Positions 1 through 64,000 of a stretch of 64,000 nucleotides of DNA are shown here, one piece after another (position 1 is the first letter of the stretch; each line of letters starts with the position of its first letter). The stretch comes from an uncultured archaeon (GTDB lineage Archaea; Asgardarchaeota; Lokiarchaeia; Sigyniarchaeales; SOKP01). The stretch covers positions 9,543-73,542 of the forward strand of contig CAZGJX010000005.1 in NCBI GenBank assembly GCA_964525635.1, written 5' to 3'. The position numbers were made by a program, and so were the translations under genes. The notes under the pieces are model-generated. The model did not search any database. It was not told the DNA's origin and worked only from the letters and a program-made list of their open reading frames with translations.

Positions 1-1
1 C

Positions 2-1195
2 TAATGAAACTTCAGCATTAGGAACAGGTCGTCCATCAATATCTCTTACAACAATTCTTACTGATGCGGCTCTTTCTTGTTCTCCCATAAGGGAGATATT
101 TAAATTATAATTATGATATAGCCAATATAATTCTCGCCAAGATAAATCATAATTAAAAAATCTAAGATCATCTATATTTCCAGAAAATGCTTGATTTGCA
201 TCGAAACCTCCTCCTAGAGAATCCTGTTCTTGGGCTATTATTAAACCTCCAGGAGCAATATCAATAGGATCATCAGGATTACCATTAGGATAACTCCAAA
301 TAAGGCTATCATCTAAATGTAAATCTCTATAAATATGACCACCACTTGCATTCCTAAGCCATACATAAAAGTGCCATCCAATTTGAGTTGGAGAAGCCAT
401 TATCATATCATTATGATCTGATCCATCAGATCCTGAGATTATATATTCACCAGATTGTCCCTCTGTTGCCCAAAAGCAGATTGTAAATTCACTTGAACCA
501 TATAAAACAGTATTTGGTACATTAATGTAAGCACTTGTCTGTGTGTTAGCAAAATCTAAAGCCCAATCCCCCCTATAACCTGTAGTATATTGTACATTAG
601 CTCCAACAGAAGCAATTGAGCCATCATTTTTTCCAAATAAATCTCTTGCAGTACTAGATCCTGGATGCTCAAAATCATACCATGCCATTCCAAAACGATC
701 CTCATCAAAGTAAGTGCTTTCACGAGTTGCTGTTGGATTTCCATAATACATATAAGTATTATAATTAGATGAATCAGCTCCAACATTCGATTCAAACCAA
801 ACTCTTGCTATATCTCCTTCTATAGTATAATAATACTTTATAAAGGTACCATTTTGGATAATTCTTAGATCATCTAAATCTGCTTGTGCTTTATTAGTAC
901 TTGTTATATTTGTATGATTAAATTCAAACATGATACCATAGTTATTGAGATTATCATCATACTTATTAGTAATATTTATACTTTGTCGATATTTCCATGA
1001 AACATCCCACCATGGGTCTTCTCCGATTCCCTGGCTTAATTTGATAAGATCAGAATTCTCTTGTTCGTTATATAATTTAAGGTCCTCATTATTTACAGAA
1101 TTTATTGTAATAGTCGAAAATATCGGTGTAATAATAAAAATAATTAGTAATAATACTAATTTTATTATTCTTTCTTTCTTTAATAATAAATTCAT
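2..1195 (-). CDS. Secreted/surface protein with DUF2341-like and LamG/pentraxin-like domains (runs off the window edge)
   Basis: Not in the ORF track. Manual translation from ATG 1195 gives MNLLLKKERIIKLVLLLIIFIITPIFST (signal/TM), then WWDVSWKYRQSINI...DDLRI...VWF...YMYYGNP (DUF2341-like), then FTICFW...WHFY...GGLIIAQEQDSLGGGFDANQAFSGNIDDLRFFN. The frame stays open to position 2. Confidence 0.85.
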   Translation of the reverse strand, partial: MNLLLKKERIIKLVLLLIIFIITPIFSTITINSVNNEDLKLYNEQENSDLIKLSQGIGEDPWWDVSWKYRQSINITNKYDDNLNNYGIMFEFNHTNITSTNKAQADLDDLRIIQNGTFIKYYYTIEGDIARVWFESNVGADSSNYNTYMYYGNPTATRESTYFDEDRFGMAWYDFEHPGSSTARDLFGKNDGSIASVGANVQYTTGYRGDWALDFANTQTSAYINVPNTVLYGSSEFTICFWATEGQSGEYIISGSDGSDHNDMIMASPTQIGWHFYVWLRNASGGHIYRDLHLDDSLIWSYPNGNPDDPIDIAPGGLIIAQEQDSLGGGFDANQAFSGNIDDLRFFNYDLSWRELYWLYHNYNLNISLMGEQERAASVRIVVRDIDGRPVPNAEVSL

Positions 1196-1394
1196 TGATA
1201 TTTACCTTTTCTCTTTAAAAGTTTTTTTTTCTTTTAAAAAATTAAAAATAAGAAATTATTATAATTTTATAAAATTAATAAAGTTCAGATATTAAAATTT
1301 TTTCTAATCTAATTTATTTAATGATAATATAACTCAATAAAAAGAATTAGGAATAAATAAAAGAAGATACTTTTTCTTTTTTAATGTTCTAAAT

Positions 1395-2039
1395 TTATTT
1401 CAGATTATTTTTTTTTTTAAGAATTAAGAAAATTTTTCTTTTTTTTGGATTATTTGGATTATCTATTAAGAATCCTCCCTTAAATTTAGTTTTTCTGATA
1501 ATTATTTCTTTCATATGTTTTAATATTAAATCATTTTTAGGATAAAATTGAAAAATAACTTTTGAGTCATATTTAAGAATTTTATAAAGAGTTGAGATCA
1601 ATTGAGTAAAATTTTGAATCATATTTTTATCATTTATATCTCTATAAATCCATTGTAAGGCTGAAATTGATATAATTCCATTGAAAGTTTTAGGTTTAAA
1701 TGGGAGTAAACATAAATCCCCTACTATTGGATTTATATCTTTAAGATCATAAAAATATAAAAATTCAGAAATAATATCATAAGCTACAACCTTATAATTA
1801 TAATTTTTTAAATAAAAAGAGGCGAAACCTGGGCCACATCCTGCATCTAATATTAAAGCATCTTTATTTTTAAGATTTAGAATTTCCATTGCTCTTTTTG
1901 TGATTTTCATTTGGATTTTTTGTATATTCTTCGATAATGCATATTTTACTAATCGATCTCCTTTAAAATAATCAGAACTATTTTTATATATTTCTTCAGG
2001 TCTTTTCTTTTTTACATCAAAAAAATAATCATCATTCAT
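1395..2039 (-). CDS. Bud23/WBSCR22-like class I SAM-dependent rRNA methyltransferase
   Basis: Motifs RPEEIY, IQMKITKRAMEIL, ILDAGCGPG, IISISALQW, QFYPKND and GGFLID.P...KRKIFL are colinear with the yeast Bud23 sequence as I recall it. Confidence 0.85.
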   Translation of the reverse strand: MNDDYFFDVKKKRPEEIYKNSSDYFKGDRLVKYALSKNIQKIQMKITKRAMEILNLKNKDALILDAGCGPGFASFYLKNYNYKVVAYDIISEFLYFYDLKDINPIVGDLCLLPFKPKTFNGIISISALQWIYRDINDKNMIQNFTQLISTLYKILKYDSKVIFQFYPKNDLILKHMKEIIIRKTKFKGGFLIDNPNNPKKRKIFLILKKKNNLK

Positions 2040-2179
2040 TCTAGCTGTATATAATTAATTTATTCAGATAAGTATAAGATTTTAAATTATAATTTAATAA
2101 ATCAAAAATTTTATTATTTTTAATTGTTTATTTAAAATAAGTCTAACAACTAGAATCAAATATTTTATCGTGATATTTT

Positions 2180-2479
2180 TTGTCTGAAAAAAAGGATAAA
2201 CTCTTAATTCGAAAGGATAATCTAAATTTAAGAAGAAAATATGGAAGATCTAAACAAATCAATATTATTGAACGAGATGCTTTTATTCCAGTGGGATTAG
2301 AAGAAGATATGAAACAAGATCTTTTAAAAAGAAAAGCAATATTAGCAACCGATATTGCAACAAAATATGAGATTAGGGTATCAACTATTAAACTTTTATT
2401 AGAAAAGTATGAAAAAGAAGGTTTAATAAAATTATTTGATCCTTCACTCCATTTTAAAATCTATGTTCCAAATTCGTAA
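2180..2479 (+). CDS. rps25e: 30S ribosomal protein S25e (eS25)
   Basis: Basic 99-aa protein with the winged-helix pattern ATDIATKYEIRVSTIKLLLEKYEKEGLIK..IY; TTG start. Confidence 0.85.
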   Translation: MSEKKDKLLIRKDNLNLRRKYGRSKQINIIERDAFIPVGLEEDMKQDLLKRKAILATDIATKYEIRVSTIKLLLEKYEKEGLIKLFDPSLHFKIYVPNS

Positions 2480-2583
2480 TATATTTTTTAACAATATTTT
2501 GTATACATTTTTTAATTGTCCGAATTTTCTCTAATATAAAATTATTAGAATATTTTATTTTTAACAGTAATTTTAGAACTATA

Positions 2584-2685
2584 GCAGATGTAGCCTAGTG
2601 GTAAGACGCCAGCCTCGAGTATTAGAATATCATCAAGAGAGCTGGAGCGTGAAAACGTGCGGGGGTTCAATTCCCTCCATCTGCG
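2584..2685 (+). tRNA. tRNA-Ser(CGA) with a 20-nt intron (2620-2639) at canonical position 37/38
   Basis: Acceptor stem GCAGATG/CATCTGC; anticodon stem CCAGC/GCTGG; anticodon CGA at 2616-2618; long variable arm; T arm GGGGG-TTCAATT-CCCTC; discriminator G; CCA not encoded. Confidence 0.9.
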
Positions 2686-2804
2686 CTTAGTTTTGAACAT
2701 TTAATTTTAATCTTTAATTTTAATTATTATAGTTTTAAAATCTTTGATCATTTTTTTCTTGAAGATATTTTTAAAATAAAACTAATTAGAAGAAAATATA
2801 TTAT

Positions 2805-3740
2805 TTATTGAATTATTTGGTATATAAGATTCTCCATTTCGGGTTTTGCTGCTTCAATTTTATCTAAAACCTCAACAGTCTTTCCTAGATCCTTTTCATC
2901 TTCTTCAATAATGAATAAAAGATAGAAATCTAAATTACCAAAACTTAAAACTTCAATTACACCTGAGAATCTAAGACCATCTTCAAATTTATCTGAAAAT
3001 TCATAGAATGTACGATCTTCAGAGATAATTTTTTTTTGAATATTAATATAAGCATCATAAATTTTCATTTTTTCTTCAAGATGTAAATGAGGGCGATAAT
3101 ATTCACCTATTGTTATTCCTTTTATATCAAATAAAGCCATTAAGATTGCACTATAATGCTTACTAATTTCTTCGAATAATTGAGAAACCATCTCCATTTT
3201 ATTAAATAATAATGAAAGTCCACTGGAAAAGGCATCCATCACCGATTTTAGATCATAAATACTAGTCTCAAAAAAAAATATATCAAAATCATTAGAATAT
3301 TTGGTTAATGCTTGCTTAAGAGTTAGAGTTTTTTTATTGATGTCTTTATCTTCTGTCATTTCAGGATCAAATTTATGAAATAAAATTGCAATAGGGGGAT
3401 ATTCTTTTACTTCCTTAAAGAATAATAAAACTTGATCTAAATAATCAATAGTCTCAATATATCTATCAGGATCTTGCGCATCTATAACATAAAAAATTAA
3501 ATCTGCTCCACCTAAATATTTTCCAGGATTTTGCATATATTGCCGTCGATATTGCTGTTGACCTCCAAAGTCCATTCTCATAAATTCAACACCCAAGAAT
3601 TTAAACATATCTCTATCAATTCTTTTAGTTGGTAATAAATTTTTAACCTCTTCTTCAAAACCAAATCTCTTGGTTATAGCTGTAATTATGGATGTTTTGC
3701 CTGCATTATCTAATCCTAAGAAGCATATCTTTTTTGGCAT
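2805..3740 (-). CDS. Small GTPase (Rag/Gtr- or Arf-like) with a C-terminal roadblock/longin-like domain
   Basis: G1 GLDNAGKTS, G3 DFGGQ, G4 HKFD, G5 TSIYD, plus an alpha/beta extension of about 130 aa. The start is probably ATG 3740 (MPKKICFLG) rather than 3818. Confidence 0.85.
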   Translation of the reverse strand: MPKKICFLGLDNAGKTSIITAITKRFGFEEEVKNLLPTKRIDRDMFKFLGVEFMRMDFGGQQQYRRQYMQNPGKYLGGADLIFYVIDAQDPDRYIETIDYLDQVLLFFKEVKEYPPIAILFHKFDPEMTEDKDINKKTLTLKQALTKYSNDFDIFFFETSIYDLKSVMDAFSSGLSLLFNKMEMVSQLFEEISKHYSAILMALFDIKGITIGEYYRPHLHLEEKMKIYDAYINIQKKIISEDRTFYEFSDKFEDGLRFSGVIEVLSFGNLDFYLLFIIEEDEKDLGKTVEVLDKIEAAKPEMENLIYQIIQ

Positions 3741-3885
3741 TTTTAATCCCAAATTAAATGATTTATATTTATAATCTTTATATAAATGGTTATATTTTAT
3801 AAATTTATATTTAATCAATTCTGAGATGTTTTTATTATTTATCTTTTTAAAATGAAATCTTCAAATAGTCAAATCTATTTTATTT

Positions 3886-5112
3886 TTAATATGAATTCTT
3901 TGATGAAATAGCAATTTCTTCTAAGTTATCAATTGCATTTTTTATTGTCTCTCTAATTTTAAGAGAACTATATAATTTTTTTAATTTCTTAATATCAATT
4001 TGTTGATTTTTCGGTTTATATTTACAATAATCGATTTTATTAAGGTTTTTAGATATTTTTATTAGAAATCCTTGAATCCTACTTAATTCCAGTCCTATTA
4101 AAGGAGTGAAAATTGGATAATTAGAAAAATGGTAATTCAATGAAATTGATTGTAAATCTACAACATCATTACAAAAAGAGGAATGATTATTATTAATTCC
4201 ATCTGTTAATGCTTTTATTTCTTTATTTGGGTCTTTTAATAATTTGGATATGATTTCAAATCTTATAATTCTGCAAATTGCACATATATCTGTTTTCTCT
4301 TGATGATTTTCTATTACTTCATCAACAACTTTCATAAGATTGATTTTTACTAGTTTTATTTTAGAAAAAGGTACATATTTTAAGACTTGATTCCAATTAA
4401 ATATCCACTCATTTAAGATCTCGTTTTTATTTGTAAGATCAAATAAGATAGGATAGATTACACATCCTCTTCGCATTAAGAAAAAACCTGCAAGAAGATC
4501 ACTTTGTCTACCTATATCCATAACTATAATTTTTTTATTATGCTCAATTGGTAGACCTTCCCATTCTGATTTAATTATATCTGTAAAAATATATGTAAAT
4601 TCATTTCTTACCTCTATAAAAATCCTTTTATTAGGATTACTTAAATCTACTTTGAGCTTCAAATTTTGAAAATTGTCTATTATTTTTTTTCCAACTTCCT
4701 TTGCAACATCCTGAGACTTAAAATTATGATTACCTGATCTTTTTACTCTAAGGGCGAATGTATCCCCTTTAATTAGAATACATTTTGCAATATCTATTGT
4801 TTTTTCTGATATGTTTTTCATATTACTTGAAGTTCTTAGAGCAGGACTTATTGAATATATCCCAAAAATTCTTTTGAATATATCAATAGCTTTAGAAATA
4901 TCCTCATTTTTAAAAAAGAAAAGAATTCTTGCCGCATCTTTACTTAATTGATATTTTGTATAAGGTATATTTTCAAGATCAAACATCTTCTTTATATTAT
5001 TAATTAATGTTTTGATCATTCGCATCTTAACTTTAATTGACTTTAACCAAATCTCTCCAGAATAACGAATTAGGATAATATTATAATATTTTAAAGGATT
5101 AGATTGTTGCAT
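3886..5112 (-). CDS. THUMP-domain ThiI-like tRNA sulfurtransferase homologue with a degenerate PP-loop
   Basis: IRYSGEIWLKS N-terminus, TFALRVKRSG...VDLSNP THUMP domain, GLP, MRRG and CxxC. The SGGxDS motif is replaced by DIGRQSD. Confidence 0.8.
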   Translation of the reverse strand: MQQSNPLKYYNIILIRYSGEIWLKSIKVKMRMIKTLINNIKKMFDLENIPYTKYQLSKDAARILFFFKNEDISKAIDIFKRIFGIYSISPALRTSSNMKNISEKTIDIAKCILIKGDTFALRVKRSGNHNFKSQDVAKEVGKKIIDNFQNLKLKVDLSNPNKRIFIEVRNEFTYIFTDIIKSEWEGLPIEHNKKIIVMDIGRQSDLLAGFFLMRRGCVIYPILFDLTNKNEILNEWIFNWNQVLKYVPFSKIKLVKINLMKVVDEVIENHQEKTDICAICRIIRFEIISKLLKDPNKEIKALTDGINNNHSSFCNDVVDLQSISLNYHFSNYPIFTPLIGLELSRIQGFLIKISKNLNKIDYCKYKPKNQQIDIKKLKKLYSSLKIRETIKNAIDNLEEIAISSKNSY

Positions 5113-5137
5113 TATTTTTTAAATTTGGAATTGGAAA

Positions 5138-6736
5138 TTAATATAATATATTTAAATTGTATTTTCCTATTATTTTTTTTTCATTAGTTCTTAGTTTATT
5201 TTTAGTTAAAGTTGTAAAACCATCCTTATAGATATCAATTTCAATAAATTCCTCATCAAAATGATTCTTTTTTAGATTCCCACCATTTGATATTAAAGTA
5301 TTTTCAACCTTCAAGTTAAATGATATACTTGGAGTGCTGTTTAAAATAAAATCTATCTGAGAATTTGCTAATTGTGAAAGAACATCTCCTGCATCTGTCA
5401 ATTCTGTTCTCCAAACGCTTAAAGGAGTTGGGATTAAGCTATGGAAACAAGCAAAACCACATATCTTATCTTGACTATATTTTAGAATTTCTTCAATCAA
5501 TAATCTTAGTTTTTTCCTTCCAATAAAACCTATATTTGAATCCGTTGTACTTGAATTTATACCTTGAAAGAATAATTTATCACTTTTATATTTTGGATCT
5601 AAAGCACCAATATATTTCTGCCAATATTTCCATGCTGGAGGATGTGAATCTGAATATCCCGGGATAATTATACTTTTATACTCTAAAGGTTGTAATTTTT
5701 CCTTAGCAATTTCAAATTCTGATTCATAACTATGTTTTGTTAGATTACCATTATGTATAACCAAATCTACATTTGGAATTTTATTAATATTTTTGATAAC
5801 TTTATCAAAAGTTGTCTCTTTATTTAAATCCTCTTCTGAAATCAATGTATTTGATAATTGAATTATTTTACATAATGGAATCTCATTTTTCTTAATAGTT
5901 CTTGGAAAATAATTAACTATTTCTCTATTAATCTCTTTTTTGTGATATGATTTTAAAATTGGATGTATTTTAAAGGATATTTTAGATCCTTCAATATCAA
6001 TAATACTATAGGTAAAAAGCTCTCTATATCGCGTTTTATTAGATGAAAAAGTTCCTGCATTAAAAATATATAGATCTTTTTCTGGAGAGCTGATATTGTA
6101 GAGATTAGATATATGTCGATGTCCATTAAAAACTAAATCTGCTTTAGATTTTAGAAGCATTTGAATCATGTCACCAGAATCCTCAATCGCTGAACGCTCT
6201 TTTCCTGTTCTAGGAATAGGAATTGTTTGATGATGGAAACAAACTATTTTTATTTTATTCTCTTTATCTGCTTGTTCTAATTTCCTTTTTAGGGAATTAA
6301 TTGTATTATGGTGAATAATTCCACTTGCTAAATCTGGTTTGGTACTATCAATTCCTAGAATAATAAGATCATCATCCTCATATTCAAAATGGCGTTCTCC
6401 TAAAATTTCCTCAAATAAAAGATAACCTACATTAAGAGAGTCATGATTCCCAATAATATAACGGAGAGGAGCATTCGAAATTGGATTAAATTTTTTCATT
6501 TGCTCTAAAGCATGTTCATAATCTAATAAAGTTCCACTATGAGTAACATCTCCTAAGTGAAGAAATAATGTTACATCCTTGATTTTATTAATTTTATTCA
6601 TTCCTTTATCGAATGCTTCCATATTAAATGAAGATCCAAATCGAGATATATGTGTGTCGGAAATTAAAACTAGTCTTTTTTTAGAGTGAATTTTCTTTTT
6701 TACTTTTACAACACTTTCAGACATTTTATTTTTCAC
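5138..6736 (-). CDS. Tandem calcineurin-like metallophosphoesterase (CpdA-like); second domain degenerate
   Basis: Domain 1 has SDTH, LGD, GNHD, HH and GHRH. Domain 2 has SNT, GNLT, PGYSD and FHS at the equivalent positions. Confidence 0.85.
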   Translation of the reverse strand: MKNKMSESVVKVKKKIHSKKRLVLISDTHISRFGSSFNMEAFDKGMNKINKIKDVTLFLHLGDVTHSGTLLDYEHALEQMKKFNPISNAPLRYIIGNHDSLNVGYLLFEEILGERHFEYEDDDLIILGIDSTKPDLASGIIHHNTINSLKRKLEQADKENKIKIVCFHHQTIPIPRTGKERSAIEDSGDMIQMLLKSKADLVFNGHRHISNLYNISSPEKDLYIFNAGTFSSNKTRYRELFTYSIIDIEGSKISFKIHPILKSYHKKEINREIVNYFPRTIKKNEIPLCKIIQLSNTLISEEDLNKETTFDKVIKNINKIPNVDLVIHNGNLTKHSYESEFEIAKEKLQPLEYKSIIIPGYSDSHPPAWKYWQKYIGALDPKYKSDKLFFQGINSSTTDSNIGFIGRKKLRLLIEEILKYSQDKICGFACFHSLIPTPLSVWRTELTDAGDVLSQLANSQIDFILNSTPSISFNLKVENTLISNGGNLKKNHFDEEFIEIDIYKDGFTTLTKNKLRTNEKKIIGKYNLNILY

Positions 6737-7472
6737 TTTTTGTTTTTATCTTTTCTGGATTACCAGAATATATAGAATTTTCTTGTAAAACTGAATTATA
6801 TTTTGTATATGATAATGCTCCAAGCTTTGCTTTTTTTTCCACAATCGTTCCAGGCAATAAAACACATTTTGCTCCTATCAACGCATCATTCTTAATAATG
6901 ATTTTTTTGATAATAAATTTTTCTTGTTTAATCCCAAAACTTAAAATGGTAGTCCCCATCCCTATGATTACATTATTTCCTATTTCAATAAATTCAGAGG
7001 AAATCCAACAATTATCACAAATAGTTCCTTTTCCAATTCTAACTCCAAACCATCTTAATGTAAATCGATTCTTTAACCATGGAAAGGGATGTGAGGCCAT
7101 AATAAATAATGGCCATTTCTTTATTATATTTCTTAAATTCCAATATCTATAATTTTTATCATTGATATCTCTCTGAAAAATCCCTTCTTTTGGGAAATAT
7201 ATTATTTTACTTATATTTAATATAAGAGCTGAAATTAATATGGCTCCTAGTTGGAGAATATATATGGATAATACTATATTTAAAGGAAGTAATAAGAAAA
7301 ATATCCAAATTAAACCGCCTCCCCGAAAATAAATAATATAGCAGTATTCAAATAATGAAACAGGAAAAAAACTTAATATAATAACAATAAGATATATGAA
7401 GATATATCTATTACGTAATCTTTCATCTATTGGTGTAGGTGAATCTAGCTTTAGGCTAGCTGGTTGAAACAT
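6726..7472 (-). CDS. Membrane protein with a hexapeptide-repeat (left-handed beta-helix) acyltransferase-like domain
   Basis: Two TM segments, PKEG...YRYW, FGVRIGKG, and IGNNVIIG / IGAKCVLLPG repeats. Confidence 0.8.
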   Translation of the reverse strand: MFQPASLKLDSPTPIDERLRNRYIFIYLIVIILSFFPVSLFEYCYIIYFRGGGLIWIFFLLLPLNIVLSIYILQLGAILISALILNISKIIYFPKEGIFQRDINDKNYRYWNLRNIIKKWPLFIMASHPFPWLKNRFTLRWFGVRIGKGTICDNCWISSEFIEIGNNVIIGMGTTILSFGIKQEKFIIKKIIIKNDALIGAKCVLLPGTIVEKKAKLGALSYTKYNSVLQENSIYSGNPEKIKTKSEK

Positions 7473-7511
7473 TTTATCAAGCTTTTTTTTATATATATAA
7501 TTTTTTTATAA

Positions 7512-8336
7512 TTATTTTTTATCTTTTGTATTTTTCATCATTTCGGCTTTAATTCTTGATTGTTCTATTGATTTATGGGTAATTGACTTATTAGCAGGCA
7601 TTCCTATATAAATCAAATTACTTTCTAATACTTGTTCAGGTTTAGTAAAACTATTTGCTCCTAAAACAACCTCATCTTTGATATTTGTCCCTGGAAGGAT
7701 TAATGTATGAGCACCAATAATACATCTTTTTCCAATTTTCACTTTTTTAATAATAAGTTTATCATGATATATTAGATGAGAGAAGATACATACATGAAGA
7801 GAAGTCATAGTATCATCACCAATTTCTACAAACTCAGGATCAATATAACCTTCATATAAAACTACTCTTCTTCCGACTTTTGTACCAAATAAACGGTATA
7901 TAAATATATCTGACCATGGTAATGGAATAGCTCTAGCTAACCATATTGGAAAATAAGCGGTCCAAAATCTTCTATGCATATATTTCCAATCTTTGCTACC
8001 TTTTTTAAACACACCTTCTCTCGGAGGATGTAATAATTTAAGTATTTTATATACTAATGTTGATATTCCCATATTAATTACAAAAAATAAGAAAATATTA
8101 CCATAAATATTCAATGGAACTAATAACCAATACCACCAATAGCCATCAGGAAAAGATTGTATGAATTTATCCCCTGTTAAAAGGAAATATAATGAATTTA
8201 TAAACCAGAGATTGATTAATATAATTATTATTGCTGATATAAAGAATTCAATTAAAATAATTAACGTAAAAGAAGTTTTGTAAACTCCAGATGTAGATAT
8301 ATATTTTATATCTAAAGAAGTGCCTTTTATTTCCAT
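7512..8336 (-). CDS. Membrane protein with a hexapeptide-repeat acyltransferase-like domain (paralogue of 6726-7472)
   Basis: Two TM segments, PREG...WKY, FGTKVG, IGDD, KIGKRCIIGAHTLILPG, GMPA. Confidence 0.8.
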   Translation of the reverse strand: MEIKGTSLDIKYISTSGVYKTSFTLIILIEFFISAIIIILINLWFINSLYFLLTGDKFIQSFPDGYWWYWLLVPLNIYGNIFLFFVINMGISTLVYKILKLLHPPREGVFKKGSKDWKYMHRRFWTAYFPIWLARAIPLPWSDIFIYRLFGTKVGRRVVLYEGYIDPEFVEIGDDTMTSLHVCIFSHLIYHDKLIIKKVKIGKRCIIGAHTLILPGTNIKDEVVLGANSFTKPEQVLESNLIYIGMPANKSITHKSIEQSRIKAEMMKNTKDKK

Positions 8337-8536
8337 CTTTTTTCTATTATCAATTTCTCTAATATTTAAGTTTTATTAATGAATAAATATATATTAAATC
8401 ATTTTCTTATTATTTTTTAAATATATCTAAAACATTTTAATTGTAGTAATAAAATTTATACTAAAAAATAAAAAAAATAAGCTAAATTTAATTATTAAAT
8501 CATAATAATCTTAATCAAAAATAATGTGAGTATATA

Positions 8537-9373
8537 ATGAGTATAGAATGGGAAAAAGCAGAAAAACAACCGGATAAAGCATTAAAAGTTGATGCAAAAG
8601 CTCTACTAGATTTAAGAGAAAAAATTAATGATATTGAAACCCAACTTGCAGAAAAAAAGAAAAAATTATCTCAAACAGAAGAAACCTTAGAATCAACTAA
8701 AAAAGTTTTAGAACAAGTCAAATCCTCAAATGAAGAATCAAATAATGAACTTAGTAAAAAAAATCAAATTATTGATGATCTTGGATCAGAAATTAATAAA
8801 TTAAACCAAAAAATAAATACTAACGATAAACAAATAGAAGAACTTGGAGATAAACTAAATAACATCGCAGGTACTTCAAAATCATCCGAGGAAAAACTAA
8901 TTATTCTTAATAATGAATTAGAAGAAACTAAAAAAGCATTGAAAAATAAAGAAGAAGAATTATCAAATCTTAATGAAAAAACCAATTCGCAGGAACAGGA
9001 ACTTATTTCTCTAAAATCTAATCAGGAAGAATTTAAATCATTAAAGTCAGAAAATCAAGAATTAAAATCTCAGATTGAGGAAAAAGATAATCAAATATCT
9101 GAATTGACTTCAACCCTTGAAGAAAAGAGTAAATCTTTGGAGGAAACAATCGAGAGCCTCGAAGTAGTTGAAAGTGAATTAAGTGAATATAAACCTCCTG
9201 AAATAGGATCTGGAGGTTTTACTAGTGAGGAACGAGTTTCATGTCCTATGTGTGGTGCTGTTGGACAATATATAAAAACTGTTGAAGATAAATCAAAAGT
9301 ATTAAGCTATGTTGGCCATATTCCGATGTATGCTAAGAAAAATGTTTGTAAAAAATGTGGTTATGAATTTTAG
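8537..9373 (+). CDS. Long coiled-coil protein with a C-terminal zinc ribbon
   Basis: About 200 aa of E/K/L heptads followed by CPMCG...CKKCGYEF. Confidence 0.85.
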   Translation: MSIEWEKAEKQPDKALKVDAKALLDLREKINDIETQLAEKKKKLSQTEETLESTKKVLEQVKSSNEESNNELSKKNQIIDDLGSEINKLNQKINTNDKQIEELGDKLNNIAGTSKSSEEKLIILNNELEETKKALKNKEEELSNLNEKTNSQEQELISLKSNQEEFKSLKSENQELKSQIEEKDNQISELTSTLEEKSKSLEETIESLEVVESELSEYKPPEIGSGGFTSEERVSCPMCGAVGQYIKTVEDKSKVLSYVGHIPMYAKKNVCKKCGYEF

Positions 9374-9497
9374 TATTTTTTTATTTTTCCTTTTAATTTT
9401 AAGACCTAGGTTTTCTTTTAATAGATCATTTAAACTATAATTTAATTCTTTAAATTCTCAAAGAATTTTTAAGATAAGAAAAAGAATTTCAATTAAT

Positions 9498-10070
9498 ATG
9501 ATTAGATCCTTTATTGCTTTTGATCTCGAAAACAAGACAACTATTAAGAAAATTGATATTTTTTCAGAACGAATAAAAGAATTTCAACAAGGTGTAAAAC
9601 TGGTAAAACCCGAGAATATCCATCTGACTATGAAATTCCTTGGAGAAATAAAAGAATCAGTCGCTTCAAAAATCTATAAAATTATAGATAAAGAAATTAA
9701 TGAAGAATTTTTTTCTGATAAACCTATTATTTACAATCTGAAGGGTGTTGGGAATTTCAAGAATTTTTCAATAATTTGGATAAAAATAGAAGGAAATAAT
9801 GAATTATTGCAACAAATTAAGAATATAATTGAAGAAGAACTTTACAAGCAATTAAAAATTAAAAAGGATGAACGCCAACAATTTAATCCCCATATAACAA
9901 TTGCAAGATTGAATAGAAAGAAAATAAATTATAGAACTTTCAATGATTTCAAAGAAGAAATTAAACAAAATAAAAATAAAGATTTTGGAGAGTTCTATAT
10001 AAAAAAAATAAAACTGAAAAAATCAGTTCTTACACCTAAAGGTCCTATATACACTGATTTAGTTTATTAA
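9498..10070 (+). CDS. thpR: RNA 2',3'-cyclic phosphodiesterase (2H family, ThpR/LigT)
   Basis: RSFIA N-terminus, two HxT motifs (HLTMKFLG, PHITIAR) and C-terminal SVLTPKGPIY. Confidence 0.92.
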   Translation: MIRSFIAFDLENKTTIKKIDIFSERIKEFQQGVKLVKPENIHLTMKFLGEIKESVASKIYKIIDKEINEEFFSDKPIIYNLKGVGNFKNFSIIWIKIEGNNELLQQIKNIIEEELYKQLKIKKDERQQFNPHITIARLNRKKINYRTFNDFKEEIKQNKNKDFGEFYIKKIKLKKSVLTPKGPIYTDLVY

Positions 10071-10119
10071 ATGAAAAAAAATAGATTAAAAGCAATAGTC
10101 TGGGATTTAGATGTTACAA

Positions 10120-10420
10120 TTATTTATTTAAATATTTATGAATTTCTTTATCTAATTTACTTTTTACAGAATCTAAACCTTCGACTACAATTCTTCTTAC
10201 TTTATTATAATTTTTGAAGACTTTATGTAATTTATACTCTTGTGAGACTGTTGGATGCAGTCTAAATTTGATAGTTTGCCTCATTTATATATATAAGTGG
10301 AGTATAGGTATTTAAATAAAGAATAAAGATAAAAATAAAAAGATGAAGAGTGCAAACAATTTTTGATTTTTATCTTTATTTATAAGAATTTATATAATTT
10401 CAGCGAACTGTTGATACAAT
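10120..10420 (-). mobile_element. IS200/IS605-family remnant: 5' end of tnpB with upstream TATA-like box and AT-rich hairpin
   Basis: Minus-strand ORF 10284-10120 begins MRQTIKFRLHPTVSQEYKL (TnpB/OrfB N-terminal pattern). TTTAAATA lies about 25 nt upstream. A 15-bp inverted repeat sits at 10322-10336 / 10366-10380. The boundaries are approximate. Confidence 0.65.
10123..10194 (-). repeat. 72-bp perfect inverted copy of 12570-12641 (3' end of the HIT gene)
   Basis: 10123-10194 is the exact reverse complement of AGAATTGTAGTCGAAGG...ATTTAAATAAA at 12570-12641. Confidence 0.95.
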
Positions 10421-10736
10421 ATATATATGTAAAAAACTTAAACTACTCCCAAATGAAATTATTGTAATTGGTGATACATCTCATGATATAGAATGTGCGT
10501 TAAGTGTTGGAGCTAAATCAATTGCAATTAAATGTGAAAAAACTAAATTCTTTGAAAGGGATATGTTCCAATATGCAAATCTTGTAATTGAACAAAGGGA
10601 TATTCCCCATGATCTAATTAACACAATAAAAACTTTTCTTTAAAAATATTAAAAACATTTTTAAGTAAATTATAGTAATATTGATATATTTTTAATATAT
10701 TATTTAAGATAATAAATTGAAGATTTAATGAACTAA

Positions 10737-11015
10737 ATGATAAAAACTAAATATAACTTAGATGTTTTAAAACCGCATCATCCGAGTAGTGATATGGTCG
10801 CTCGTGCTTTATTACAAATTGAGGGAGCTAAGGCGGTTAAAGTAAGTGTTGATGAATTAGATCAAAAAACAGCCTCTTTACATATTGAAATAGAGGGAAT
10901 TGATTTAAATCTTGATTTAATTTCTGAAACATTAGAAGAGTTAAACTGTGCATTGCATTCTGTAGATGAGGTTATATGCGAAAAAATAACGGATGAACAA
11001 AATTCCATTATCTAA
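10737..11015 (+). CDS. DUF211-family protein
   Basis: LDVLKPHHP...V.ELD..T..L.IEIEG...CALHSVDEV signature. Confidence 0.85.
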   Translation: MIKTKYNLDVLKPHHPSSDMVARALLQIEGAKAVKVSVDELDQKTASLHIEIEGIDLNLDLISETLEELNCALHSVDEVICEKITDEQNSII

Positions 11016-11119
11016 TATGATATTATTCAAATGTTAGAACCAAAGATTTAAACCTTTGAAGTAATAAAAAAATTATATATTAATTAATAAAATTATTTTT
11101 AAATTATACTTAATAAAAA

Positions 11120-11473
11120 ATGTCTGCTCCAAAAATATTAAATGTAATACAGGAAAAAGGTGAAATTTCAGACGAATTGGATTATGCTTTAATGAAATAT
11201 CTATTACAAAATCGAGGTTCTGGATATACTCCTTGTCAACCTAAATTAGTAGAACTTGAGGATGGAACAAAAGCAATTAAATTAAGCATTGATAATACTT
11301 TCGTTGGAAAAGACAATCAATTAATGGGTTTAGGGATCGTTGGAACTATTTTTGTTAATATGGATAATTTTAATGTAATTTATGCAACCACAAAGGAAGA
11401 ATTAGAAAGTAATATTCTAAAATTAGAAAAGGCAGGAATAAAGCCTCAACCAAGACCTCACGGAAAATACTAG
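11120..11473 (+). CDS. Hypothetical protein
   Basis: 117-aa ORF with host-like codon usage in a co-oriented gene run; no recognised motif. Confidence 0.75.
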   Translation: MSAPKILNVIQEKGEISDELDYALMKYLLQNRGSGYTPCQPKLVELEDGTKAIKLSIDNTFVGKDNQLMGLGIVGTIFVNMDNFNVIYATTKEELESNILKLEKAGIKPQPRPHGKY

Positions 11474-11550
11474 ATATAGAAAAGAATATTTTTTTGATTT
11501 TTAAATAAAAAATTTAATTTCCAATCTTAATTTTTAAATTATTGATATTA

Positions 11551-12093
11551 ATGAATAAAACTATAAATATCCTCGAAGAGTCAATAAGAGAATATCTATT
11601 AGATGAAGGACTATTACAAAATTCAATAAATGATTCAAAAATAAAATTTGGATTTCAATTTACTTTTCCACCCCTCTCAAAGCAATCTTTACAAAAAAGT
11701 AATTCTATGATAGTGTTCCAACCTCAAAATAAAGATTTACTAATTGTATCCATAGGAACACAAATTACAAAACCTTACATTAATGCTCTTAAAAAAAGTA
11801 AAGATGGAGAAGTAAATTTTCTAATGGAATTAAAGAAGTTATTTCTAATAAAGAATGTCTTCTTTAGACTAGATAAAGATAATTATAGATATGAAATTAG
11901 CGATCAGGTCTTTATCAATCAACATGAAATAATATCAAAAAATAATTTTTTTGTTATAATAAGGAATCTATATAATGTTTATGCTTATAGTAATTTACTT
12001 TTAAGTGATTATTGTACTATTAAAATAAATCCAAATGATCTTAGTAGAACTCAGAGATTTAACACAAGCCCAGGATTTAATTTATATACATAA
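11551..12093 (+). CDS. DUF2299-like protein
   Basis: IREYLLDEGL...FQFTFPP...VFQP..KD...I.....I pattern. The ATG at 11551 is preferred over the TTG at 11542. Confidence 0.65.
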   Translation: MNKTINILEESIREYLLDEGLLQNSINDSKIKFGFQFTFPPLSKQSLQKSNSMIVFQPQNKDLLIVSIGTQITKPYINALKKSKDGEVNFLMELKKLFLIKNVFFRLDKDNYRYEISDQVFINQHEIISKNNFFVIIRNLYNVYAYSNLLLSDYCTIKINPNDLSRTQRFNTSPGFNLYT

Positions 12094-12143
12094 GTAATTA
12101 TTTAAATTTATAATACAATAACTTAATTTAATTATAAAGAGAA

Positions 12144-12662
12144 ATGTTTAATAAATGGCTTCAAGCTTTAGATAAACTTGAATATGTACAAGGTAAAAAT
12201 AGACCAATTGTTGACTGTATCTTATGTGCAGTTAGAGATAATGATGAAAAAGTAGTCTCTTTAAAAATTTATGAAGATAGTATTAATTATGTATCGCTTA
12301 ATTTATTTCCATACAATCCTGCACATTTATTAGTTGTAATAAACCGTCACATAATAAATTTTACGGATTTAATGAAAAATGAATTAATCCATATTTTTCG
12401 AACAATTCAAGGTTTACAATTGTTACTTAATGATTTATATTCTCCTAAAGGATATAATATTGGGATGAATCAAGGAAAAAGCTCAGGAGGAAGTATTGAA
12501 CATTTGCATTTTCACGTAGTACCTAGATTTGGTTCTGAACTTGGTTTTATTGATATAATTGGTAAGACGAGAATTGTAGTCGAAGGTTTAGATTCTGTAA
12601 AAAGTAAATTAGATAAAGAAATTCATAAATATTTAAATAAAGCTTTCTTTAAAGATTTCTGA
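12144..12662 (+). CDS. HIT-family hydrolase (Ap4A hydrolase/FHIT-like)
   Basis: CILC, LNLFPYNPAHLLV, GYNIGMNQG and the histidine triad HLHFHVVPR. Confidence 0.92.
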   Translation: MFNKWLQALDKLEYVQGKNRPIVDCILCAVRDNDEKVVSLKIYEDSINYVSLNLFPYNPAHLLVVINRHIINFTDLMKNELIHIFRTIQGLQLLLNDLYSPKGYNIGMNQGKSSGGSIEHLHFHVVPRFGSELGFIDIIGKTRIVVEGLDSVKSKLDKEIHKYLNKAFFKDF

Positions 12663-12784
12663 TTGATCCTCTTCTTATTATAATTCTTAATCCAGTTTTC
12701 TTTAAAGAATAATCATTAGTTCTTTAATTATTTTCAAAAGAGAAATATATTTTTACTATTTATTTAAAATATTAGAATTATTCT

Positions 12785-12817
12785 AAAAAGAAAAATTAAA
12801 AAAAAAAAATAAAAAAA
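12785..12817 (-). terminator. Oligo-T archaeal terminator after the histone gene
   Basis: Long T runs on the minus strand begin about 10 nt after the stop codon. Confidence 0.55.
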
Positions 12818-12827
12818 CTGCTAATTA

Positions 12828-13052
12828 TTAATAAGAGCCTCTTGTTGCTTCACGAATATCAGCAGCGGTAATTCTTTTTCTCTTATCTTTTTTGGTTATT
12901 TTAATTGCGTCTTTTGTTGCATTAGCAGCATTTTTTTCTAAAAAGTTAATTAATTTATCTAGAGCATCTGCAGCAACTAAATCAGCCCCTTCTCTTTTCA
13001 TTAACCTTCGAATAGGTGCTTTAGCAATATAACCTTCTGCTTTTTTAGCCAT
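12828..13052 (-). CDS. Archaeal histone (HMf-like) with a short basic N-terminal extension
   Basis: Histone fold APIRRLMK..GA..V...A...L...A......RKRI...DI. Confidence 0.93.
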   Translation of the reverse strand: MAKKAEGYIAKAPIRRLMKREGADLVAADALDKLINFLEKNAANATKDAIKITKKDKRKRITAADIREATRGSY

Positions 13053-13061
13053 AATTTTATT

Positions 13062-13066
13062 CCTCC
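13062..13066 (-). promoter_or_regulatory. Shine-Dalgarno motif (GGAGG) of the histone gene
   Basis: GGAGG lies 9 nt upstream of the ATG at 13052. Confidence 0.7.
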
Positions 13067-13662
13067 ACTAATTTTTTAAATTAATTTTTATAAATTTAAT
13101 TTAGTTCTTAATTATATCTACACATTTCTATTATATAAATGTTATGATTCGAAATGATATATTTATGAATCTAAGTAGATTTATTTGACGATTGAAATAT
13201 TATCTTAATATATCATTGACCGACAAAAAACTAATAAAAAGTAAATTTTTATTTTTTATTTTAGTTAATTTGACTATTTTTATAGAGAATTCTTCTTCTC
13301 TGTATAAATTTATCTATAATTTTTTCATATTTTAAACGTATATGAATAATAATATTAAAATATTAATAAAATACTTTTTTTTTTTTAAAATTCTTATCTT
13401 TATTTTTCTCTCCTTGAAACCTATAATAATTTAAGAATTTTCTCATAATATTTATAAAAGATAACGCAAAAAAGAAATAATATATTTGATTCTATTATTT
13501 TAATTATAATTATCTTAATAATCTTAATAAAAAAACATATCAAGATGATATTATTCAAAAATATATTGAATGTTTTTTAGACTTAAATTTAAAAAATTAG
13601 AAATTATATATCAATAAGCAATCATTAGTCAATAAATAATAAATAAAGAAGTGAGTTAGTCT

Positions 13663-14505
13663 CTGATTAGCAATAGTAAGATAGAAAAAGAATTTAATGA
13701 ATCTGAGATAGAAGAAGCATTACAAGAACTAAATTTTACCAAAAATGATTCAAAAGTATTCCTTACACTTGCTAAGTATAAAGTTTTATCGCCTGCTGAC
13801 ATTGCTCGTCATAGTAATGTTGATAGAGCAAGAGTATATGATTCTCTTAATCGACTAATGGAAAAAGGTTATATTAAAAAAGAACCTGTTAAAAGAGGAG
13901 CTAATTATCAAGTTATTGCTATTGATAAAATTTTTAAATCTATTCGTGAAGGATTTAAAAAAAAAATAGAAGAAACTATATTATTAGAAAAAGTGATTAG
14001 TGAATTACATGTTGATGAGGAGGAACCTGAACCAAGGGTCTGGGCAATTAACTCAAAAAAAAAAATTAGAAAAAAAATTAAACAACTTATTGATTCTGCT
14101 AAAAGAAGACTGTTCTTAATTATTACTCCTGACTTATTAATGGATGAACTAGGAGGGCATGAATGGCTTTTGAAAGAGATATGGAATAAAAAATTTTCTT
14201 CTGAAAAAATAAAAATTGTTATTGCTTTAAAATACTTTAATACTCTGAAAGAAGAGATAAAAAAATTACTTAAAATTCAAATACAGGTCCATTCAATTGA
14301 GGGAGATAATGTAATTCCCTTTGGTTTATTAATAGCTGATAATGATTTTCTTTTAACCACATTAGACCAAGTAAAGGAAGCACCAGAATACACATCAGGA
14401 ATCTGGTTAGAGGACGGAAATGACAAACAGATCTTAGGCTACGAGCACCTGTTCAAGCATTTCATCGGTTCTGAGTGCAAGGAGATTATATTGACATTAA
14501 GGTAA
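13663..14505 (+). CDS. TrmB-family transcriptional regulator (N-terminal wHTH plus PLD-like effector domain)
   Basis: The frame upstream of the track start (13858) encodes LQELNFTKNDSKVFLTL...SPADIARHSNVDRARVYDSLNRLMEKG, the TrmB HTH. It is open back to TAG 13657-13659, so the start is probably CTG 13663. Confidence 0.85.
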   Translation: MISNSKIEKEFNESEIEEALQELNFTKNDSKVFLTLAKYKVLSPADIARHSNVDRARVYDSLNRLMEKGYIKKEPVKRGANYQVIAIDKIFKSIREGFKKKIEETILLEKVISELHVDEEEPEPRVWAINSKKKIRKKIKQLIDSAKRRLFLIITPDLLMDELGGHEWLLKEIWNKKFSSEKIKIVIALKYFNTLKEEIKKLLKIQIQVHSIEGDNVIPFGLLIADNDFLLTTLDQVKEAPEYTSGIWLEDGNDKQILGYEHLFKHFIGSECKEIILTLR

Positions 14506-14692
14506 GAAAATAAATGAATTCTGGTAATTCCCCTTAATTCTCTATTATTTTTCTAAGTGGAAAAACAGTTAAAAAAAAATTTTTAAAAAAATACTATTTT
14601 AAGCTGAAAGAGATGAAAATAATAATATAGAATAAGTTGCTTAAGTTTAGCTAGAACTATCTTTTTAGAGAAAAATAGAAGGCGTTTTAAAG

Positions 14693-16222
14693 TCAATTTA
14701 TTTTAAGGGAAGGAATGTCTTTTAAAGATTGAGGAATTTTTTTTATTTTATTTCTTGCTATAGTTAATTCTTTTAATTTTAGTAAATTTCCGAAGGAATC
14801 TGGGAGATCTTCTATACTGTTATCTCTTAGACCTAAGAATTCTAAATTTTTAATCTCTCCAATTGATTCTGGTATTTTTCTTAATAATTTATTTTCTTGT
14901 AAGCTGAGACGCTTTAAATTTTTCAATTTACCTATATTAGAAGGAATCTTATTGATTTTATTATATCCTAAAAATAATTGCTCTAGATTTATTAAATCTA
15001 ATATAAATAATGGAAATATAGAAAGGTTATTATGACTTAAAGAAAGAAAATTTAAAGAAGTTAAATTTAAGAGATTTGGTAAGACTTCTAATTGATTATC
15101 ATCTAGATGTAATTCTTTTAGATTGGGGAGGTTATTTATTGACTGAGGAATCTTGTTTAACTTATTCCTACTTAAATTGAGAATTTCGAGGGATTTTAAA
15201 TTTCCGATGGTCTCAGGAATGTGGCTTATTTCGCATAAACTTAAATCGAGGTATTTTAACTGTGTTAAGTCTCCAAGAGATTTAGGAATTGAAACTTGAT
15301 ACTTACCAGAAAAATGGCTTAATTTTGCATTCTGAAGGTGCACATCTAAAACCTGCAATAACTTACATTTATTTATCCATTCAGGCACTTTAATAAGCTC
15401 ATTCTCACTAGCATCAAGCTCTTTAAGACGGAAATGAAGTATTTCTTTAGGTAATTCAGTAAGATATAATTTGCTCAAATCAAGCTTTCCTTTATTTACC
15501 ATTTTCGCGAGGACATCGATTTTCTCAGCTTTGGACAAGCGGAAAAATAGCTTCATTAACCAGTGTCTAGTTAGATATAAGTCTTTATGTCTGAGTAACG
15601 GTTTTAAGTCGAACAGATGAAGGATAACAGGTCTATGGAGTTCAGGACTTAAAAGGTCCAGAGCTCCTTCATGTAGCAATACAGCAATCATATCTATGTC
15701 GTTTCCCTCAAAAAAGCGTAGTAGAAGGGTGTCTTTTTGTTCTTGAGTGAGGTAGTTAAGAAATTTGCGCACTAAAAGATATTTAACAACATTTTTGCTT
15801 CTACTTTCGAACCTTCTGACAATCTCTTGCGGGAATTTAATTTTGGCCTTAGGGTCGCCGACGTCAACGAGTTTTCTCAGGAGTGGGAAGGCGAGATTGC
15901 TGTGGAGGAGGCGAGTATCGTAATCATGTTCGGCCCACACTTGGAGATTTGAGCAGTGAGCCCAGAATTCAACTTGAGGGGGTATTTTAACGGTGGTCTC
16001 TTTTGGTCGTTCTAGAATTGAGTTGAGGTGCTCCTTCGCATCGTCGATGGAGTCAATTTTTTCGAATTCTTCAATCTTATTGGCGGGTATCGACAAAAGC
16101 AGGTATTTACACTGTAGAAACCTTTCATTATTTACAAATATGACTGTTTTTCCATCTCTGAGCTTTAAGGTGATAAATTCATTTATTTTAAATTCTGGCG
16201 AGGGTGGAATATATACAGTCAT
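14693..16222 (-). CDS. Leucine-rich repeat protein with a Lokiarchaeia-type N-terminal domain
   Basis: N-terminal FKINEFITLKL...QCKYLLL...EFWAHCSNLQVW...LLHSNLAFPLLRKL...GDP, followed by about 11 LxxLxLxxNxLxxLP repeats. Confidence 0.9.
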   Translation of the reverse strand: MTVYIPPSPEFKINEFITLKLRDGKTVIFVNNERFLQCKYLLLSIPANKIEEFEKIDSIDDAKEHLNSILERPKETTVKIPPQVEFWAHCSNLQVWAEHDYDTRLLHSNLAFPLLRKLVDVGDPKAKIKFPQEIVRRFESRSKNVVKYLLVRKFLNYLTQEQKDTLLLRFFEGNDIDMIAVLLHEGALDLLSPELHRPVILHLFDLKPLLRHKDLYLTRHWLMKLFFRLSKAEKIDVLAKMVNKGKLDLSKLYLTELPKEILHFRLKELDASENELIKVPEWINKCKLLQVLDVHLQNAKLSHFSGKYQVSIPKSLGDLTQLKYLDLSLCEISHIPETIGNLKSLEILNLSRNKLNKIPQSINNLPNLKELHLDDNQLEVLPNLLNLTSLNFLSLSHNNLSIFPLFILDLINLEQLFLGYNKINKIPSNIGKLKNLKRLSLQENKLLRKIPESIGEIKNLEFLGLRDNSIEDLPDSFGNLLKLKELTIARNKIKKIPQSLKDIPSLKIN

Positions 16223-16278
16223 TTCTATGATTACTATAAGTAATTTTCTTATTTAAATTATTGGAGAGTGAGGAATTT

Positions 16279-19200
16279 TTAAATTCTGAATATGGAATTC
16301 CATGCTTCAGCAAACTCCTTTAGTAATGGTAGGGTGTACTCGATATTCCCATAAAATTGAGGATAAGCCACATGAATTTTTCTCAACTCTCTCAAGCTTT
16401 TTTGAAGGTCGCTAATTAGATCATCGTATCCTCCAATATATTCAATTCCCCGTGGAGTAGGTCCTTCATTACCGCCAAATATTTCCGTCTTTTTAAACTG
16501 TCCACCGTAATAATCGATAAGGGTTATGAACAGATCCTGTTCCTTATGTGGGACTATTGCGAAAGAATCTCCTTGAAGGAATAAGCTCATAATCAAGCTA
16601 AGATCAAAATCTTTAATAGTCAATTTGTTTGCATCGACTTGATTTTCTTGTATTGTAAAGACCATATGGGGATCCGCATCGAAACGGCTATTCCAATAGT
16701 ATTTATCAAGGGTCCATCCAGAATCGCCGCTAAGTTTCCGAATTTGCTTATATGTTTTTTTATATTGCTCAATAATGTTGGTTAGCTTATTTGTATAACT
16801 TTTATCCTGAATAAATCCATCTTTACTTTTCTTTAAAGGCACTAAATATACAGTTCCATGGGTGATAGCAGCTTTAGCGATTAATGTTTGGAATGCTTTA
16901 ACAAAATTGATTATTTCTTCTTTTTGATAAGTTAATCGTGTATTGATGTTTTTATCTTGTTTTCCGATGGTTATTTTAATAAAGCTTGAGAGAAATTGAC
17001 CATCATCATAAAATAGGCTTGCTTCATGTCTGAAATGCTCATCTGTTAGATGGAGTACGAAGATATCATCCAACTGATTTGGATCAGGATCTAAGCTAAA
17101 GTCAAGAGGTGCTGGAAATCCTTTCTTATAAAGCAGAGCATTTTTAAATAGTTTTCTTATCTCGGGTCTTTTCCTAATATTTAAGATATAATCAAGGCGA
17201 TCTCGAACTATTGCTTCATAATATTTTTGATTATCTTTGAAGAATTTCTCTTCATTATCCTCTTTATTAAATTTTTTACCTACCTGACTGTTCCAAATCG
17301 TCATAAGTTTATCCAGTATGTTCGCCATAGCGCTGCACTGTATATCTTCTATTGAGGTGTCTGGACTCCACTCTTTATATTGAGCTGCTATTGTCTCTAT
17401 TAAATAGTCTGAATATTGATTGGCAGTAATTGGGTTGAATTCTCTATTCTTTTCTTCGGACGTCTCTAATAATTTATTATTTATGTCGGCAATTGAAGGA
17501 TTGGAGGAATCCCAAGTACTCGAATCTAGAATATTCATTGCGTCTATATATTTAGTATTTCCTGAGATTTCTATAGCGATTTTAACGCCTGCTATTACTG
17601 AACCTAAAAGATAATCTATATAATCATCCTTATATTTTGAATCTACATATTCCATGAGAAAGGAGAGCCTTTCTAGATTTTTTAAAATTAAATGATTTTT
17701 TCCTAAATTTTGATCTAAAATTTTTCTTTGAAGGGAGAGGGGGATAAGCACGCCATCCTTAAACATTGCGCTTCCTTCAAGCATTTTCAAATAGGTAATT
17801 CTTCCAAGTATTGCTACAACTAATCTATGTAACTTCTGAGCTTTTCCAAGAGTCTCATCAGTCCATTCATCTGTAAAACGATTGTTTTCTTCAAAGACAA
17901 AATTGTCTATTAATTTATCCATTTCTTTAAACTCAGGAGAGTCCTTTTTATTTTCTTTATACTTCTTTAATGTATCCCACATAATGGCCGTCCATTTTTT
18001 AACATCTTGCTTCCCATCAAACTTAAGATTCTCGATTAGGCGTTCTTTTCCTTTAAAATCATTGAAAAACATATTATCTGAGAGTGTATTGTAAATCTCT
18101 TCATAATTCTGAGGATCTAAGTTGTATGCTACTGTTTTTATTATATGATCCAAACGTTGTTCAACAATGTCCTTCTTTATATTATTCCAATCAGCATATT
18201 GTTGGTTTGTTATGTCTGTTGCGAAAATCTTTATAGTAGTTGATGTATAGTGGTATATATATCTAAATATTCCATTTCGGAATGCGATTGATTCTTGGTT
18301 GCTTTTCATATTTTTTGGAAAATTCTTATTTACATATTTTACGATAGAATCTGATTTTCTTGGGAGACTTTTATATTTTTCGAACAACCATGTCCTGTAA
18401 TCAAATTTGTGACCTTGCCATAAATACGTAGAAGTTAATTGGAATTCGAGGGAAATTGCGTTTTTAGTATTTCCAAATCCGCTATGTAAGAAAAGAATCG
18501 GTTGTATAGCACCCTCCATTCCCTCTTTATTCTTCTCTTTTTTCCATAGATTTTTATCTTCAAACCAATTTAGCCCTCTATCTTTGACATCTTTATCAAT
18601 AATTAGCCATCTGCTTTCTAATACATTGGAGTTCTCATCAGTGACCATGAACATCTGCGATATTTGCAGGGTATCTTTCTCGTCATAATAAGCATAACCT
18701 AAATGCCAGTCTGAAATATCTTGTCCTTTTGCTGGAGTATATTGACCTTTTTCATTGATTTCCATTCTTATAAATCGATTTATGATATCTTTTCCTTCTA
18801 GCTTAAAAGCCCATGCATAGGAACCATCCATCATTCCTGTTGTATCATCTATTTTAATATCATTTTTTCTATTAGTCACACTATTTTCTTTAATTTCTAA
18901 AGGTATTTCATCATATGGTAATTTTCTATTAGATGGATAATAAAATCCTAGCATATTATTAGAGGTAATTCCATATCGAGTTGTCTTAGTTTCTTTATCA
19001 AAATATTCTCCATAATAATCACTCATAGAATTATCAGTAGCGAGAATTTCAAGAAGATATTTTTTTAATTCCTTTTTTTCATTCCTAAAATCTTTAATCA
19101 GAGGCTTTCCTACTTGTTTTTCTTGTATTTCATTAAAGGTTGTTTCTATTTCTTGCCAATTTTTATCTTCCTCAATGAATTGTTTTAGTTTTAAGCGATA

Positions 19201-22200
19201 ATTATTTTTGCTGTTGTCGTCATTAGATTTAATCTCTTCCCAATCTTTAGTAATTTCATGAATTGTCTCAAAAGCCACTTGTTCAATGAAGAGGGATGGG
19301 ATTGCTTTAAAAATTCTTTCACTAATAAACGATACTTCTTTACGACCTCCTAACTCCCCTGGAACTTTCATAAGAAAAAGTTTATTACCTATTACTTTAC
19401 CAAATCCATCTAATGTTGTCAGACGCTCACCAGTCTCAGAATCAACAAAATCTTCGTCACCAAAGAAGGCAGCATTGGCTATAACTCTAGCAGTAGTCTC
19501 TTTATTTATTTTTGTCTTATAAAGAGTAGAATAAAATATCATCCTGAATATATCATTAATAATTCCCGTTTCACTGATATCTTTCCCTCCCCGACCATAT
19601 AATCCTTTCCTAACCATTTTGGATGGAGATCCAATAATGATATACTTAGCTTCCTTACCATCTCCTATGTCTATAATATGTAATCCTTTCATATCAACTA
19701 TTTTAATACCCTTTATTACGAATGGTTTACTTTCTGAAAGAATTTGTCTTCCTTCAAGAGTAAAAGATTCTTCTTGAGTATCAAGAATAATAGGATTAAT
19801 AATTGTATATCTTTTACTTAAAATTTCTTTTATATCATCGATATCTGAGTTATCCAGATCAAAAGTACGAGCAAGTTCATCAAAAATTTCTTTCGGTAGG
19901 AGGAGTGACGTTGCTAAAGTTTCAAGGTTAGCACCTTCAACACCTATATATTGTCCTAAATCGACAAATTTATAAGCTTCTTTTAGTGTCTTGTAATCTT
20001 CAACCATTAATATTCCTGGTGGTAGGAATATTGATCCAATGAATGCCTGATAAAGTAAAAGATTGGGATCAAGCTTTTTATTTTCCGCATAAATATTTCC
20101 TAAATTATAATTTTCTTCGAGTAAACAAGAGAGGATTCTACTTAACCTGTAATATATTTCTCCTTGATTCTCTTTGGAGTTAGGATCGAGCTCATAAGTA
20201 GGAATTCCATCTTCAAAAGGTATACTATATAATTGAATAAATAACAATTTCATAATATTTTTTCTTAATGCTATTTCAGCAGTTGTTTTTCCTGTTCTTG
20301 TATCATATTCCTTGGTAATTACATCAAAAATATACTGTGCCAATGCTGTATAAAATTTATTTTCATTTTTCTTTTCATTTTCATTATCTGACTCAGCAAG
20401 ACCTACATATAAAGTCTCAAGCACCGTTCTAACTCTTTTTTTAACATTTTCATAATTAAAGTCCTGAGTACCTTCAATGATTTTGTCTGCAAGTTGACCC
20501 AATTTGAGAGCAAATTCACCAAAATTCTCATAATAATTCTTTTCGTCATCTTTATGATATTTTTTTCTTGCTTTTTCAATAGAATCACTAAGTTCTTTAG
20601 TATTGAAGATCCTCTCAAGATTTCTAGGATTTCCCTTTGTAGGATCACTGGCTACAAATCCCATGAATCTATCCAAGAAATACTCTATTGCTTCTATTTC
20701 TTCTATATTTTTCCCAAGGGGCTCAAGAGCTTCCCTTGTCTCCCTCTCTAGTTTTGTGCGAATAGATATCCCAGTTCCTATAGTCTCTTCTATATTCAAT
20801 ATATCTACACTTATACAACCCTCAATGTTCGCAAATCCGAAATAAGTCGCAATTTTAGAAAGTGTTGTAGTCTTATCGATAAATTTAGTATTTCCAAAAG
20901 AATCAGTGAATTCTAAATTAAGATCAATCTTCACTCCTTCTGCTTCAATTTGTATTTGTGCCAATGATAACTTATCCCTGAGTTTTTGAATTACAACTGC
21001 CTTTAATTCATTAATGGTATATTCTCCTTTTACAGGAATTTTTAACATTAAATCTTCTATGTATATCTCCTGATATTCACCAGATTCCTCATCAATATCG
21101 GCTTCCCTATTCACTTCTATAACACTATTTTTTCCCTCTACCTTCTGTGAACTATCAATAGATTCACTAATTTCCTTAATTTGTTTAATATTTTCTTGAT
21201 TCATTTCTAATTTTTCCTTGATTGCCTGAGCTTTTAATAATTCTTCTATATTAGAAAGGGGGCTTTCTTTTTTGGACCTACCTTTCTCAGGCATGCCTTC
21301 CCTATCAATAGCTAAGACTGTACTAGAAGTTGCAGAATAGGCGGCAATTTTATTATTTACGTTATTAAAAACTCTTACTTGTTGCTGTTCATCAGTCTCG
21401 GGTACAACAGGAATTGTAGGCAGTCTTTTCAAATCCTTAACAACACTATCATCAATTAATACTCTAGTATTAAGCATTAAACCTGGCTTCTTAAGACTTG
21501 AAATAACGTCTTTAAATCTCATTCTGTTATTAAGGTGAATCTGGTATGTGTGCAATAATTTCATATCAACATTATCCAGAAATTTCGAGTAGATATATTC
21601 TAAGGCAAGAGTCGAGCCTAAAGCTGAGAGACTCGGTATAAATAGGGTTAGCCCACTTGCAATAAAGAGAGCTGAAAGTTTCTTAATTGTTGGAACTGTC
21701 GCTTCCTTGCCGAAAATCTGTAGTTCGGAAATCATAGCTAAAATTGCTTCCCGTTTCTGTAGCATAACCTGTTCTTCTGATATACCGCTTGATTGCAGTA
21801 CTACATTATTTAACCAATTTTGAAAGTCCTTATTAGATTTCATTGCAACAAAAATCTGAGCATTATAGGAAAGGGATTGCTGTGAGATTTGTGCTCCTGT
21901 ACCGCTGGTAAGGAATCCAAAGAATTTGGTCTCTCTTGCACTTGTCGCAAATGTGCTTAACCAGAAGCCAAGCTCATCAGACCAGCCCATGGTTCTCGCT
22001 ATACTCCCAACGACAGTCTCAATAACTCCATCTATGATGACTTCTTGCATAACTTCTGAGACTGTGCCTACAGCGGTTCTCACCGCCATCTGAGTTAATA
22101 GATTTTTTATAATTTGCTGTGATGTTACTCTCTGAATTTGAGATGCCATTATTGAATTCAAGGCCTGCATCGCCACTTGTTTTCCTGCCATTGCCGCGGC

Positions 22201-25200
22201 CTCTGTGTATGCCTGTTTTGCAACTCCGGTTAAGTATGAGCCCAAAATGATTAGCGGAGTGGATATAATAGTCGATTGTAAGGTGAGATCCTTTGTGTAT
22301 TTCATTTCAGCGACCATTCCCGCTGACTGTGTTGCAAATGAATACTGATTAAAATAGTCCATAACCATATGAGAAGTTATCTGAGTTAAGGCAAGTTTTG
22401 CTGTCTCTTCTGTGGTGTCAGGGATTATCTTTTCGAATTCAATTTGAATTTTATAATAATATGTACCTGATGTGTATGCGTTAAGTGTGATTAATTCATT
22501 AATAGGTGTCATGAAATATAGGTCTCCAGAATCTAATACATAATCAGAATCAGAAATCTCAAGAGGATCACCTATTTGTGTGCTATCTTTATATAAATAC
22601 AATAAAATCTGTGATATAGGATATTCAAATCCGCCGATTTTAGAGGCTAATGGAATTTTGTCTTTATAATCCATAGTAATTTCCTCTTTTGAGAGCTCCT
22701 GAGTAGTAATTCCCCTAGTATTTTCTATTTGGGGAAGGGCAACCTCTATTGTAAGATATCCTGTCGTTAAATCATATTTCCTCAATTGGTCATAATGATC
22801 TTGGTCGACCACCAAAGGTTTATAAAGAGCTTCATTAAATCCTCCTTCTATATCTGAGAAAATATAGGTTGGAGCACCATCGATACAGGTTGGGATCACC
22901 GAACTAAGTGTTCCATTCGTCTCCCTAGAGATGGCATAGCTCACATATCCAAGCGTATTTTCCTGATATTGTGTATATAAATCTGTAGAACCTCCACTTT
23001 GGTGGTACCTATAGAATGGGATGTCATTATATGTATAGAGCTCACTTGAGACTAAAAAGAAATCTAAATTCTTATGATCAAAAGGTAATTGCTCGTCTGG
23101 GGGAGTAAAATCTATAAGCCCTCCTGTTAGTAGAAAACTGGCAAGATTAGAATATACACTTACAGCCCTATCTCCATTTGGAGGGGACGCTATAACATGG
23201 GCAGTATAATCATTTCCAGGATTGCCCCCCACCACTCTTGTATAATAAGCCCCTGTATGCCCTGTCAGCGCTGCTGGAAGGCTCTCACCCCAGAAATCGT
23301 CCCAGTAGTCTTTCTCATTAAGAGATTTGGGACTTCTTCTATTTACATTCTCAGGATAGAAAGTGTCTGCGGTCTGAACTGAGGTCATTTCATGCATTTT
23401 CAAATCCATAAAATATTTAGTAAGCAGGGAATACACAGCAAAATAGGCAGCATGAGCTAAACTTGTTGCTGTGCCATATGATAAAATAGTAATTAATGAG
23501 CTTGCAGCAGAAGCGATTAACGTCGACAGTACCTGCTCTCCTACATCTCCTAAAAATTGAGCATCATATTCTTTCCAGATTCTACTATATTCTCGCTTCC
23601 TGGCTTCATAGAATAATTGAGGATATTTCGAGATTTGACTGCTCCTATTAACCAATTTTCTCACTTCAAAGATATGGTCTTTTGCAACCAGTCCATCGTC
23701 TATATTTACTGGAAAAAGTAATCTCTCATTATCTAATCTTTCATATTTATATCTCCAGTTCGAGCCATATATTTTATGACCTTCCTTTGAAAGAATGTCG
23801 GTATAATCATCTCTAAGAGTCTCATATGGGCTTTCTACCTGTTTCCTAATATACGGACAGAAGCTATATTGCGTGGGAGTCCCGTAAATATATCCAACTG
23901 AAATTACGTTATACTTGCCATCACAGTTACTATCATTTTCAACAATATAGACAACATCATATAAGCCATCACTGTTGGAGTCTACATAAAAGTAGCTACC
24001 GGATGTCTTGGCGCCCCAACTATTTTTAAATGAGTCCTTGTCAGAGGTGTAATATACCCGTCCATCCGGAGGGGTTATAAACACTCCCGTAATAGCAAGT
24101 TCAACATCTCCCACAGCATTCGAACCTTTATTGTAGTCGTAATAGGTGCTAAATCTATTGGGAAGGACAAGGGTAATTTCTGTCTCATAGAAATTGACGA
24201 TCTCATCACTTCCATCCTCATTTAAAATTTGAATTGAATCGTATTTTATTGGGATTGCATCTTTTCCATAATCTTGCCAAGTCTCTTGTGTATAACCATT
24301 TATAGTTATAGGGGTATAAATAGCATTTGCTACGTTAAGAGAGACTTCGGATTCGACACCTAATTCAAGATCCCTTATTATACGCTTTCCTTCTCTCGCT
24401 AAATTAAAAGACATTCCAATTTGTCCATCATCAAAGAGATCGCGATAACTTCTAATTGAGATTACTTCTCCTTTCTCAAATTCCTGAACTGTAATAACCT
24501 CTGACTTCACATCTTCCTTAAGAGATTCTACTCCCAATTGAGTATATTTTCTATAGGTTGCCTGTAAAGTAGATTCTAATCCAGGATAAAGATAGGTAAA
24601 TCCATCTGGGTAATCAAAATCATAGTTATCTAATTTTTCTTCAGTTAAGATTTCATTAAATATTGCATCTTCTCCACCTCCTCCGCACAATCGATCCCAA
24701 GAGGCAACCGTATAATCTACGATGTAGTTTTTCACATTCCTTGGCTTACCAGCAATTATTGCTCTCTCTTCCTTATAATTCTTTACGTGAGATATTGTAG
24801 TCTCGCTTTCATAGGTTATTTTCTTATCTGCATATGAATCGCGGTCCTCATCAACAGAAATCATATAATATTTTGAGGTAATTTCTCCGAAAATCTGAGT
24901 AGAATCCTGCATAAACTTTTGAGCATAATAATCCACATCAGGGAGAAAGATTCTGGCTACTGTCTCGAGCAAGGCAAGAGTGTTAAATATTCCGAATCCA
25001 AGCCCTAAGATTGTGGCTAAATTAAATTCATAGTCAGCAAATAAGCTATCGTCGATATCGAACCATTGCGTTCTCATTACCTTTCCTTGCGAAATATTGA
25101 AGAAAGAAGATGTAAGTGTTGAGTCTTGAATAATGGTATGCCAAATAATACTATTTTCTGTAGCATTGAGAAATCCGTATTTTGTGATATCAAATACGCC

Positions 25201-28200
25201 ATCTCTATCAATATCGATAATTTGTTTATAATCTGGATTTTGATCCATATCTAAATCGCATTCCAAAATTATATTATATGGATCGTAATAGATTTGAAAA
25301 TCTTCAAATAAGTTTGATGTATCAAATAACTCTGCTGTAAGATCTGACTCTGCCCGTGAATAATTAAGAGCTGTAAATGAGGTATAATCAGAAACAATTG
25401 CATCATGATCTTGAGAAAAAAGGATATATCCATCATTATATGCATATTCAAAAGAGATGGATAAGTACTCATAGAAAGAATCTTCTATATTGGAAAGGTA
25501 ATCACTTCTAAATTGTTCTGATAATGTTAATAGCGTAAAACTTGATACAGGTCCTGTTGTATAATTAAAACTTATAGTAATATAATCATAATCAAAAAGA
25601 GGCGTACCTCCTAAAGTTATAATCGTGAATGTATTATCAATCTTATCTAATGTAAAATAATAATTGCTATAGTCGTTTCTAATTTCTGACCTAGTAAGGT
25701 TTGGAAAGACGCCAACTACATTATAAAGTTCAAAATTTGTGAAATTAGTAGCAAATGGCTGCTCAACATTAAATTTATGAATGTAAGTATCGGAAGACCT
25801 ATCATATACAGTAAACGATTCTTGATAGAATTGTTCTATATTATAATCATAAGAATCACTATTATCAATTACTTCTCCTAAAAACATTTCATATCTTGGA
25901 GTTAATGGAAATCCACTCTGACTATAATATATTTCAAGGGAGTTAGCATCTATATTTTCGTAATTAAGAGCAATTGGAACTTTCCATGAAGTGTTTGTAC
26001 AGTAATTAACGTAAAACGTACTGTTAGGATCAACCATGTGGGGTAATGCAATTTCAGATCCTAGAAAATCTTGATATCTATCAAATTCATCATTCCAAGT
26101 AAGCGATCTATTAGCATCGTGATAAATTAGCTGGTCATTTACTCCCAACGCTCCCGCTGAATAATAAATATAATTATCATCAATAATATGAATATAATTT
26201 AACCATATATCTTGAGTATCGCTATCACCAAATAATAATGGTTCATTTTCAAACGCAAGAGTATAGGAATCATCAGTTGGATTATCACCTGCTGTGAATT
26301 CCTCTGTCTCTGTAAATCTCCAGATTCTTGTATCAAAAGAACTACTTCCAGAAGTACCTTCAATGATTTCGACAATTTCTATTTGATCAATTGTTATTTC
26401 ATATGAAAGATGAGGTGCCGAAATTAGTAAATGAGAAAATTCAACCATGCTGTCAATAGCATGTGCCTCAAATTCGGTAAGATTTAATTCAAATCTGACT
26501 TCTTTAAATGAGTTGGTGATCTCTGTATCAAATGGCGTTATTGGAAGTTCAATGTGATAATAATAATCGTCGGTAAACTGCTCATAAGCAGTGCTGCTTG
26601 ATGCGTTCACAAGCATTATCTCAGCTTCATAGTTAAGATCGTCATAAAGTGCATGTTTCTTGTTGAAATAGGTCTTCTCTATTCCGATAGAGACAGAGTG
26701 CTCCAAGGGAGTCTCATATCGTATGATAAATACATCCCCATCGGCAAATTCCAAATGATTGGTTGAATTGAAAGGATCAATAAATATGCTCGGAATTTCT
26801 AGAATATATACATCTTGCCCTAAGACATCTTTTTCAACCCTATATACATAGTTGATGTCCTCTGGTAGGGCAATATAGTTCAGCTCAATATCCCATAAAT
26901 AGACAGATTCCACCTGCCCCTCATTTAAGGGAGCTGAGAGCTCAAATTCCATATATGAGACTCCTTCACGCTCTAAAAGATCCTCTGTGGACCATACTGC
27001 ATAGTCTATAGTCGATACTTTTGTATTAGAAGGATGATACGGTCCTTGGTCTGTAAATTGGGGAATAATAGATATTTTCTGAAGGGTATTTACACTAATA
27101 GGTAAATTAACCTCAATATTGGAATCCCACATCACAAGATCTTCAATTGAGATTTCCTGTGTATATCCCTCAATAATACCTGTAGTATCATTTAATATAA
27201 TAATAATTGAGTCTAATGCATTATAATTCTCAATTAGAGCATTGAAAACAAGGGAGGAGTATTCTCCTCGATGAATGCTCTCAAGAAGATCAGGGCTGAA
27301 CCATGATAATTCACCTGCTAAATCAAATACAAGAGTCTCACCCCTCTCTAGATGAGCTCCTATCTGAGTCGCATAACAGCTTACATTATTGTAAGAGCTC
27401 TCACCATAGTCGGCAAACCAATGTGCTCCAAGATTAGGTATCGTATCAAGAGGCTCACCATCCATAACAGTCCAATAATTGAGATCAAGTGGTCTCTCAT
27501 TATCCAATGGTGAGTAAGAAAATTTATATGAATTAAATGCTTGATCGTTAAGGGATGGAATGAATGAAATCCAGAACTCGTATATGTTATTAATTGCAAC
27601 AATATCATTGCCATCGTCTAGCAATGTTATTGTATGAGAGGTTGTATCTATTGTATAATGGCTTTCATCAAGAATTTGTAAAAGTCCTTTCTCGTTATAG
27701 TAATGGATTCTAACAGAGGGAGTTCCATCTACCTCCTCATATACATCTATAGATTCATTTAATCCTATTGGAATATAATCATATGTATATTGAGGGTTAT
27801 TATAATTAAATTCGTGCTTTTCATCATAATAATTCCTCTCATTTAGACGATAACTTAAATATAACATATAAGTACTGTCAAGTGATAATCCGTATTCAAA
27901 CGGTGTAATGATTGAGCCTCCTGATAGTTTTCTGTATCTCTCTCTATAGTTAATCAATGGATTGTCTGAAACATCTGTAGCAGCATCATCGAGCAGTTGT
28001 TCGAAGGAATGAGACCAAGGATAAATAACTGTTAAGAAATGCTTTCTATCAAGGAGAGTTGGAGCTTGTTTGTAATAATATTGGATAGTGATCTGAGAGC
28101 CAGGAGTAATATTTGTCTCATTAAGGATGATGTTATTATCTACTATGCCAACTACATATTTATCAAATTCAGCATCAATATTTGAAGTATAAGGACCATT

Positions 28201-31200
28201 AACACCTATCGTAATTGTGATATAGTAATCGCTAAATTGAGAATCTAACCTATTGTAAACAAATGGTGTCTGGGAGAGTCTATATTTTGTCTGCCTTGAT
28301 TCATATTTAATATGAATAATTGATGTAGAATCTTCAAGAAGCTCAAATCCATCAGGGATATCGTGCTTAAATGCTGTATAATTGAGATAATATCTCCAAG
28401 TAGTTGTATTATCTTCTATTATATATTTATTAGCAGTGCCAATGGTATACCTCTGAATTGTGCCTGTATTTTCTCCATCCCAGATTTGACAACCTACATG
28501 TGTAAAAATATCGATACTAAACTGGTCTGATGGAACAACATTTAATATTGAAAATCCTTCAAGCTCATTTGAATTTGAATCCTCATAATCTACATAAATC
28601 TTACTTCTTAAAGTTGGTTGAAAAGTAAAACTATCTTGGGTGCTGAAAATATAATCTTGAGATACAGTTCCCCAATCCAGTGAATAATAGGAGACCTCAA
28701 AAGACTCACCAAAATTAAGGTCTGGATGGAGTGTAAATTCATTTATGCTTTTATATGAATAATCCCAAACAAGTCGGGTAATAAGTGGATCTTCTGGACT
28801 TTCTCTTAAATAATAATCAATTCCTTCGTTAAATAACGCATATGCCCAGAAATCCAACATAATTAAATTATCTATAGCAGAATTATTCACCTCTTCTAGG
28901 GAAATTGTAAATAAAAGATATTTAGAACCATTATTTAGATATTGAACTGAGTAATTACCTTCGGGTATAATATTCTCAGATGGAATAAATGAATTACTCT
29001 CAAGATTGGTATTTACATTGCAATATGTACCATCGGTATACTCACCTGTTGGGTAGCCTTGAATAGAGAGATCATATTGATAAGGCTCTCCAATCTGGCG
29101 GATTGAGGAGATTGCTACATCATCAAGTAATCGTAAGCCAAATGTAGTATTAGTATGAATATGAGGTCCAAAGAGGTCCAATACCTCTGATTGCGATACC
29201 ACATTCCTTGCCAAATCAAATAATTGATGGTATAACACTGTCCCTCTTACATCAACCTCCCTTGTAGATAGGAACTGGTCTGTAAGAATGATAGTGTCGT
29301 TCCATGAGGTTGCTTTCATATATCCATTGTTATTTGTAAGAGAAGAGGTATAATCGGCTTTATATAAATCATCAGCATATCTTATTCTGCAATCTTTTTC
29401 ATGAGAGGTCTGACCTGAGACTTCTGTCTGAGCTCCTGAATAGAGTGATAAGTATCCTTCTTCATAGCGTGTCTCTTCTAAATTGTAAGAGTTAAACAAA
29501 AGTCCTAAGTTTGTAATCATATTAAAGTCGTCATCAGAGATAGTTAGAGTCTCTTGTGTTCCTATGTAATTAAATTCATAATTATTTAGAGATACAAGAT
29601 CAGCATAATCCATGTCTTCCACGGCTATGGTTATTTGAGAATTCTCCCGTAAATTAAATGGTGAGGCTGGAAGATATGGATACAATTCGCTATTACGAAG
29701 GGGCTCAGATAGAATTTGATAATAGTGATTTGTAGATACAACAGATTGCACGTCCATATTACCGAGCCGATCCTTTGGCATAAAATCATACATTTCCACC
29801 AAATGTGTATCGCATATATATTCCCAAGTATCAAGCAATATATATGATAAATACTCAACACTTTCTCCTTCTTGCGACAATACAATGAATACGTTGGTAT
29901 TTCCAATACCAAAGGCATTATAGAGTGCATCCAAATTAATTGATTTTGTAACTCGATAAATACCATTATCTAATTGAGAACTTATTTCATCATAATTCAG
30001 CGAAATATTGAGACTATCATGATAATATCCATTTGTCTGGAAATTATCAAAATAAAAATCTATTATTAAAGAATTATCTCCTTGAAGTGCCTTTAGTTGA
30101 TCGACTATAATTTGATCAAAGACAAATGAGACATTTACCTCTGGAGAAGCCAACAAGGGAAGATCGTATAACTGTAGGACCGTCTCATTTTCATCAAGGC
30201 CAATATAGATAACAGAATCATCAAGTTCAACTGAAGGAAATGGTTCGCTAAGAGGGTTAATAATGCTATTCATAATATCCTCATCATTGTAAATTAGACG
30301 AATTGAGTTGCTATATCTCCTATCTTGCTTCTGGAATCCATATCCTAACTCATAGGAAGTCTTAAGTCCGTAAATAATCGTAAAGTCCTGAGCTGGGGCA
30401 TTTGTAAAGTTAACTATTGGATGTCCATTTGTATCTATGTCTATTGAAACATCTCCGCCTGAAAGAGTTTCTAACTCATCTTTGTTGTAAATAATGACAT
30501 CATCAATATTTAGTGTCTGAAGAGTATAGTCAAGGGAGTATTCCATACTCCCAGTTCCAGAAGCACATTCCTGTTTGTATTGCATGTACATGGGTGATCT
30601 GGCATCTTCACTACTAGGAAGGAAATTATCTATAAATTTAAATGAGATTTCTGTTGAATTAATACTGTTAGATTGTGGTCCAAGCGATATTTTCCCAAAA
30701 TAATTATTCCAATTATTGGTCTCAAAATTAAATTCAAATGTATATATAACTTTAAAATCACTTTGATTATCTGGTACCATATAATCGTTATTAAATGTAA
30801 TCATTGATTGTTCTAAAAGCGCATTTCCTTCGTTAGCAGTCCAATCAACTTCTTTTACAAATTCATATTCCTCCTTATTTTGTAATCCTTGAATGGATAT
30901 TGGGATTATTTCTACCAAACCAAGCAACTCAAGAAGATTGCTATTGGAATCAATAGAATAGGATTCTACTTCAGGATCATAGGTATGCTTGACCTCAATT
31001 CCATATTCTACATCATCAGATATTCCTCCTAATGTGAGAAGACCTGACTGACTTGAGATCACATTAGGATCGATCTCTAAAGGAAATTCTGTTGATTCAA
31101 ACTGATCTTTAAAGAAAGACCATGTTGTATTTGGATTAGAGGAGCTAGGATTCTTTTCTACTCTTAGGTCTAATAAAAATATATCTATATTTCTATTTTC

Positions 31201-34200
31201 ATTATAAATTGTATCTAACGTAGTCTTTTCTATATTAAACGTAATATTTACAATATTATTAACTCCCATGAGGAAGGCATCTTCAGGACCCAATCCTATA
31301 TCAAAATCAAGGAAACCTTCCCGATTTAATGGTCTTAGATGAATGTTATTCCGCAACATGAAAGGTTCGGAACTCCCATCATCATTTATAATCTCACATG
31401 AGGCGCTTAATTCTATATAATCCTGAATGGAAAGTTCCTGTCCAGATGAGAAGTAAGGAGCAACAAATATGGTACCTATAATATGGGGGTAATTGCTTTC
31501 GAAAATCATCTCATTAGAACCGCTATAGGCATCCCCCCATGCGTTAATATAACTGTTGATCAAATCAATTTTCGTGTTTTTCTCTCCGAATTTAAGGTAA
31601 TTGGGCGGTAAGACTTCTAGAGGCATTCGAACGACAGGAGAAGCTTTGTAATTTTCAGTCTCTTCCACCTGTATGGTAATCAGTGATATACCAGGTCCTA
31701 ATCTCTCAAGTAAGGAGATCATAGTTTCATTATTAATTATTATTCTTCCACCATCATAGGTCTCTTCAATTTCTTTATAGTAAGATCCTTGAAGGTTGCC
31801 TGCTGGATCATGGAAGTTAACTATTGCATAATAAGTATGATTGCCTGTCAAGATATTAGTTGATGTTGGCTCTAATTCTGTCTGGCTGTAGACTTTTCTT
31901 AAAAATTGTGTGGATTTTCCTTCAGCATTTGGAATCGGGTTTGCTTCTGTCACTCTAAGATGGAGTACTAAATCCTCATAGATTTCTCGTTCTTGCTGAT
32001 ATGGGTCGTCAGGCCTTAAATCAGGTAACTTATATGAGTAGAAATCACCTGCTCCCAATGCAATGTCTTTATGATAGAGATTTATAATTCCTTCTGCATA
32101 TGTAGAATCCCTTAGTTTCATGTCTGCAAAATCATAGTTAAGGGGATAATTTATTCCATCAAAAATAGTATTATTTTCAGAGCAAAGATATTGATCTGGA
32201 TTAATTATTGCAAAATCTTGCCATGAGTAATCTGAATATCCGAAAGGAGTGGTAAATGCTCTTATGTATAATGATATGTTTTCTATGGATTGAACTGATT
32301 CTAAGGAGCCAAAGATATCAAGAAAATCTGCGATATAATCTTGATCAAAATTTAAATTAAAGGAGACTTCCCCTTTTGCATCAGTAATACCCCAATTCCA
32401 ATAATAAGGACCATATTTTTCATTGTCATAAATTGTAGCAGTATCATATAAATCTGGTCTTGAAAACATTTTTTTAGAACCGACTCCAGGACCTGTATAT
32501 GTAATTGGATCTGTCCCAAGACTTTCATAATATGTTGGGTTACCCTCCTCGTCCACTATCATATTATTAATGAATCCTGTCTCACTCTTAGGAACAAATC
32601 CAATGCATAGCCATACAATTGAATTATTGATGCCGATTTGTTGAGCATCATTCATCTCTGATAATTTAAATGTGAATACATGCTCATCCTTTACAGTTGT
32701 ATATATTCTTATTGATGAATATTCTTCTCCCTCTTCTAATGTCTCTGCTGGATTTGTAGTAAATAAATAGTCTCTTTCGTTAATGAAATTAGAATTAATT
32801 ATTGTTGTCTGGTCAGTAAAGTCATCAAGCAGTTCTAACTTGATTTTTTTAGGAATTGTCGTAATTTTAAATGATCTCTCCCAATTTCCCTCTTTATATG
32901 AATGAATTTTACCGTATTCCCTATTATAATTAATCATTTCAGTACTATTGGATGTAAGGTTATAGAGACTTAGGGGAAGATATAGTAATTTCATGTTCAC
33001 TAGGGTTTTTCCGCCTCCAATTGGAAGTGATAATCTTCCATTAACACTTAGCTTCTCTTCATATCTAAACTCTCCTGTAGCCTCTATTGGGATAGAATCT
33101 ATAGCAATATAATTTCCTTTTTCATCTTGCATAGTAAGAAGAAGATTTGAGCCTAAATCTATTTGTTCTGTAAGAGGGGCATGATATTTTATCTCAAATT
33201 TATCATAGATAGTAAACCCTCCTTCAGCTAAGATCGAATTATGAATGTCCTTAAAATATATTAAATAACCATCATTGGATATGTAATAATCACTTTCATT
33301 AAGTTCATAATACTTTCCAGTATCATTATAGGCTCTTATATATTCGATTGTAGAGAGACAAGTTGTTAATGGATGTACTGTTTTTACAGGTTTATATCCA
33401 TAGTACACAACTTTAAAAATATCTCCATCTTCGTAAGGAAGATTATATACTTTTAATTGTCCTTGGGAATTTATTTCATATTGATATTCACTTTCTCCAA
33501 GCTCTACAAACATAATATCATTACTTTTATTAACATAAACAGCATCTAGCATTACAACTCCCGTCTGTATAATCTGAGAATCATCTGTATAGGGAACACC
33601 ATTTAACCAAGGAGTAGAAGCACCGGAAATATCTGAATATAACAACTCTTTCTGTATATAAAATGATTCAATAAATTCTTCTTCAGTTCTGAATTCACGG
33701 GAAATTGCGTCATATCTTGCAAATTCAACTTCAGTGAGGTATTCGCGCTTATCATTTCCAAACTGATCAAGGGGACCATATGACATTGGAGAAAGAGGCC
33801 TTCCTTTTTGCATTGTATAGCTCACAAGTATATGAGTATCATAATCAATGAACTCAGAAGTTTTTGAATTCCAATACATATTGAGACGGTATTGATTATC
33901 AATATAGGAAATTGCTGGAATTTCTGATAGATGCACGTCATCAAAAATTTGTTTTCCTCCAATAGATGAGTATAATGGAATTATTTTAAGGTCATTGTCT
34001 AAATAATAAACAGCAAATTCAGATGTGGAGATAAAATCGTTATCGTCAAAGGGAGCTTTTATATCTAGGAAATGTACTGTCTTTCCGTCAAGAGCTTCCT
34101 GATATTCATATGAATAGACACGATCTTCCACCAGATATTTATCATTATCAAGTATCATTCCCTCTAAAAGAAGAGTTTCACTCAAACTGTCGAATTCAAG

Positions 34201-49200: not shown

Positions 49201-52200
49201 TAGTGCTCCTTGTGATTCAATTCCACCATAGGGTGAATTATATAGAGAAAAGTTAATCATCTGGTTTTGAACAGATATTTCTTGTTCGAAAAAATTATAT
49301 ATACCACTTGATGAATGAATATTATCATAATACATTGAGGAGAAATTATAGGTGTCACCTAAGATCGGATCGCTTATCCATACACTATCGATATAATTAC
49401 CTTCATACTTACCATCAAATTCATCTTCAGCTAAATCGAGTCGAGAATATTCTTTCCCTTCTAGAGTTTCTGAGAGTATCCCAGAGTCATAGGAATCTCC
49501 ATAATATATGAGGTTATTCTGGAGTTCTGACATTGAATAATATTCTTCTCCCCAATATTGATTATTCCAACCGATTCTTGTGGAGACTGGAATATCTAAT
49601 AAATAGCCACTTCCAGAGATAACCGATTGTCTCCTATAAGTATTACAATCTTCTAGTAAATGCAGACTATAATGATTAGACGTACCATAATTGTTTATCC
49701 AAGCGAGATCTAATTCATTTTCCCCGTAGAACTGAGCTGATGCTGATGTGTCTGTCCGATCAGGTCTTCCCTGAGCCCTATTAAAAGACGGATCTATACT
49801 CGTTATTTCCTCACTGTAATAACTTAAAAATGAATAATCAACTTTTATATTTTCAAGATTACTCCATATTATACCTAAATATGGATTTTTTAGGTCTAAG
49901 TAGATTGAAAATTTATCTGCTAATGTATAAAAGTCAGGAGATAAATAATACCATTTATTATTTTCCATAAATGAAATTTTATTAATCTTATCAATTTGAT
50001 AAGGTCCAAGCGTTAATTTATAACCGGTTCTAAATTGTTCCAACTCTTGACGTGTCTTAATAGTTGATGTGAAGCAAATTGGACTTGAAATTGTGTATTT
50101 ATCCTTTAACGTTTCAATATTAATTTCAAATAATCCTGTGTGTGATGCCACAATCAACTTCTCTGAATCTTCTTCACTAAGTGCTAATAGATCAAGAATC
50201 TGGAACTTTTCTTCTTCAAAACCAGAGATATCTACTTTTATCCAATCATTCGCTTCTTGACTATATTTTACCGAGTAGACAGTATCCATCTTACCAAGTA
50301 ATTGCCTTGATAATCCAAGTAGTATTCTTTTTTGACTCTTTTCGATTACTGATATTTTACCCAAGATAGAGTTAACAATTACATTTTGAGGATTTAGATT
50401 ATTATAATCAAAGTGTATTAGTTGAGAATAATAGCTTCCTTCTATTAATCCTCCTATTAATATAGATTTATCTTGCTCAGATATTAATGACTCAACAATT
50501 TTTATAGAACTTGGAATGAACCCAATAGGTGCTTGTTGCCGTACTTTTTTAATTGCATTGAAGCCGTCATCAATTTGGTATTTACAAAATGATTGTTTTC
50601 CCGTCTCGTCTTCTTGAACCGTAATTAATACTGTCTTTCCTATATTTCCATCATAATATAGATCAAACAATAAATTCTTATATTCGCTATTAGAAGTTAT
50701 ATTTAAAAATGAATTCCAATTATCATTATAAAATGAAAAGACATTCATTTGATCGGGTGAAAGAATAATTAGTTCAGCGATCCCATCTCTATTAATATCA
50801 AATAATTTGAAAATTTGATTGTATGAAGAATTAAAAAGACCTTCAGCACTAAGAACATCATCTTTTATCCATCCATTTGTCTCGTTAAACTTATAGATAA
50901 TTAGATCAACATAGAGATCATTTTTGACCAAAATAATTGGCTGAAATTCACCATTAGGATTAAACACGCCCCAACTACCCCATAAATTATTTGAGGTTAT
51001 AGGAGTCACCTGCACGGGAATATAGGAATAATTAAATTCCCTAATTGAATTATAAAATTCTGGATCTTTGTTGAAATCCCAAGTTATAGTATAAGAGCCT
51101 GCGTCTATAATCGTTGGCTCTGTTGTTATTGGAATCCATTTGTTAGTAAGGACATTATAGTATTGCGAACATACATCCCAGAATTCTTCAGAATCAAAGT
51201 AATTACTTATTTGTCCAGCTATGATTTGTGAATTAATTATCTCAATTTCATCAAATTCAAACACATCTCCAAAGACAAGATTTGTAATTAATTCTACCTG
51301 AGCAAAATCATATAATACTATATTAGATATTTCAGTAAGATAATTTCCTGCTTTATCTAATATGAGTACTTTTATATAATTAAAATTGGGAATTTGCTCA
51401 AGTAAATCTCCATCCCAGTAATAATTCCACTGATCAATATCACCTGAATAATATGCTCTCCCTATATTTTCCCAAGAATTGCCATCAATAGAACAATAAA
51501 GAAGAATTCTATTAATATCACTCTGTCCTAATGGATTCTTATCTACTAATGAACTTTTTATTGTAATTGTACTATCAGAATAGGTTTCTGAACCAAAAAG
51601 TACAATTCCTGCGTTAGTTGAGTTTGTACCTAAATTCCATTGAAAAAGAGATCCTGCTTGTTTTAATATGGCAGGATCATATATCCCTTTAAATTTCTGT
51701 GTTACTATTGTGTTTCCTAATTGAGCCCCTCCAGTTGCAAGCTCCATTCCATCTGTTATTTCAAACCATAGTAAAAAAGATTCACCTTCCGTAATTGTTG
51801 GCAGGTAATTTCTAATATCGAAAGACATCAACCTCCATTCCCTACTGTCTGAATCGAAAGTTAAAGGAATTTTATTTGAAGTTGCTTCATAAAAAGTGGC
51901 ATAAATCGAGTCTGAGTTTTTAGATGATAATAAATGGCGTGATGATTCTCCAATTTTCAGTATTAATTTTTCACAATCTAAAATAACTTCAAAATCATTA
52001 ATTATATATCCTCCAATTGTTATAGAGGTTATTGATTTAATTAAAGAAATATTATAATTAACTGGATCTGAAAACCCAATAATTTCATATTCAAGCTTTC
52101 CATAATCAAGTTCACCTGAAATTACGAGATTGTGTGATGCAAGGGTTTTTGTTAGATTTAGACGAACACTTTCAACACCATATTGATAGTAAAGGGGCGT

Positions 52201-54444
52201 GCTTATCTGCGCCCAATCAAACCCATCAAATGCGGCATCGAATGCCTCAATTGATAAAGTTTTGTAATTATTAAAATATATGATATTTTCAATTGTTTTA
52301 TTGTAAAGATTTATCCCATTTTCATATATCATATCCTTTAAATTAAATTGAGGGGGATCATTATCAAAATAGCAATCCATCTCCTCTGTAATGCTATTTC
52401 CCGCATAATCGATTGCTTTTATGAATAAATCATATGAGCCTGATGGGAATTGGTTTGTATCTATGATCAATTGGTATATATTATTTGTTATCTCAATTAA
52501 AGTATATTCCGGAGAATCAAACCTAAGCCCTGAGAACATATTTCTAAGAGTGACTGATAAACTATAATTTGAAATATCACTGACAGAGAGATTTACAATA
52601 AATAAATCTTTCCAATAGGTACTAGCAATTTGGATATTTGAAATGATAGGTGGAGATTTATCAAATATTAAATGTATGGTATGGTTTATTGTAAATCCAT
52701 TAGTATCTGTACATGATAAGATTGTCTCAAAATCCCCTTCATTTTGATTTGGGTCGTTAAACGTAAAGGAGTATAGAGAATCTTCATTATTCCAATATCC
52801 TACAGTGTTATATAATGTTATGTTTTCTATTCCTGAAATATCTTTTATGATAAATTCTATTGTTCCAGAATCGGGATTTACTGATGTGTACTCTTCAAAT
52901 TGTCTATACACAATTGGAGCCTCATAATCAATAGTAAGTATATTATCTAAAATGTAAGCATCTTTGATACCTGATATGTCTTGAAATACCCCTATTACTG
53001 TATAGTTTGATTGTGGTAATGCTGTAAAATCATAATTACTAATAAATTGAGCCTCTGGTGTGCTTATGAGTGAAACACCATATTCAACTGTAATTGGGGA
53101 TGTTATTGATCCATAGACTCCATCAAGAGAATTATCGGTAAGTAATGTAATAAATAATTCGTTATCACCTACATCTATGAAATAAGAGAAATTGAAAAGA
53201 ACAGTATTGAGATATATACTCTCGATTGAGCATATAATTTCATACATATTATTTAAAGGTAACACAAATCTATTGTTTATTATTTCTATCTGCTCATTAT
53301 CAAAAGTATAGGAAGATATGTGATCATAATTTGCATGTAAATATATCGTGTCAATTAGAATTCCTGATAAGTCATATAACTCAAGACATGGAGCTGCATT
53401 ATTCGAAAAAAATGGTATGGCATGTGAATTATTATATGCATCTTTTCCTGTATTAAAGCTCATAGATGCATAATTATTATCTATTTCAACTGAAATATTT
53501 GATATGGATATGGGGCTCTCGAATACTTTATCCACGACTGTAATTGTAATCTCTTTTGATGTGATATATTTTGTTCCTTGAAACAATGATATATCTATTT
53601 CAATATTGCTAAAATCTGATCCAAAAATATTATAATAAGACGAGTTTAGCTTAATACTTGGATCTAGATCCCCTCCTGTGAAATAATAATGATCTTCTTG
53701 CACTACTGGATGTGAAAGTGTAAATCTTTCATAACCAGTATTTATATCAACAGAAGTTATATCGTTGGCTATTGGAAATATTTTAAGATCAAGCTCAATC
53801 ATTCCCTCTTGATCGTGGCTATATAATGTCTTATCTAATCCTTTTATAATAAATTCAAGCTCATTATCAAGGTCCTTAATTATCCAAAATGACGAGTTAT
53901 AGAGTATTTTACTATTACCTAAATCATCACTACCGATAAATCTGAAATATAATTTTCCATCACGTAAAGACAAAAGATCAAGACTCATCTCTAGTAACGA
54001 GTTAGGATCAACATTTATGGTTGCATAATTAATCCAACTGGCTTCTGGTGTGTCATATTTATATTGGAAGCTTATCTTCTGGAAATTTATATCATTACAT
54101 AATATTCCAAGAGTAATTATGTTATCATCGATGTTCCAATATGTTGCAGTACAGTTTAGAGTATAATCATCTTCAAATAATACAACTTCAGGACCATTTA
54201 AATCCAATATAACTTGTGGTAGCGTGAAATTATATTGGTAATATGGAAATTCAGAACCAAATGTTAAATTACTTTCGATTATAAAATTAATAGTATATTC
54301 ATCATCATTAAAATCATTCTCTATAATCCAACTTGACAAAATATCAAGATTTATCAAGTTGAAATCTGAGGAAATCTCCCTATACATAATAGGGGTATTT
54401 GTAAGTAGTTCTACATTTCCAGAATGATTAACAAATACATTCAT
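16279..54444 (-). CDS. Giant surface protein, C-terminal 12,721 aa (LamG domains, beta-sandwich stalk, propellers, Ca-binding loops, hydrophobic helices, Lys/Glu-rich tail); in frame with 54457-59061
   Basis: A 38-kb open frame in AT-rich DNA cannot arise by chance. LamG motifs occur at about 41765-41145 and 40320-39670, and split at 41118-41053 plus 36570-36070. N-x-S/T sequons are abundant. It has no signal peptide of its own. Confidence 0.93.
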   Translation of the reverse strand: MNVFVNHSGNVELLTNTPIMYREISSDFNLINLDILSSWIIENDFNDDEYTINFIIESNLTFGSEFPYYQYNFTLPQVILDLNGPEVVLFEDDYTLNCTATYWNIDDNIITLGILCNDINFQKISFQYKYDTPEASWINYATINVDPNSLLEMSLDLLSLRDGKLYFRFIGSDDLGNSKILYNSSFWIIKDLDNELEFIIKGLDKTLYSHDQEGMIELDLKIFPIANDITSVDINTGYERFTLSHPVVQEDHYYFTGGDLDPSIKLNSSYYNIFGSDFSNIEIDISLFQGTKYITSKEITITVVDKVFESPISISNISVEIDNNYASMSFNTGKDAYNNSHAIPFFSNNAAPCLELYDLSGILIDTIYLHANYDHISSYTFDNEQIEIINNRFVLPLNNMYEIICSIESIYLNTVLFNFSYFIDVGDNELFITLLTDNSLDGVYGSITSPITVEYGVSLISTPEAQFISNYDFTALPQSNYTVIGVFQDISGIKDAYILDNILTIDYEAPIVYRQFEEYTSVNPDSGTIEFIIKDISGIENITLYNTVGYWNNEDSLYSFTFNDPNQNEGDFETILSCTDTNGFTINHTIHLIFDKSPPIISNIQIASTYWKDLFIVNLSVSDISNYSLSVTLRNMFSGLRFDSPEYTLIEITNNIYQLIIDTNQFPSGSYDLFIKAIDYAGNSITEEMDCYFDNDPPQFNLKDMIYENGINLYNKTIENIIYFNNYKTLSIEAFDAAFDGFDWAQISTPLYYQYGVESVRLNLTKTLASHNLVISGELDYGKLEYEIIGFSDPVNYNISLIKSITSITIGGYIINDFEVILDCEKLILKIGESSRHLLSSKNSDSIYATFYEATSNKIPLTFDSDSREWRLMSFDIRNYLPTITEGESFLLWFEITDGMELATGGAQLGNTIVTQKFKGIYDPAILKQAGSLFQWNLGTNSTNAGIVLFGSETYSDSTITIKSSLVDKNPLGQSDINRILLYCSIDGNSWENIGRAYYSGDIDQWNYYWDGDLLEQIPNFNYIKVLILDKAGNYLTEISNIVLYDFAQVELITNLVFGDVFEFDEIEIINSQIIAGQISNYFDSEEFWDVCSQYYNVLTNKWIPITTEPTIIDAGSYTITWDFNKDPEFYNSIREFNYSYIPVQVTPITSNNLWGSWGVFNPNGEFQPIILVKNDLYVDLIIYKFNETNGWIKDDVLSAEGLFNSSYNQIFKLFDINRDGIAELIILSPDQMNVFSFYNDNWNSFLNITSNSEYKNLLFDLYYDGNIGKTVLITVQEDETGKQSFCKYQIDDGFNAIKKVRQQAPIGFIPSSIKIVESLISEQDKSILIGGLIEGSYYSQLIHFDYNNLNPQNVIVNSILGKISVIEKSQKRILLGLSRQLLGKMDTVYSVKYSQEANDWIKVDISGFEEEKFQILDLLALSEEDSEKLIVASHTGLFEINIETLKDKYTISSPICFTSTIKTRQELEQFRTGYKLTLGPYQIDKINKISFMENNKWYYLSPDFYTLADKFSIYLDLKNPYLGIIWSNLENIKVDYSFLSYYSEEITSIDPSFNRAQGRPDRTDTSASAQFYGENELDLAWINNYGTSNHYSLHLLEDCNTYRRQSVISGSGYLLDIPVSTRIGWNNQYWGEEYYSMSELQNNLIYYGDSYDSGILSETLEGKEYSRLDLAEDEFDGKYEGNYIDSVWISDPILGDTYNFSSMYYDNIHSSSGIYNFFEQEISVQNQMINFSLYNSPYGGIESQGALTDGVFLERFEDATIQDIELALLNREEYICALLANLNQAYGFEFVNKIPTVDKNGIKAIEIAFDASILSSAFTEEYPLSVLIYNYAEDRWEALDITSSYDYEYFWAFNSGYQTSIDKFTPGWGTASIDSMQTVSFGINQYFIDEYEHFEFDPLVENGGNFLDNDYSSRLYQKNVLQADKSQISIYQNSTELSNKYQLNNIVLDLVNGFKTTQYTRFPNPYGIFETVTPSTFYRDYLNLNQEFRIQVCTEKLSILPYEYITVGDFKTFTRTNTNYLNYEDFDTYLSTQSLSDNIDMTENGLILEGRSGFEMNEGISNTPEVQSEVRTGYIRFLENTIQIVSGDGYLFSPVSLQDIDGDLYTIYSQQKQEHEIEFNIETEPIDGINDLDKLEITVFAYSPLLLENNLQIFYRDFTGEYIPTQVQIIDDDTFKITINKNDFIRLYDSSRQNYRLKLKLLVTNLASFYIDIDSIIAEKISNQFTSHDAYRAELRFNIPYDDVGGNITFKLNDELSFTFEDPVNEDGGYLDYGGNENSLVVFYDCSQQVWKAYLNFEPSTYLTGDPIWEYEDADPEILCPGIEIDYPLSGQLLITKLEHQFYKRIEDQADFQAYKDMISQIGDTKTNEITYSDFLTTPENAFSHISADINIIYSFHDEMQENNILDTSLITDSYTTQNNGLNLGYTYQEQSTNLDSVMYYNDMLGSGGINYNGGYRYPFGNNGDGISGSLESDDLYNYTVQYYGDDIESYLTFYPAMGENIYEEDFEEDGSSWILYNNVNYEFYKESPQMSNYLTENITLIQTTWDRLGQTSKTAPYIDAINSYYFHKGYWYIIGGYQGSGRVCKFNRDFSNVLDSWDIDGDDIILVDRYWYVLSYDHVTKYHYDWTPTGDQYQLSIGANTAWGISYYNNYWWILCVGINNQWESYIYRFDNDFSNGIVVCDLMNPNYFLLARQFGRDENSWWVSYAWYNGSGRTVINYDDDWNEIGDVYEQEGNLLFDIRYFDHYWWEINGPGDFLYYYNNEYDVSKYNRGNGYFYMQTNTTEILKCRSPDNLDLQLKENDIIEISFSTTSQNQINLNLLNQGIQQSSYILSEQGNTDINARTEYIIIESDLDISQFEISGLFEDTQNFVLYRIEIYRHDPHGGLYNSLDDYYLFYDGSISDILGGQDWETSLTLDGEEELVLGEDMIHFEAYYPNLPITSNSFRIDIYNNTYWYHWFHEGRIINLDMFNLFWINQHVNISVNNPIITIQEDLSRQISSSIPIKNSMFNDPLFSSNSIRYTIKNSIIFPTFGRGAENIENIYLTSALNALDFRFELYNDPNEAQYPNSITNVEGSDILQYNPEQLQNSTYYEDSRFSNSAIDNAQIVLLTPIELNFGDINVDDFTTMSLETYIGLNLTLSNRKYNSQWSYRYRLMYYNYTSSQWQDFQGKLRAGNNGIERTVWNIAGIHGTNPINYLQQPNSESFIPIYDQNDIQFANPIIFENIDKNIIDNGILKLALLSYLLPGNFTPSADGICLSFERENPIIPIEISQNLDIENTILVGQEIQTVYADPSLELICDVAPEISYVDLNNYNIGDIISVKGIIKDFEGITYLHEVFNYRIDENHHLYYSSPLKDYFLQMIINYVPELSLIFNEINGYWYLPNSTIINGVMFNNSYFVTNVRDGDTFFGTYGHPETDVGYTMGNDQYGTYLDFNSQVKAPTGAVRFQKVNNLPLSGISLEDDLLYTYDILDTEDEFIGGTLTLELNAGFDDIQSSDLRQITMMDYYLNVKLYRRNPDGLETFIGFINVDLDHSITRYKYYEFEFQIQDFNFTQNGREELINSLYKGYGNDLLVRISSSVENCLVRGYLFEGYFVQELLSATLKIQSLDSKMLFDNTQVSTSYILIEQKNIPLIRIAEGVYIFDIGSLDYNFGFNITSLRAENGILQEDEFEFDKDNNKIILLKEYRGYSGLLYADVMFHAFAWKDGYVSMLNPISIKFNDNYQENIAKYLTIDITYDETGVPGYDNMIVDKVSRRIILGDECKEASDLIIYLYNFIEEKWEGIEYIVYDQVNAPLSFTYVLDREFICFEDFFNQTKEGFELKMIFAVEESYETKFCSQVGFSIDSIASNIYTNSIDSEYKAQPSIEFDIDITNYYNNEQININKINLKPYFHGYIHTDFDLAQFSLIQEKYSFYALNKYLEYEQINDKSNNLLIFGQDDLTNFLLYDTNNEKYYIRVRIQYKWEILLGILIQFDKKIDIISSLELIKYDIEVEYEKDETTRISSQEQFLEFDLVAINAPNYIVHDSSISIIPEDNNIDIGILGGYLRSTETSQKVMIRQTLIYTFQDSLLGHLEVVLDHTYSDIALRFIRPTGMLEQQSNYYIKNNEYLSFVSEENLEKIELFYLNQFSEYEYIGNFSQNLDRLDKYEYIWEHIQSTTEVMTGDIITIKIRLTDTYGKVNEYIYSFEADFDAPSPTISIGYESMSFENNYANPLTNISFTHGENFVISNWRFDEESGSTVTDSFGGNDGIMMNMEARDRIVGVVGEGSLAFDGIDDYILIPTNQLLQFDHQDNFTIALWVRTLATSGTIIRTEDVEKGGYGLYLNDGRTCFFVRDNNNAKASLVSTRVINDGNWHHLIAVRSMNTISLYIDGNYDCSSIDSTTNSLNSDNDIFIGVYESNEIFYDHLTGDLDDIYIFSYSIPEEEVEMFFYSSETGEIETLWLDFEDSSSNGVVGNSMNFEHPSESSPSQQDISINSGRINKQGDLNNENNEMIIESTSIEDLGSELLDHETYNSLDPSYMSHSYLPNDISSEFFVDNGVYMFNSFPTSTTQISYTGWIVESNSYYTETNYNDGGIFSSYLNQETNTYVPSFSDIDIQEGEITELGDFYNEDNQPMFNSTSSSFNYDFSEPNNIYYEPLFNEDFTQFDPSYMEHSSIPDSYSSTLDMNPLEMQNDYPHELYTEEWDDWELSNIPQYTDSYFCEEFGHWGLDEGTGNIAEDSISNYDGIIAGASYTSGKVGDYALDFDGTRDYVNFGDIDALDAPSRFSIALWFNRKSDDYRYTNHGVHNILFAQSSIASNDNIELGTHREFIELYLDSEEGYNGLKSYNAQIQNNIWYHLILTYDDNDPNEVKLYLNGNLIQQWSQWEGKLHSSEESPVTIGVARPEMTFPKADFHGMIDDLRIFNYALSQIQIDLLYNDGEGQIDDLKTIIPIRDLSSELNLIPSSQVDNIQSFSYENAEGYYSGGDYYIARNHYNNSSNPGPYNEDGDYYGIYEITHPSSAELNYKRFPLEWYEYGGAKADFQITAGLSTLRWNWRFKFDTGIDMANPTLQIHDLHIPIRIRFQDSHWGGESLKLYVQNNNFGWDFCRDLDFNENYDNVNLEDYLDDTNLLNYINEDGEIWIKLDAICDGVWLLSTSSRTWIDQLRCDVEWSVEPSIECDFDYGILDNQRDYYLYFRGKTDQGTATFNIDDNPAFTIREEWTDIDSYFIEDPAKLSIIMNSLETDNIIIDYIYLREAVPGPYPVALLSKSTDFGGFLNRYDDYNEFQNKYDVKILFMYRFTQNLDLPQDIDCTAAELHFEGGKLADLINDGAWHIFLDTYELADYDGQNDLLEISFLISNGLLQVAYLFYNVEFKCLDLSGNVYLQQSLEVDYPYEDTLSQYEKENGNFFVNATYQFSTIDDGLYYQNKYGRSNKFEILYHIKSTGEWYTFHYDINENNTEEYCFNVRQFMDDNNLGVLEDIKIEYVILGKSQLVVNQLSLYDRRSFIPPELSFTVNAHLDTEIEDTLEEVRLNYKYQLSQFTVNPYDQFSLEIFDYMHTEWDIISTNPATYFIEEIFTCSLTDHISVNNNLKFRISSTAGNFEEQFALILDQFYLEYDLRKSSGDINAMLTNMVNLPFLDQYNDHSQFQEIFNVTVGFNYSFTTEDVQYGSTAEVIIDNTPHLLITDGISHTFSYNFLFDSGFRAPEVNITFKISNGVLAFSQIKTDMYFECINASGHRILQQEFSTSYFRIIDPLSSFEKSQIRFQYNVSYEFLPLEADYYTYHNTYGYTEPLTIKYFIKADNNWYTYSHLADSYENKTLSFNIKLFMTERELLELQDFKVSFILSGNNNLLKIREAIFYNKLLTPASINMTIECPLLGDINTQKIELLYSYRVNLSEYTDFFTQLKIWNYNTNSWENLNTQISDSYISKSFSLKSSYISPEDNIKILLIAKNYFESFKIDIDIIKTVAFNYIQTNPIINSNQSPFTFAAWVKIDSITGQSAIYGEYNEDGDARNYISARPNGIVSFEYYSDNVVSVKSDPLLLEEGNWIHLTIAKSGDRIVFYKNGEQYGSPAYLSAGYRGALPTKIGIGARYCGSNYENSWYSSVLNASVDDIRCYKEVLTTKEIKWLYNDGNGRFQSLHTLSKQKYSLNPIEQYKIIDLITGEETEWINFHSVAVKRLSDFGELPSNFSLLYRVIDTAGNIMETMVYNSNCTYILYSTQSEHNLTWNNNIIDLNDLGNERKISFLNEGQFGNVPLLDVFINNFRYGSAILNGSDYVISFGEINNDETLVGYSESLISNNIYSNINPLNKISWEVRDNEEDFFGVVKHVLVDGDIIISNSFTYNKTQVLNLDHIYDRGFALKSFVRMHQAYWYNTSGDGENVFQPLIYAIDYIVEENGIITFPEYSIVHKLYSENFEDVKDGKIYFDYGASEFSNQLSLSNAEGFFLNFTMPSIHYHHTTIDKLIVQFNYFTGDAFAKTYYDIDLRTFFLENKEKYEQEIHGFGQVMTIPLYISLAELDASNPSEMFNLRMLESITLKISDSNSWPASFIQDIGDYDILDLPYQRVGISDLCLYNFISDTTQQDEDDLVQADITFKAPDYYGIEISDQVKIKRLEILLTDFKIYYERTNIEVNYNVEYSDFLDVYFRYDHSLGKAPLNSLMHIPLSLVNKSTGEIHSFGTAHFIEKHDEEAPEGFYSDYYFTRFEVPKVLGFNEYILTGIEGTSLFNTTIQMQPFLLNITQESLSEDEPIYLSQDNYELEFDSLSETLLLEGMILDNDKYLVEDRVYSYEYQEALDGKTVHFLDIKAPFDDNDFISTSEFAVYYLDNDLKIIPLYSSIGGKQIFDDVHLSEIPAISYIDNQYRLNMYWNSKTSEFIDYDTHILVSYTMQKGRPLSPMSYGPLDQFGNDKREYLTEVEFARYDAISREFRTEEEFIESFYIQKELLYSDISGASTPWLNGVPYTDDSQIIQTGVVMLDAVYVNKSNDIMFVELGESEYQYEINSQGQLKVYNLPYEDGDIFKVVYYGYKPVKTVHPLTTCLSTIEYIRAYNDTGKYYELNESDYYISNDGYLIYFKDIHNSILAEGGFTIYDKFEIKYHAPLTEQIDLGSNLLLTMQDEKGNYIAIDSIPIEATGEFRYEEKLSVNGRLSLPIGGGKTLVNMKLLYLPLSLYNLTSNSTEMINYNREYGKIHSYKEGNWERSFKITTIPKKIKLELLDDFTDQTTIINSNFINERDYLFTTNPAETLEEGEEYSSIRIYTTVKDEHVFTFKLSEMNDAQQIGINNSIVWLCIGFVPKSETGFINNMIVDEEGNPTYYESLGTDPITYTGPGVGSKKMFSRPDLYDTATIYDNEKYGPYYWNWGITDAKGEVSFNLNFDQDYIADFLDIFGSLESVQSIENISLYIRAFTTPFGYSDYSWQDFAIINPDQYLCSENNTIFDGINYPLNYDFADMKLRDSTYAEGIINLYHKDIALGAGDFYSYKLPDLRPDDPYQQEREIYEDLVLHLRVTEANPIPNAEGKSTQFLRKVYSQTELEPTSTNILTGNHTYYAIVNFHDPAGNLQGSYYKEIEETYDGGRIIINNETMISLLERLGPGISLITIQVEETENYKASPVVRMPLEVLPPNYLKFGEKNTKIDLINSYINAWGDAYSGSNEMIFESNYPHIIGTIFVAPYFSSGQELSIQDYIELSASCEIINDDGSSEPFMLRNNIHLRPLNREGFLDFDIGLGPEDAFLMGVNNIVNITFNIEKTTLDTIYNENRNIDIFLLDLRVEKNPSSSNPNTTWSFFKDQFESTEFPLEIDPNVISSQSGLLTLGGISDDVEYGIEVKHTYDPEVESYSIDSNSNLLELLGLVEIIPISIQGLQNKEEYEFVKEVDWTANEGNALLEQSMITFNNDYMVPDNQSDFKVIYTFEFNFETNNWNNYFGKISLGPQSNSINSTEISFKFIDNFLPSSEDARSPMYMQYKQECASGTGSMEYSLDYTLQTLNIDDVIIYNKDELETLSGGDVSIDIDTNGHPIVNFTNAPAQDFTIIYGLKTSYELGYGFQKQDRRYSNSIRLIYNDEDIMNSIINPLSEPFPSVELDDSVIYIGLDENETVLQLYDLPLLASPEVNVSFVFDQIIVDQLKALQGDNSLIIDFYFDNFQTNGYYHDSLNISLNYDEISSQLDNGIYRVTKSINLDALYNAFGIGNTNVFIVLSQEGESVEYLSYILLDTWEYICDTHLVEMYDFMPKDRLGNMDVQSVVSTNHYYQILSEPLRNSELYPYLPASPFNLRENSQITIAVEDMDYADLVSLNNYEFNYIGTQETLTISDDDFNMITNLGLLFNSYNLEETRYEEGYLSLYSGAQTEVSGQTSHEKDCRIRYADDLYKADYTSSLTNNNGYMKATSWNDTIILTDQFLSTREVDVRGTVLYHQLFDLARNVVSQSEVLDLFGPHIHTNTTFGLRLLDDVAISSIRQIGEPYQYDLSIQGYPTGEYTDGTYCNVNTNLESNSFIPSENIIPEGNYSVQYLNNGSKYLLFTISLEEVNNSAIDNLIMLDFWAYALFNEGIDYYLRESPEDPLITRLVWDYSYKSINEFTLHPDLNFGESFEVSYYSLDWGTVSQDYIFSTQDSFTFQPTLRSKIYVDYEDSNSNELEGFSILNVVPSDQFSIDIFTHVGCQIWDGENTGTIQRYTIGTANKYIIEDNTTTWRYYLNYTAFKHDIPDGFELLEDSTSIIHIKYESRQTKYRLSQTPFVYNRLDSQFSDYYITITIGVNGPYTSNIDAEFDKYVVGIVDNNIILNETNITPGSQITIQYYYKQAPTLLDRKHFLTVIYPWSHSFEQLLDDAATDVSDNPLINYRERYRKLSGGSIITPFEYGLSLDSTYMLYLSYRLNERNYYDEKHEFNYNNPQYTYDYIPIGLNESIDVYEEVDGTPSVRIHYYNEKGLLQILDESHYTIDTTSHTITLLDDGNDIVAINNIYEFWISFIPSLNDQAFNSYKFSYSPLDNERPLDLNYWTVMDGEPLDTIPNLGAHWFADYGESSYNNVSCYATQIGAHLERGETLVFDLAGELSWFSPDLLESIHRGEYSSLVFNALIENYNALDSIIIILNDTTGIIEGYTQEISIEDLVMWDSNIEVNLPISVNTLQKISIIPQFTDQGPYHPSNTKVSTIDYAVWSTEDLLEREGVSYMEFELSAPLNEGQVESVYLWDIELNYIALPEDINYVYRVEKDVLGQDVYILEIPSIFIDPFNSTNHLEFADGDVFIIRYETPLEHSVSIGIEKTYFNKKHALYDDLNYEAEIMLVNASSSTAYEQFTDDYYYHIELPITPFDTEITNSFKEVRFELNLTEFEAHAIDSMVEFSHLLISAPHLSYEITIDQIEIVEIIEGTSGSSSFDTRIWRFTETEEFTAGDNPTDDSYTLAFENEPLLFGDSDTQDIWLNYIHIIDDNYIYYSAGALGVNDQLIYHDANRSLTWNDEFDRYQDFLGSEIALPHMVDPNSTFYVNYCTNTSWKVPIALNYENIDANSLEIYYSQSGFPLTPRYEMFLGEVIDNSDSYDYNIEQFYQESFTVYDRSSDTYIHKFNVEQPFATNFTNFELYNVVGVFPNLTRSEIRNDYSNYYFTLDKIDNTFTIITLGGTPLFDYDYITISFNYTTGPVSSFTLLTLSEQFRSDYLSNIEDSFYEYLSISFEYAYNDGYILFSQDHDAIVSDYTSFTALNYSRAESDLTAELFDTSNLFEDFQIYYDPYNIILECDLDMDQNPDYKQIIDIDRDGVFDITKYGFLNATENSIIWHTIIQDSTLTSSFFNISQGKVMRTQWFDIDDSLFADYEFNLATILGLGFGIFNTLALLETVARIFLPDVDYYAQKFMQDSTQIFGEITSKYYMISVDEDRDSYADKKITYESETTISHVKNYKEERAIIAGKPRNVKNYIVDYTVASWDRLCGGGGEDAIFNEILTEEKLDNYDFDYPDGFTYLYPGLESTLQATYRKYTQLGVESLKEDVKSEVITVQEFEKGEVISIRSYRDLFDDGQIGMSFNLAREGKRIIRDLELGVESEVSLNVANAIYTPITINGYTQETWQDYGKDAIPIKYDSIQILNEDGSDEIVNFYETEITLVLPNRFSTYYDYNKGSNAVGDVELAITGVFITPPDGRVYYTSDKDSFKNSWGAKTSGSYFYVDSNSDGLYDVVYIVENDSNCDGKYNVISVGYIYGTPTQYSFCPYIRKQVESPYETLRDDYTDILSKEGHKIYGSNWRYKYERLDNERLLFPVNIDDGLVAKDHIFEVRKLVNRSSQISKYPQLFYEARKREYSRIWKEYDAQFLGDVGEQVLSTLIASAASSLITILSYGTATSLAHAAYFAVYSLLTKYFMDLKMHEMTSVQTADTFYPENVNRRSPKSLNEKDYWDDFWGESLPAALTGHTGAYYTRVVGGNPGNDYTAHVIASPPNGDRAVSVYSNLASFLLTGGLIDFTPPDEQLPFDHKNLDFFLVSSELYTYNDIPFYRYHQSGGSTDLYTQYQENTLGYVSYAISRETNGTLSSVIPTCIDGAPTYIFSDIEGGFNEALYKPLVVDQDHYDQLRKYDLTTGYLTIEVALPQIENTRGITTQELSKEEITMDYKDKIPLASKIGGFEYPISQILLYLYKDSTQIGDPLEISDSDYVLDSGDLYFMTPINELITLNAYTSGTYYYKIQIEFEKIIPDTTEETAKLALTQITSHMVMDYFNQYSFATQSAGMVAEMKYTKDLTLQSTIISTPLIILGSYLTGVAKQAYTEAAAMAGKQVAMQALNSIMASQIQRVTSQQIIKNLLTQMAVRTAVGTVSEVMQEVIIDGVIETVVGSIARTMGWSDELGFWLSTFATSARETKFFGFLTSGTGAQISQQSLSYNAQIFVAMKSNKDFQNWLNNVVLQSSGISEEQVMLQKREAILAMISELQIFGKEATVPTIKKLSALFIASGLTLFIPSLSALGSTLALEYIYSKFLDNVDMKLLHTYQIHLNNRMRFKDVISSLKKPGLMLNTRVLIDDSVVKDLKRLPTIPVVPETDEQQQVRVFNNVNNKIAAYSATSSTVLAIDREGMPEKGRSKKESPLSNIEELLKAQAIKEKLEMNQENIKQIKEISESIDSSQKVEGKNSVIEVNREADIDEESGEYQEIYIEDLMLKIPVKGEYTINELKAVVIQKLRDKLSLAQIQIEAEGVKIDLNLEFTDSFGNTKFIDKTTTLSKIATYFGFANIEGCISVDILNIEETIGTGISIRTKLERETREALEPLGKNIEEIEAIEYFLDRFMGFVASDPTKGNPRNLERIFNTKELSDSIEKARKKYHKDDEKNYYENFGEFALKLGQLADKIIEGTQDFNYENVKKRVRTVLETLYVGLAESDNENEKKNENKFYTALAQYIFDVITKEYDTRTGKTTAEIALRKNIMKLLFIQLYSIPFEDGIPTYELDPNSKENQGEIYYRLSRILSCLLEENYNLGNIYAENKKLDPNLLLYQAFIGSIFLPPGILMVEDYKTLKEAYKFVDLGQYIGVEGANLETLATSLLLPKEIFDELARTFDLDNSDIDDIKEILSKRYTIINPIILDTQEESFTLEGRQILSESKPFVIKGIKIVDMKGLHIIDIGDGKEAKYIIIGSPSKMVRKGLYGRGGKDISETGIINDIFRMIFYSTLYKTKINKETTARVIANAAFFGDEDFVDSETGERLTTLDGFGKVIGNKLFLMKVPGELGGRKEVSFISERIFKAIPSLFIEQVAFETIHEITKDWEEIKSNDDNSKNNYRLKLKQFIEEDKNWQEIETTFNEIQEKQVGKPLIKDFRNEKKELKKYLLEILATDNSMSDYYGEYFDKETKTTRYGITSNNMLGFYYPSNRKLPYDEIPLEIKENSVTNRKNDIKIDDTTGMMDGSYAWAFKLEGKDIINRFIRMEINEKGQYTPAKGQDISDWHLGYAYYDEKDTLQISQMFMVTDENSNVLESRWLIIDKDVKDRGLNWFEDKNLWKKEKNKEGMEGAIQPILFLHSGFGNTKNAISLEFQLTSTYLWQGHKFDYRTWLFEKYKSLPRKSDSIVKYVNKNFPKNMKSNQESIAFRNGIFRYIYHYTSTTIKIFATDITNQQYADWNNIKKDIVEQRLDHIIKTVAYNLDPQNYEEIYNTLSDNMFFNDFKGKERLIENLKFDGKQDVKKWTAIMWDTLKKYKENKKDSPEFKEMDKLIDNFVFEENNRFTDEWTDETLGKAQKLHRLVVAILGRITYLKMLEGSAMFKDGVLIPLSLQRKILDQNLGKNHLILKNLERLSFLMEYVDSKYKDDYIDYLLGSVIAGVKIAIEISGNTKYIDAMNILDSSTWDSSNPSIADINNKLLETSEEKNREFNPITANQYSDYLIETIAAQYKEWSPDTSIEDIQCSAMANILDKLMTIWNSQVGKKFNKEDNEEKFFKDNQKYYEAIVRDRLDYILNIRKRPEIRKLFKNALLYKKGFPAPLDFSLDPDPNQLDDIFVLHLTDEHFRHEASLFYDDGQFLSSFIKITIGKQDKNINTRLTYQKEEIINFVKAFQTLIAKAAITHGTVYLVPLKKSKDGFIQDKSYTNKLTNIIEQYKKTYKQIRKLSGDSGWTLDKYYWNSRFDADPHMVFTIQENQVDANKLTIKDFDLSLIMSLFLQGDSFAIVPHKEQDLFITLIDYYGGQFKKTEIFGGNEGPTPRGIEYIGGYDDLISDLQKSLRELRKIHVAYPQFYGNIEYTLPLLKEFAEAWNSIFRI

Positions 54445-54456
54445 GGAAAGTATATG

Positions 54457-57400
54457 TCATTCAAACGTATCTCTCGGAGCTACTCCAATAAAACTGTTTT
54501 GATTAATACGATCCTCATGATTTATATAATTAAATTGAATTGATGTATTGAAATGATTAATTGAAAAAGGTTTGTTAAAAAAGCTATATACTTCATTTTG
54601 AACTTTATCAACACCCCGCACTATAAAATAATAATTACCATCTGGGAGTGTTCTACTATCAATCACATATGAGTAATAATCGCGATCCTCATAATAAGAA
54701 TTAATGAGATGCCAGGAGGCTATGTCTGGATTTTCTAATTCTGGATAAGATTCTGACAAGTAAAACTCTAGTGAAGTAATCTCTTTCCCCAGATTATAGG
54801 ACTGAAAATTGATATACCCATCAACTATTTCATTGTTGATAATTGCCGCCCAACTTCCATCAACATCCTTAAGTACAGAAGAATTTACAAGTAATTCTAG
54901 CCCGATATAATCATCAATTTCCAAATTCATTAGTGCTGTATTAAAAATAGCTATTTCATCCATTTTTCCTGCATAATAACTATTTGAGGTTAATTCGCCT
55001 CCAAATATTAGGGCTCCTCCGCTCGTAATTGTATTATTAGCTACTAACCATGGTTCTGCCATCCCCCCTTCTGCTGCATAATACCACATATCTTTAATAT
55101 ATACGTCAACATCGCTGTTATTAAATCGAAGAATAACAAGTTGCCATTCATTTTCTTTAATTGATCCTATATCTCCATACTGCGCTGTTGCAGCTATATC
55201 TGTAGTGTTTAAGAACGCTTGGACATAACCTGTCTCAGAGATGCCCAACTCAAACATATTTCTCTTCGATAGAAATACATTTTTAATCCCATTATTGCTT
55301 ACAGCATCAGAACTTAGATTTGTAGGATAGATCCAAGATAAAATAGTGAATTCTGAGCTATTATAGAGTTCAGAATCTAAAATCTCACCAAAATCAATAT
55401 AATCACTCTCACCATCAAATTCAACTCCTCCTCCATGTTTTCCAATTGTCCAAAATGTATCACCTGCTAATAATCCTTCATACTCATTTATTGAATCATA
55501 TGTTTGCTGACCGTAACTCTCCAAAAATTCCGCTTTAAAAATTAAATTGTCAATATAAGTGTGGGAAATATCTGGAATTGTGCGAAATGATTTTAATAAT
55601 TGAGAAAATGTAAAAGTCCATTCGTCAGGGATAAGATCTCCATTATGATCAATAAAAAATCTTTCCTCTTCAGATACTCCACTTAACCCTGCGTATTCCT
55701 CATGTAGCAGACGTTTATAGAGGTCATCTCCATCATAAGCTATTTTTGAAAGAGCATTCGTTTCAAAATAGCCGTATACTTTATGGATGTAAGCAAGATG
55801 ACCATATTTATCCGTACTTACAGTATTGATTAATTTATATCTATTATTTACTTCTAGATATAATTTAATACCATCTAACTGGACGCCCTTTCCTCTGGAA
55901 TCCACTATTGTGCAGTTCCACATAACAGTCCAAGAGCTATCTTCATTTTCAAAGGTAATTATAGCTCCTGCATCAAGACCATTTCGATTATAAAACTCCG
56001 ATGGCCTTACTGATAACTGATCTCTTTCAAGGGTGATTTGATATGTTACAACTTGAGAAGAATGCCATGAGAACCATTGATATTTTTTAAGGTAACCTTT
56101 TAGTTCATAATCCCCGGGTAAAAGATTGTAGTTATCAAAGAAGAGATCATTATAGAGCTTTATTTCCTCTTTAGGACCGTTTACAATACCAGATTTAAGG
56201 TTATATGAGAATTGCAGTTCTCTTCCTGCTTTATTACTGATATTTTGAGGAGTTAGGGTAAATAATAACTGCGAAGATTGACTTAATGCTAAATCAGTCT
56301 CTGTTCTTGCAATTAGTCTATCATTTATAGATAAGGGTTCTAACTCACTTAGATATCCATACTCGAGATCATCATAATTTTCCGAGCCATATCGAGCGAA
56401 TTCTATTTTTGGTTGGTCTATATTTACAGTAAAAGGAATTGATGCCAGCCACGGCACAATCATTAAAAAGATTAATATTAAGTACGCATATGCTTGAAGC
56501 TTTCCATCTAAGCGCCCTTGTAATCTTTCCCTTATACTCTTACTTTTTCTTTTTGCTCTAATATGGCATTTTTTGGTAAATATAACTCCTGGAATAAGTA
56601 AGAGGAGAAGAAAAATTATAGTATAGACCGGAAAGATAAAAAAGATGACAATTGCCCCTAAGCAAAGAGAAAAAGAGGTGATCAATAAATAATTCGTCTT
56701 TTTTATATGGTATTTGTGTGGAAATATAAAATATAAATAATTACTAATAAAATTCCTTTTTCTATATAAGGTTTCTGTAATTATAATTGTAATTAGAAAT
56801 ATAGCAATAAAAGAAAAATAATCCTGTACTTGAACTAGAAAATATAAAATATTTCCTAGGATTATATCAAAAGCAATTAATATAATTGACATTATCTTGA
56901 ATTTCTTTATAGAACTAATCCTTTCTATTAAATATAGATTTAAAATAACTACAGCAATAAACATGATCAATATTGCTCTTGAGTTATTCCCAATTTGCCC
57001 TAACTGAGAAAAATAAAAGGAAATACATATTACACTCGAAGTTATTAAAAGAATAACTGAGGTGAGGAGTAAATTTTTATCTTTTACCTTATTTCCTTTT
57101 TGATTTTTCAAGTAAATGAAATTAGCGCATAAAAATATTGTCGTAAAAATAGATAATGCCCAAAGGATGCCAAGAAAGAGAAAAAATAACCCCAGACTAA
57201 ATTCTATTATACTGGAAATATAGAGGAATTTTATACATTTATTGCTTAACCTTTTATTATTTCTATATAGGTATAGACATATAGAAAAATAGAGAAACTC
57301 AATAGAGAACCATAAAAATCTATACTCCATATTTAAACTTAATAAAGTGGATATTTGCTTTGTGAGATCAATCTGTTCACTTTTGAAAGGTATAGCAGAT

Positions 57401-59061
57401 AATACGGAGATCGCAGAAAATATCAAGACAAAGAATATGAATAAAGATGCTACTAATGGGAATAGTATAGATATAATATTGTATGCTGTCGTATTTGATT
57501 TAGATCCCTTAAATATCGATATAATTTTGGCTTTTTTCTTTTTACAAGTGTCTCTAATTGTTAGGCACTTTGTCTTTAAGGAAGATTTTATGTTATCTTT
57601 TAATTCTATGATAGTAAAATATATTCTTTTTAGGAAATTTTTTGAATCAATTTTAAATACTTTAAAGTTAAAATCTTTCATATGTTGATTTATTCTTTCT
57701 ATTTTTTGAATAAAGAAAAAATCGACTATACTATAAAGCAGAAGGGATAAAGTGTTCTCTTTTCTTTCTTTTTTTAAAAAAAATATTATATTTTGATTTG
57801 AAGAAAATGATTTAGGTTTTTTTGAACACCTTTTCCTTATAAAATAATTGAATCTCTCTAAAAAGCGTTTATATATTTCCTTAACATACCATTTAAAAAA
57901 CTGAAAATACAGGCTGATATTTAAGATTTTATTGGATAACGCATCATTTTTTCTTGTTTTCTTAAAAAAGAATATTATATTTTTATTTGAAGAAAATGGT
58001 CTGAATTTTTTTGAAAACTTTATTTTTATAAAAAAATTGAATTCCTCTAAAAAGCGCTTGTATGCCTCCTTGATATACCATTTAAAGAACTGAAAATACA
58101 GGTTGATATTTAAGATTTTATTATGGAAAAAGGTCTTGAATTTTTCTAGATATTGGTTAATTTTTTTTACATAATAACTTAAAAAAGAATAATAAAAGCT
58201 CAAAATAAGAAGAAAAAAGAGATTTCTTGTTCCTTGATAAAAAAATAATATTTTGTTATGCGATGAAAGGTGATGAAAGGTGATATTTTCGATATAATTA
58301 TGCTTAAAGCTTGCAAATTTCTTTTGTATCTTTTGTGGAGTGGATTTTATCTTTCTTTTTGTCTTGAAAATTGAATTTTTTCTATAAGATTTATCATAAA
58401 TAGCTTTAATTTCCCGAAGAACTTTTTCAAATGATTTTCTCTCTTTTTTAGGAGTCTTGGTTAGTAGTTCAAAATATATTTTAATTCTTTTGCAGAAATC
58501 ATATAAATTAACTTTTCTTGAATACTTGAGGAATTTTCTTATATTTTTTCCATTCTCAATATTATAGAGTAAATTATCAAATATTACCCTATATTCCTCA
58601 TCAGAACAGACACTATGATCTATTGTATTGTAGTGCTCCTTAATATATGCAAGAGAGTGGTTATATAATGAATTTAAAAGATTTAGTTCTTTATTCCCGA
58701 TCTTCATGAACCTCTTTAATTGGATATAAAACAAAGAAATAAAGATAACATCATTAATCTCATTTTTATTAAGCTCTCTGAAATTGAGGTGAGATCTTAC
58801 AAATTGAGATAAAATAGGTGAATAATATTGCTTTATATACTCTACTCTCTCGCTTTCTTTCTGTCTTAGTACTCTTTCCTTTTGTCTTCTCTCTTCTTCT
58901 ATTCTTTTCTGATAAATTGTCTTTTTTAAAGCAATTTGAGGATTAGGTTTAGAATTGAGTAGTCTGAGAGGAGTATAAATATCTTTATAAAAGATTATAT
59001 TTGGTATTGTACTATTTATTCTTTTTTTTTTTATTTTATCGAGGATAGTCTCCATATACAA
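54457..59061 (-). CDS. N-terminal part of the giant protein: basic head, about 11 TM helices, extracellular LamG domain
   Basis: K/F-rich first 520 aa; hydrophobic helices at about 57480-56430; LamG (GKHGGGVEFDGESDYI...FTILSWI...GKMDEIAIFN) at about 55550-54910. It ends at a TGA that is followed in frame by the next ORF. The start is TTG 59061 or ATG 59055. Confidence 0.9.
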   Translation of the reverse strand: MYMETILDKIKKKRINSTIPNIIFYKDIYTPLRLLNSKPNPQIALKKTIYQKRIEEERRQKERVLRQKESERVEYIKQYYSPILSQFVRSHLNFRELNKNEINDVIFISLFYIQLKRFMKIGNKELNLLNSLYNHSLAYIKEHYNTIDHSVCSDEEYRVIFDNLLYNIENGKNIRKFLKYSRKVNLYDFCKRIKIYFELLTKTPKKERKSFEKVLREIKAIYDKSYRKNSIFKTKRKIKSTPQKIQKKFASFKHNYIENITFHHLSSHNKILFFYQGTRNLFFLLILSFYYSFLSYYVKKINQYLEKFKTFFHNKILNINLYFQFFKWYIKEAYKRFLEEFNFFIKIKFSKKFRPFSSNKNIIFFFKKTRKNDALSNKILNISLYFQFFKWYVKEIYKRFLERFNYFIRKRCSKKPKSFSSNQNIIFFLKKERKENTLSLLLYSIVDFFFIQKIERINQHMKDFNFKVFKIDSKNFLKRIYFTIIELKDNIKSSLKTKCLTIRDTCKKKKAKIISIFKGSKSNTTAYNIISILFPLVASLFIFFVLIFSAISVLSAIPFKSEQIDLTKQISTLLSLNMEYRFLWFSIEFLYFSICLYLYRNNKRLSNKCIKFLYISSIIEFSLGLFFLFLGILWALSIFTTIFLCANFIYLKNQKGNKVKDKNLLLTSVILLITSSVICISFYFSQLGQIGNNSRAILIMFIAVVILNLYLIERISSIKKFKIMSIILIAFDIILGNILYFLVQVQDYFSFIAIFLITIIITETLYRKRNFISNYLYFIFPHKYHIKKTNYLLITSFSLCLGAIVIFFIFPVYTIIFLLLLLIPGVIFTKKCHIRAKRKSKSIRERLQGRLDGKLQAYAYLILIFLMIVPWLASIPFTVNIDQPKIEFARYGSENYDDLEYGYLSELEPLSINDRLIARTETDLALSQSSQLLFTLTPQNISNKAGRELQFSYNLKSGIVNGPKEEIKLYNDLFFDNYNLLPGDYELKGYLKKYQWFSWHSSQVVTYQITLERDQLSVRPSEFYNRNGLDAGAIITFENEDSSWTVMWNCTIVDSRGKGVQLDGIKLYLEVNNRYKLINTVSTDKYGHLAYIHKVYGYFETNALSKIAYDGDDLYKRLLHEEYAGLSGVSEEERFFIDHNGDLIPDEWTFTFSQLLKSFRTIPDISHTYIDNLIFKAEFLESYGQQTYDSINEYEGLLAGDTFWTIGKHGGGVEFDGESDYIDFGEILDSELYNSSEFTILSWIYPTNLSSDAVSNNGIKNVFLSKRNMFELGISETGYVQAFLNTTDIAATAQYGDIGSIKENEWQLVILRFNNSDVDVYIKDMWYYAAEGGMAEPWLVANNTITSGGALIFGGELTSNSYYAGKMDEIAIFNTALMNLEIDDYIGLELLVNSSVLKDVDGSWAAIINNEIVDGYINFQSYNLGKEITSLEFYLSESYPELENPDIASWHLINSYYEDRDYYSYVIDSRTLPDGNYYFIVRGVDKVQNEVYSFFNKPFSINHFNTSIQFNYINHEDRINQNSFIGVAPRDTFE
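57770..58122 (-). repeat. Two diverged tandem copies of a 189-bp (63-aa) coding repeat
   Basis: NKILNI.LYFQFFKWY.KE.YKRFLE.FN.FI....SKK...FSSN.NIIFF occurs twice; matching DNA starts at 57782 and 57971. Confidence 0.9.
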
Positions 59062-59636
59062 ACACTTTTTTTTACTATTTTATTTTAATTTTTTTACTTA
59101 AAGTTGTTATAATCTATTTTTATTTAAACAAAAAATTTAGATACGATTTTCTTAATAAATGAATTAATCTCTATAGATGATGAGGAATATGCGAGATGAC
59201 TTATTTTAGTTTTTTTTTGAAAAGAAATTGAGCAATATTTTTTGAAAAATCTTTTTCTTAATTTTTTTAGATCATCTAAAATCGGTCGAAAATTTTTCCT
59301 CAAAAGTGAACTGTGGTGTATCATATTGAATCTAATACGAATTGGAGGATAGCTAAATTATTTTACTCCAATACTAATTTTTGGCTAAATTTGGTATATT
59401 GTATCTAATTATTTTAAAGAGTATTTATACTTTTACTTATTTCAATTACATCACGGGTGAATTAATTGTTCCTAATGTCGAGATTTACTTCTGATTAGCT
59501 TTATCTTACACAGAATTCTAAAGATAAAAATTATAATAATTATTAGCGCTTTAAAAGAATATTAAAGGATTGATCTGAAATATGGTAATTTATTTTTATT
59601 TATGCCCTTAATTCATTTTTTTCTTTTATATAGAAG

Positions 59637-59648
59637 TAACTATAGTTA
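59637..59648. promoter_or_regulatory. 12-bp perfect palindrome TAACTATAGTTA, candidate operator
   Basis: Lies between a TATA-like TTTTATATA (59624-59632) and the wHTH ATG at 59680. Confidence 0.35.
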
Positions 59649-59679
59649 TTCTGTAGTGCAATAAAAATAAAAATACACG

Positions 59680-60030
59680 ATGAAGTTCGAAAATTTTGAG
59701 CATCAACTATATCGATCATTTGATATTATTAAATGCCTAGTATATATTTGCAAGCATGAATGCAATTTATCAGATTTAGAGGGCAAATTCCCAGGCAGAA
59801 AAAACACATTATTGAGATATATAAGAAATCTGGAAGATACTAAGCATATAATAAAGATATTTCCTAATTCAATTAAAAAAATAACAAAAAAGACAGAATA
59901 TACTATATACGCAACAGAAAAATTAAAGAATTGGGTACACATAAATATTAATACCATAGATATGAGAATTAAGTCCATAAAGAAGACCATGGAAGAGAAG
60001 ATTGAAAAAAAGCCTGAGACAGAAAGTTAG
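59680..60030 (+). CDS. Winged helix-turn-helix protein (MarR/ArsR-like), divergent from the giant gene
   Basis: CNLSDL.......NTLLRYIRNLEDTKHIIK...YTIYATEK pattern. Confidence 0.7.
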   Translation: MKFENFEHQLYRSFDIIKCLVYICKHECNLSDLEGKFPGRKNTLLRYIRNLEDTKHIIKIFPNSIKKITKKTEYTIYATEKLKNWVHININTIDMRIKSIKKTMEEKIEKKPETES

Positions 60031-60082
60031 ATCTAATTCATTATGGTATTTTAAAAATAAAAAAAATTGTTTGAATAAGTTT

Positions 60083-61024
60083 TTATCTGTGAATATCCTT
60101 CTTCTTAAAAAAGATAAATCCTATAACCAATAGCAGCACTGCGATGGAAAGTAATAAGATTAAAGATCCTAAAGGAGCCCAATAACTAGTGTCTTCATAA
60201 CCTATAACAACTTGGTCCTCAACAATAGATCTTATTAATCCATTCACTTCAAAGAAAACATAATTCTCAATCTGAATAAGTTTAGAAAGATAATAGAAAA
60301 TATTAATAAAATGATATCCAAGATCAAAATTATATATTTGATATTTTTCATAGAAGGTTGTCCTTCCGCCCATAGAAAAGGCAATACCGATCCTAACCAT
60401 GAAAAGCACTAAAAACAAAAAGATCACTACTATAAGAGGTATTGTAATCACATTTATAGGCTTTCTCAATAAGCAAGACATTGCCATAGTAAGACATTCG
60501 AAGAATATTAACACTATTAAAGAATAAATAACGTTTATAAAGAAAAAGGGGATAATATCGTAAAACGGATATCTAATATAGGCAATTAGACATATAACAA
60601 AGAATGATGTGATACTAAGAATAACACCGAATGTAAATACAGCAAGAAATTTACTCAGAACGACTTTACTTCGAGTGATGGATTTGCTTAGCAATATTTC
60701 CATAGTCCCCTCTTTAACTTCACGTGAAATAAGAGGTGCTGTCAATAATGAAATAATTATTGGAAATACAATAGATAAGTTATATACAAGCACTACATAA
60801 CCAAGCCCCATTGATTCAAAAAGAGGTGTTGTTTTGTTGACAGCTGGTATATAAATCCCTAATATTAAGATAAGGGGAACAAATATCATTGCGAAAAGAG
60901 AGCCTAAAAATTTGGGTAAGGTGAATATATCTGTAAACATAGTTTTTCTAAATAATTCTAAAGTCGGACATGGTCTTTGAAAAATATTTAGTTCCTTTTC
61001 ACTTTTTATTTTACTTATCGACAT
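60083..61024 (-). CDS. ABC-2 type transporter permease
   Basis: About 6 TM helices, ISREVKEGTMEILLSKSITRSKVVLSKF motif, C-terminal FKKKDI. Confidence 0.9.
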   Translation of the reverse strand: MSISKIKSEKELNIFQRPCPTLELFRKTMFTDIFTLPKFLGSLFAMIFVPLILILGIYIPAVNKTTPLFESMGLGYVVLVYNLSIVFPIIISLLTAPLISREVKEGTMEILLSKSITRSKVVLSKFLAVFTFGVILSITSFFVICLIAYIRYPFYDIIPFFFINVIYSLIVLIFFECLTMAMSCLLRKPINVITIPLIVVIFLFLVLFMVRIGIAFSMGGRTTFYEKYQIYNFDLGYHFINIFYYLSKLIQIENYVFFEVNGLIRSIVEDQVVIGYEDTSYWAPLGSLILLLSIAVLLLVIGFIFFKKKDIHR

Positions 61025-62009
61025 TTTGCTCCTCTCCTTTACTATTTTTATTATTATCCATCATATCAAGAAAGATATCTTGCAATGAAAACTCTTTTCT
61101 CGAGAATTTTTTCATAGCTAGATCCTTTCCTATAACAATTTTTGGCACTTCCTTTTCAATTTTATCAGCATCTTTTGGTATAATATGAATAAATTGGTCA
61201 TCGTCATTTATCCATACCTTCTCAATAAATTCATTTGACTTTAAATCTTGTAAGACCTCTTCATTGGAGCTTGTATTAAGAATATAAGTGTTTTTACCAC
61301 CTGAATGAATTTTCTTTATGTTTTCGATAGTATCTGTTAAAATTATCTTTCCCTTGTTAATAATGGTGATTTTATTGCACATTTGTTCAATTTCAGATAA
61401 TACGTGACTTGAGACAAAAATACTTACTCTTTCTGATAGTGCTCTTATATCTTTTACTATGCTATCTCGTTGCACTGGATCTAAATTTGAGGTTGGCTCA
61501 TCTAAAATTAGGATTTCGGGATCTCCTATTAAGGCTCCAGCTATAGCCACCTTTTGCTTCATTCCTCCGGAATATGTTTCAATTTTTCTATTTTGAGCCT
61601 CTGTTAGATCAAATCTTTCTAGTAAACCCATAGTCTTACTTTTTGCTTCATTTTTTCTGATTCTACTCATACGAGCTATATGCATTAAATATTGTCTTCC
61701 TGTCATCTTCGAGTATAGAGCTGGTTCTTGCGGAAGAAACCCTATTATACGACGAGCTTCGCTAGATGGAGCTTTCAGCCCTTTGATTTTTGCTTCTCCC
61801 TTAGTGATTGAAATTAAACCAATAAGCATATTAATTGTAGAGGTTTTTCCTGCTCCATTGGGTCCTAGGAATCCATGGACTTCTGGTTCCATAGAAATAT
61901 CTATTCCATCCACGGCTTTTACCTCATGCTCTCCTTTTCCATAATACTTAGTTAGATCATGAGTCCAAATCTCGAGACTGCTTGGATCAACATTTTTTTC
62001 TATAGTCAT
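61011..62009 (-). CDS. ABC-2 type transporter ATP-binding protein
   Basis: Walker A GPNGAGKTS, signature YSGGMKQ, Walker B ILILDEPT, H-loop SSH. Confidence 0.95.
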   Translation of the reverse strand: MTIEKNVDPSSLEIWTHDLTKYYGKGEHEVKAVDGIDISMEPEVHGFLGPNGAGKTSTINMLIGLISITKGEAKIKGLKAPSSEARRIIGFLPQEPALYSKMTGRQYLMHIARMSRIRKNEAKSKTMGLLERFDLTEAQNRKIETYSGGMKQKVAIAGALIGDPEILILDEPTSNLDPVQRDSIVKDIRALSERVSIFVSSHVLSEIEQMCNKITIINKGKIILTDTIENIKKIHSGGKNTYILNTSSNEEVLQDLKSNEFIEKVWINDDDQFIHIIPKDADKIEKEVPKIVIGKDLAMKKFSRKEFSLQDIFLDMMDNNKNSKGEEQNVDK

Positions 62010-62031
62010 GATGTTTTATCAATCCTATTTT

Positions 62032-63998
62032 GTAAATATTTAGTTTTTTGAACCTTATTATGGAGGATAAAACCGTAACATTTAAATCTTCCCGATCATT
62101 CGTTTTATCATGGTTTTATGGCTTCTACTCATTGCTTTATTCGTGGGAGTGATTATTTACCTGATATCTCATTTTCGAAGGATAATCCGGAGACGGGAAG
62201 CCGAAATTCTCCGCTTTAAGCAGGAGGAACGTGCCTCGGAATTAAAGAAGGTGCAATTAAAGGAAAACCTAGAGAAATATAAACGGAAGAACAAGAAACT
62301 GCAGGAAACCGCGAGGAAAAAGCGGAAAAAGCGGTCGGATGCTGGAAAGCATCGGGACGTGGACTCAAAAAACAAGCGTTCCGGCAAACCAAAAGGAGCA
62401 GGTGGAGGTGGACTGAAAAATCCCGATCCCGCGGAAATCGACTACACACGACATCATTTTTTAAAAAATTGTCCCAATTGCAAGAAATCCCTAAAAGGTG
62501 TCGAGCCATTCGATGATCACCAACATGTCATTCGAGATTTTGAAAAGATAAAAAGGGGCTTGAAATTAATCTACATTAATCACGTGATTCATCGTTATAG
62601 ATGTCCGCATTGCAAGAAAATAGTGTCAAGATCTTTGGGAAAGTTAAAATGGGCACGCTACGGGTTGGGAATGATTGCATTCGTGCTACGCGAGCGTATT
62701 AAGCGAGGAGGATCTTGGGAAGGCCTTCGCTCTACCATCGAACACGTCATTCATTCAAAAAAATGCATTCCCGCTGTCAAGACATTTATCGATTGGATTC
62801 GAAAGTACGAAGATGAGATGGAGATAGTGTACGATGCATTTATTGAAGCCATTAAAAAGTCAGGTTTTGCGCATGTGGACGAGACGGGACTTCCGATGGA
62901 CGGGAGTAATTATTGGCTTTGGGTGATTGTTGCAGCTGAAGTAGTTCTTTACATTTCTTCTCCAAGTCGCGGGAGCGCCACGATAAAAGATATTTTCCAC
63001 GATTACGAGGGCATCTTGTTGTCGGATTTTTGGAGTGCGTACAACAAGTTAGACGTGGAGCAACAGAAATGTTTGCAACACGTGGTACGGGAATTGCGAA
63101 CGATCAGCCTGAAAGAACTCGGAAAGCACGATGAGGCGGAAAAAAAGTTAAAGGAGGATGATACCCTGAAATCACGAGAAAAGGATGAGGTTGCAAGCAT
63201 TCCTAAAGGACGCGGTCGTCCGCCTAAAGATCCGGAACCCTTGACATCCAAAAAGCGGGAAGAGTTGGAACGGATCAAGGAGCAGGGCAAAAAAGTAAGC
63301 GGTCAGGCACGAACATTTATTGAATTTTTCAGGAAAGCCTGGAAAAAAGACGGGAATGACATGAGTGTGTACACTCCTCTAAAGCAGCGTGCAAGCATTA
63401 TGGAAGCTGAATCGCGACTGAATGCTCTCATCAATGAGATTCAACCTGAAGGTCCCGCTAATTCGGACATTGAGCGCTTGATAGCTCGATTTGAGAAATA
63501 CGCCCCCTGCTTGTTTACCTACCTTGAGAATCCCGATGTCCTGCCTGACAACAATCCTGCAGAACGTGCAATTCGCCCCTTTGTTGTCCAGCGAAATGTT
63601 TCCCGTAATTTCATTAACCCCAAGGTGATGAGGATTTACGCCAAGCACTTATCGCTTTATCATACCTGCATGAGAAAGAAGGTTAATTACGAGGATGTCA
63701 TCATCCCGTTGCTTAAGGGAGACACGGGAGCCGTATTACAACTATTGGGGTTAAAAGAAGGCAAACCCCCTCCGACTCTACCTTGTAAAGAATAATTCCG
63801 GTTCCATTTAGAGAGCTATCTCCTTGTTTTATTAATTTTTTAATGATAGTGGATTATAGGTTTTTTATCGCAGAGAACTCGTCTAAATTTCAAGAAAAAT
63901 GAAAATTTGGAAGGATTTCATTGACGAAATATCATAAAAAGGAAAAAAATATAATTGAATGCCAATTTTGCTAATCATTCAAAAAACTAAATATTTAC
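62032..63998 (+). mobile_element. IS66-family insertion sequence (single-ORF, ISBst12-like organisation), about 1.97 kb
   Basis: Perfect 21-bp terminal inverted repeats GTAAATATTTAGTTTTTTGAA at 62032-62052 and 63978-63998, starting with the IS66-typical GTAA. GC is visibly higher than the host. A target-site duplication cannot be confirmed at the window edge. Confidence 0.9.
62110..63795 (+). CDS. IS66-family DDE transposase (TnpC-like)
   Basis: KRSGKPKG, CPNC...CPHC zinc finger, HVDETG, LSDFWSAY, QKCLQHVVR, PDNNPAERAIRP. Confidence 0.93.
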   Translation: MVLWLLLIALFVGVIIYLISHFRRIIRRREAEILRFKQEERASELKKVQLKENLEKYKRKNKKLQETARKKRKKRSDAGKHRDVDSKNKRSGKPKGAGGGGLKNPDPAEIDYTRHHFLKNCPNCKKSLKGVEPFDDHQHVIRDFEKIKRGLKLIYINHVIHRYRCPHCKKIVSRSLGKLKWARYGLGMIAFVLRERIKRGGSWEGLRSTIEHVIHSKKCIPAVKTFIDWIRKYEDEMEIVYDAFIEAIKKSGFAHVDETGLPMDGSNYWLWVIVAAEVVLYISSPSRGSATIKDIFHDYEGILLSDFWSAYNKLDVEQQKCLQHVVRELRTISLKELGKHDEAEKKLKEDDTLKSREKDEVASIPKGRGRPPKDPEPLTSKKREELERIKEQGKKVSGQARTFIEFFRKAWKKDGNDMSVYTPLKQRASIMEAESRLNALINEIQPEGPANSDIERLIARFEKYAPCLFTYLENPDVLPDNNPAERAIRPFVVQRNVSRNFINPKVMRIYAKHLSLYHTCMRKKVNYEDVIIPLLKGDTGAVLQLLGLKEGKPPPTLPCKE

Positions 63999-64000
63999 AA

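Follow-up and report, generated by a model that had tools for sequence, protein, structure and literature searches.

In the 64,000-nt window analysed here, the minus strand carries a giant gene (16279..59055) of 14,258 codons, and seven full-length homologues (11,373-20,615 aa) align collinearly with it. The first-pass annotation had read one frame encoding the entire protein: A minus-strand frame of 14,260 codons does extend from 59061 to 16279, with an ATG at 59055 that would yield 14,258 aa if intact, but this frame is not open. One in-frame TGA at codon 1535 (54457..54459, minus strand) divides it into ORFs of 1,532 aa and 12,721 aa, and the next ATG is located at 54444. The TGA is present in contigs of runs X1 and X3, and one base change converts it to TGG in a contig of run X2, the single contig from which the TGG allele is known (depth 4.3, 141 nt from the contig end). 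The TGA is a segregating nonsense allele of the 14,258-aa gene, and the allele in this assembly is probably disarmed. An assembly error is unlikely because the TGA occurs in contigs of two runs. Two paralogues align without a gap across the site and have Asn or Glu at this position, and the TGA is therefore neither part of an intron nor a selenocysteine codon. In addition, there is no insertion of about 30 nt relative to the homologues that would fit an archaeal bulge-helix-bulge mRNA intron, and UGA recoding as in selenoproteins is contradicted by the TGG of the sibling sample and by the lack of a conserved UGA or Cys.

As had been noted, an LRR gene follows on the same strand, 56 bp downstream of the giant gene (14693..16222). 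It encodes a 509-aa cytoplasmic partner with a Loki-type N-terminal domain and leucine-rich repeats (Pfam LRR), a candidate immunity protein. The genome contains 23 members of this LRR family, and roughly half of these do not adjoin a tip, as we call the variable C-terminal end. The closest relatives of the partner are located behind homologous tips (77% and 67% identity over the first 245 aa; at most 54% for the others). A promoter and terminator scan of the junction between the giant and the LRR gene stayed at chance level. On the other side, a 116-aa gene on the plus strand (59680..60030) encodes a probable regulator. Its proposed divergent orientation was borne out, and a 40% identical paralogue is likewise divergent to another giant gene (on C21), but the winged helix-turn-helix assignment found no Pfam HTH match and the protein is HTH-like by inspection only. 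The genes flanking the giant gene comprise the LRR gene, a TrmB-like gene, the small probable regulator, an ABC-2 gene and IS66; there is no tRNA in the window.

Architecture of the giant protein

The protein starts with a basic head (aa 3-526; 57484..59055, minus strand) of about 520 aa with 21% Lys plus Arg, as initially described. This head is probably cytoplasmic and not conserved, and it contains a tandem duplication of 189 nt at 57745-58122. It is followed by a multi-pass membrane anchor (aa 527-880; 56422..57483), for which weak homology is found in all seven full-length relatives. About 11 transmembrane helices had been proposed; the hydropathy scans reveal eight strong hydrophobic segments, and up to about 11 helices are plausible. 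The presumably extracellular stalk (aa 881-11340; 25042..56421) is acidic and non-repetitive at the DNA level. Its LamG domains were correctly recognized, and there are four of them: aa 1216-1382 (54916..55416; Pfam PF13385, E 3.5e-11), aa 5815-5969 (41155..41619; Pfam PF13385), aa 6277-6458 (39688..40233; domain search) and aa 7498-7655 (36097..36570; Pfam PF13385, E 1.5e-15). In contrast, the stalk is not rich in N-glycosylation sequons, which occur at about chance frequency (1.07 of expected). LamG was the only Pfam match across the whole giant protein: It has neither an RHS match nor internal repeats of the RHS/YD type, Pfam detected no TPS domain or FHA repeats, and no gene for a CdiB partner was found among the flanking genes.

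A conserved region precedes the tail (aa 11341-12573; 21343..25041, minus strand). Here, both DxDxDG loops and the hydrophobic helices were found as predicted; in the acidic part of the protein, there are five loops of the DxDxDG type. The five helices, at aa 11347, 11844, 12263, 12337 and 12464, are moderately hydrophobic (1.4-1.8 vs 1.9-3.0 for the anchor), and the region is a candidate translocation module. It includes the family-defining core (aa 12219-12400; 21862..22407), which served as search profile A1. The Ubl-like segment found no Pfam support at this locus; one paralogue has a weak ThiS match ending in Gly-Gly.

The exchangeable cargo (about 1,690 aa; 16279..21342, minus strand) belongs to a "long class" of tails. 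It is rich in Lys and Glu and cytoplasm-like in composition, as initially described. In family searches it matched no recognized family and no recognizable catalytic motif, and it has six relatives among 1.84 billion proteins. Its last part (about aa 14040-14260; 16282..16944; alignment A7) is an alpha/beta domain that is probably remotely common to the long-class tails, with weak links in profile-profile comparison of the tips save for one pair of groups. For the last 740 aa, AlphaFold2 gave a mean pLDDT of 42, and fold searches with this model returned generic helices only. A model of the 250-aa tip was better (pLDDT 69, pTM 0.73); it had no PDB match by VIA-align (best Z 3.7) and none by Foldseek or Atlas (TM at most 0.34), which is no proof of a new fold. 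An ESM Atlas feature search with the tip gave no usable match, and homologue searches added one further genome. Simple listing of motifs brought up no prominent conserved cleavage site of the Asp-Pro or Gly-Gly type, and neither the giant protein nor the tail ends matched an intein or HINT domain.

A conserved body with exchanged tips

The giant gene defines a family of the Promethearchaeota (Loki) that is present in 52 of the 135 family genomes, with proteins of up to 20,615 aa. Halomucin, with about 9,200 aa, is likewise the product of a very large archaeal gene. No description of the family was found in the literature searched, mostly without subscription journals. The anchor, the stalk and the hydrophobic module are collinear across the homologues (24-52% identity per block), and in the seven full-length homologues the body is conserved while the tails are dissimilar except for one patch of 116 aa. 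The variable part comprises 700-2,100 aa in the family and the long-class tails 1,830-2,130 aa; among the 77 tails, 35 tip clusters can be distinguished. Several paralogues are truncated.

The breakpoints between body and tip are sharp, and they separate bodies that are 53-84% identical: The body encoded at this locus is about 53% identical to those of the three closest loci, and the match ends at aa 12,568-12,573. Similarly, three pairs of loci share 82% identity over 345 aa of the body (C85/C147), 83% over 355 aa (L065/L067) and 84% over 290 aa (L115/L118), and are then unlike.

A gene lies within 250 bp of the tail in 76 of 77 cases (median gap 61 bp), and 75 of 76 partners lack hydrophobic segments. 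The similarity of the partners tracks that of the tip (partial r 0.33) but is unrelated to that of the body (0.01); as the loci are related, the permutation p-values overstate the significance. The tail and the downstream gene thus vary together on a conserved stalk and conserved helices, the pattern for which the first-pass annotation had suggested to look. In the long class, 13 of the 17 partners of the LRR type found here are convergent, unlike the usual co-transcribed order of toxin and immunity genes. The same genome also contains tandem arrays of partner genes and about ten cassettes that consist of a tip and its cognate partner but lack an anchor (two on C147, and on C109, C22, C23, C15, C70, C43, C151 and others).

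A nuclease-like family or motif can be assigned to no more than roughly one in four of the 77 tips. Nine sibling tips were combined in a profile, which matches a CdiA toxin (PDB 7M5F, chain C) along its length with an E-value of 4.3e-8; these tips have weak PBECR1 matches, too. The tip of the present locus is not in this class; one long tail (L058), however, ends in such a CdiA-like domain and is accompanied by the usual partner family of that domain. Other tips match endonuclease families (PHROGs, E down to 3.7e-25; LAGLIDADG), and there are GIY-YIG-like and homing-endonuclease matches among them. Four to five tail ends have archaeal signal peptidase I domains (E 4e-14).

Avoidance of N-glycosylation sequons

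The genome contains an AglB-like gene, and the tails of the family are almost devoid of sequons: There are four where 536 are expected (0.01 of expected). The controls behave differently, with reversed or shifted motifs in the tails at 0.85-1.0, the partners at 0.92, the heads at 1.20 and the soluble proteome at 0.90, and thus 0.9-1.2 of expected for the cytoplasmic sequence of this genome. The tails show a 2.6-fold enrichment of Asn-Pro-Ser/Thr, a motif that is not open to glycosylation. In the giant protein, there is no sequon from aa 12,050 onwards (0 vs 12.1 expected in its own tail), and across the family the 350 aa from the start of the core contain three vs 179 expected. The four most sequon-depleted stretches of the proteome all belong to members of the giant-protein family. 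Since the tails are nearly free of sequons and the cytoplasmic controls are not, the tails would be exported and yet kept unglycosylated; the anchor and the sequon pattern together imply such an export, as judged from sequence. Long sequon-free stretches are also present in two ordinary secreted enzymes, and the loss of sequons would therefore indicate export without glycosylation rather than translocation itself.

Discussion

Our analysis suggests that Lokiarchaeia probably possess an archaeal contact-dependent polymorphic-toxin system with a delivery body of its own. In the proposed mechanism, the intact allele would give rise to one chain, the N-terminal helices of which insert into the membrane with the head inside. 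The remainder would be exported to form a long, probably glycosylated stalk, and its LamG domains may bind a neighbouring cell. The conserved pre-tail helices would then enter the membrane of the target and take the unglycosylated C-terminal cargo through it, perhaps once this has been cleaved off. In the cytoplasm of the target, the cargo would do its work, as a nuclease in many of the siblings, and the adjacent cytoplasmic LRR protein, specific for its own cargo, would shield the producer as well as its kin. The joint exchange of tips and partners may proceed by recombination within the conserved region ahead of the tail, with the anchor-less cassettes feeding it. From the nonsense allele, a 1,532-aa anchored stub would be made, and the partner gene would be left intact. 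An apparatus for contact-dependent effector delivery or cell bridging, with the LRR protein as candidate immunity factor or partner, had already been suggested from the locus alone. The exchange together with the partner, the CdiA-like siblings and the orphan cassettes fit this suggestion; on the other hand, the stop codon had been missed, and most LRR partners of long tails are convergent. It is conceivable, but somewhat less than an even bet, that Lokiarchaeia own a single-chain contact weapon of 10,000-20,000 residues, the stalk of which passes an unglycosylated cargo through the membrane of another cell by way of an undescribed helical module, that the long-class cargo at this locus is a toxin with a new fold, and that the expanded Loki LRR family provides the matching cytoplasmic antidotes or receptors. 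The latter would amount to LRR-based recognition in those prokaryotes that are most closely related to eukaryotes.

Other explanations have to be considered, the most serious being a non-lethal recognition of self and non-self. At least in the long class including this locus, the same apparatus might deliver or display a variable identity domain, with the cognate LRR protein as its reader. The long-class tails lack a recognized catalytic domain and are big for translocated toxins, their LRR partners are mostly convergent, and a role of this kind has been proposed for a published hypervariable archaeal surface module (VARTIG, PMC8416519). The same body, however, bears CdiA-homologous and endonuclease tips, and even a long tail can end in a CdiA-like domain with its usual partner family; we therefore regard this possibility as unlikely. 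Less likely still, the protein is an adhesin or a stalk used in foraging, the variable tips of which act extracellularly, e. g. on nucleic acid outside the cell, and never enter another cell. While LamG domains in the stalk and the avoidance of sequons in other secreted enzymes of the genome would suit such a function, it leaves unexplained the cytoplasmic partners linked to the tips, their tandem arrays, the anchor-less cassettes and the hydrophobic module, which is conserved and free of sequons. A polymorphic toxin has much stronger support than a plain adhesin because the tail and the downstream gene co-vary, sibling tips are homologous to CdiA, and orphan cassettes exist.

The late helices might also span the membrane of the producer, which would make the protein a giant receptor with a cytoplasmic signalling or effector tail and the LRR protein as its adaptor. 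The composition of the tail and the cytoplasmic partner agree with this idea. Yet, the avoidance of sequons in the tails, as compared to cytoplasmic sequence, and the enrichment of Asn-Pro-Ser/Thr argue against a cytoplasmic receptor tail; moreover, the helices ahead of the tail have no more than moderate hydrophobicity and the tips are interchangeable and often nuclease-like, which makes a receptor improbable. Finally, the GIY-YIG-like, LAGLIDADG and homing-endonuclease matches might indicate that selfish endonuclease modules invaded a surface-protein gene at its 3' end and now make up the tails. This explanation is already largely refuted, and we give it hardly any weight: There are RNase-type CdiA homologues among the tips, the partners are cognate, no intein or HINT match was obtained, and every tail class avoids sequons, which indicates selection as part of an exported chain.

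The proposed toxin system resembles bacterial polymorphic toxins, for which LRR immunity proteins (Imm-LRR) and cassette exchange have been described and which in their classical form are reported to be rare in archaea (Zhang et al. 2012, PMC3482391). Both have a constant body, a variable C-terminal cargo, an adjacent cognate gene, orphan cassettes, strings of partner genes, a peptidase ahead of some tips and LRR-type immunity, a putative function in our case. Unlike the bacterial systems, the giant family is archaeal, consists of a single chain of 9,000-20,600 aa on a multi-pass N-terminal anchor, and has no RHS, filamentous-haemagglutinin, LXG or HINT domain that we could find. Moreover, LRR proteins are the main partner class here and a minor one in bacteria, many partners are convergent, and there is selection against N-glycosylation of the cargo. 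With CdiA/CdiI, the family shares the long surface stalk, a pre-toxin region and the exchangeable tip, nine tips being homologous to the CdiA toxin, whereas the two-partner secretion domain, CdiB, FHA repeats and an outer membrane are missing and the tip at this locus is not CdiA-like. The haloarchaeal contractile injection system (PMC11566945) is a precedent for contact-dependent antagonism with toxin-immunity pairs in archaea, as we infer for the giant family, but it is a multi-protein machine rather than a single anchored chain. In VARTIG of Thermococcales (PMC8416519), the C-terminus of an archaeal surface protein is likewise hypervariable and the genes downstream vary as well; there, however, the variable part is an Ig domain, whereas in the giant family it comprises 700-2,100 aa, is often enzymatic and has cytoplasmic partners. 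Giant Asgard proteins have been described before, including those of the aloposons Otus and Ephialtes, and Asgard archaea are reported to have the most archaeal genes for more than 10,000 aa (PMC8813620; bioRxiv 10.1101/2023.11.21.568195). In the accessible parts of these reports, no swappable tips or partners are given; the aloposons there are tandem genes for 3,000-6,000 aa at tRNA sites, unlike the single gene in a window without tRNA.

Antagonism among archaea is poorly documented, and the family offers a concrete, testable mechanism for contact, competition or the discrimination of neighbours in Asgard archaea. It may also explain what some of the numerous LRR and giant genes of Loki genomes do, and it supplies a catalogue of about 35 cargo types, mostly without assignment. 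The sequon signal is a simple and general means to recognize, in archaeal genomes, cargo that is exported but not glycosylated and to set it apart from domains of the cytoplasm. At the present locus, the occurrence of the stop allele beside the intact allele in salt-marsh samples suggests that the weapon has been lost and the partner gene kept.

Results

At the N-terminus of the giant protein lies a basic stretch of some 520 aa, the head, and after it come eight strong hydrophobic segments (aa 527-880). The acidic stalk that follows has four LamG domains, the only family that Pfam detected over the whole protein. There are also five loops of the DxDxDG type, of which three lie near the stalk end, and five helices of moderate hydrophobicity (aa 11,347-12,482) that lead into a K/E-rich tail. 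These parts of the layout proposed in the first-pass annotation are recovered, and its roughly eleven transmembrane helices are plausible, eight of the segments being strongly hydrophobic. Its LRR gene 56 bp downstream was likewise confirmed: The gene (14693-16222, minus strand) encodes 509 aa with a Loki-type N-terminal domain, leucine-rich repeats and no hydrophobic segment. The head region carries a 189-nt tandem duplication (window 57745-58122; copies 82% identical). An ABC-2 transporter pair lies at 60083-62009, with close paralogues adjoining giant-gene copies on contigs C9 and C91 of the host genome and in genome G014, and an IS66-family transposase (62110-63795), GC-rich relative to the rest, is present as a single copy in the assembly.

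The giant gene had been described as one open frame; in fact the minus-strand frame (59061-16279), with 14,260 sense positions, is interrupted by a single stop, a TGA at 54457-54459 (minus strand, codon 1535). Contigs of three salt-marsh runs cover this site: Those of X1, possibly the source run, and X3 carry TGA, and that of X2 differs from the window by a single base within the 4 kb compared, which changes the stop codon to TGG. Since X2 has TGG and two same-genome paralogues align gap-free across the site, with Asn or Glu at this position, we conclude from the alignments that this is a point nonsense allele and that the intact gene product is 14,258 aa long. The assembly allele would yield a 1,532-aa anchored stub; a second ORF of 12,721 aa, devoid of anchor or signal, restarts at 54444. 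Decay seems to be common in the family, many copies being 5'-truncated, frameshifted or stop-bearing (host genome C4:6846, C9:60477, C91:1503, C63:7417-7420 and C96:13641-13657; loci L078, L091, L092 and L095).

Of 135 genomes of the host's own family, 52 gave a match in a profile search with the conserved pre-tail core, and among the 400 genomes searched in the phylum there were only three more; named matches are for the most part Promethearchaeota. Core matches in two assemblies labelled bacterial (L050 and L053; a Chlamydiales-related and an Actinomycetes MAG) are probably misbinned Asgard contigs. Seven full-length homologues (11,373-20,615 aa) have the head, a multi-pass anchor and a collinear body in common; the bodies are 24-52% identical in each 500-aa block as far as about aa 12,500, beyond which the proteins share nothing but one 116-aa patch. 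The 20,615-aa member (L080 with L132-L134; G062:C13, about 86,450-148,300) stands in one open frame, has a tip with a different, possibly papain-like end, and probably ranks among the longest known archaeal proteins. At another locus (L082; G105:C23:44600-62000), two giant genes face each other a few genes apart, each with its own LRR partner.

The tips and the adjoining genes vary together. Among 77 non-redundant complete 3' ends, tail length from the core ranges from 708 to 2,130 aa, and clustering on the last 300 aa gives 35 tip clusters. Many pairs of loci have a similar body and then an unrelated end: Two paralogues of the host genome are 82% identical over 345 aa before they diverge, other pairs 83% over 355 aa or 84% over 290 aa, and for the window's giant gene the match to three loci, at about 53%, ends at aa 12,570. 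A gene lies within 250 bp of the tail end in 76 of the 77 loci (median gap 61 bp). Its family is common to 52% of same-tip pairs as compared to 15% of different-tip pairs, and partner similarity tracks the tip (partial r 0.33) rather than the body (0.01), the p-values being optimistic because the loci are related. The closest relatives of the window's LRR protein (77% and 67% over 245 aa; all others at most 54%) adjoin homologous tips, and one further genome has the same tip and LRR pair at equal spacing. The earlier expectation of a constant body with a variable tail and downstream gene is therefore borne out.

Several cargo types can be recognized. Nine sibling tips align and have a His motif and a terminal Thr-Ala-Tyr-Pro motif in common; the profile built from them matches 7M5F_C, a CdiA toxin chain, along its length (E 4.3e-8) and PBECR1 weakly. 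Further tips match phage endonuclease families (best E 3.7e-25), some match LAGLIDADG, and others have GIY-YIG end motifs. An archaeal signal peptidase I domain in four to five tail ends (E 4e-14) is a candidate release protease; in several tails (L006 on host contig C147, L046, L104) such a domain sits between body and tip. Just past the breakpoint of the C91 paralogue, a ThiS-like ubiquitin-fold segment (L002:7600-7900; Pfam E 0.002) ends in Gly-Gly, a possible processing site. The window tail is one of a long class (1,830-2,130 aa) whose members mostly have a partner from the same LRR family, as a rule in convergent orientation. Among 1.84 billion proteins the window tail has only six relatives, and no activity could be assigned to it; its last domain, aligned with other long-class tips, is predicted to form a compact alpha/beta unit (pTM 0.73).

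Discussion

The likeliest mechanism, to which we give good credence, combines an anchored stalk, a translocating module, a cargo, an LRR neutraliser and the joint swapping of tip and partner: The stalk would bind a neighbouring cell, the hydrophobic module would insert and pass the cargo into the target, the cognate cytoplasmic LRR protein would neutralise the cargo in self and kin, and tip and partner would be swapped together via recombination in the pre-tail region. That the cargo is instead a non-lethal identity signal seems unlikely to us, and a selfish endonuclease is scarcely credible.

The distribution of sequons (N-X-S/T motifs) bears on the other rivals. After the core they are nearly absent (4 observed vs 536 expected in the 77 tails, two of the four within 5 residues of the C-terminus; 3 vs 179 across the family in the 350 aa that begin at the core start; 0 vs 12.1 in the window tail). 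Reversed and shifted control motifs in the tails reach 0.85-1.0 of expectation, and N-P-S/T shows a 2.6-fold enrichment. Partners (0.92), heads (1.20), soluble host-genome proteins (0.90) and secreted proteins (1.25) show no such loss; the four most sequon-depleted stretches of the proteome belong to the giant family, and the host genome has an AglB-like gene. A sequence in the cytoplasm would gain nothing from lacking sequons, so the tail most probably travels past the glycosylation machinery on the outer side and has to remain unmodified. This pattern, which cytoplasmic controls lack, speaks strongly against a receptor whose tail is cytoplasmic, which we regard as very improbable, and fits a cargo that has to be carried across a membrane. 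It is no proof of translocation, since two secreted glycoside-hydrolase-like proteins of the host genome (C112:6347-10087 and C97:5594-9205) also lack sequons over stretches of about 950-1,100 aa, which speaks for an extracellular adhesin or foraging enzyme, an explanation to which we give little weight. By inspection, these two proteins are chitinase-like and cellulase-like with dockerin.

Compared with known systems, the giant family appears to act like CdiA or Rhs systems but is a member of neither, because the TPS and FHA domains and CdiB of CdiA systems are missing from the locus and the RHS domain of Rhs from the protein. It is also distinct from the injection system of haloarchaea (PMC11566945), from VARTIG (PMC8416519) and from the giants of aloposons (PMC8813620). 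Counts of giant Asgard genes already exist (bioRxiv 10.1101/2023.11.21.568195), and our literature search found no paper with this architecture; our work adds a census of 3' ends, evidence from sequons, the homology of tips to a CdiA toxin, a long class of tails together with its LRR partners, and the nonsense allele.

Three 5' ends with an anchor occur in the host genome, together with several copies truncated at the 5' end and about ten tip fragments that have no anchor; most of these fragments adjoin the same partner type, oriented as in their full-length parent. These orphan cassettes, among them tandem arrays of partners and, on contig C147, a second orphan start, have the same anatomy as those known for bacterial polymorphic toxins (PMC3482391). 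On C147 (L006:2100-8504), a CdiA-like tip is accompanied by three 150-aa partners in tandem, an orphan cassette of 580 aa and the second orphan start.

Follow-up and report, generated by a model that had tools for sequence, protein, structure and literature searches.

A very large archaeal protein with a possible ubiquitin-like domain just ahead of its C-terminal tail raises the question of whether that domain is a tag from which the tail is released by cutting. The protein is encoded by a 12,721-residue open reading frame at positions 16279-54444 (minus strand) of the window, by which we mean the whole 64,000-nucleotide stretch of DNA that was analysed. The initial annotation had singled out a 102-residue peptide as following the ubiquitin pattern, and we confirm that this peptide is the translation of positions 20770-21075 (minus strand; residues 11,124-11,225), that it ends in G-T-G, and that it is in frame with the giant, with a charged linker before it and a tail of 1,496 residues after it. 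The segment is a probable degenerate beta-grasp domain derived from ubiquitin, with a hairpin that is PB1-like or inserted, and it has no diglycine in register. In our assessment the odds are even that it serves as the pre-cargo module in an Asgard giant resembling the polymorphic toxins, a captured and eroded ubiquitin that acts without being cut.

Architecture of the giant reading frame

All parts of the system are encoded on the minus strand. An in-frame upstream reading frame of 1,534 residues with about eight hydrophobic (TM) segments (54457-59061) is followed by an acidic stalk that spans about 10,300 residues and bears sequons and LamG domains (23545-54444), and then by conserved, Ala/Gly-rich and moderately hydrophobic helices (21595-23544) that form a putative membrane-insertion or translocation region. 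Four moderately hydrophobic stretches lie within residues 9,808-10,943, N-terminal to the charged linker (21076-21594; residues 10,951-11,123) and the segment, and resemblance to the closest relatives stops inside this linker, near residue 11,035. The segment is succeeded by the variable tail, or cargo (16279-20769; residues 11,226-12,721), and an LRR gene (14693-16222) lies 56 bp downstream of the giant, in the position of an immunity gene. Close relatives are labelled Promethearchaeota or Lokiarchaeota.

A single TGA (54457-54459) parts the multi-TM anchor frame from the giant. Paralogues on contigs C21 and C63 read through this position, where they have Asn and Glu; joined in the same way, the anchor frame and the giant would comprise about 14,260 residues. 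Selenocysteine at the TGA is unlikely given the residues found in the paralogues. The codon may have arisen by recent nonsense mutation or may reflect faulty assembly, and this copy may be a broken allele on its account. Elsewhere in the window, positions 2805-3818 (minus strand) hold a gene for a Gtr1/RagA-type small GTPase, typical of Asgard archaea.

The slot, its modules and the fold of this copy

Relatives were sought with residues 10,680-10,850, a part of the conserved hydrophobic-helix region, as family anchor. Matches, which mark a giant-protein family of Promethearchaeota, occur in 44 of the 161 genomes searched in the class, almost all of them in a single family and often within reading frames of 9,000-20,000 residues, and metagenomes supply 52 further loci; at least six paralogues in the present genome share residues ~9,600-10,850 and are divergent thereafter. 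Slot content was read 170-500 residues past the anchor in a non-redundant set of 109 loci and, in addition, in genome G007, and the slot proved to be swappable. It holds a ThiS/SAMP-type domain in about 14 loci, a ubiquitin-type domain in about six, a degenerate ubiquitin-like group (n = 23) held together by its own HMM, and, in about 20 loci that were grouped by eye, a longer form of degenerate module that has an additional hairpin. An S24/S26 peptidase lies at or just past the slot in about eight members, and about 30 have no recognisable module, which implies that the module is dispensable. Pfam recognises ubiquitin (L075, 32 bits against a cut-off of 25.4), ThiS and S24 in slots, with L046 scoring 19.5 for ThiS, under the 22.5 cut-off. 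A tree built on the anchor contains at least 31 changes of module type and groups the giant (100/99) with L047, L053 and L054, whose modules are without exception long-type.

Several other features were seen in the same region. The S24/S26 domains (signal-peptidase-like) occur in L051, L084, L088, L100, L112, L119, L148 and L149; most retain the Ser and His motif, and they are a possible self-cutting alternative to a ubiquitin-like tag. Just ahead of the slot module in L057, L065, L094, L163 and related loci there is a conserved Arg-Tyr-x-Asp-x-x-Gly followed by Asp-Pro, a stretch that resembles the autoproteolysis motif of the Rhs core; Asp-Pro also often precedes long-type modules. Another mobile module, helical and of about 90 residues, is found at or after the slot in L061, L091, L084, L088, L112, L134, L136 and L142 and often terminates in Met-Gly-Gly.

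Sequence comparison shows many of the slot modules to derive from captured host ubiquitin or SAMP genes. The free ubiquitin on contig C105 matches the modules of L075 (2e-13), L097 (2e-10) and L048 (0.004), the free SAMP on C60 matches L046 (4e-15) and 12 other slot modules, and the module of L218, in which GG is kept, matches the free ubiquitin of the genome at 1e-16. Genome G007 contains six genes with a Loki ubiquitin in the slot (1e-11 to 5e-6 against free ubiquitin), the anchor being on the contig in three; these ubiquitins have inserts before the last strand, have lost GG, and are each followed by a different tail. In profile comparison, all four groups are linked to the ubiquitin set with initial scores of 22-24. 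The long group (to which the three closest relatives of this copy belong) aligns with the ubiquitin-derived profile that includes G007 at an hhalign probability of 78% (E 2e-5), a figure obtained with two borderline modules in the ubiquitin set and with a degenerate group chosen by eye. Most likely, this copy descends from a captured host ubiquitin gene and has kept the beta-grasp, while acquiring a hairpin and giving up the diglycine.

The free ubiquitin gene (G000:C105:6195-6489, plus strand; loci L190 and L192) itself carries a 31-nt insert that shifts its frame and forms a hairpin of bulge-helix-bulge (BHB) geometry, in which 3-nt bulges flank a 4-bp helix. Excision at the bulges restores the ubiquitin protein, which is uninterrupted in 18 of 19 relatives; the protein-coding gene is for this reason probably split by an archaeal BHB intron. 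The ubiquitin gene of L208 (G027:C61), which is of another family, is interrupted by a short insert that differs from this one and lies a few codons further downstream, possibly a second intron.

As to whether this copy is a ubiquitin-like domain, the part of the initial claim that concerns the slot stands, since relatives have authentic domains of ubiquitin or SAMP origin at exactly this place, and for the copy itself we regard a beta-grasp fold of residues 11,124-11,225 as probable. Its resemblance to such domains exceeds chance by a modest margin. Summed pairwise scores of the segment against 20 same-slot, long-type modules give an empirical p of ~0.005-0.03 relative to genome windows. These scores exceed those of 97-99.5% of genome windows, fall within the range of other long-type members, and are equalled or beaten by 0-6 of 300 shuffles and by none of 69 tail windows. 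Alignment by hhalign with slot-ubiquitin profiles yields scores of 19.8 and 17.5; among controls, 31 tail windows peak at 15.6 and 4 of 250 genome windows exceed 17.5. The best HMM matches on the segment fall at the right slot position, but with E of 10-45, and the only ubiquitin-related Pfam match is to the ubiquitin-like model Dsc3_N (E 0.15), no Pfam ubiquitin or ThiS match being above cut-off for this copy. Iterated HMMs of the slot ubiquitin-like domains never recruited it, which is weak evidence given that leave-cluster-out runs also missed some slot members.

Structure prediction points in the same direction at low confidence. Without an alignment, AF2 models the segment as strand, long helix, strand, strand, short helix and strand (pLDDT 40, pTM 0.33), and among matches of this model in VIA (48,161 chains) beta-grasp domains account for 13 of the 16 best and for about 30 of the 50 best. 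They include PB1 domains, the UBLs of Rsa4, Ytm1, TONSL and TBCE, streptokinase and RAWUL, with Z of at most 4.6 and an rmsd of 3.3-4.7 over 66-89 residues, where unrelated models often reach a Z of 7-8. The MSA-based model (pLDDT 63, pTM 0.36, likewise not confident) adds a first hairpin and lacks the last strand, and its matches, again often beta-grasp, cover residues 1-48 only; its alignment had been picked for register and shortened C-terminally, and it added little.

An alternative is that the segment has no beta-grasp fold at all, and that the slot is occupied here by a small alpha/beta domain of unrelated origin, serving for entry or as a linker. The slot does take unrelated modules, and phmmer and profile searches with the segment gave no significant homologue in any collection searched: a class-wide genome search returned only molybdopterin-oxidoreductase noise, a search of 1.8 billion representatives only repeat artefacts, and word-index and metagenome scans nothing. 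Moreover, the models are of low confidence, Foldseek and Atlas structure searches gave nothing significant and placed DNA polymerase little-finger domains on top, and an ESM Atlas feature search gave no usable match for the segment. ESM features of a same-group module (L161) weakly resemble a CS domain, a match that was set aside for low recognition. Nevertheless, the order of secondary-structure elements and the beta-grasp enrichment come from an alignment-free model, and the pairwise scores to same-slot modules, the ubiquitin-like character of the weak Pfam match and the position of the best profile matches all run counter to this alternative, which we therefore consider unlikely, if of appreciable weight.

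The glycine motif and possible cleavage

The initial annotation equated the terminal G-T-G (20770-20778, minus strand; residues 11,223-11,225) with the GG of ubiquitin. Alignment on the last strand contradicts this, placing the GG register on E11219-E11220 or T11221-I11222 and G-T-G 1-5 residues beyond it, as part of a short Ile-Gly...Gly linker motif. Among the three closest relatives, Ile-Gly...Gly is common to the paralogue L047 and to L054 and is deleted in L053. Processable modifiers have Gly-Gly or JAMM-tolerated small residues four to five residues past the last strand; relatives L046, L097 and L218 have an intact GG there and this copy has neither arrangement, and the segment is not a member of that class.

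Cleavage after G-T-G by an Asgard JAB/MPN protease, with the segment serving as a functional ubiquitin-like tag that frees the tail, has to be weighed against these findings. The archaeal enzyme CsRpn11 makes its cut precisely behind GG; it accepts G78A, processes G77A slowly and leaves the precursors G77V, G78V and G78E uncut; moreover, it is specific for its cognate ubiquitin (PMC6043591). In this copy the residue before each Gly of G-T-G is beta-branched (Ile, Thr), which makes cleavage by a JAMM enzyme unlikely, and the register of GG is occupied by E-E or T-I. In addition to the deletion in L053, entire degenerate groups have no Gly at this point. The idea nonetheless draws support from the family: GG is kept in three relatives, GA, AA or AS stands at the module end in about 14 others with the same slot (the module of L126 ends in GA and that of L075 in AA), the Ile-Gly...Gly motif is shared by two of the closest relatives, and the S24/S26 peptidases at or after the slot in some members suggest that the slot is concerned with cutting. 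Among 16 intact modules, G or A occupies one model column in 12, against a background of 10%, and each neighbouring column in eight, an enrichment that is partly inherited from GG.

The host, an Asgard archaeon, has JAMM genes, its genome containing six Prok-JAB matches over cut-off. In the products of its free ubiquitin and SAMP genes one residue stands beyond GG, and they need trimming. Free Loki ubiquitins mostly have 0-3 residues beyond GG, so that an enzyme cutting there should exist. On balance, release by a JAMM enzyme is plausible for family members ending in GG, GA or AA and unlikely for this copy. With the glycines out of register, the motif deleted in a close relative and the corresponding CsRpn11 mutant precursors uncut, the proposal of a built-in processing tag is unsupported here, and we regard cleavage after G-T-G as improbable.

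Tail exchange, probable export and a putative contact weapon

Pfam finds no match in the 1,496-residue tail, and thus no recognised toxin domain, and its first 475 residues are unmatched in the 160 other genomes searched. Tails are exchanged at the end of the module. In 14 of 23 pairs that share a module but not a tail, the resemblance breaks off no more than 12 residues from the module end, the median being +1 residue for pairs that are not independent, and the C-terminus of the module is consequently a common swap point. LAGLIDADG (3), GIY-YIG and PBECR1, which include nuclease-type domains, are found in at most 5 of 102 tail ends.

N-glycosylation sequons are avoided in this region. Across slot and tail in 109 loci we count six sequons where ~664 are expected (ratio 0.009), the reversed and spaced control motifs numbering 677 and 676; the ratio is 0.89 in TM-less proteins, 0.85 in partner genes and ~1 in stalks. 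This protein has no sequon from residue 10,951 onward, with 10.4 expected in the tail. Because a cytoplasmic domain would gain nothing from such avoidance, we infer that the tail passes the glycosylation machinery on its way out of the cell and has to stay bare in order to thread through a membrane.

These ratios bear on a further alternative, in which the giant would act as a Notch-like receptor for the cell that makes it: its distal helices would span the producer membrane, and module and tail would be a cytoplasmic signalling domain released at home. Tails rich in Lys and Glu, HTH and nuclease-like domains in some tails and a cytoplasmic LRR partner would suit such a receptor. However, the tails, at 0.009 against 0.89 for TM-less proteins and 0.85 for partner genes, appear to pass the glycosylation machinery, the helices are just moderately hydrophobic, and tail polymorphism and orphan cassettes of tail plus LRR also argue against a receptor, which we judge to be very improbable.

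A partner gene follows the giant in the same orientation, and in 31 of 84 relatives, too, an LRR gene comes next. On contig C96 of the genome there is an orphan cassette (G000:C96:11552-15459; L052), a stop-broken copy, 53% identical, of tail residues 11,953-12,719, which is followed by a close homologue of the LRR gene. With its conserved N-terminal and central parts, exchangeable C-terminal cargo, co-oriented gene of putative immunity role just downstream and orphan cassettes, the giant has the architecture of a polymorphic toxin system and probably works like one, its toxicity being putative.

The sections of the bacterial survey considered here (PMC3482391) describe CdiA-CT/CdiI, Rhs and MafB systems that similarly have an anchor, a long adhesive stalk, a pre-toxin or processing module, variable C-terminal cargo, a downstream partner and orphan cassettes. 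LRR proteins are among the immunity proteins listed in those sections (Zhang et al. 2012, PMC3482391); the processing modules named there are HINT, caspase, ZU5, MCF1-SHE, subtilisin and PT-VENN, JAB is treated as a toxin domain, and no ubiquitin-like release module was found in them. The Asgard giants differ in being archaeal, in their length of 11,000-20,000 residues, in their multi-TM anchor, and in a pre-toxin module that is either an S24/S26 peptidase or a gene for ubiquitin or SAMP that has been captured. No description of captured ubiquitin or SAMP in this role was found in the literature searched, coverage of which was incomplete.

Two known uses of ubiquitin-like domains provide comparisons. 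Eukaryotic ubiquitin-ribosomal protein fusions carry ubiquitin N-terminal to a passenger. The same order is seen in the ubiquitin and SAMP precursors of the CsUb/CsRpn11 system (PMC6043591), and by analogy a cut after the diglycine would be expected in giants that keep GG. Unlike these precursors, the Asgard domain is internal, lying ~11,000 residues from the start of an exported protein, and this copy lacks an in-register diglycine. Integral, non-cleavable UBL and PB1 domains (Rsa4, Ytm1, TBCE, Cdc24 and NBR1 PB1) likewise lack GG and give the best matches to the model (Z 3.5-4.6), although these matches are weak and are of structure, not of sequence, and the setting here is a secreted archaeal giant. 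The UBLs of Rsa4 and Ytm1 are handles for the AAA+ protein Rea1 (PDB titles 6qta and 6qtb).

We propose that the giant would be anchored in the producer membrane and exported, and that upon contact with a neighbouring cell its helical region would insert into the neighbour's membrane, allowing module and tail to thread into the cytoplasm. In members ending in GG, GA or AA, a JAMM/Rpn11 enzyme of the target might then free the tail, a step to which, at the level of the family, we give slightly less than an even chance. This copy would more likely remain uncut, and might act as a ratchet by virtue of its small size and fast folding, or else offer a handle to an AAA+ unfoldase or proteasome of the target. 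The module would also mark the recombination boundary for tail exchange, and the LRR protein, as putative immunity, would shield the producer. More tentatively still, the whole may be a widespread contact weapon of Loki-type Asgard archaea, in which the archaea's own ubiquitin and SAMP genes have been captured time and again as release tags, the victim's own Rpn11/JAMM enzyme or unfoldase arms the toxin, and this copy represents a late, eroded stage.

If this is true, killing would be confined to cells with a cognate ubiquitin system, and the ubiquitin, SAMP and JAMM proteins of Asgard archaea would acquire a role in cell-to-cell conflict. Asgard giant genes and the LRR expansion, which have been described without known function (PMC8813620; bioRxiv 10.64898/2026.10.28.762692), would gain a job, in the case of the LRR genes for part of their expansion. 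The significance is carried mainly by the family and less by this eroded copy. The tail ends of the family form a natural series that runs from GG through GA and AA to none. The family also shows how, in a single lineage near the eukaryotes, ubiquitin may change from a modifier that can be cut off to a domain that stays part of its protein.
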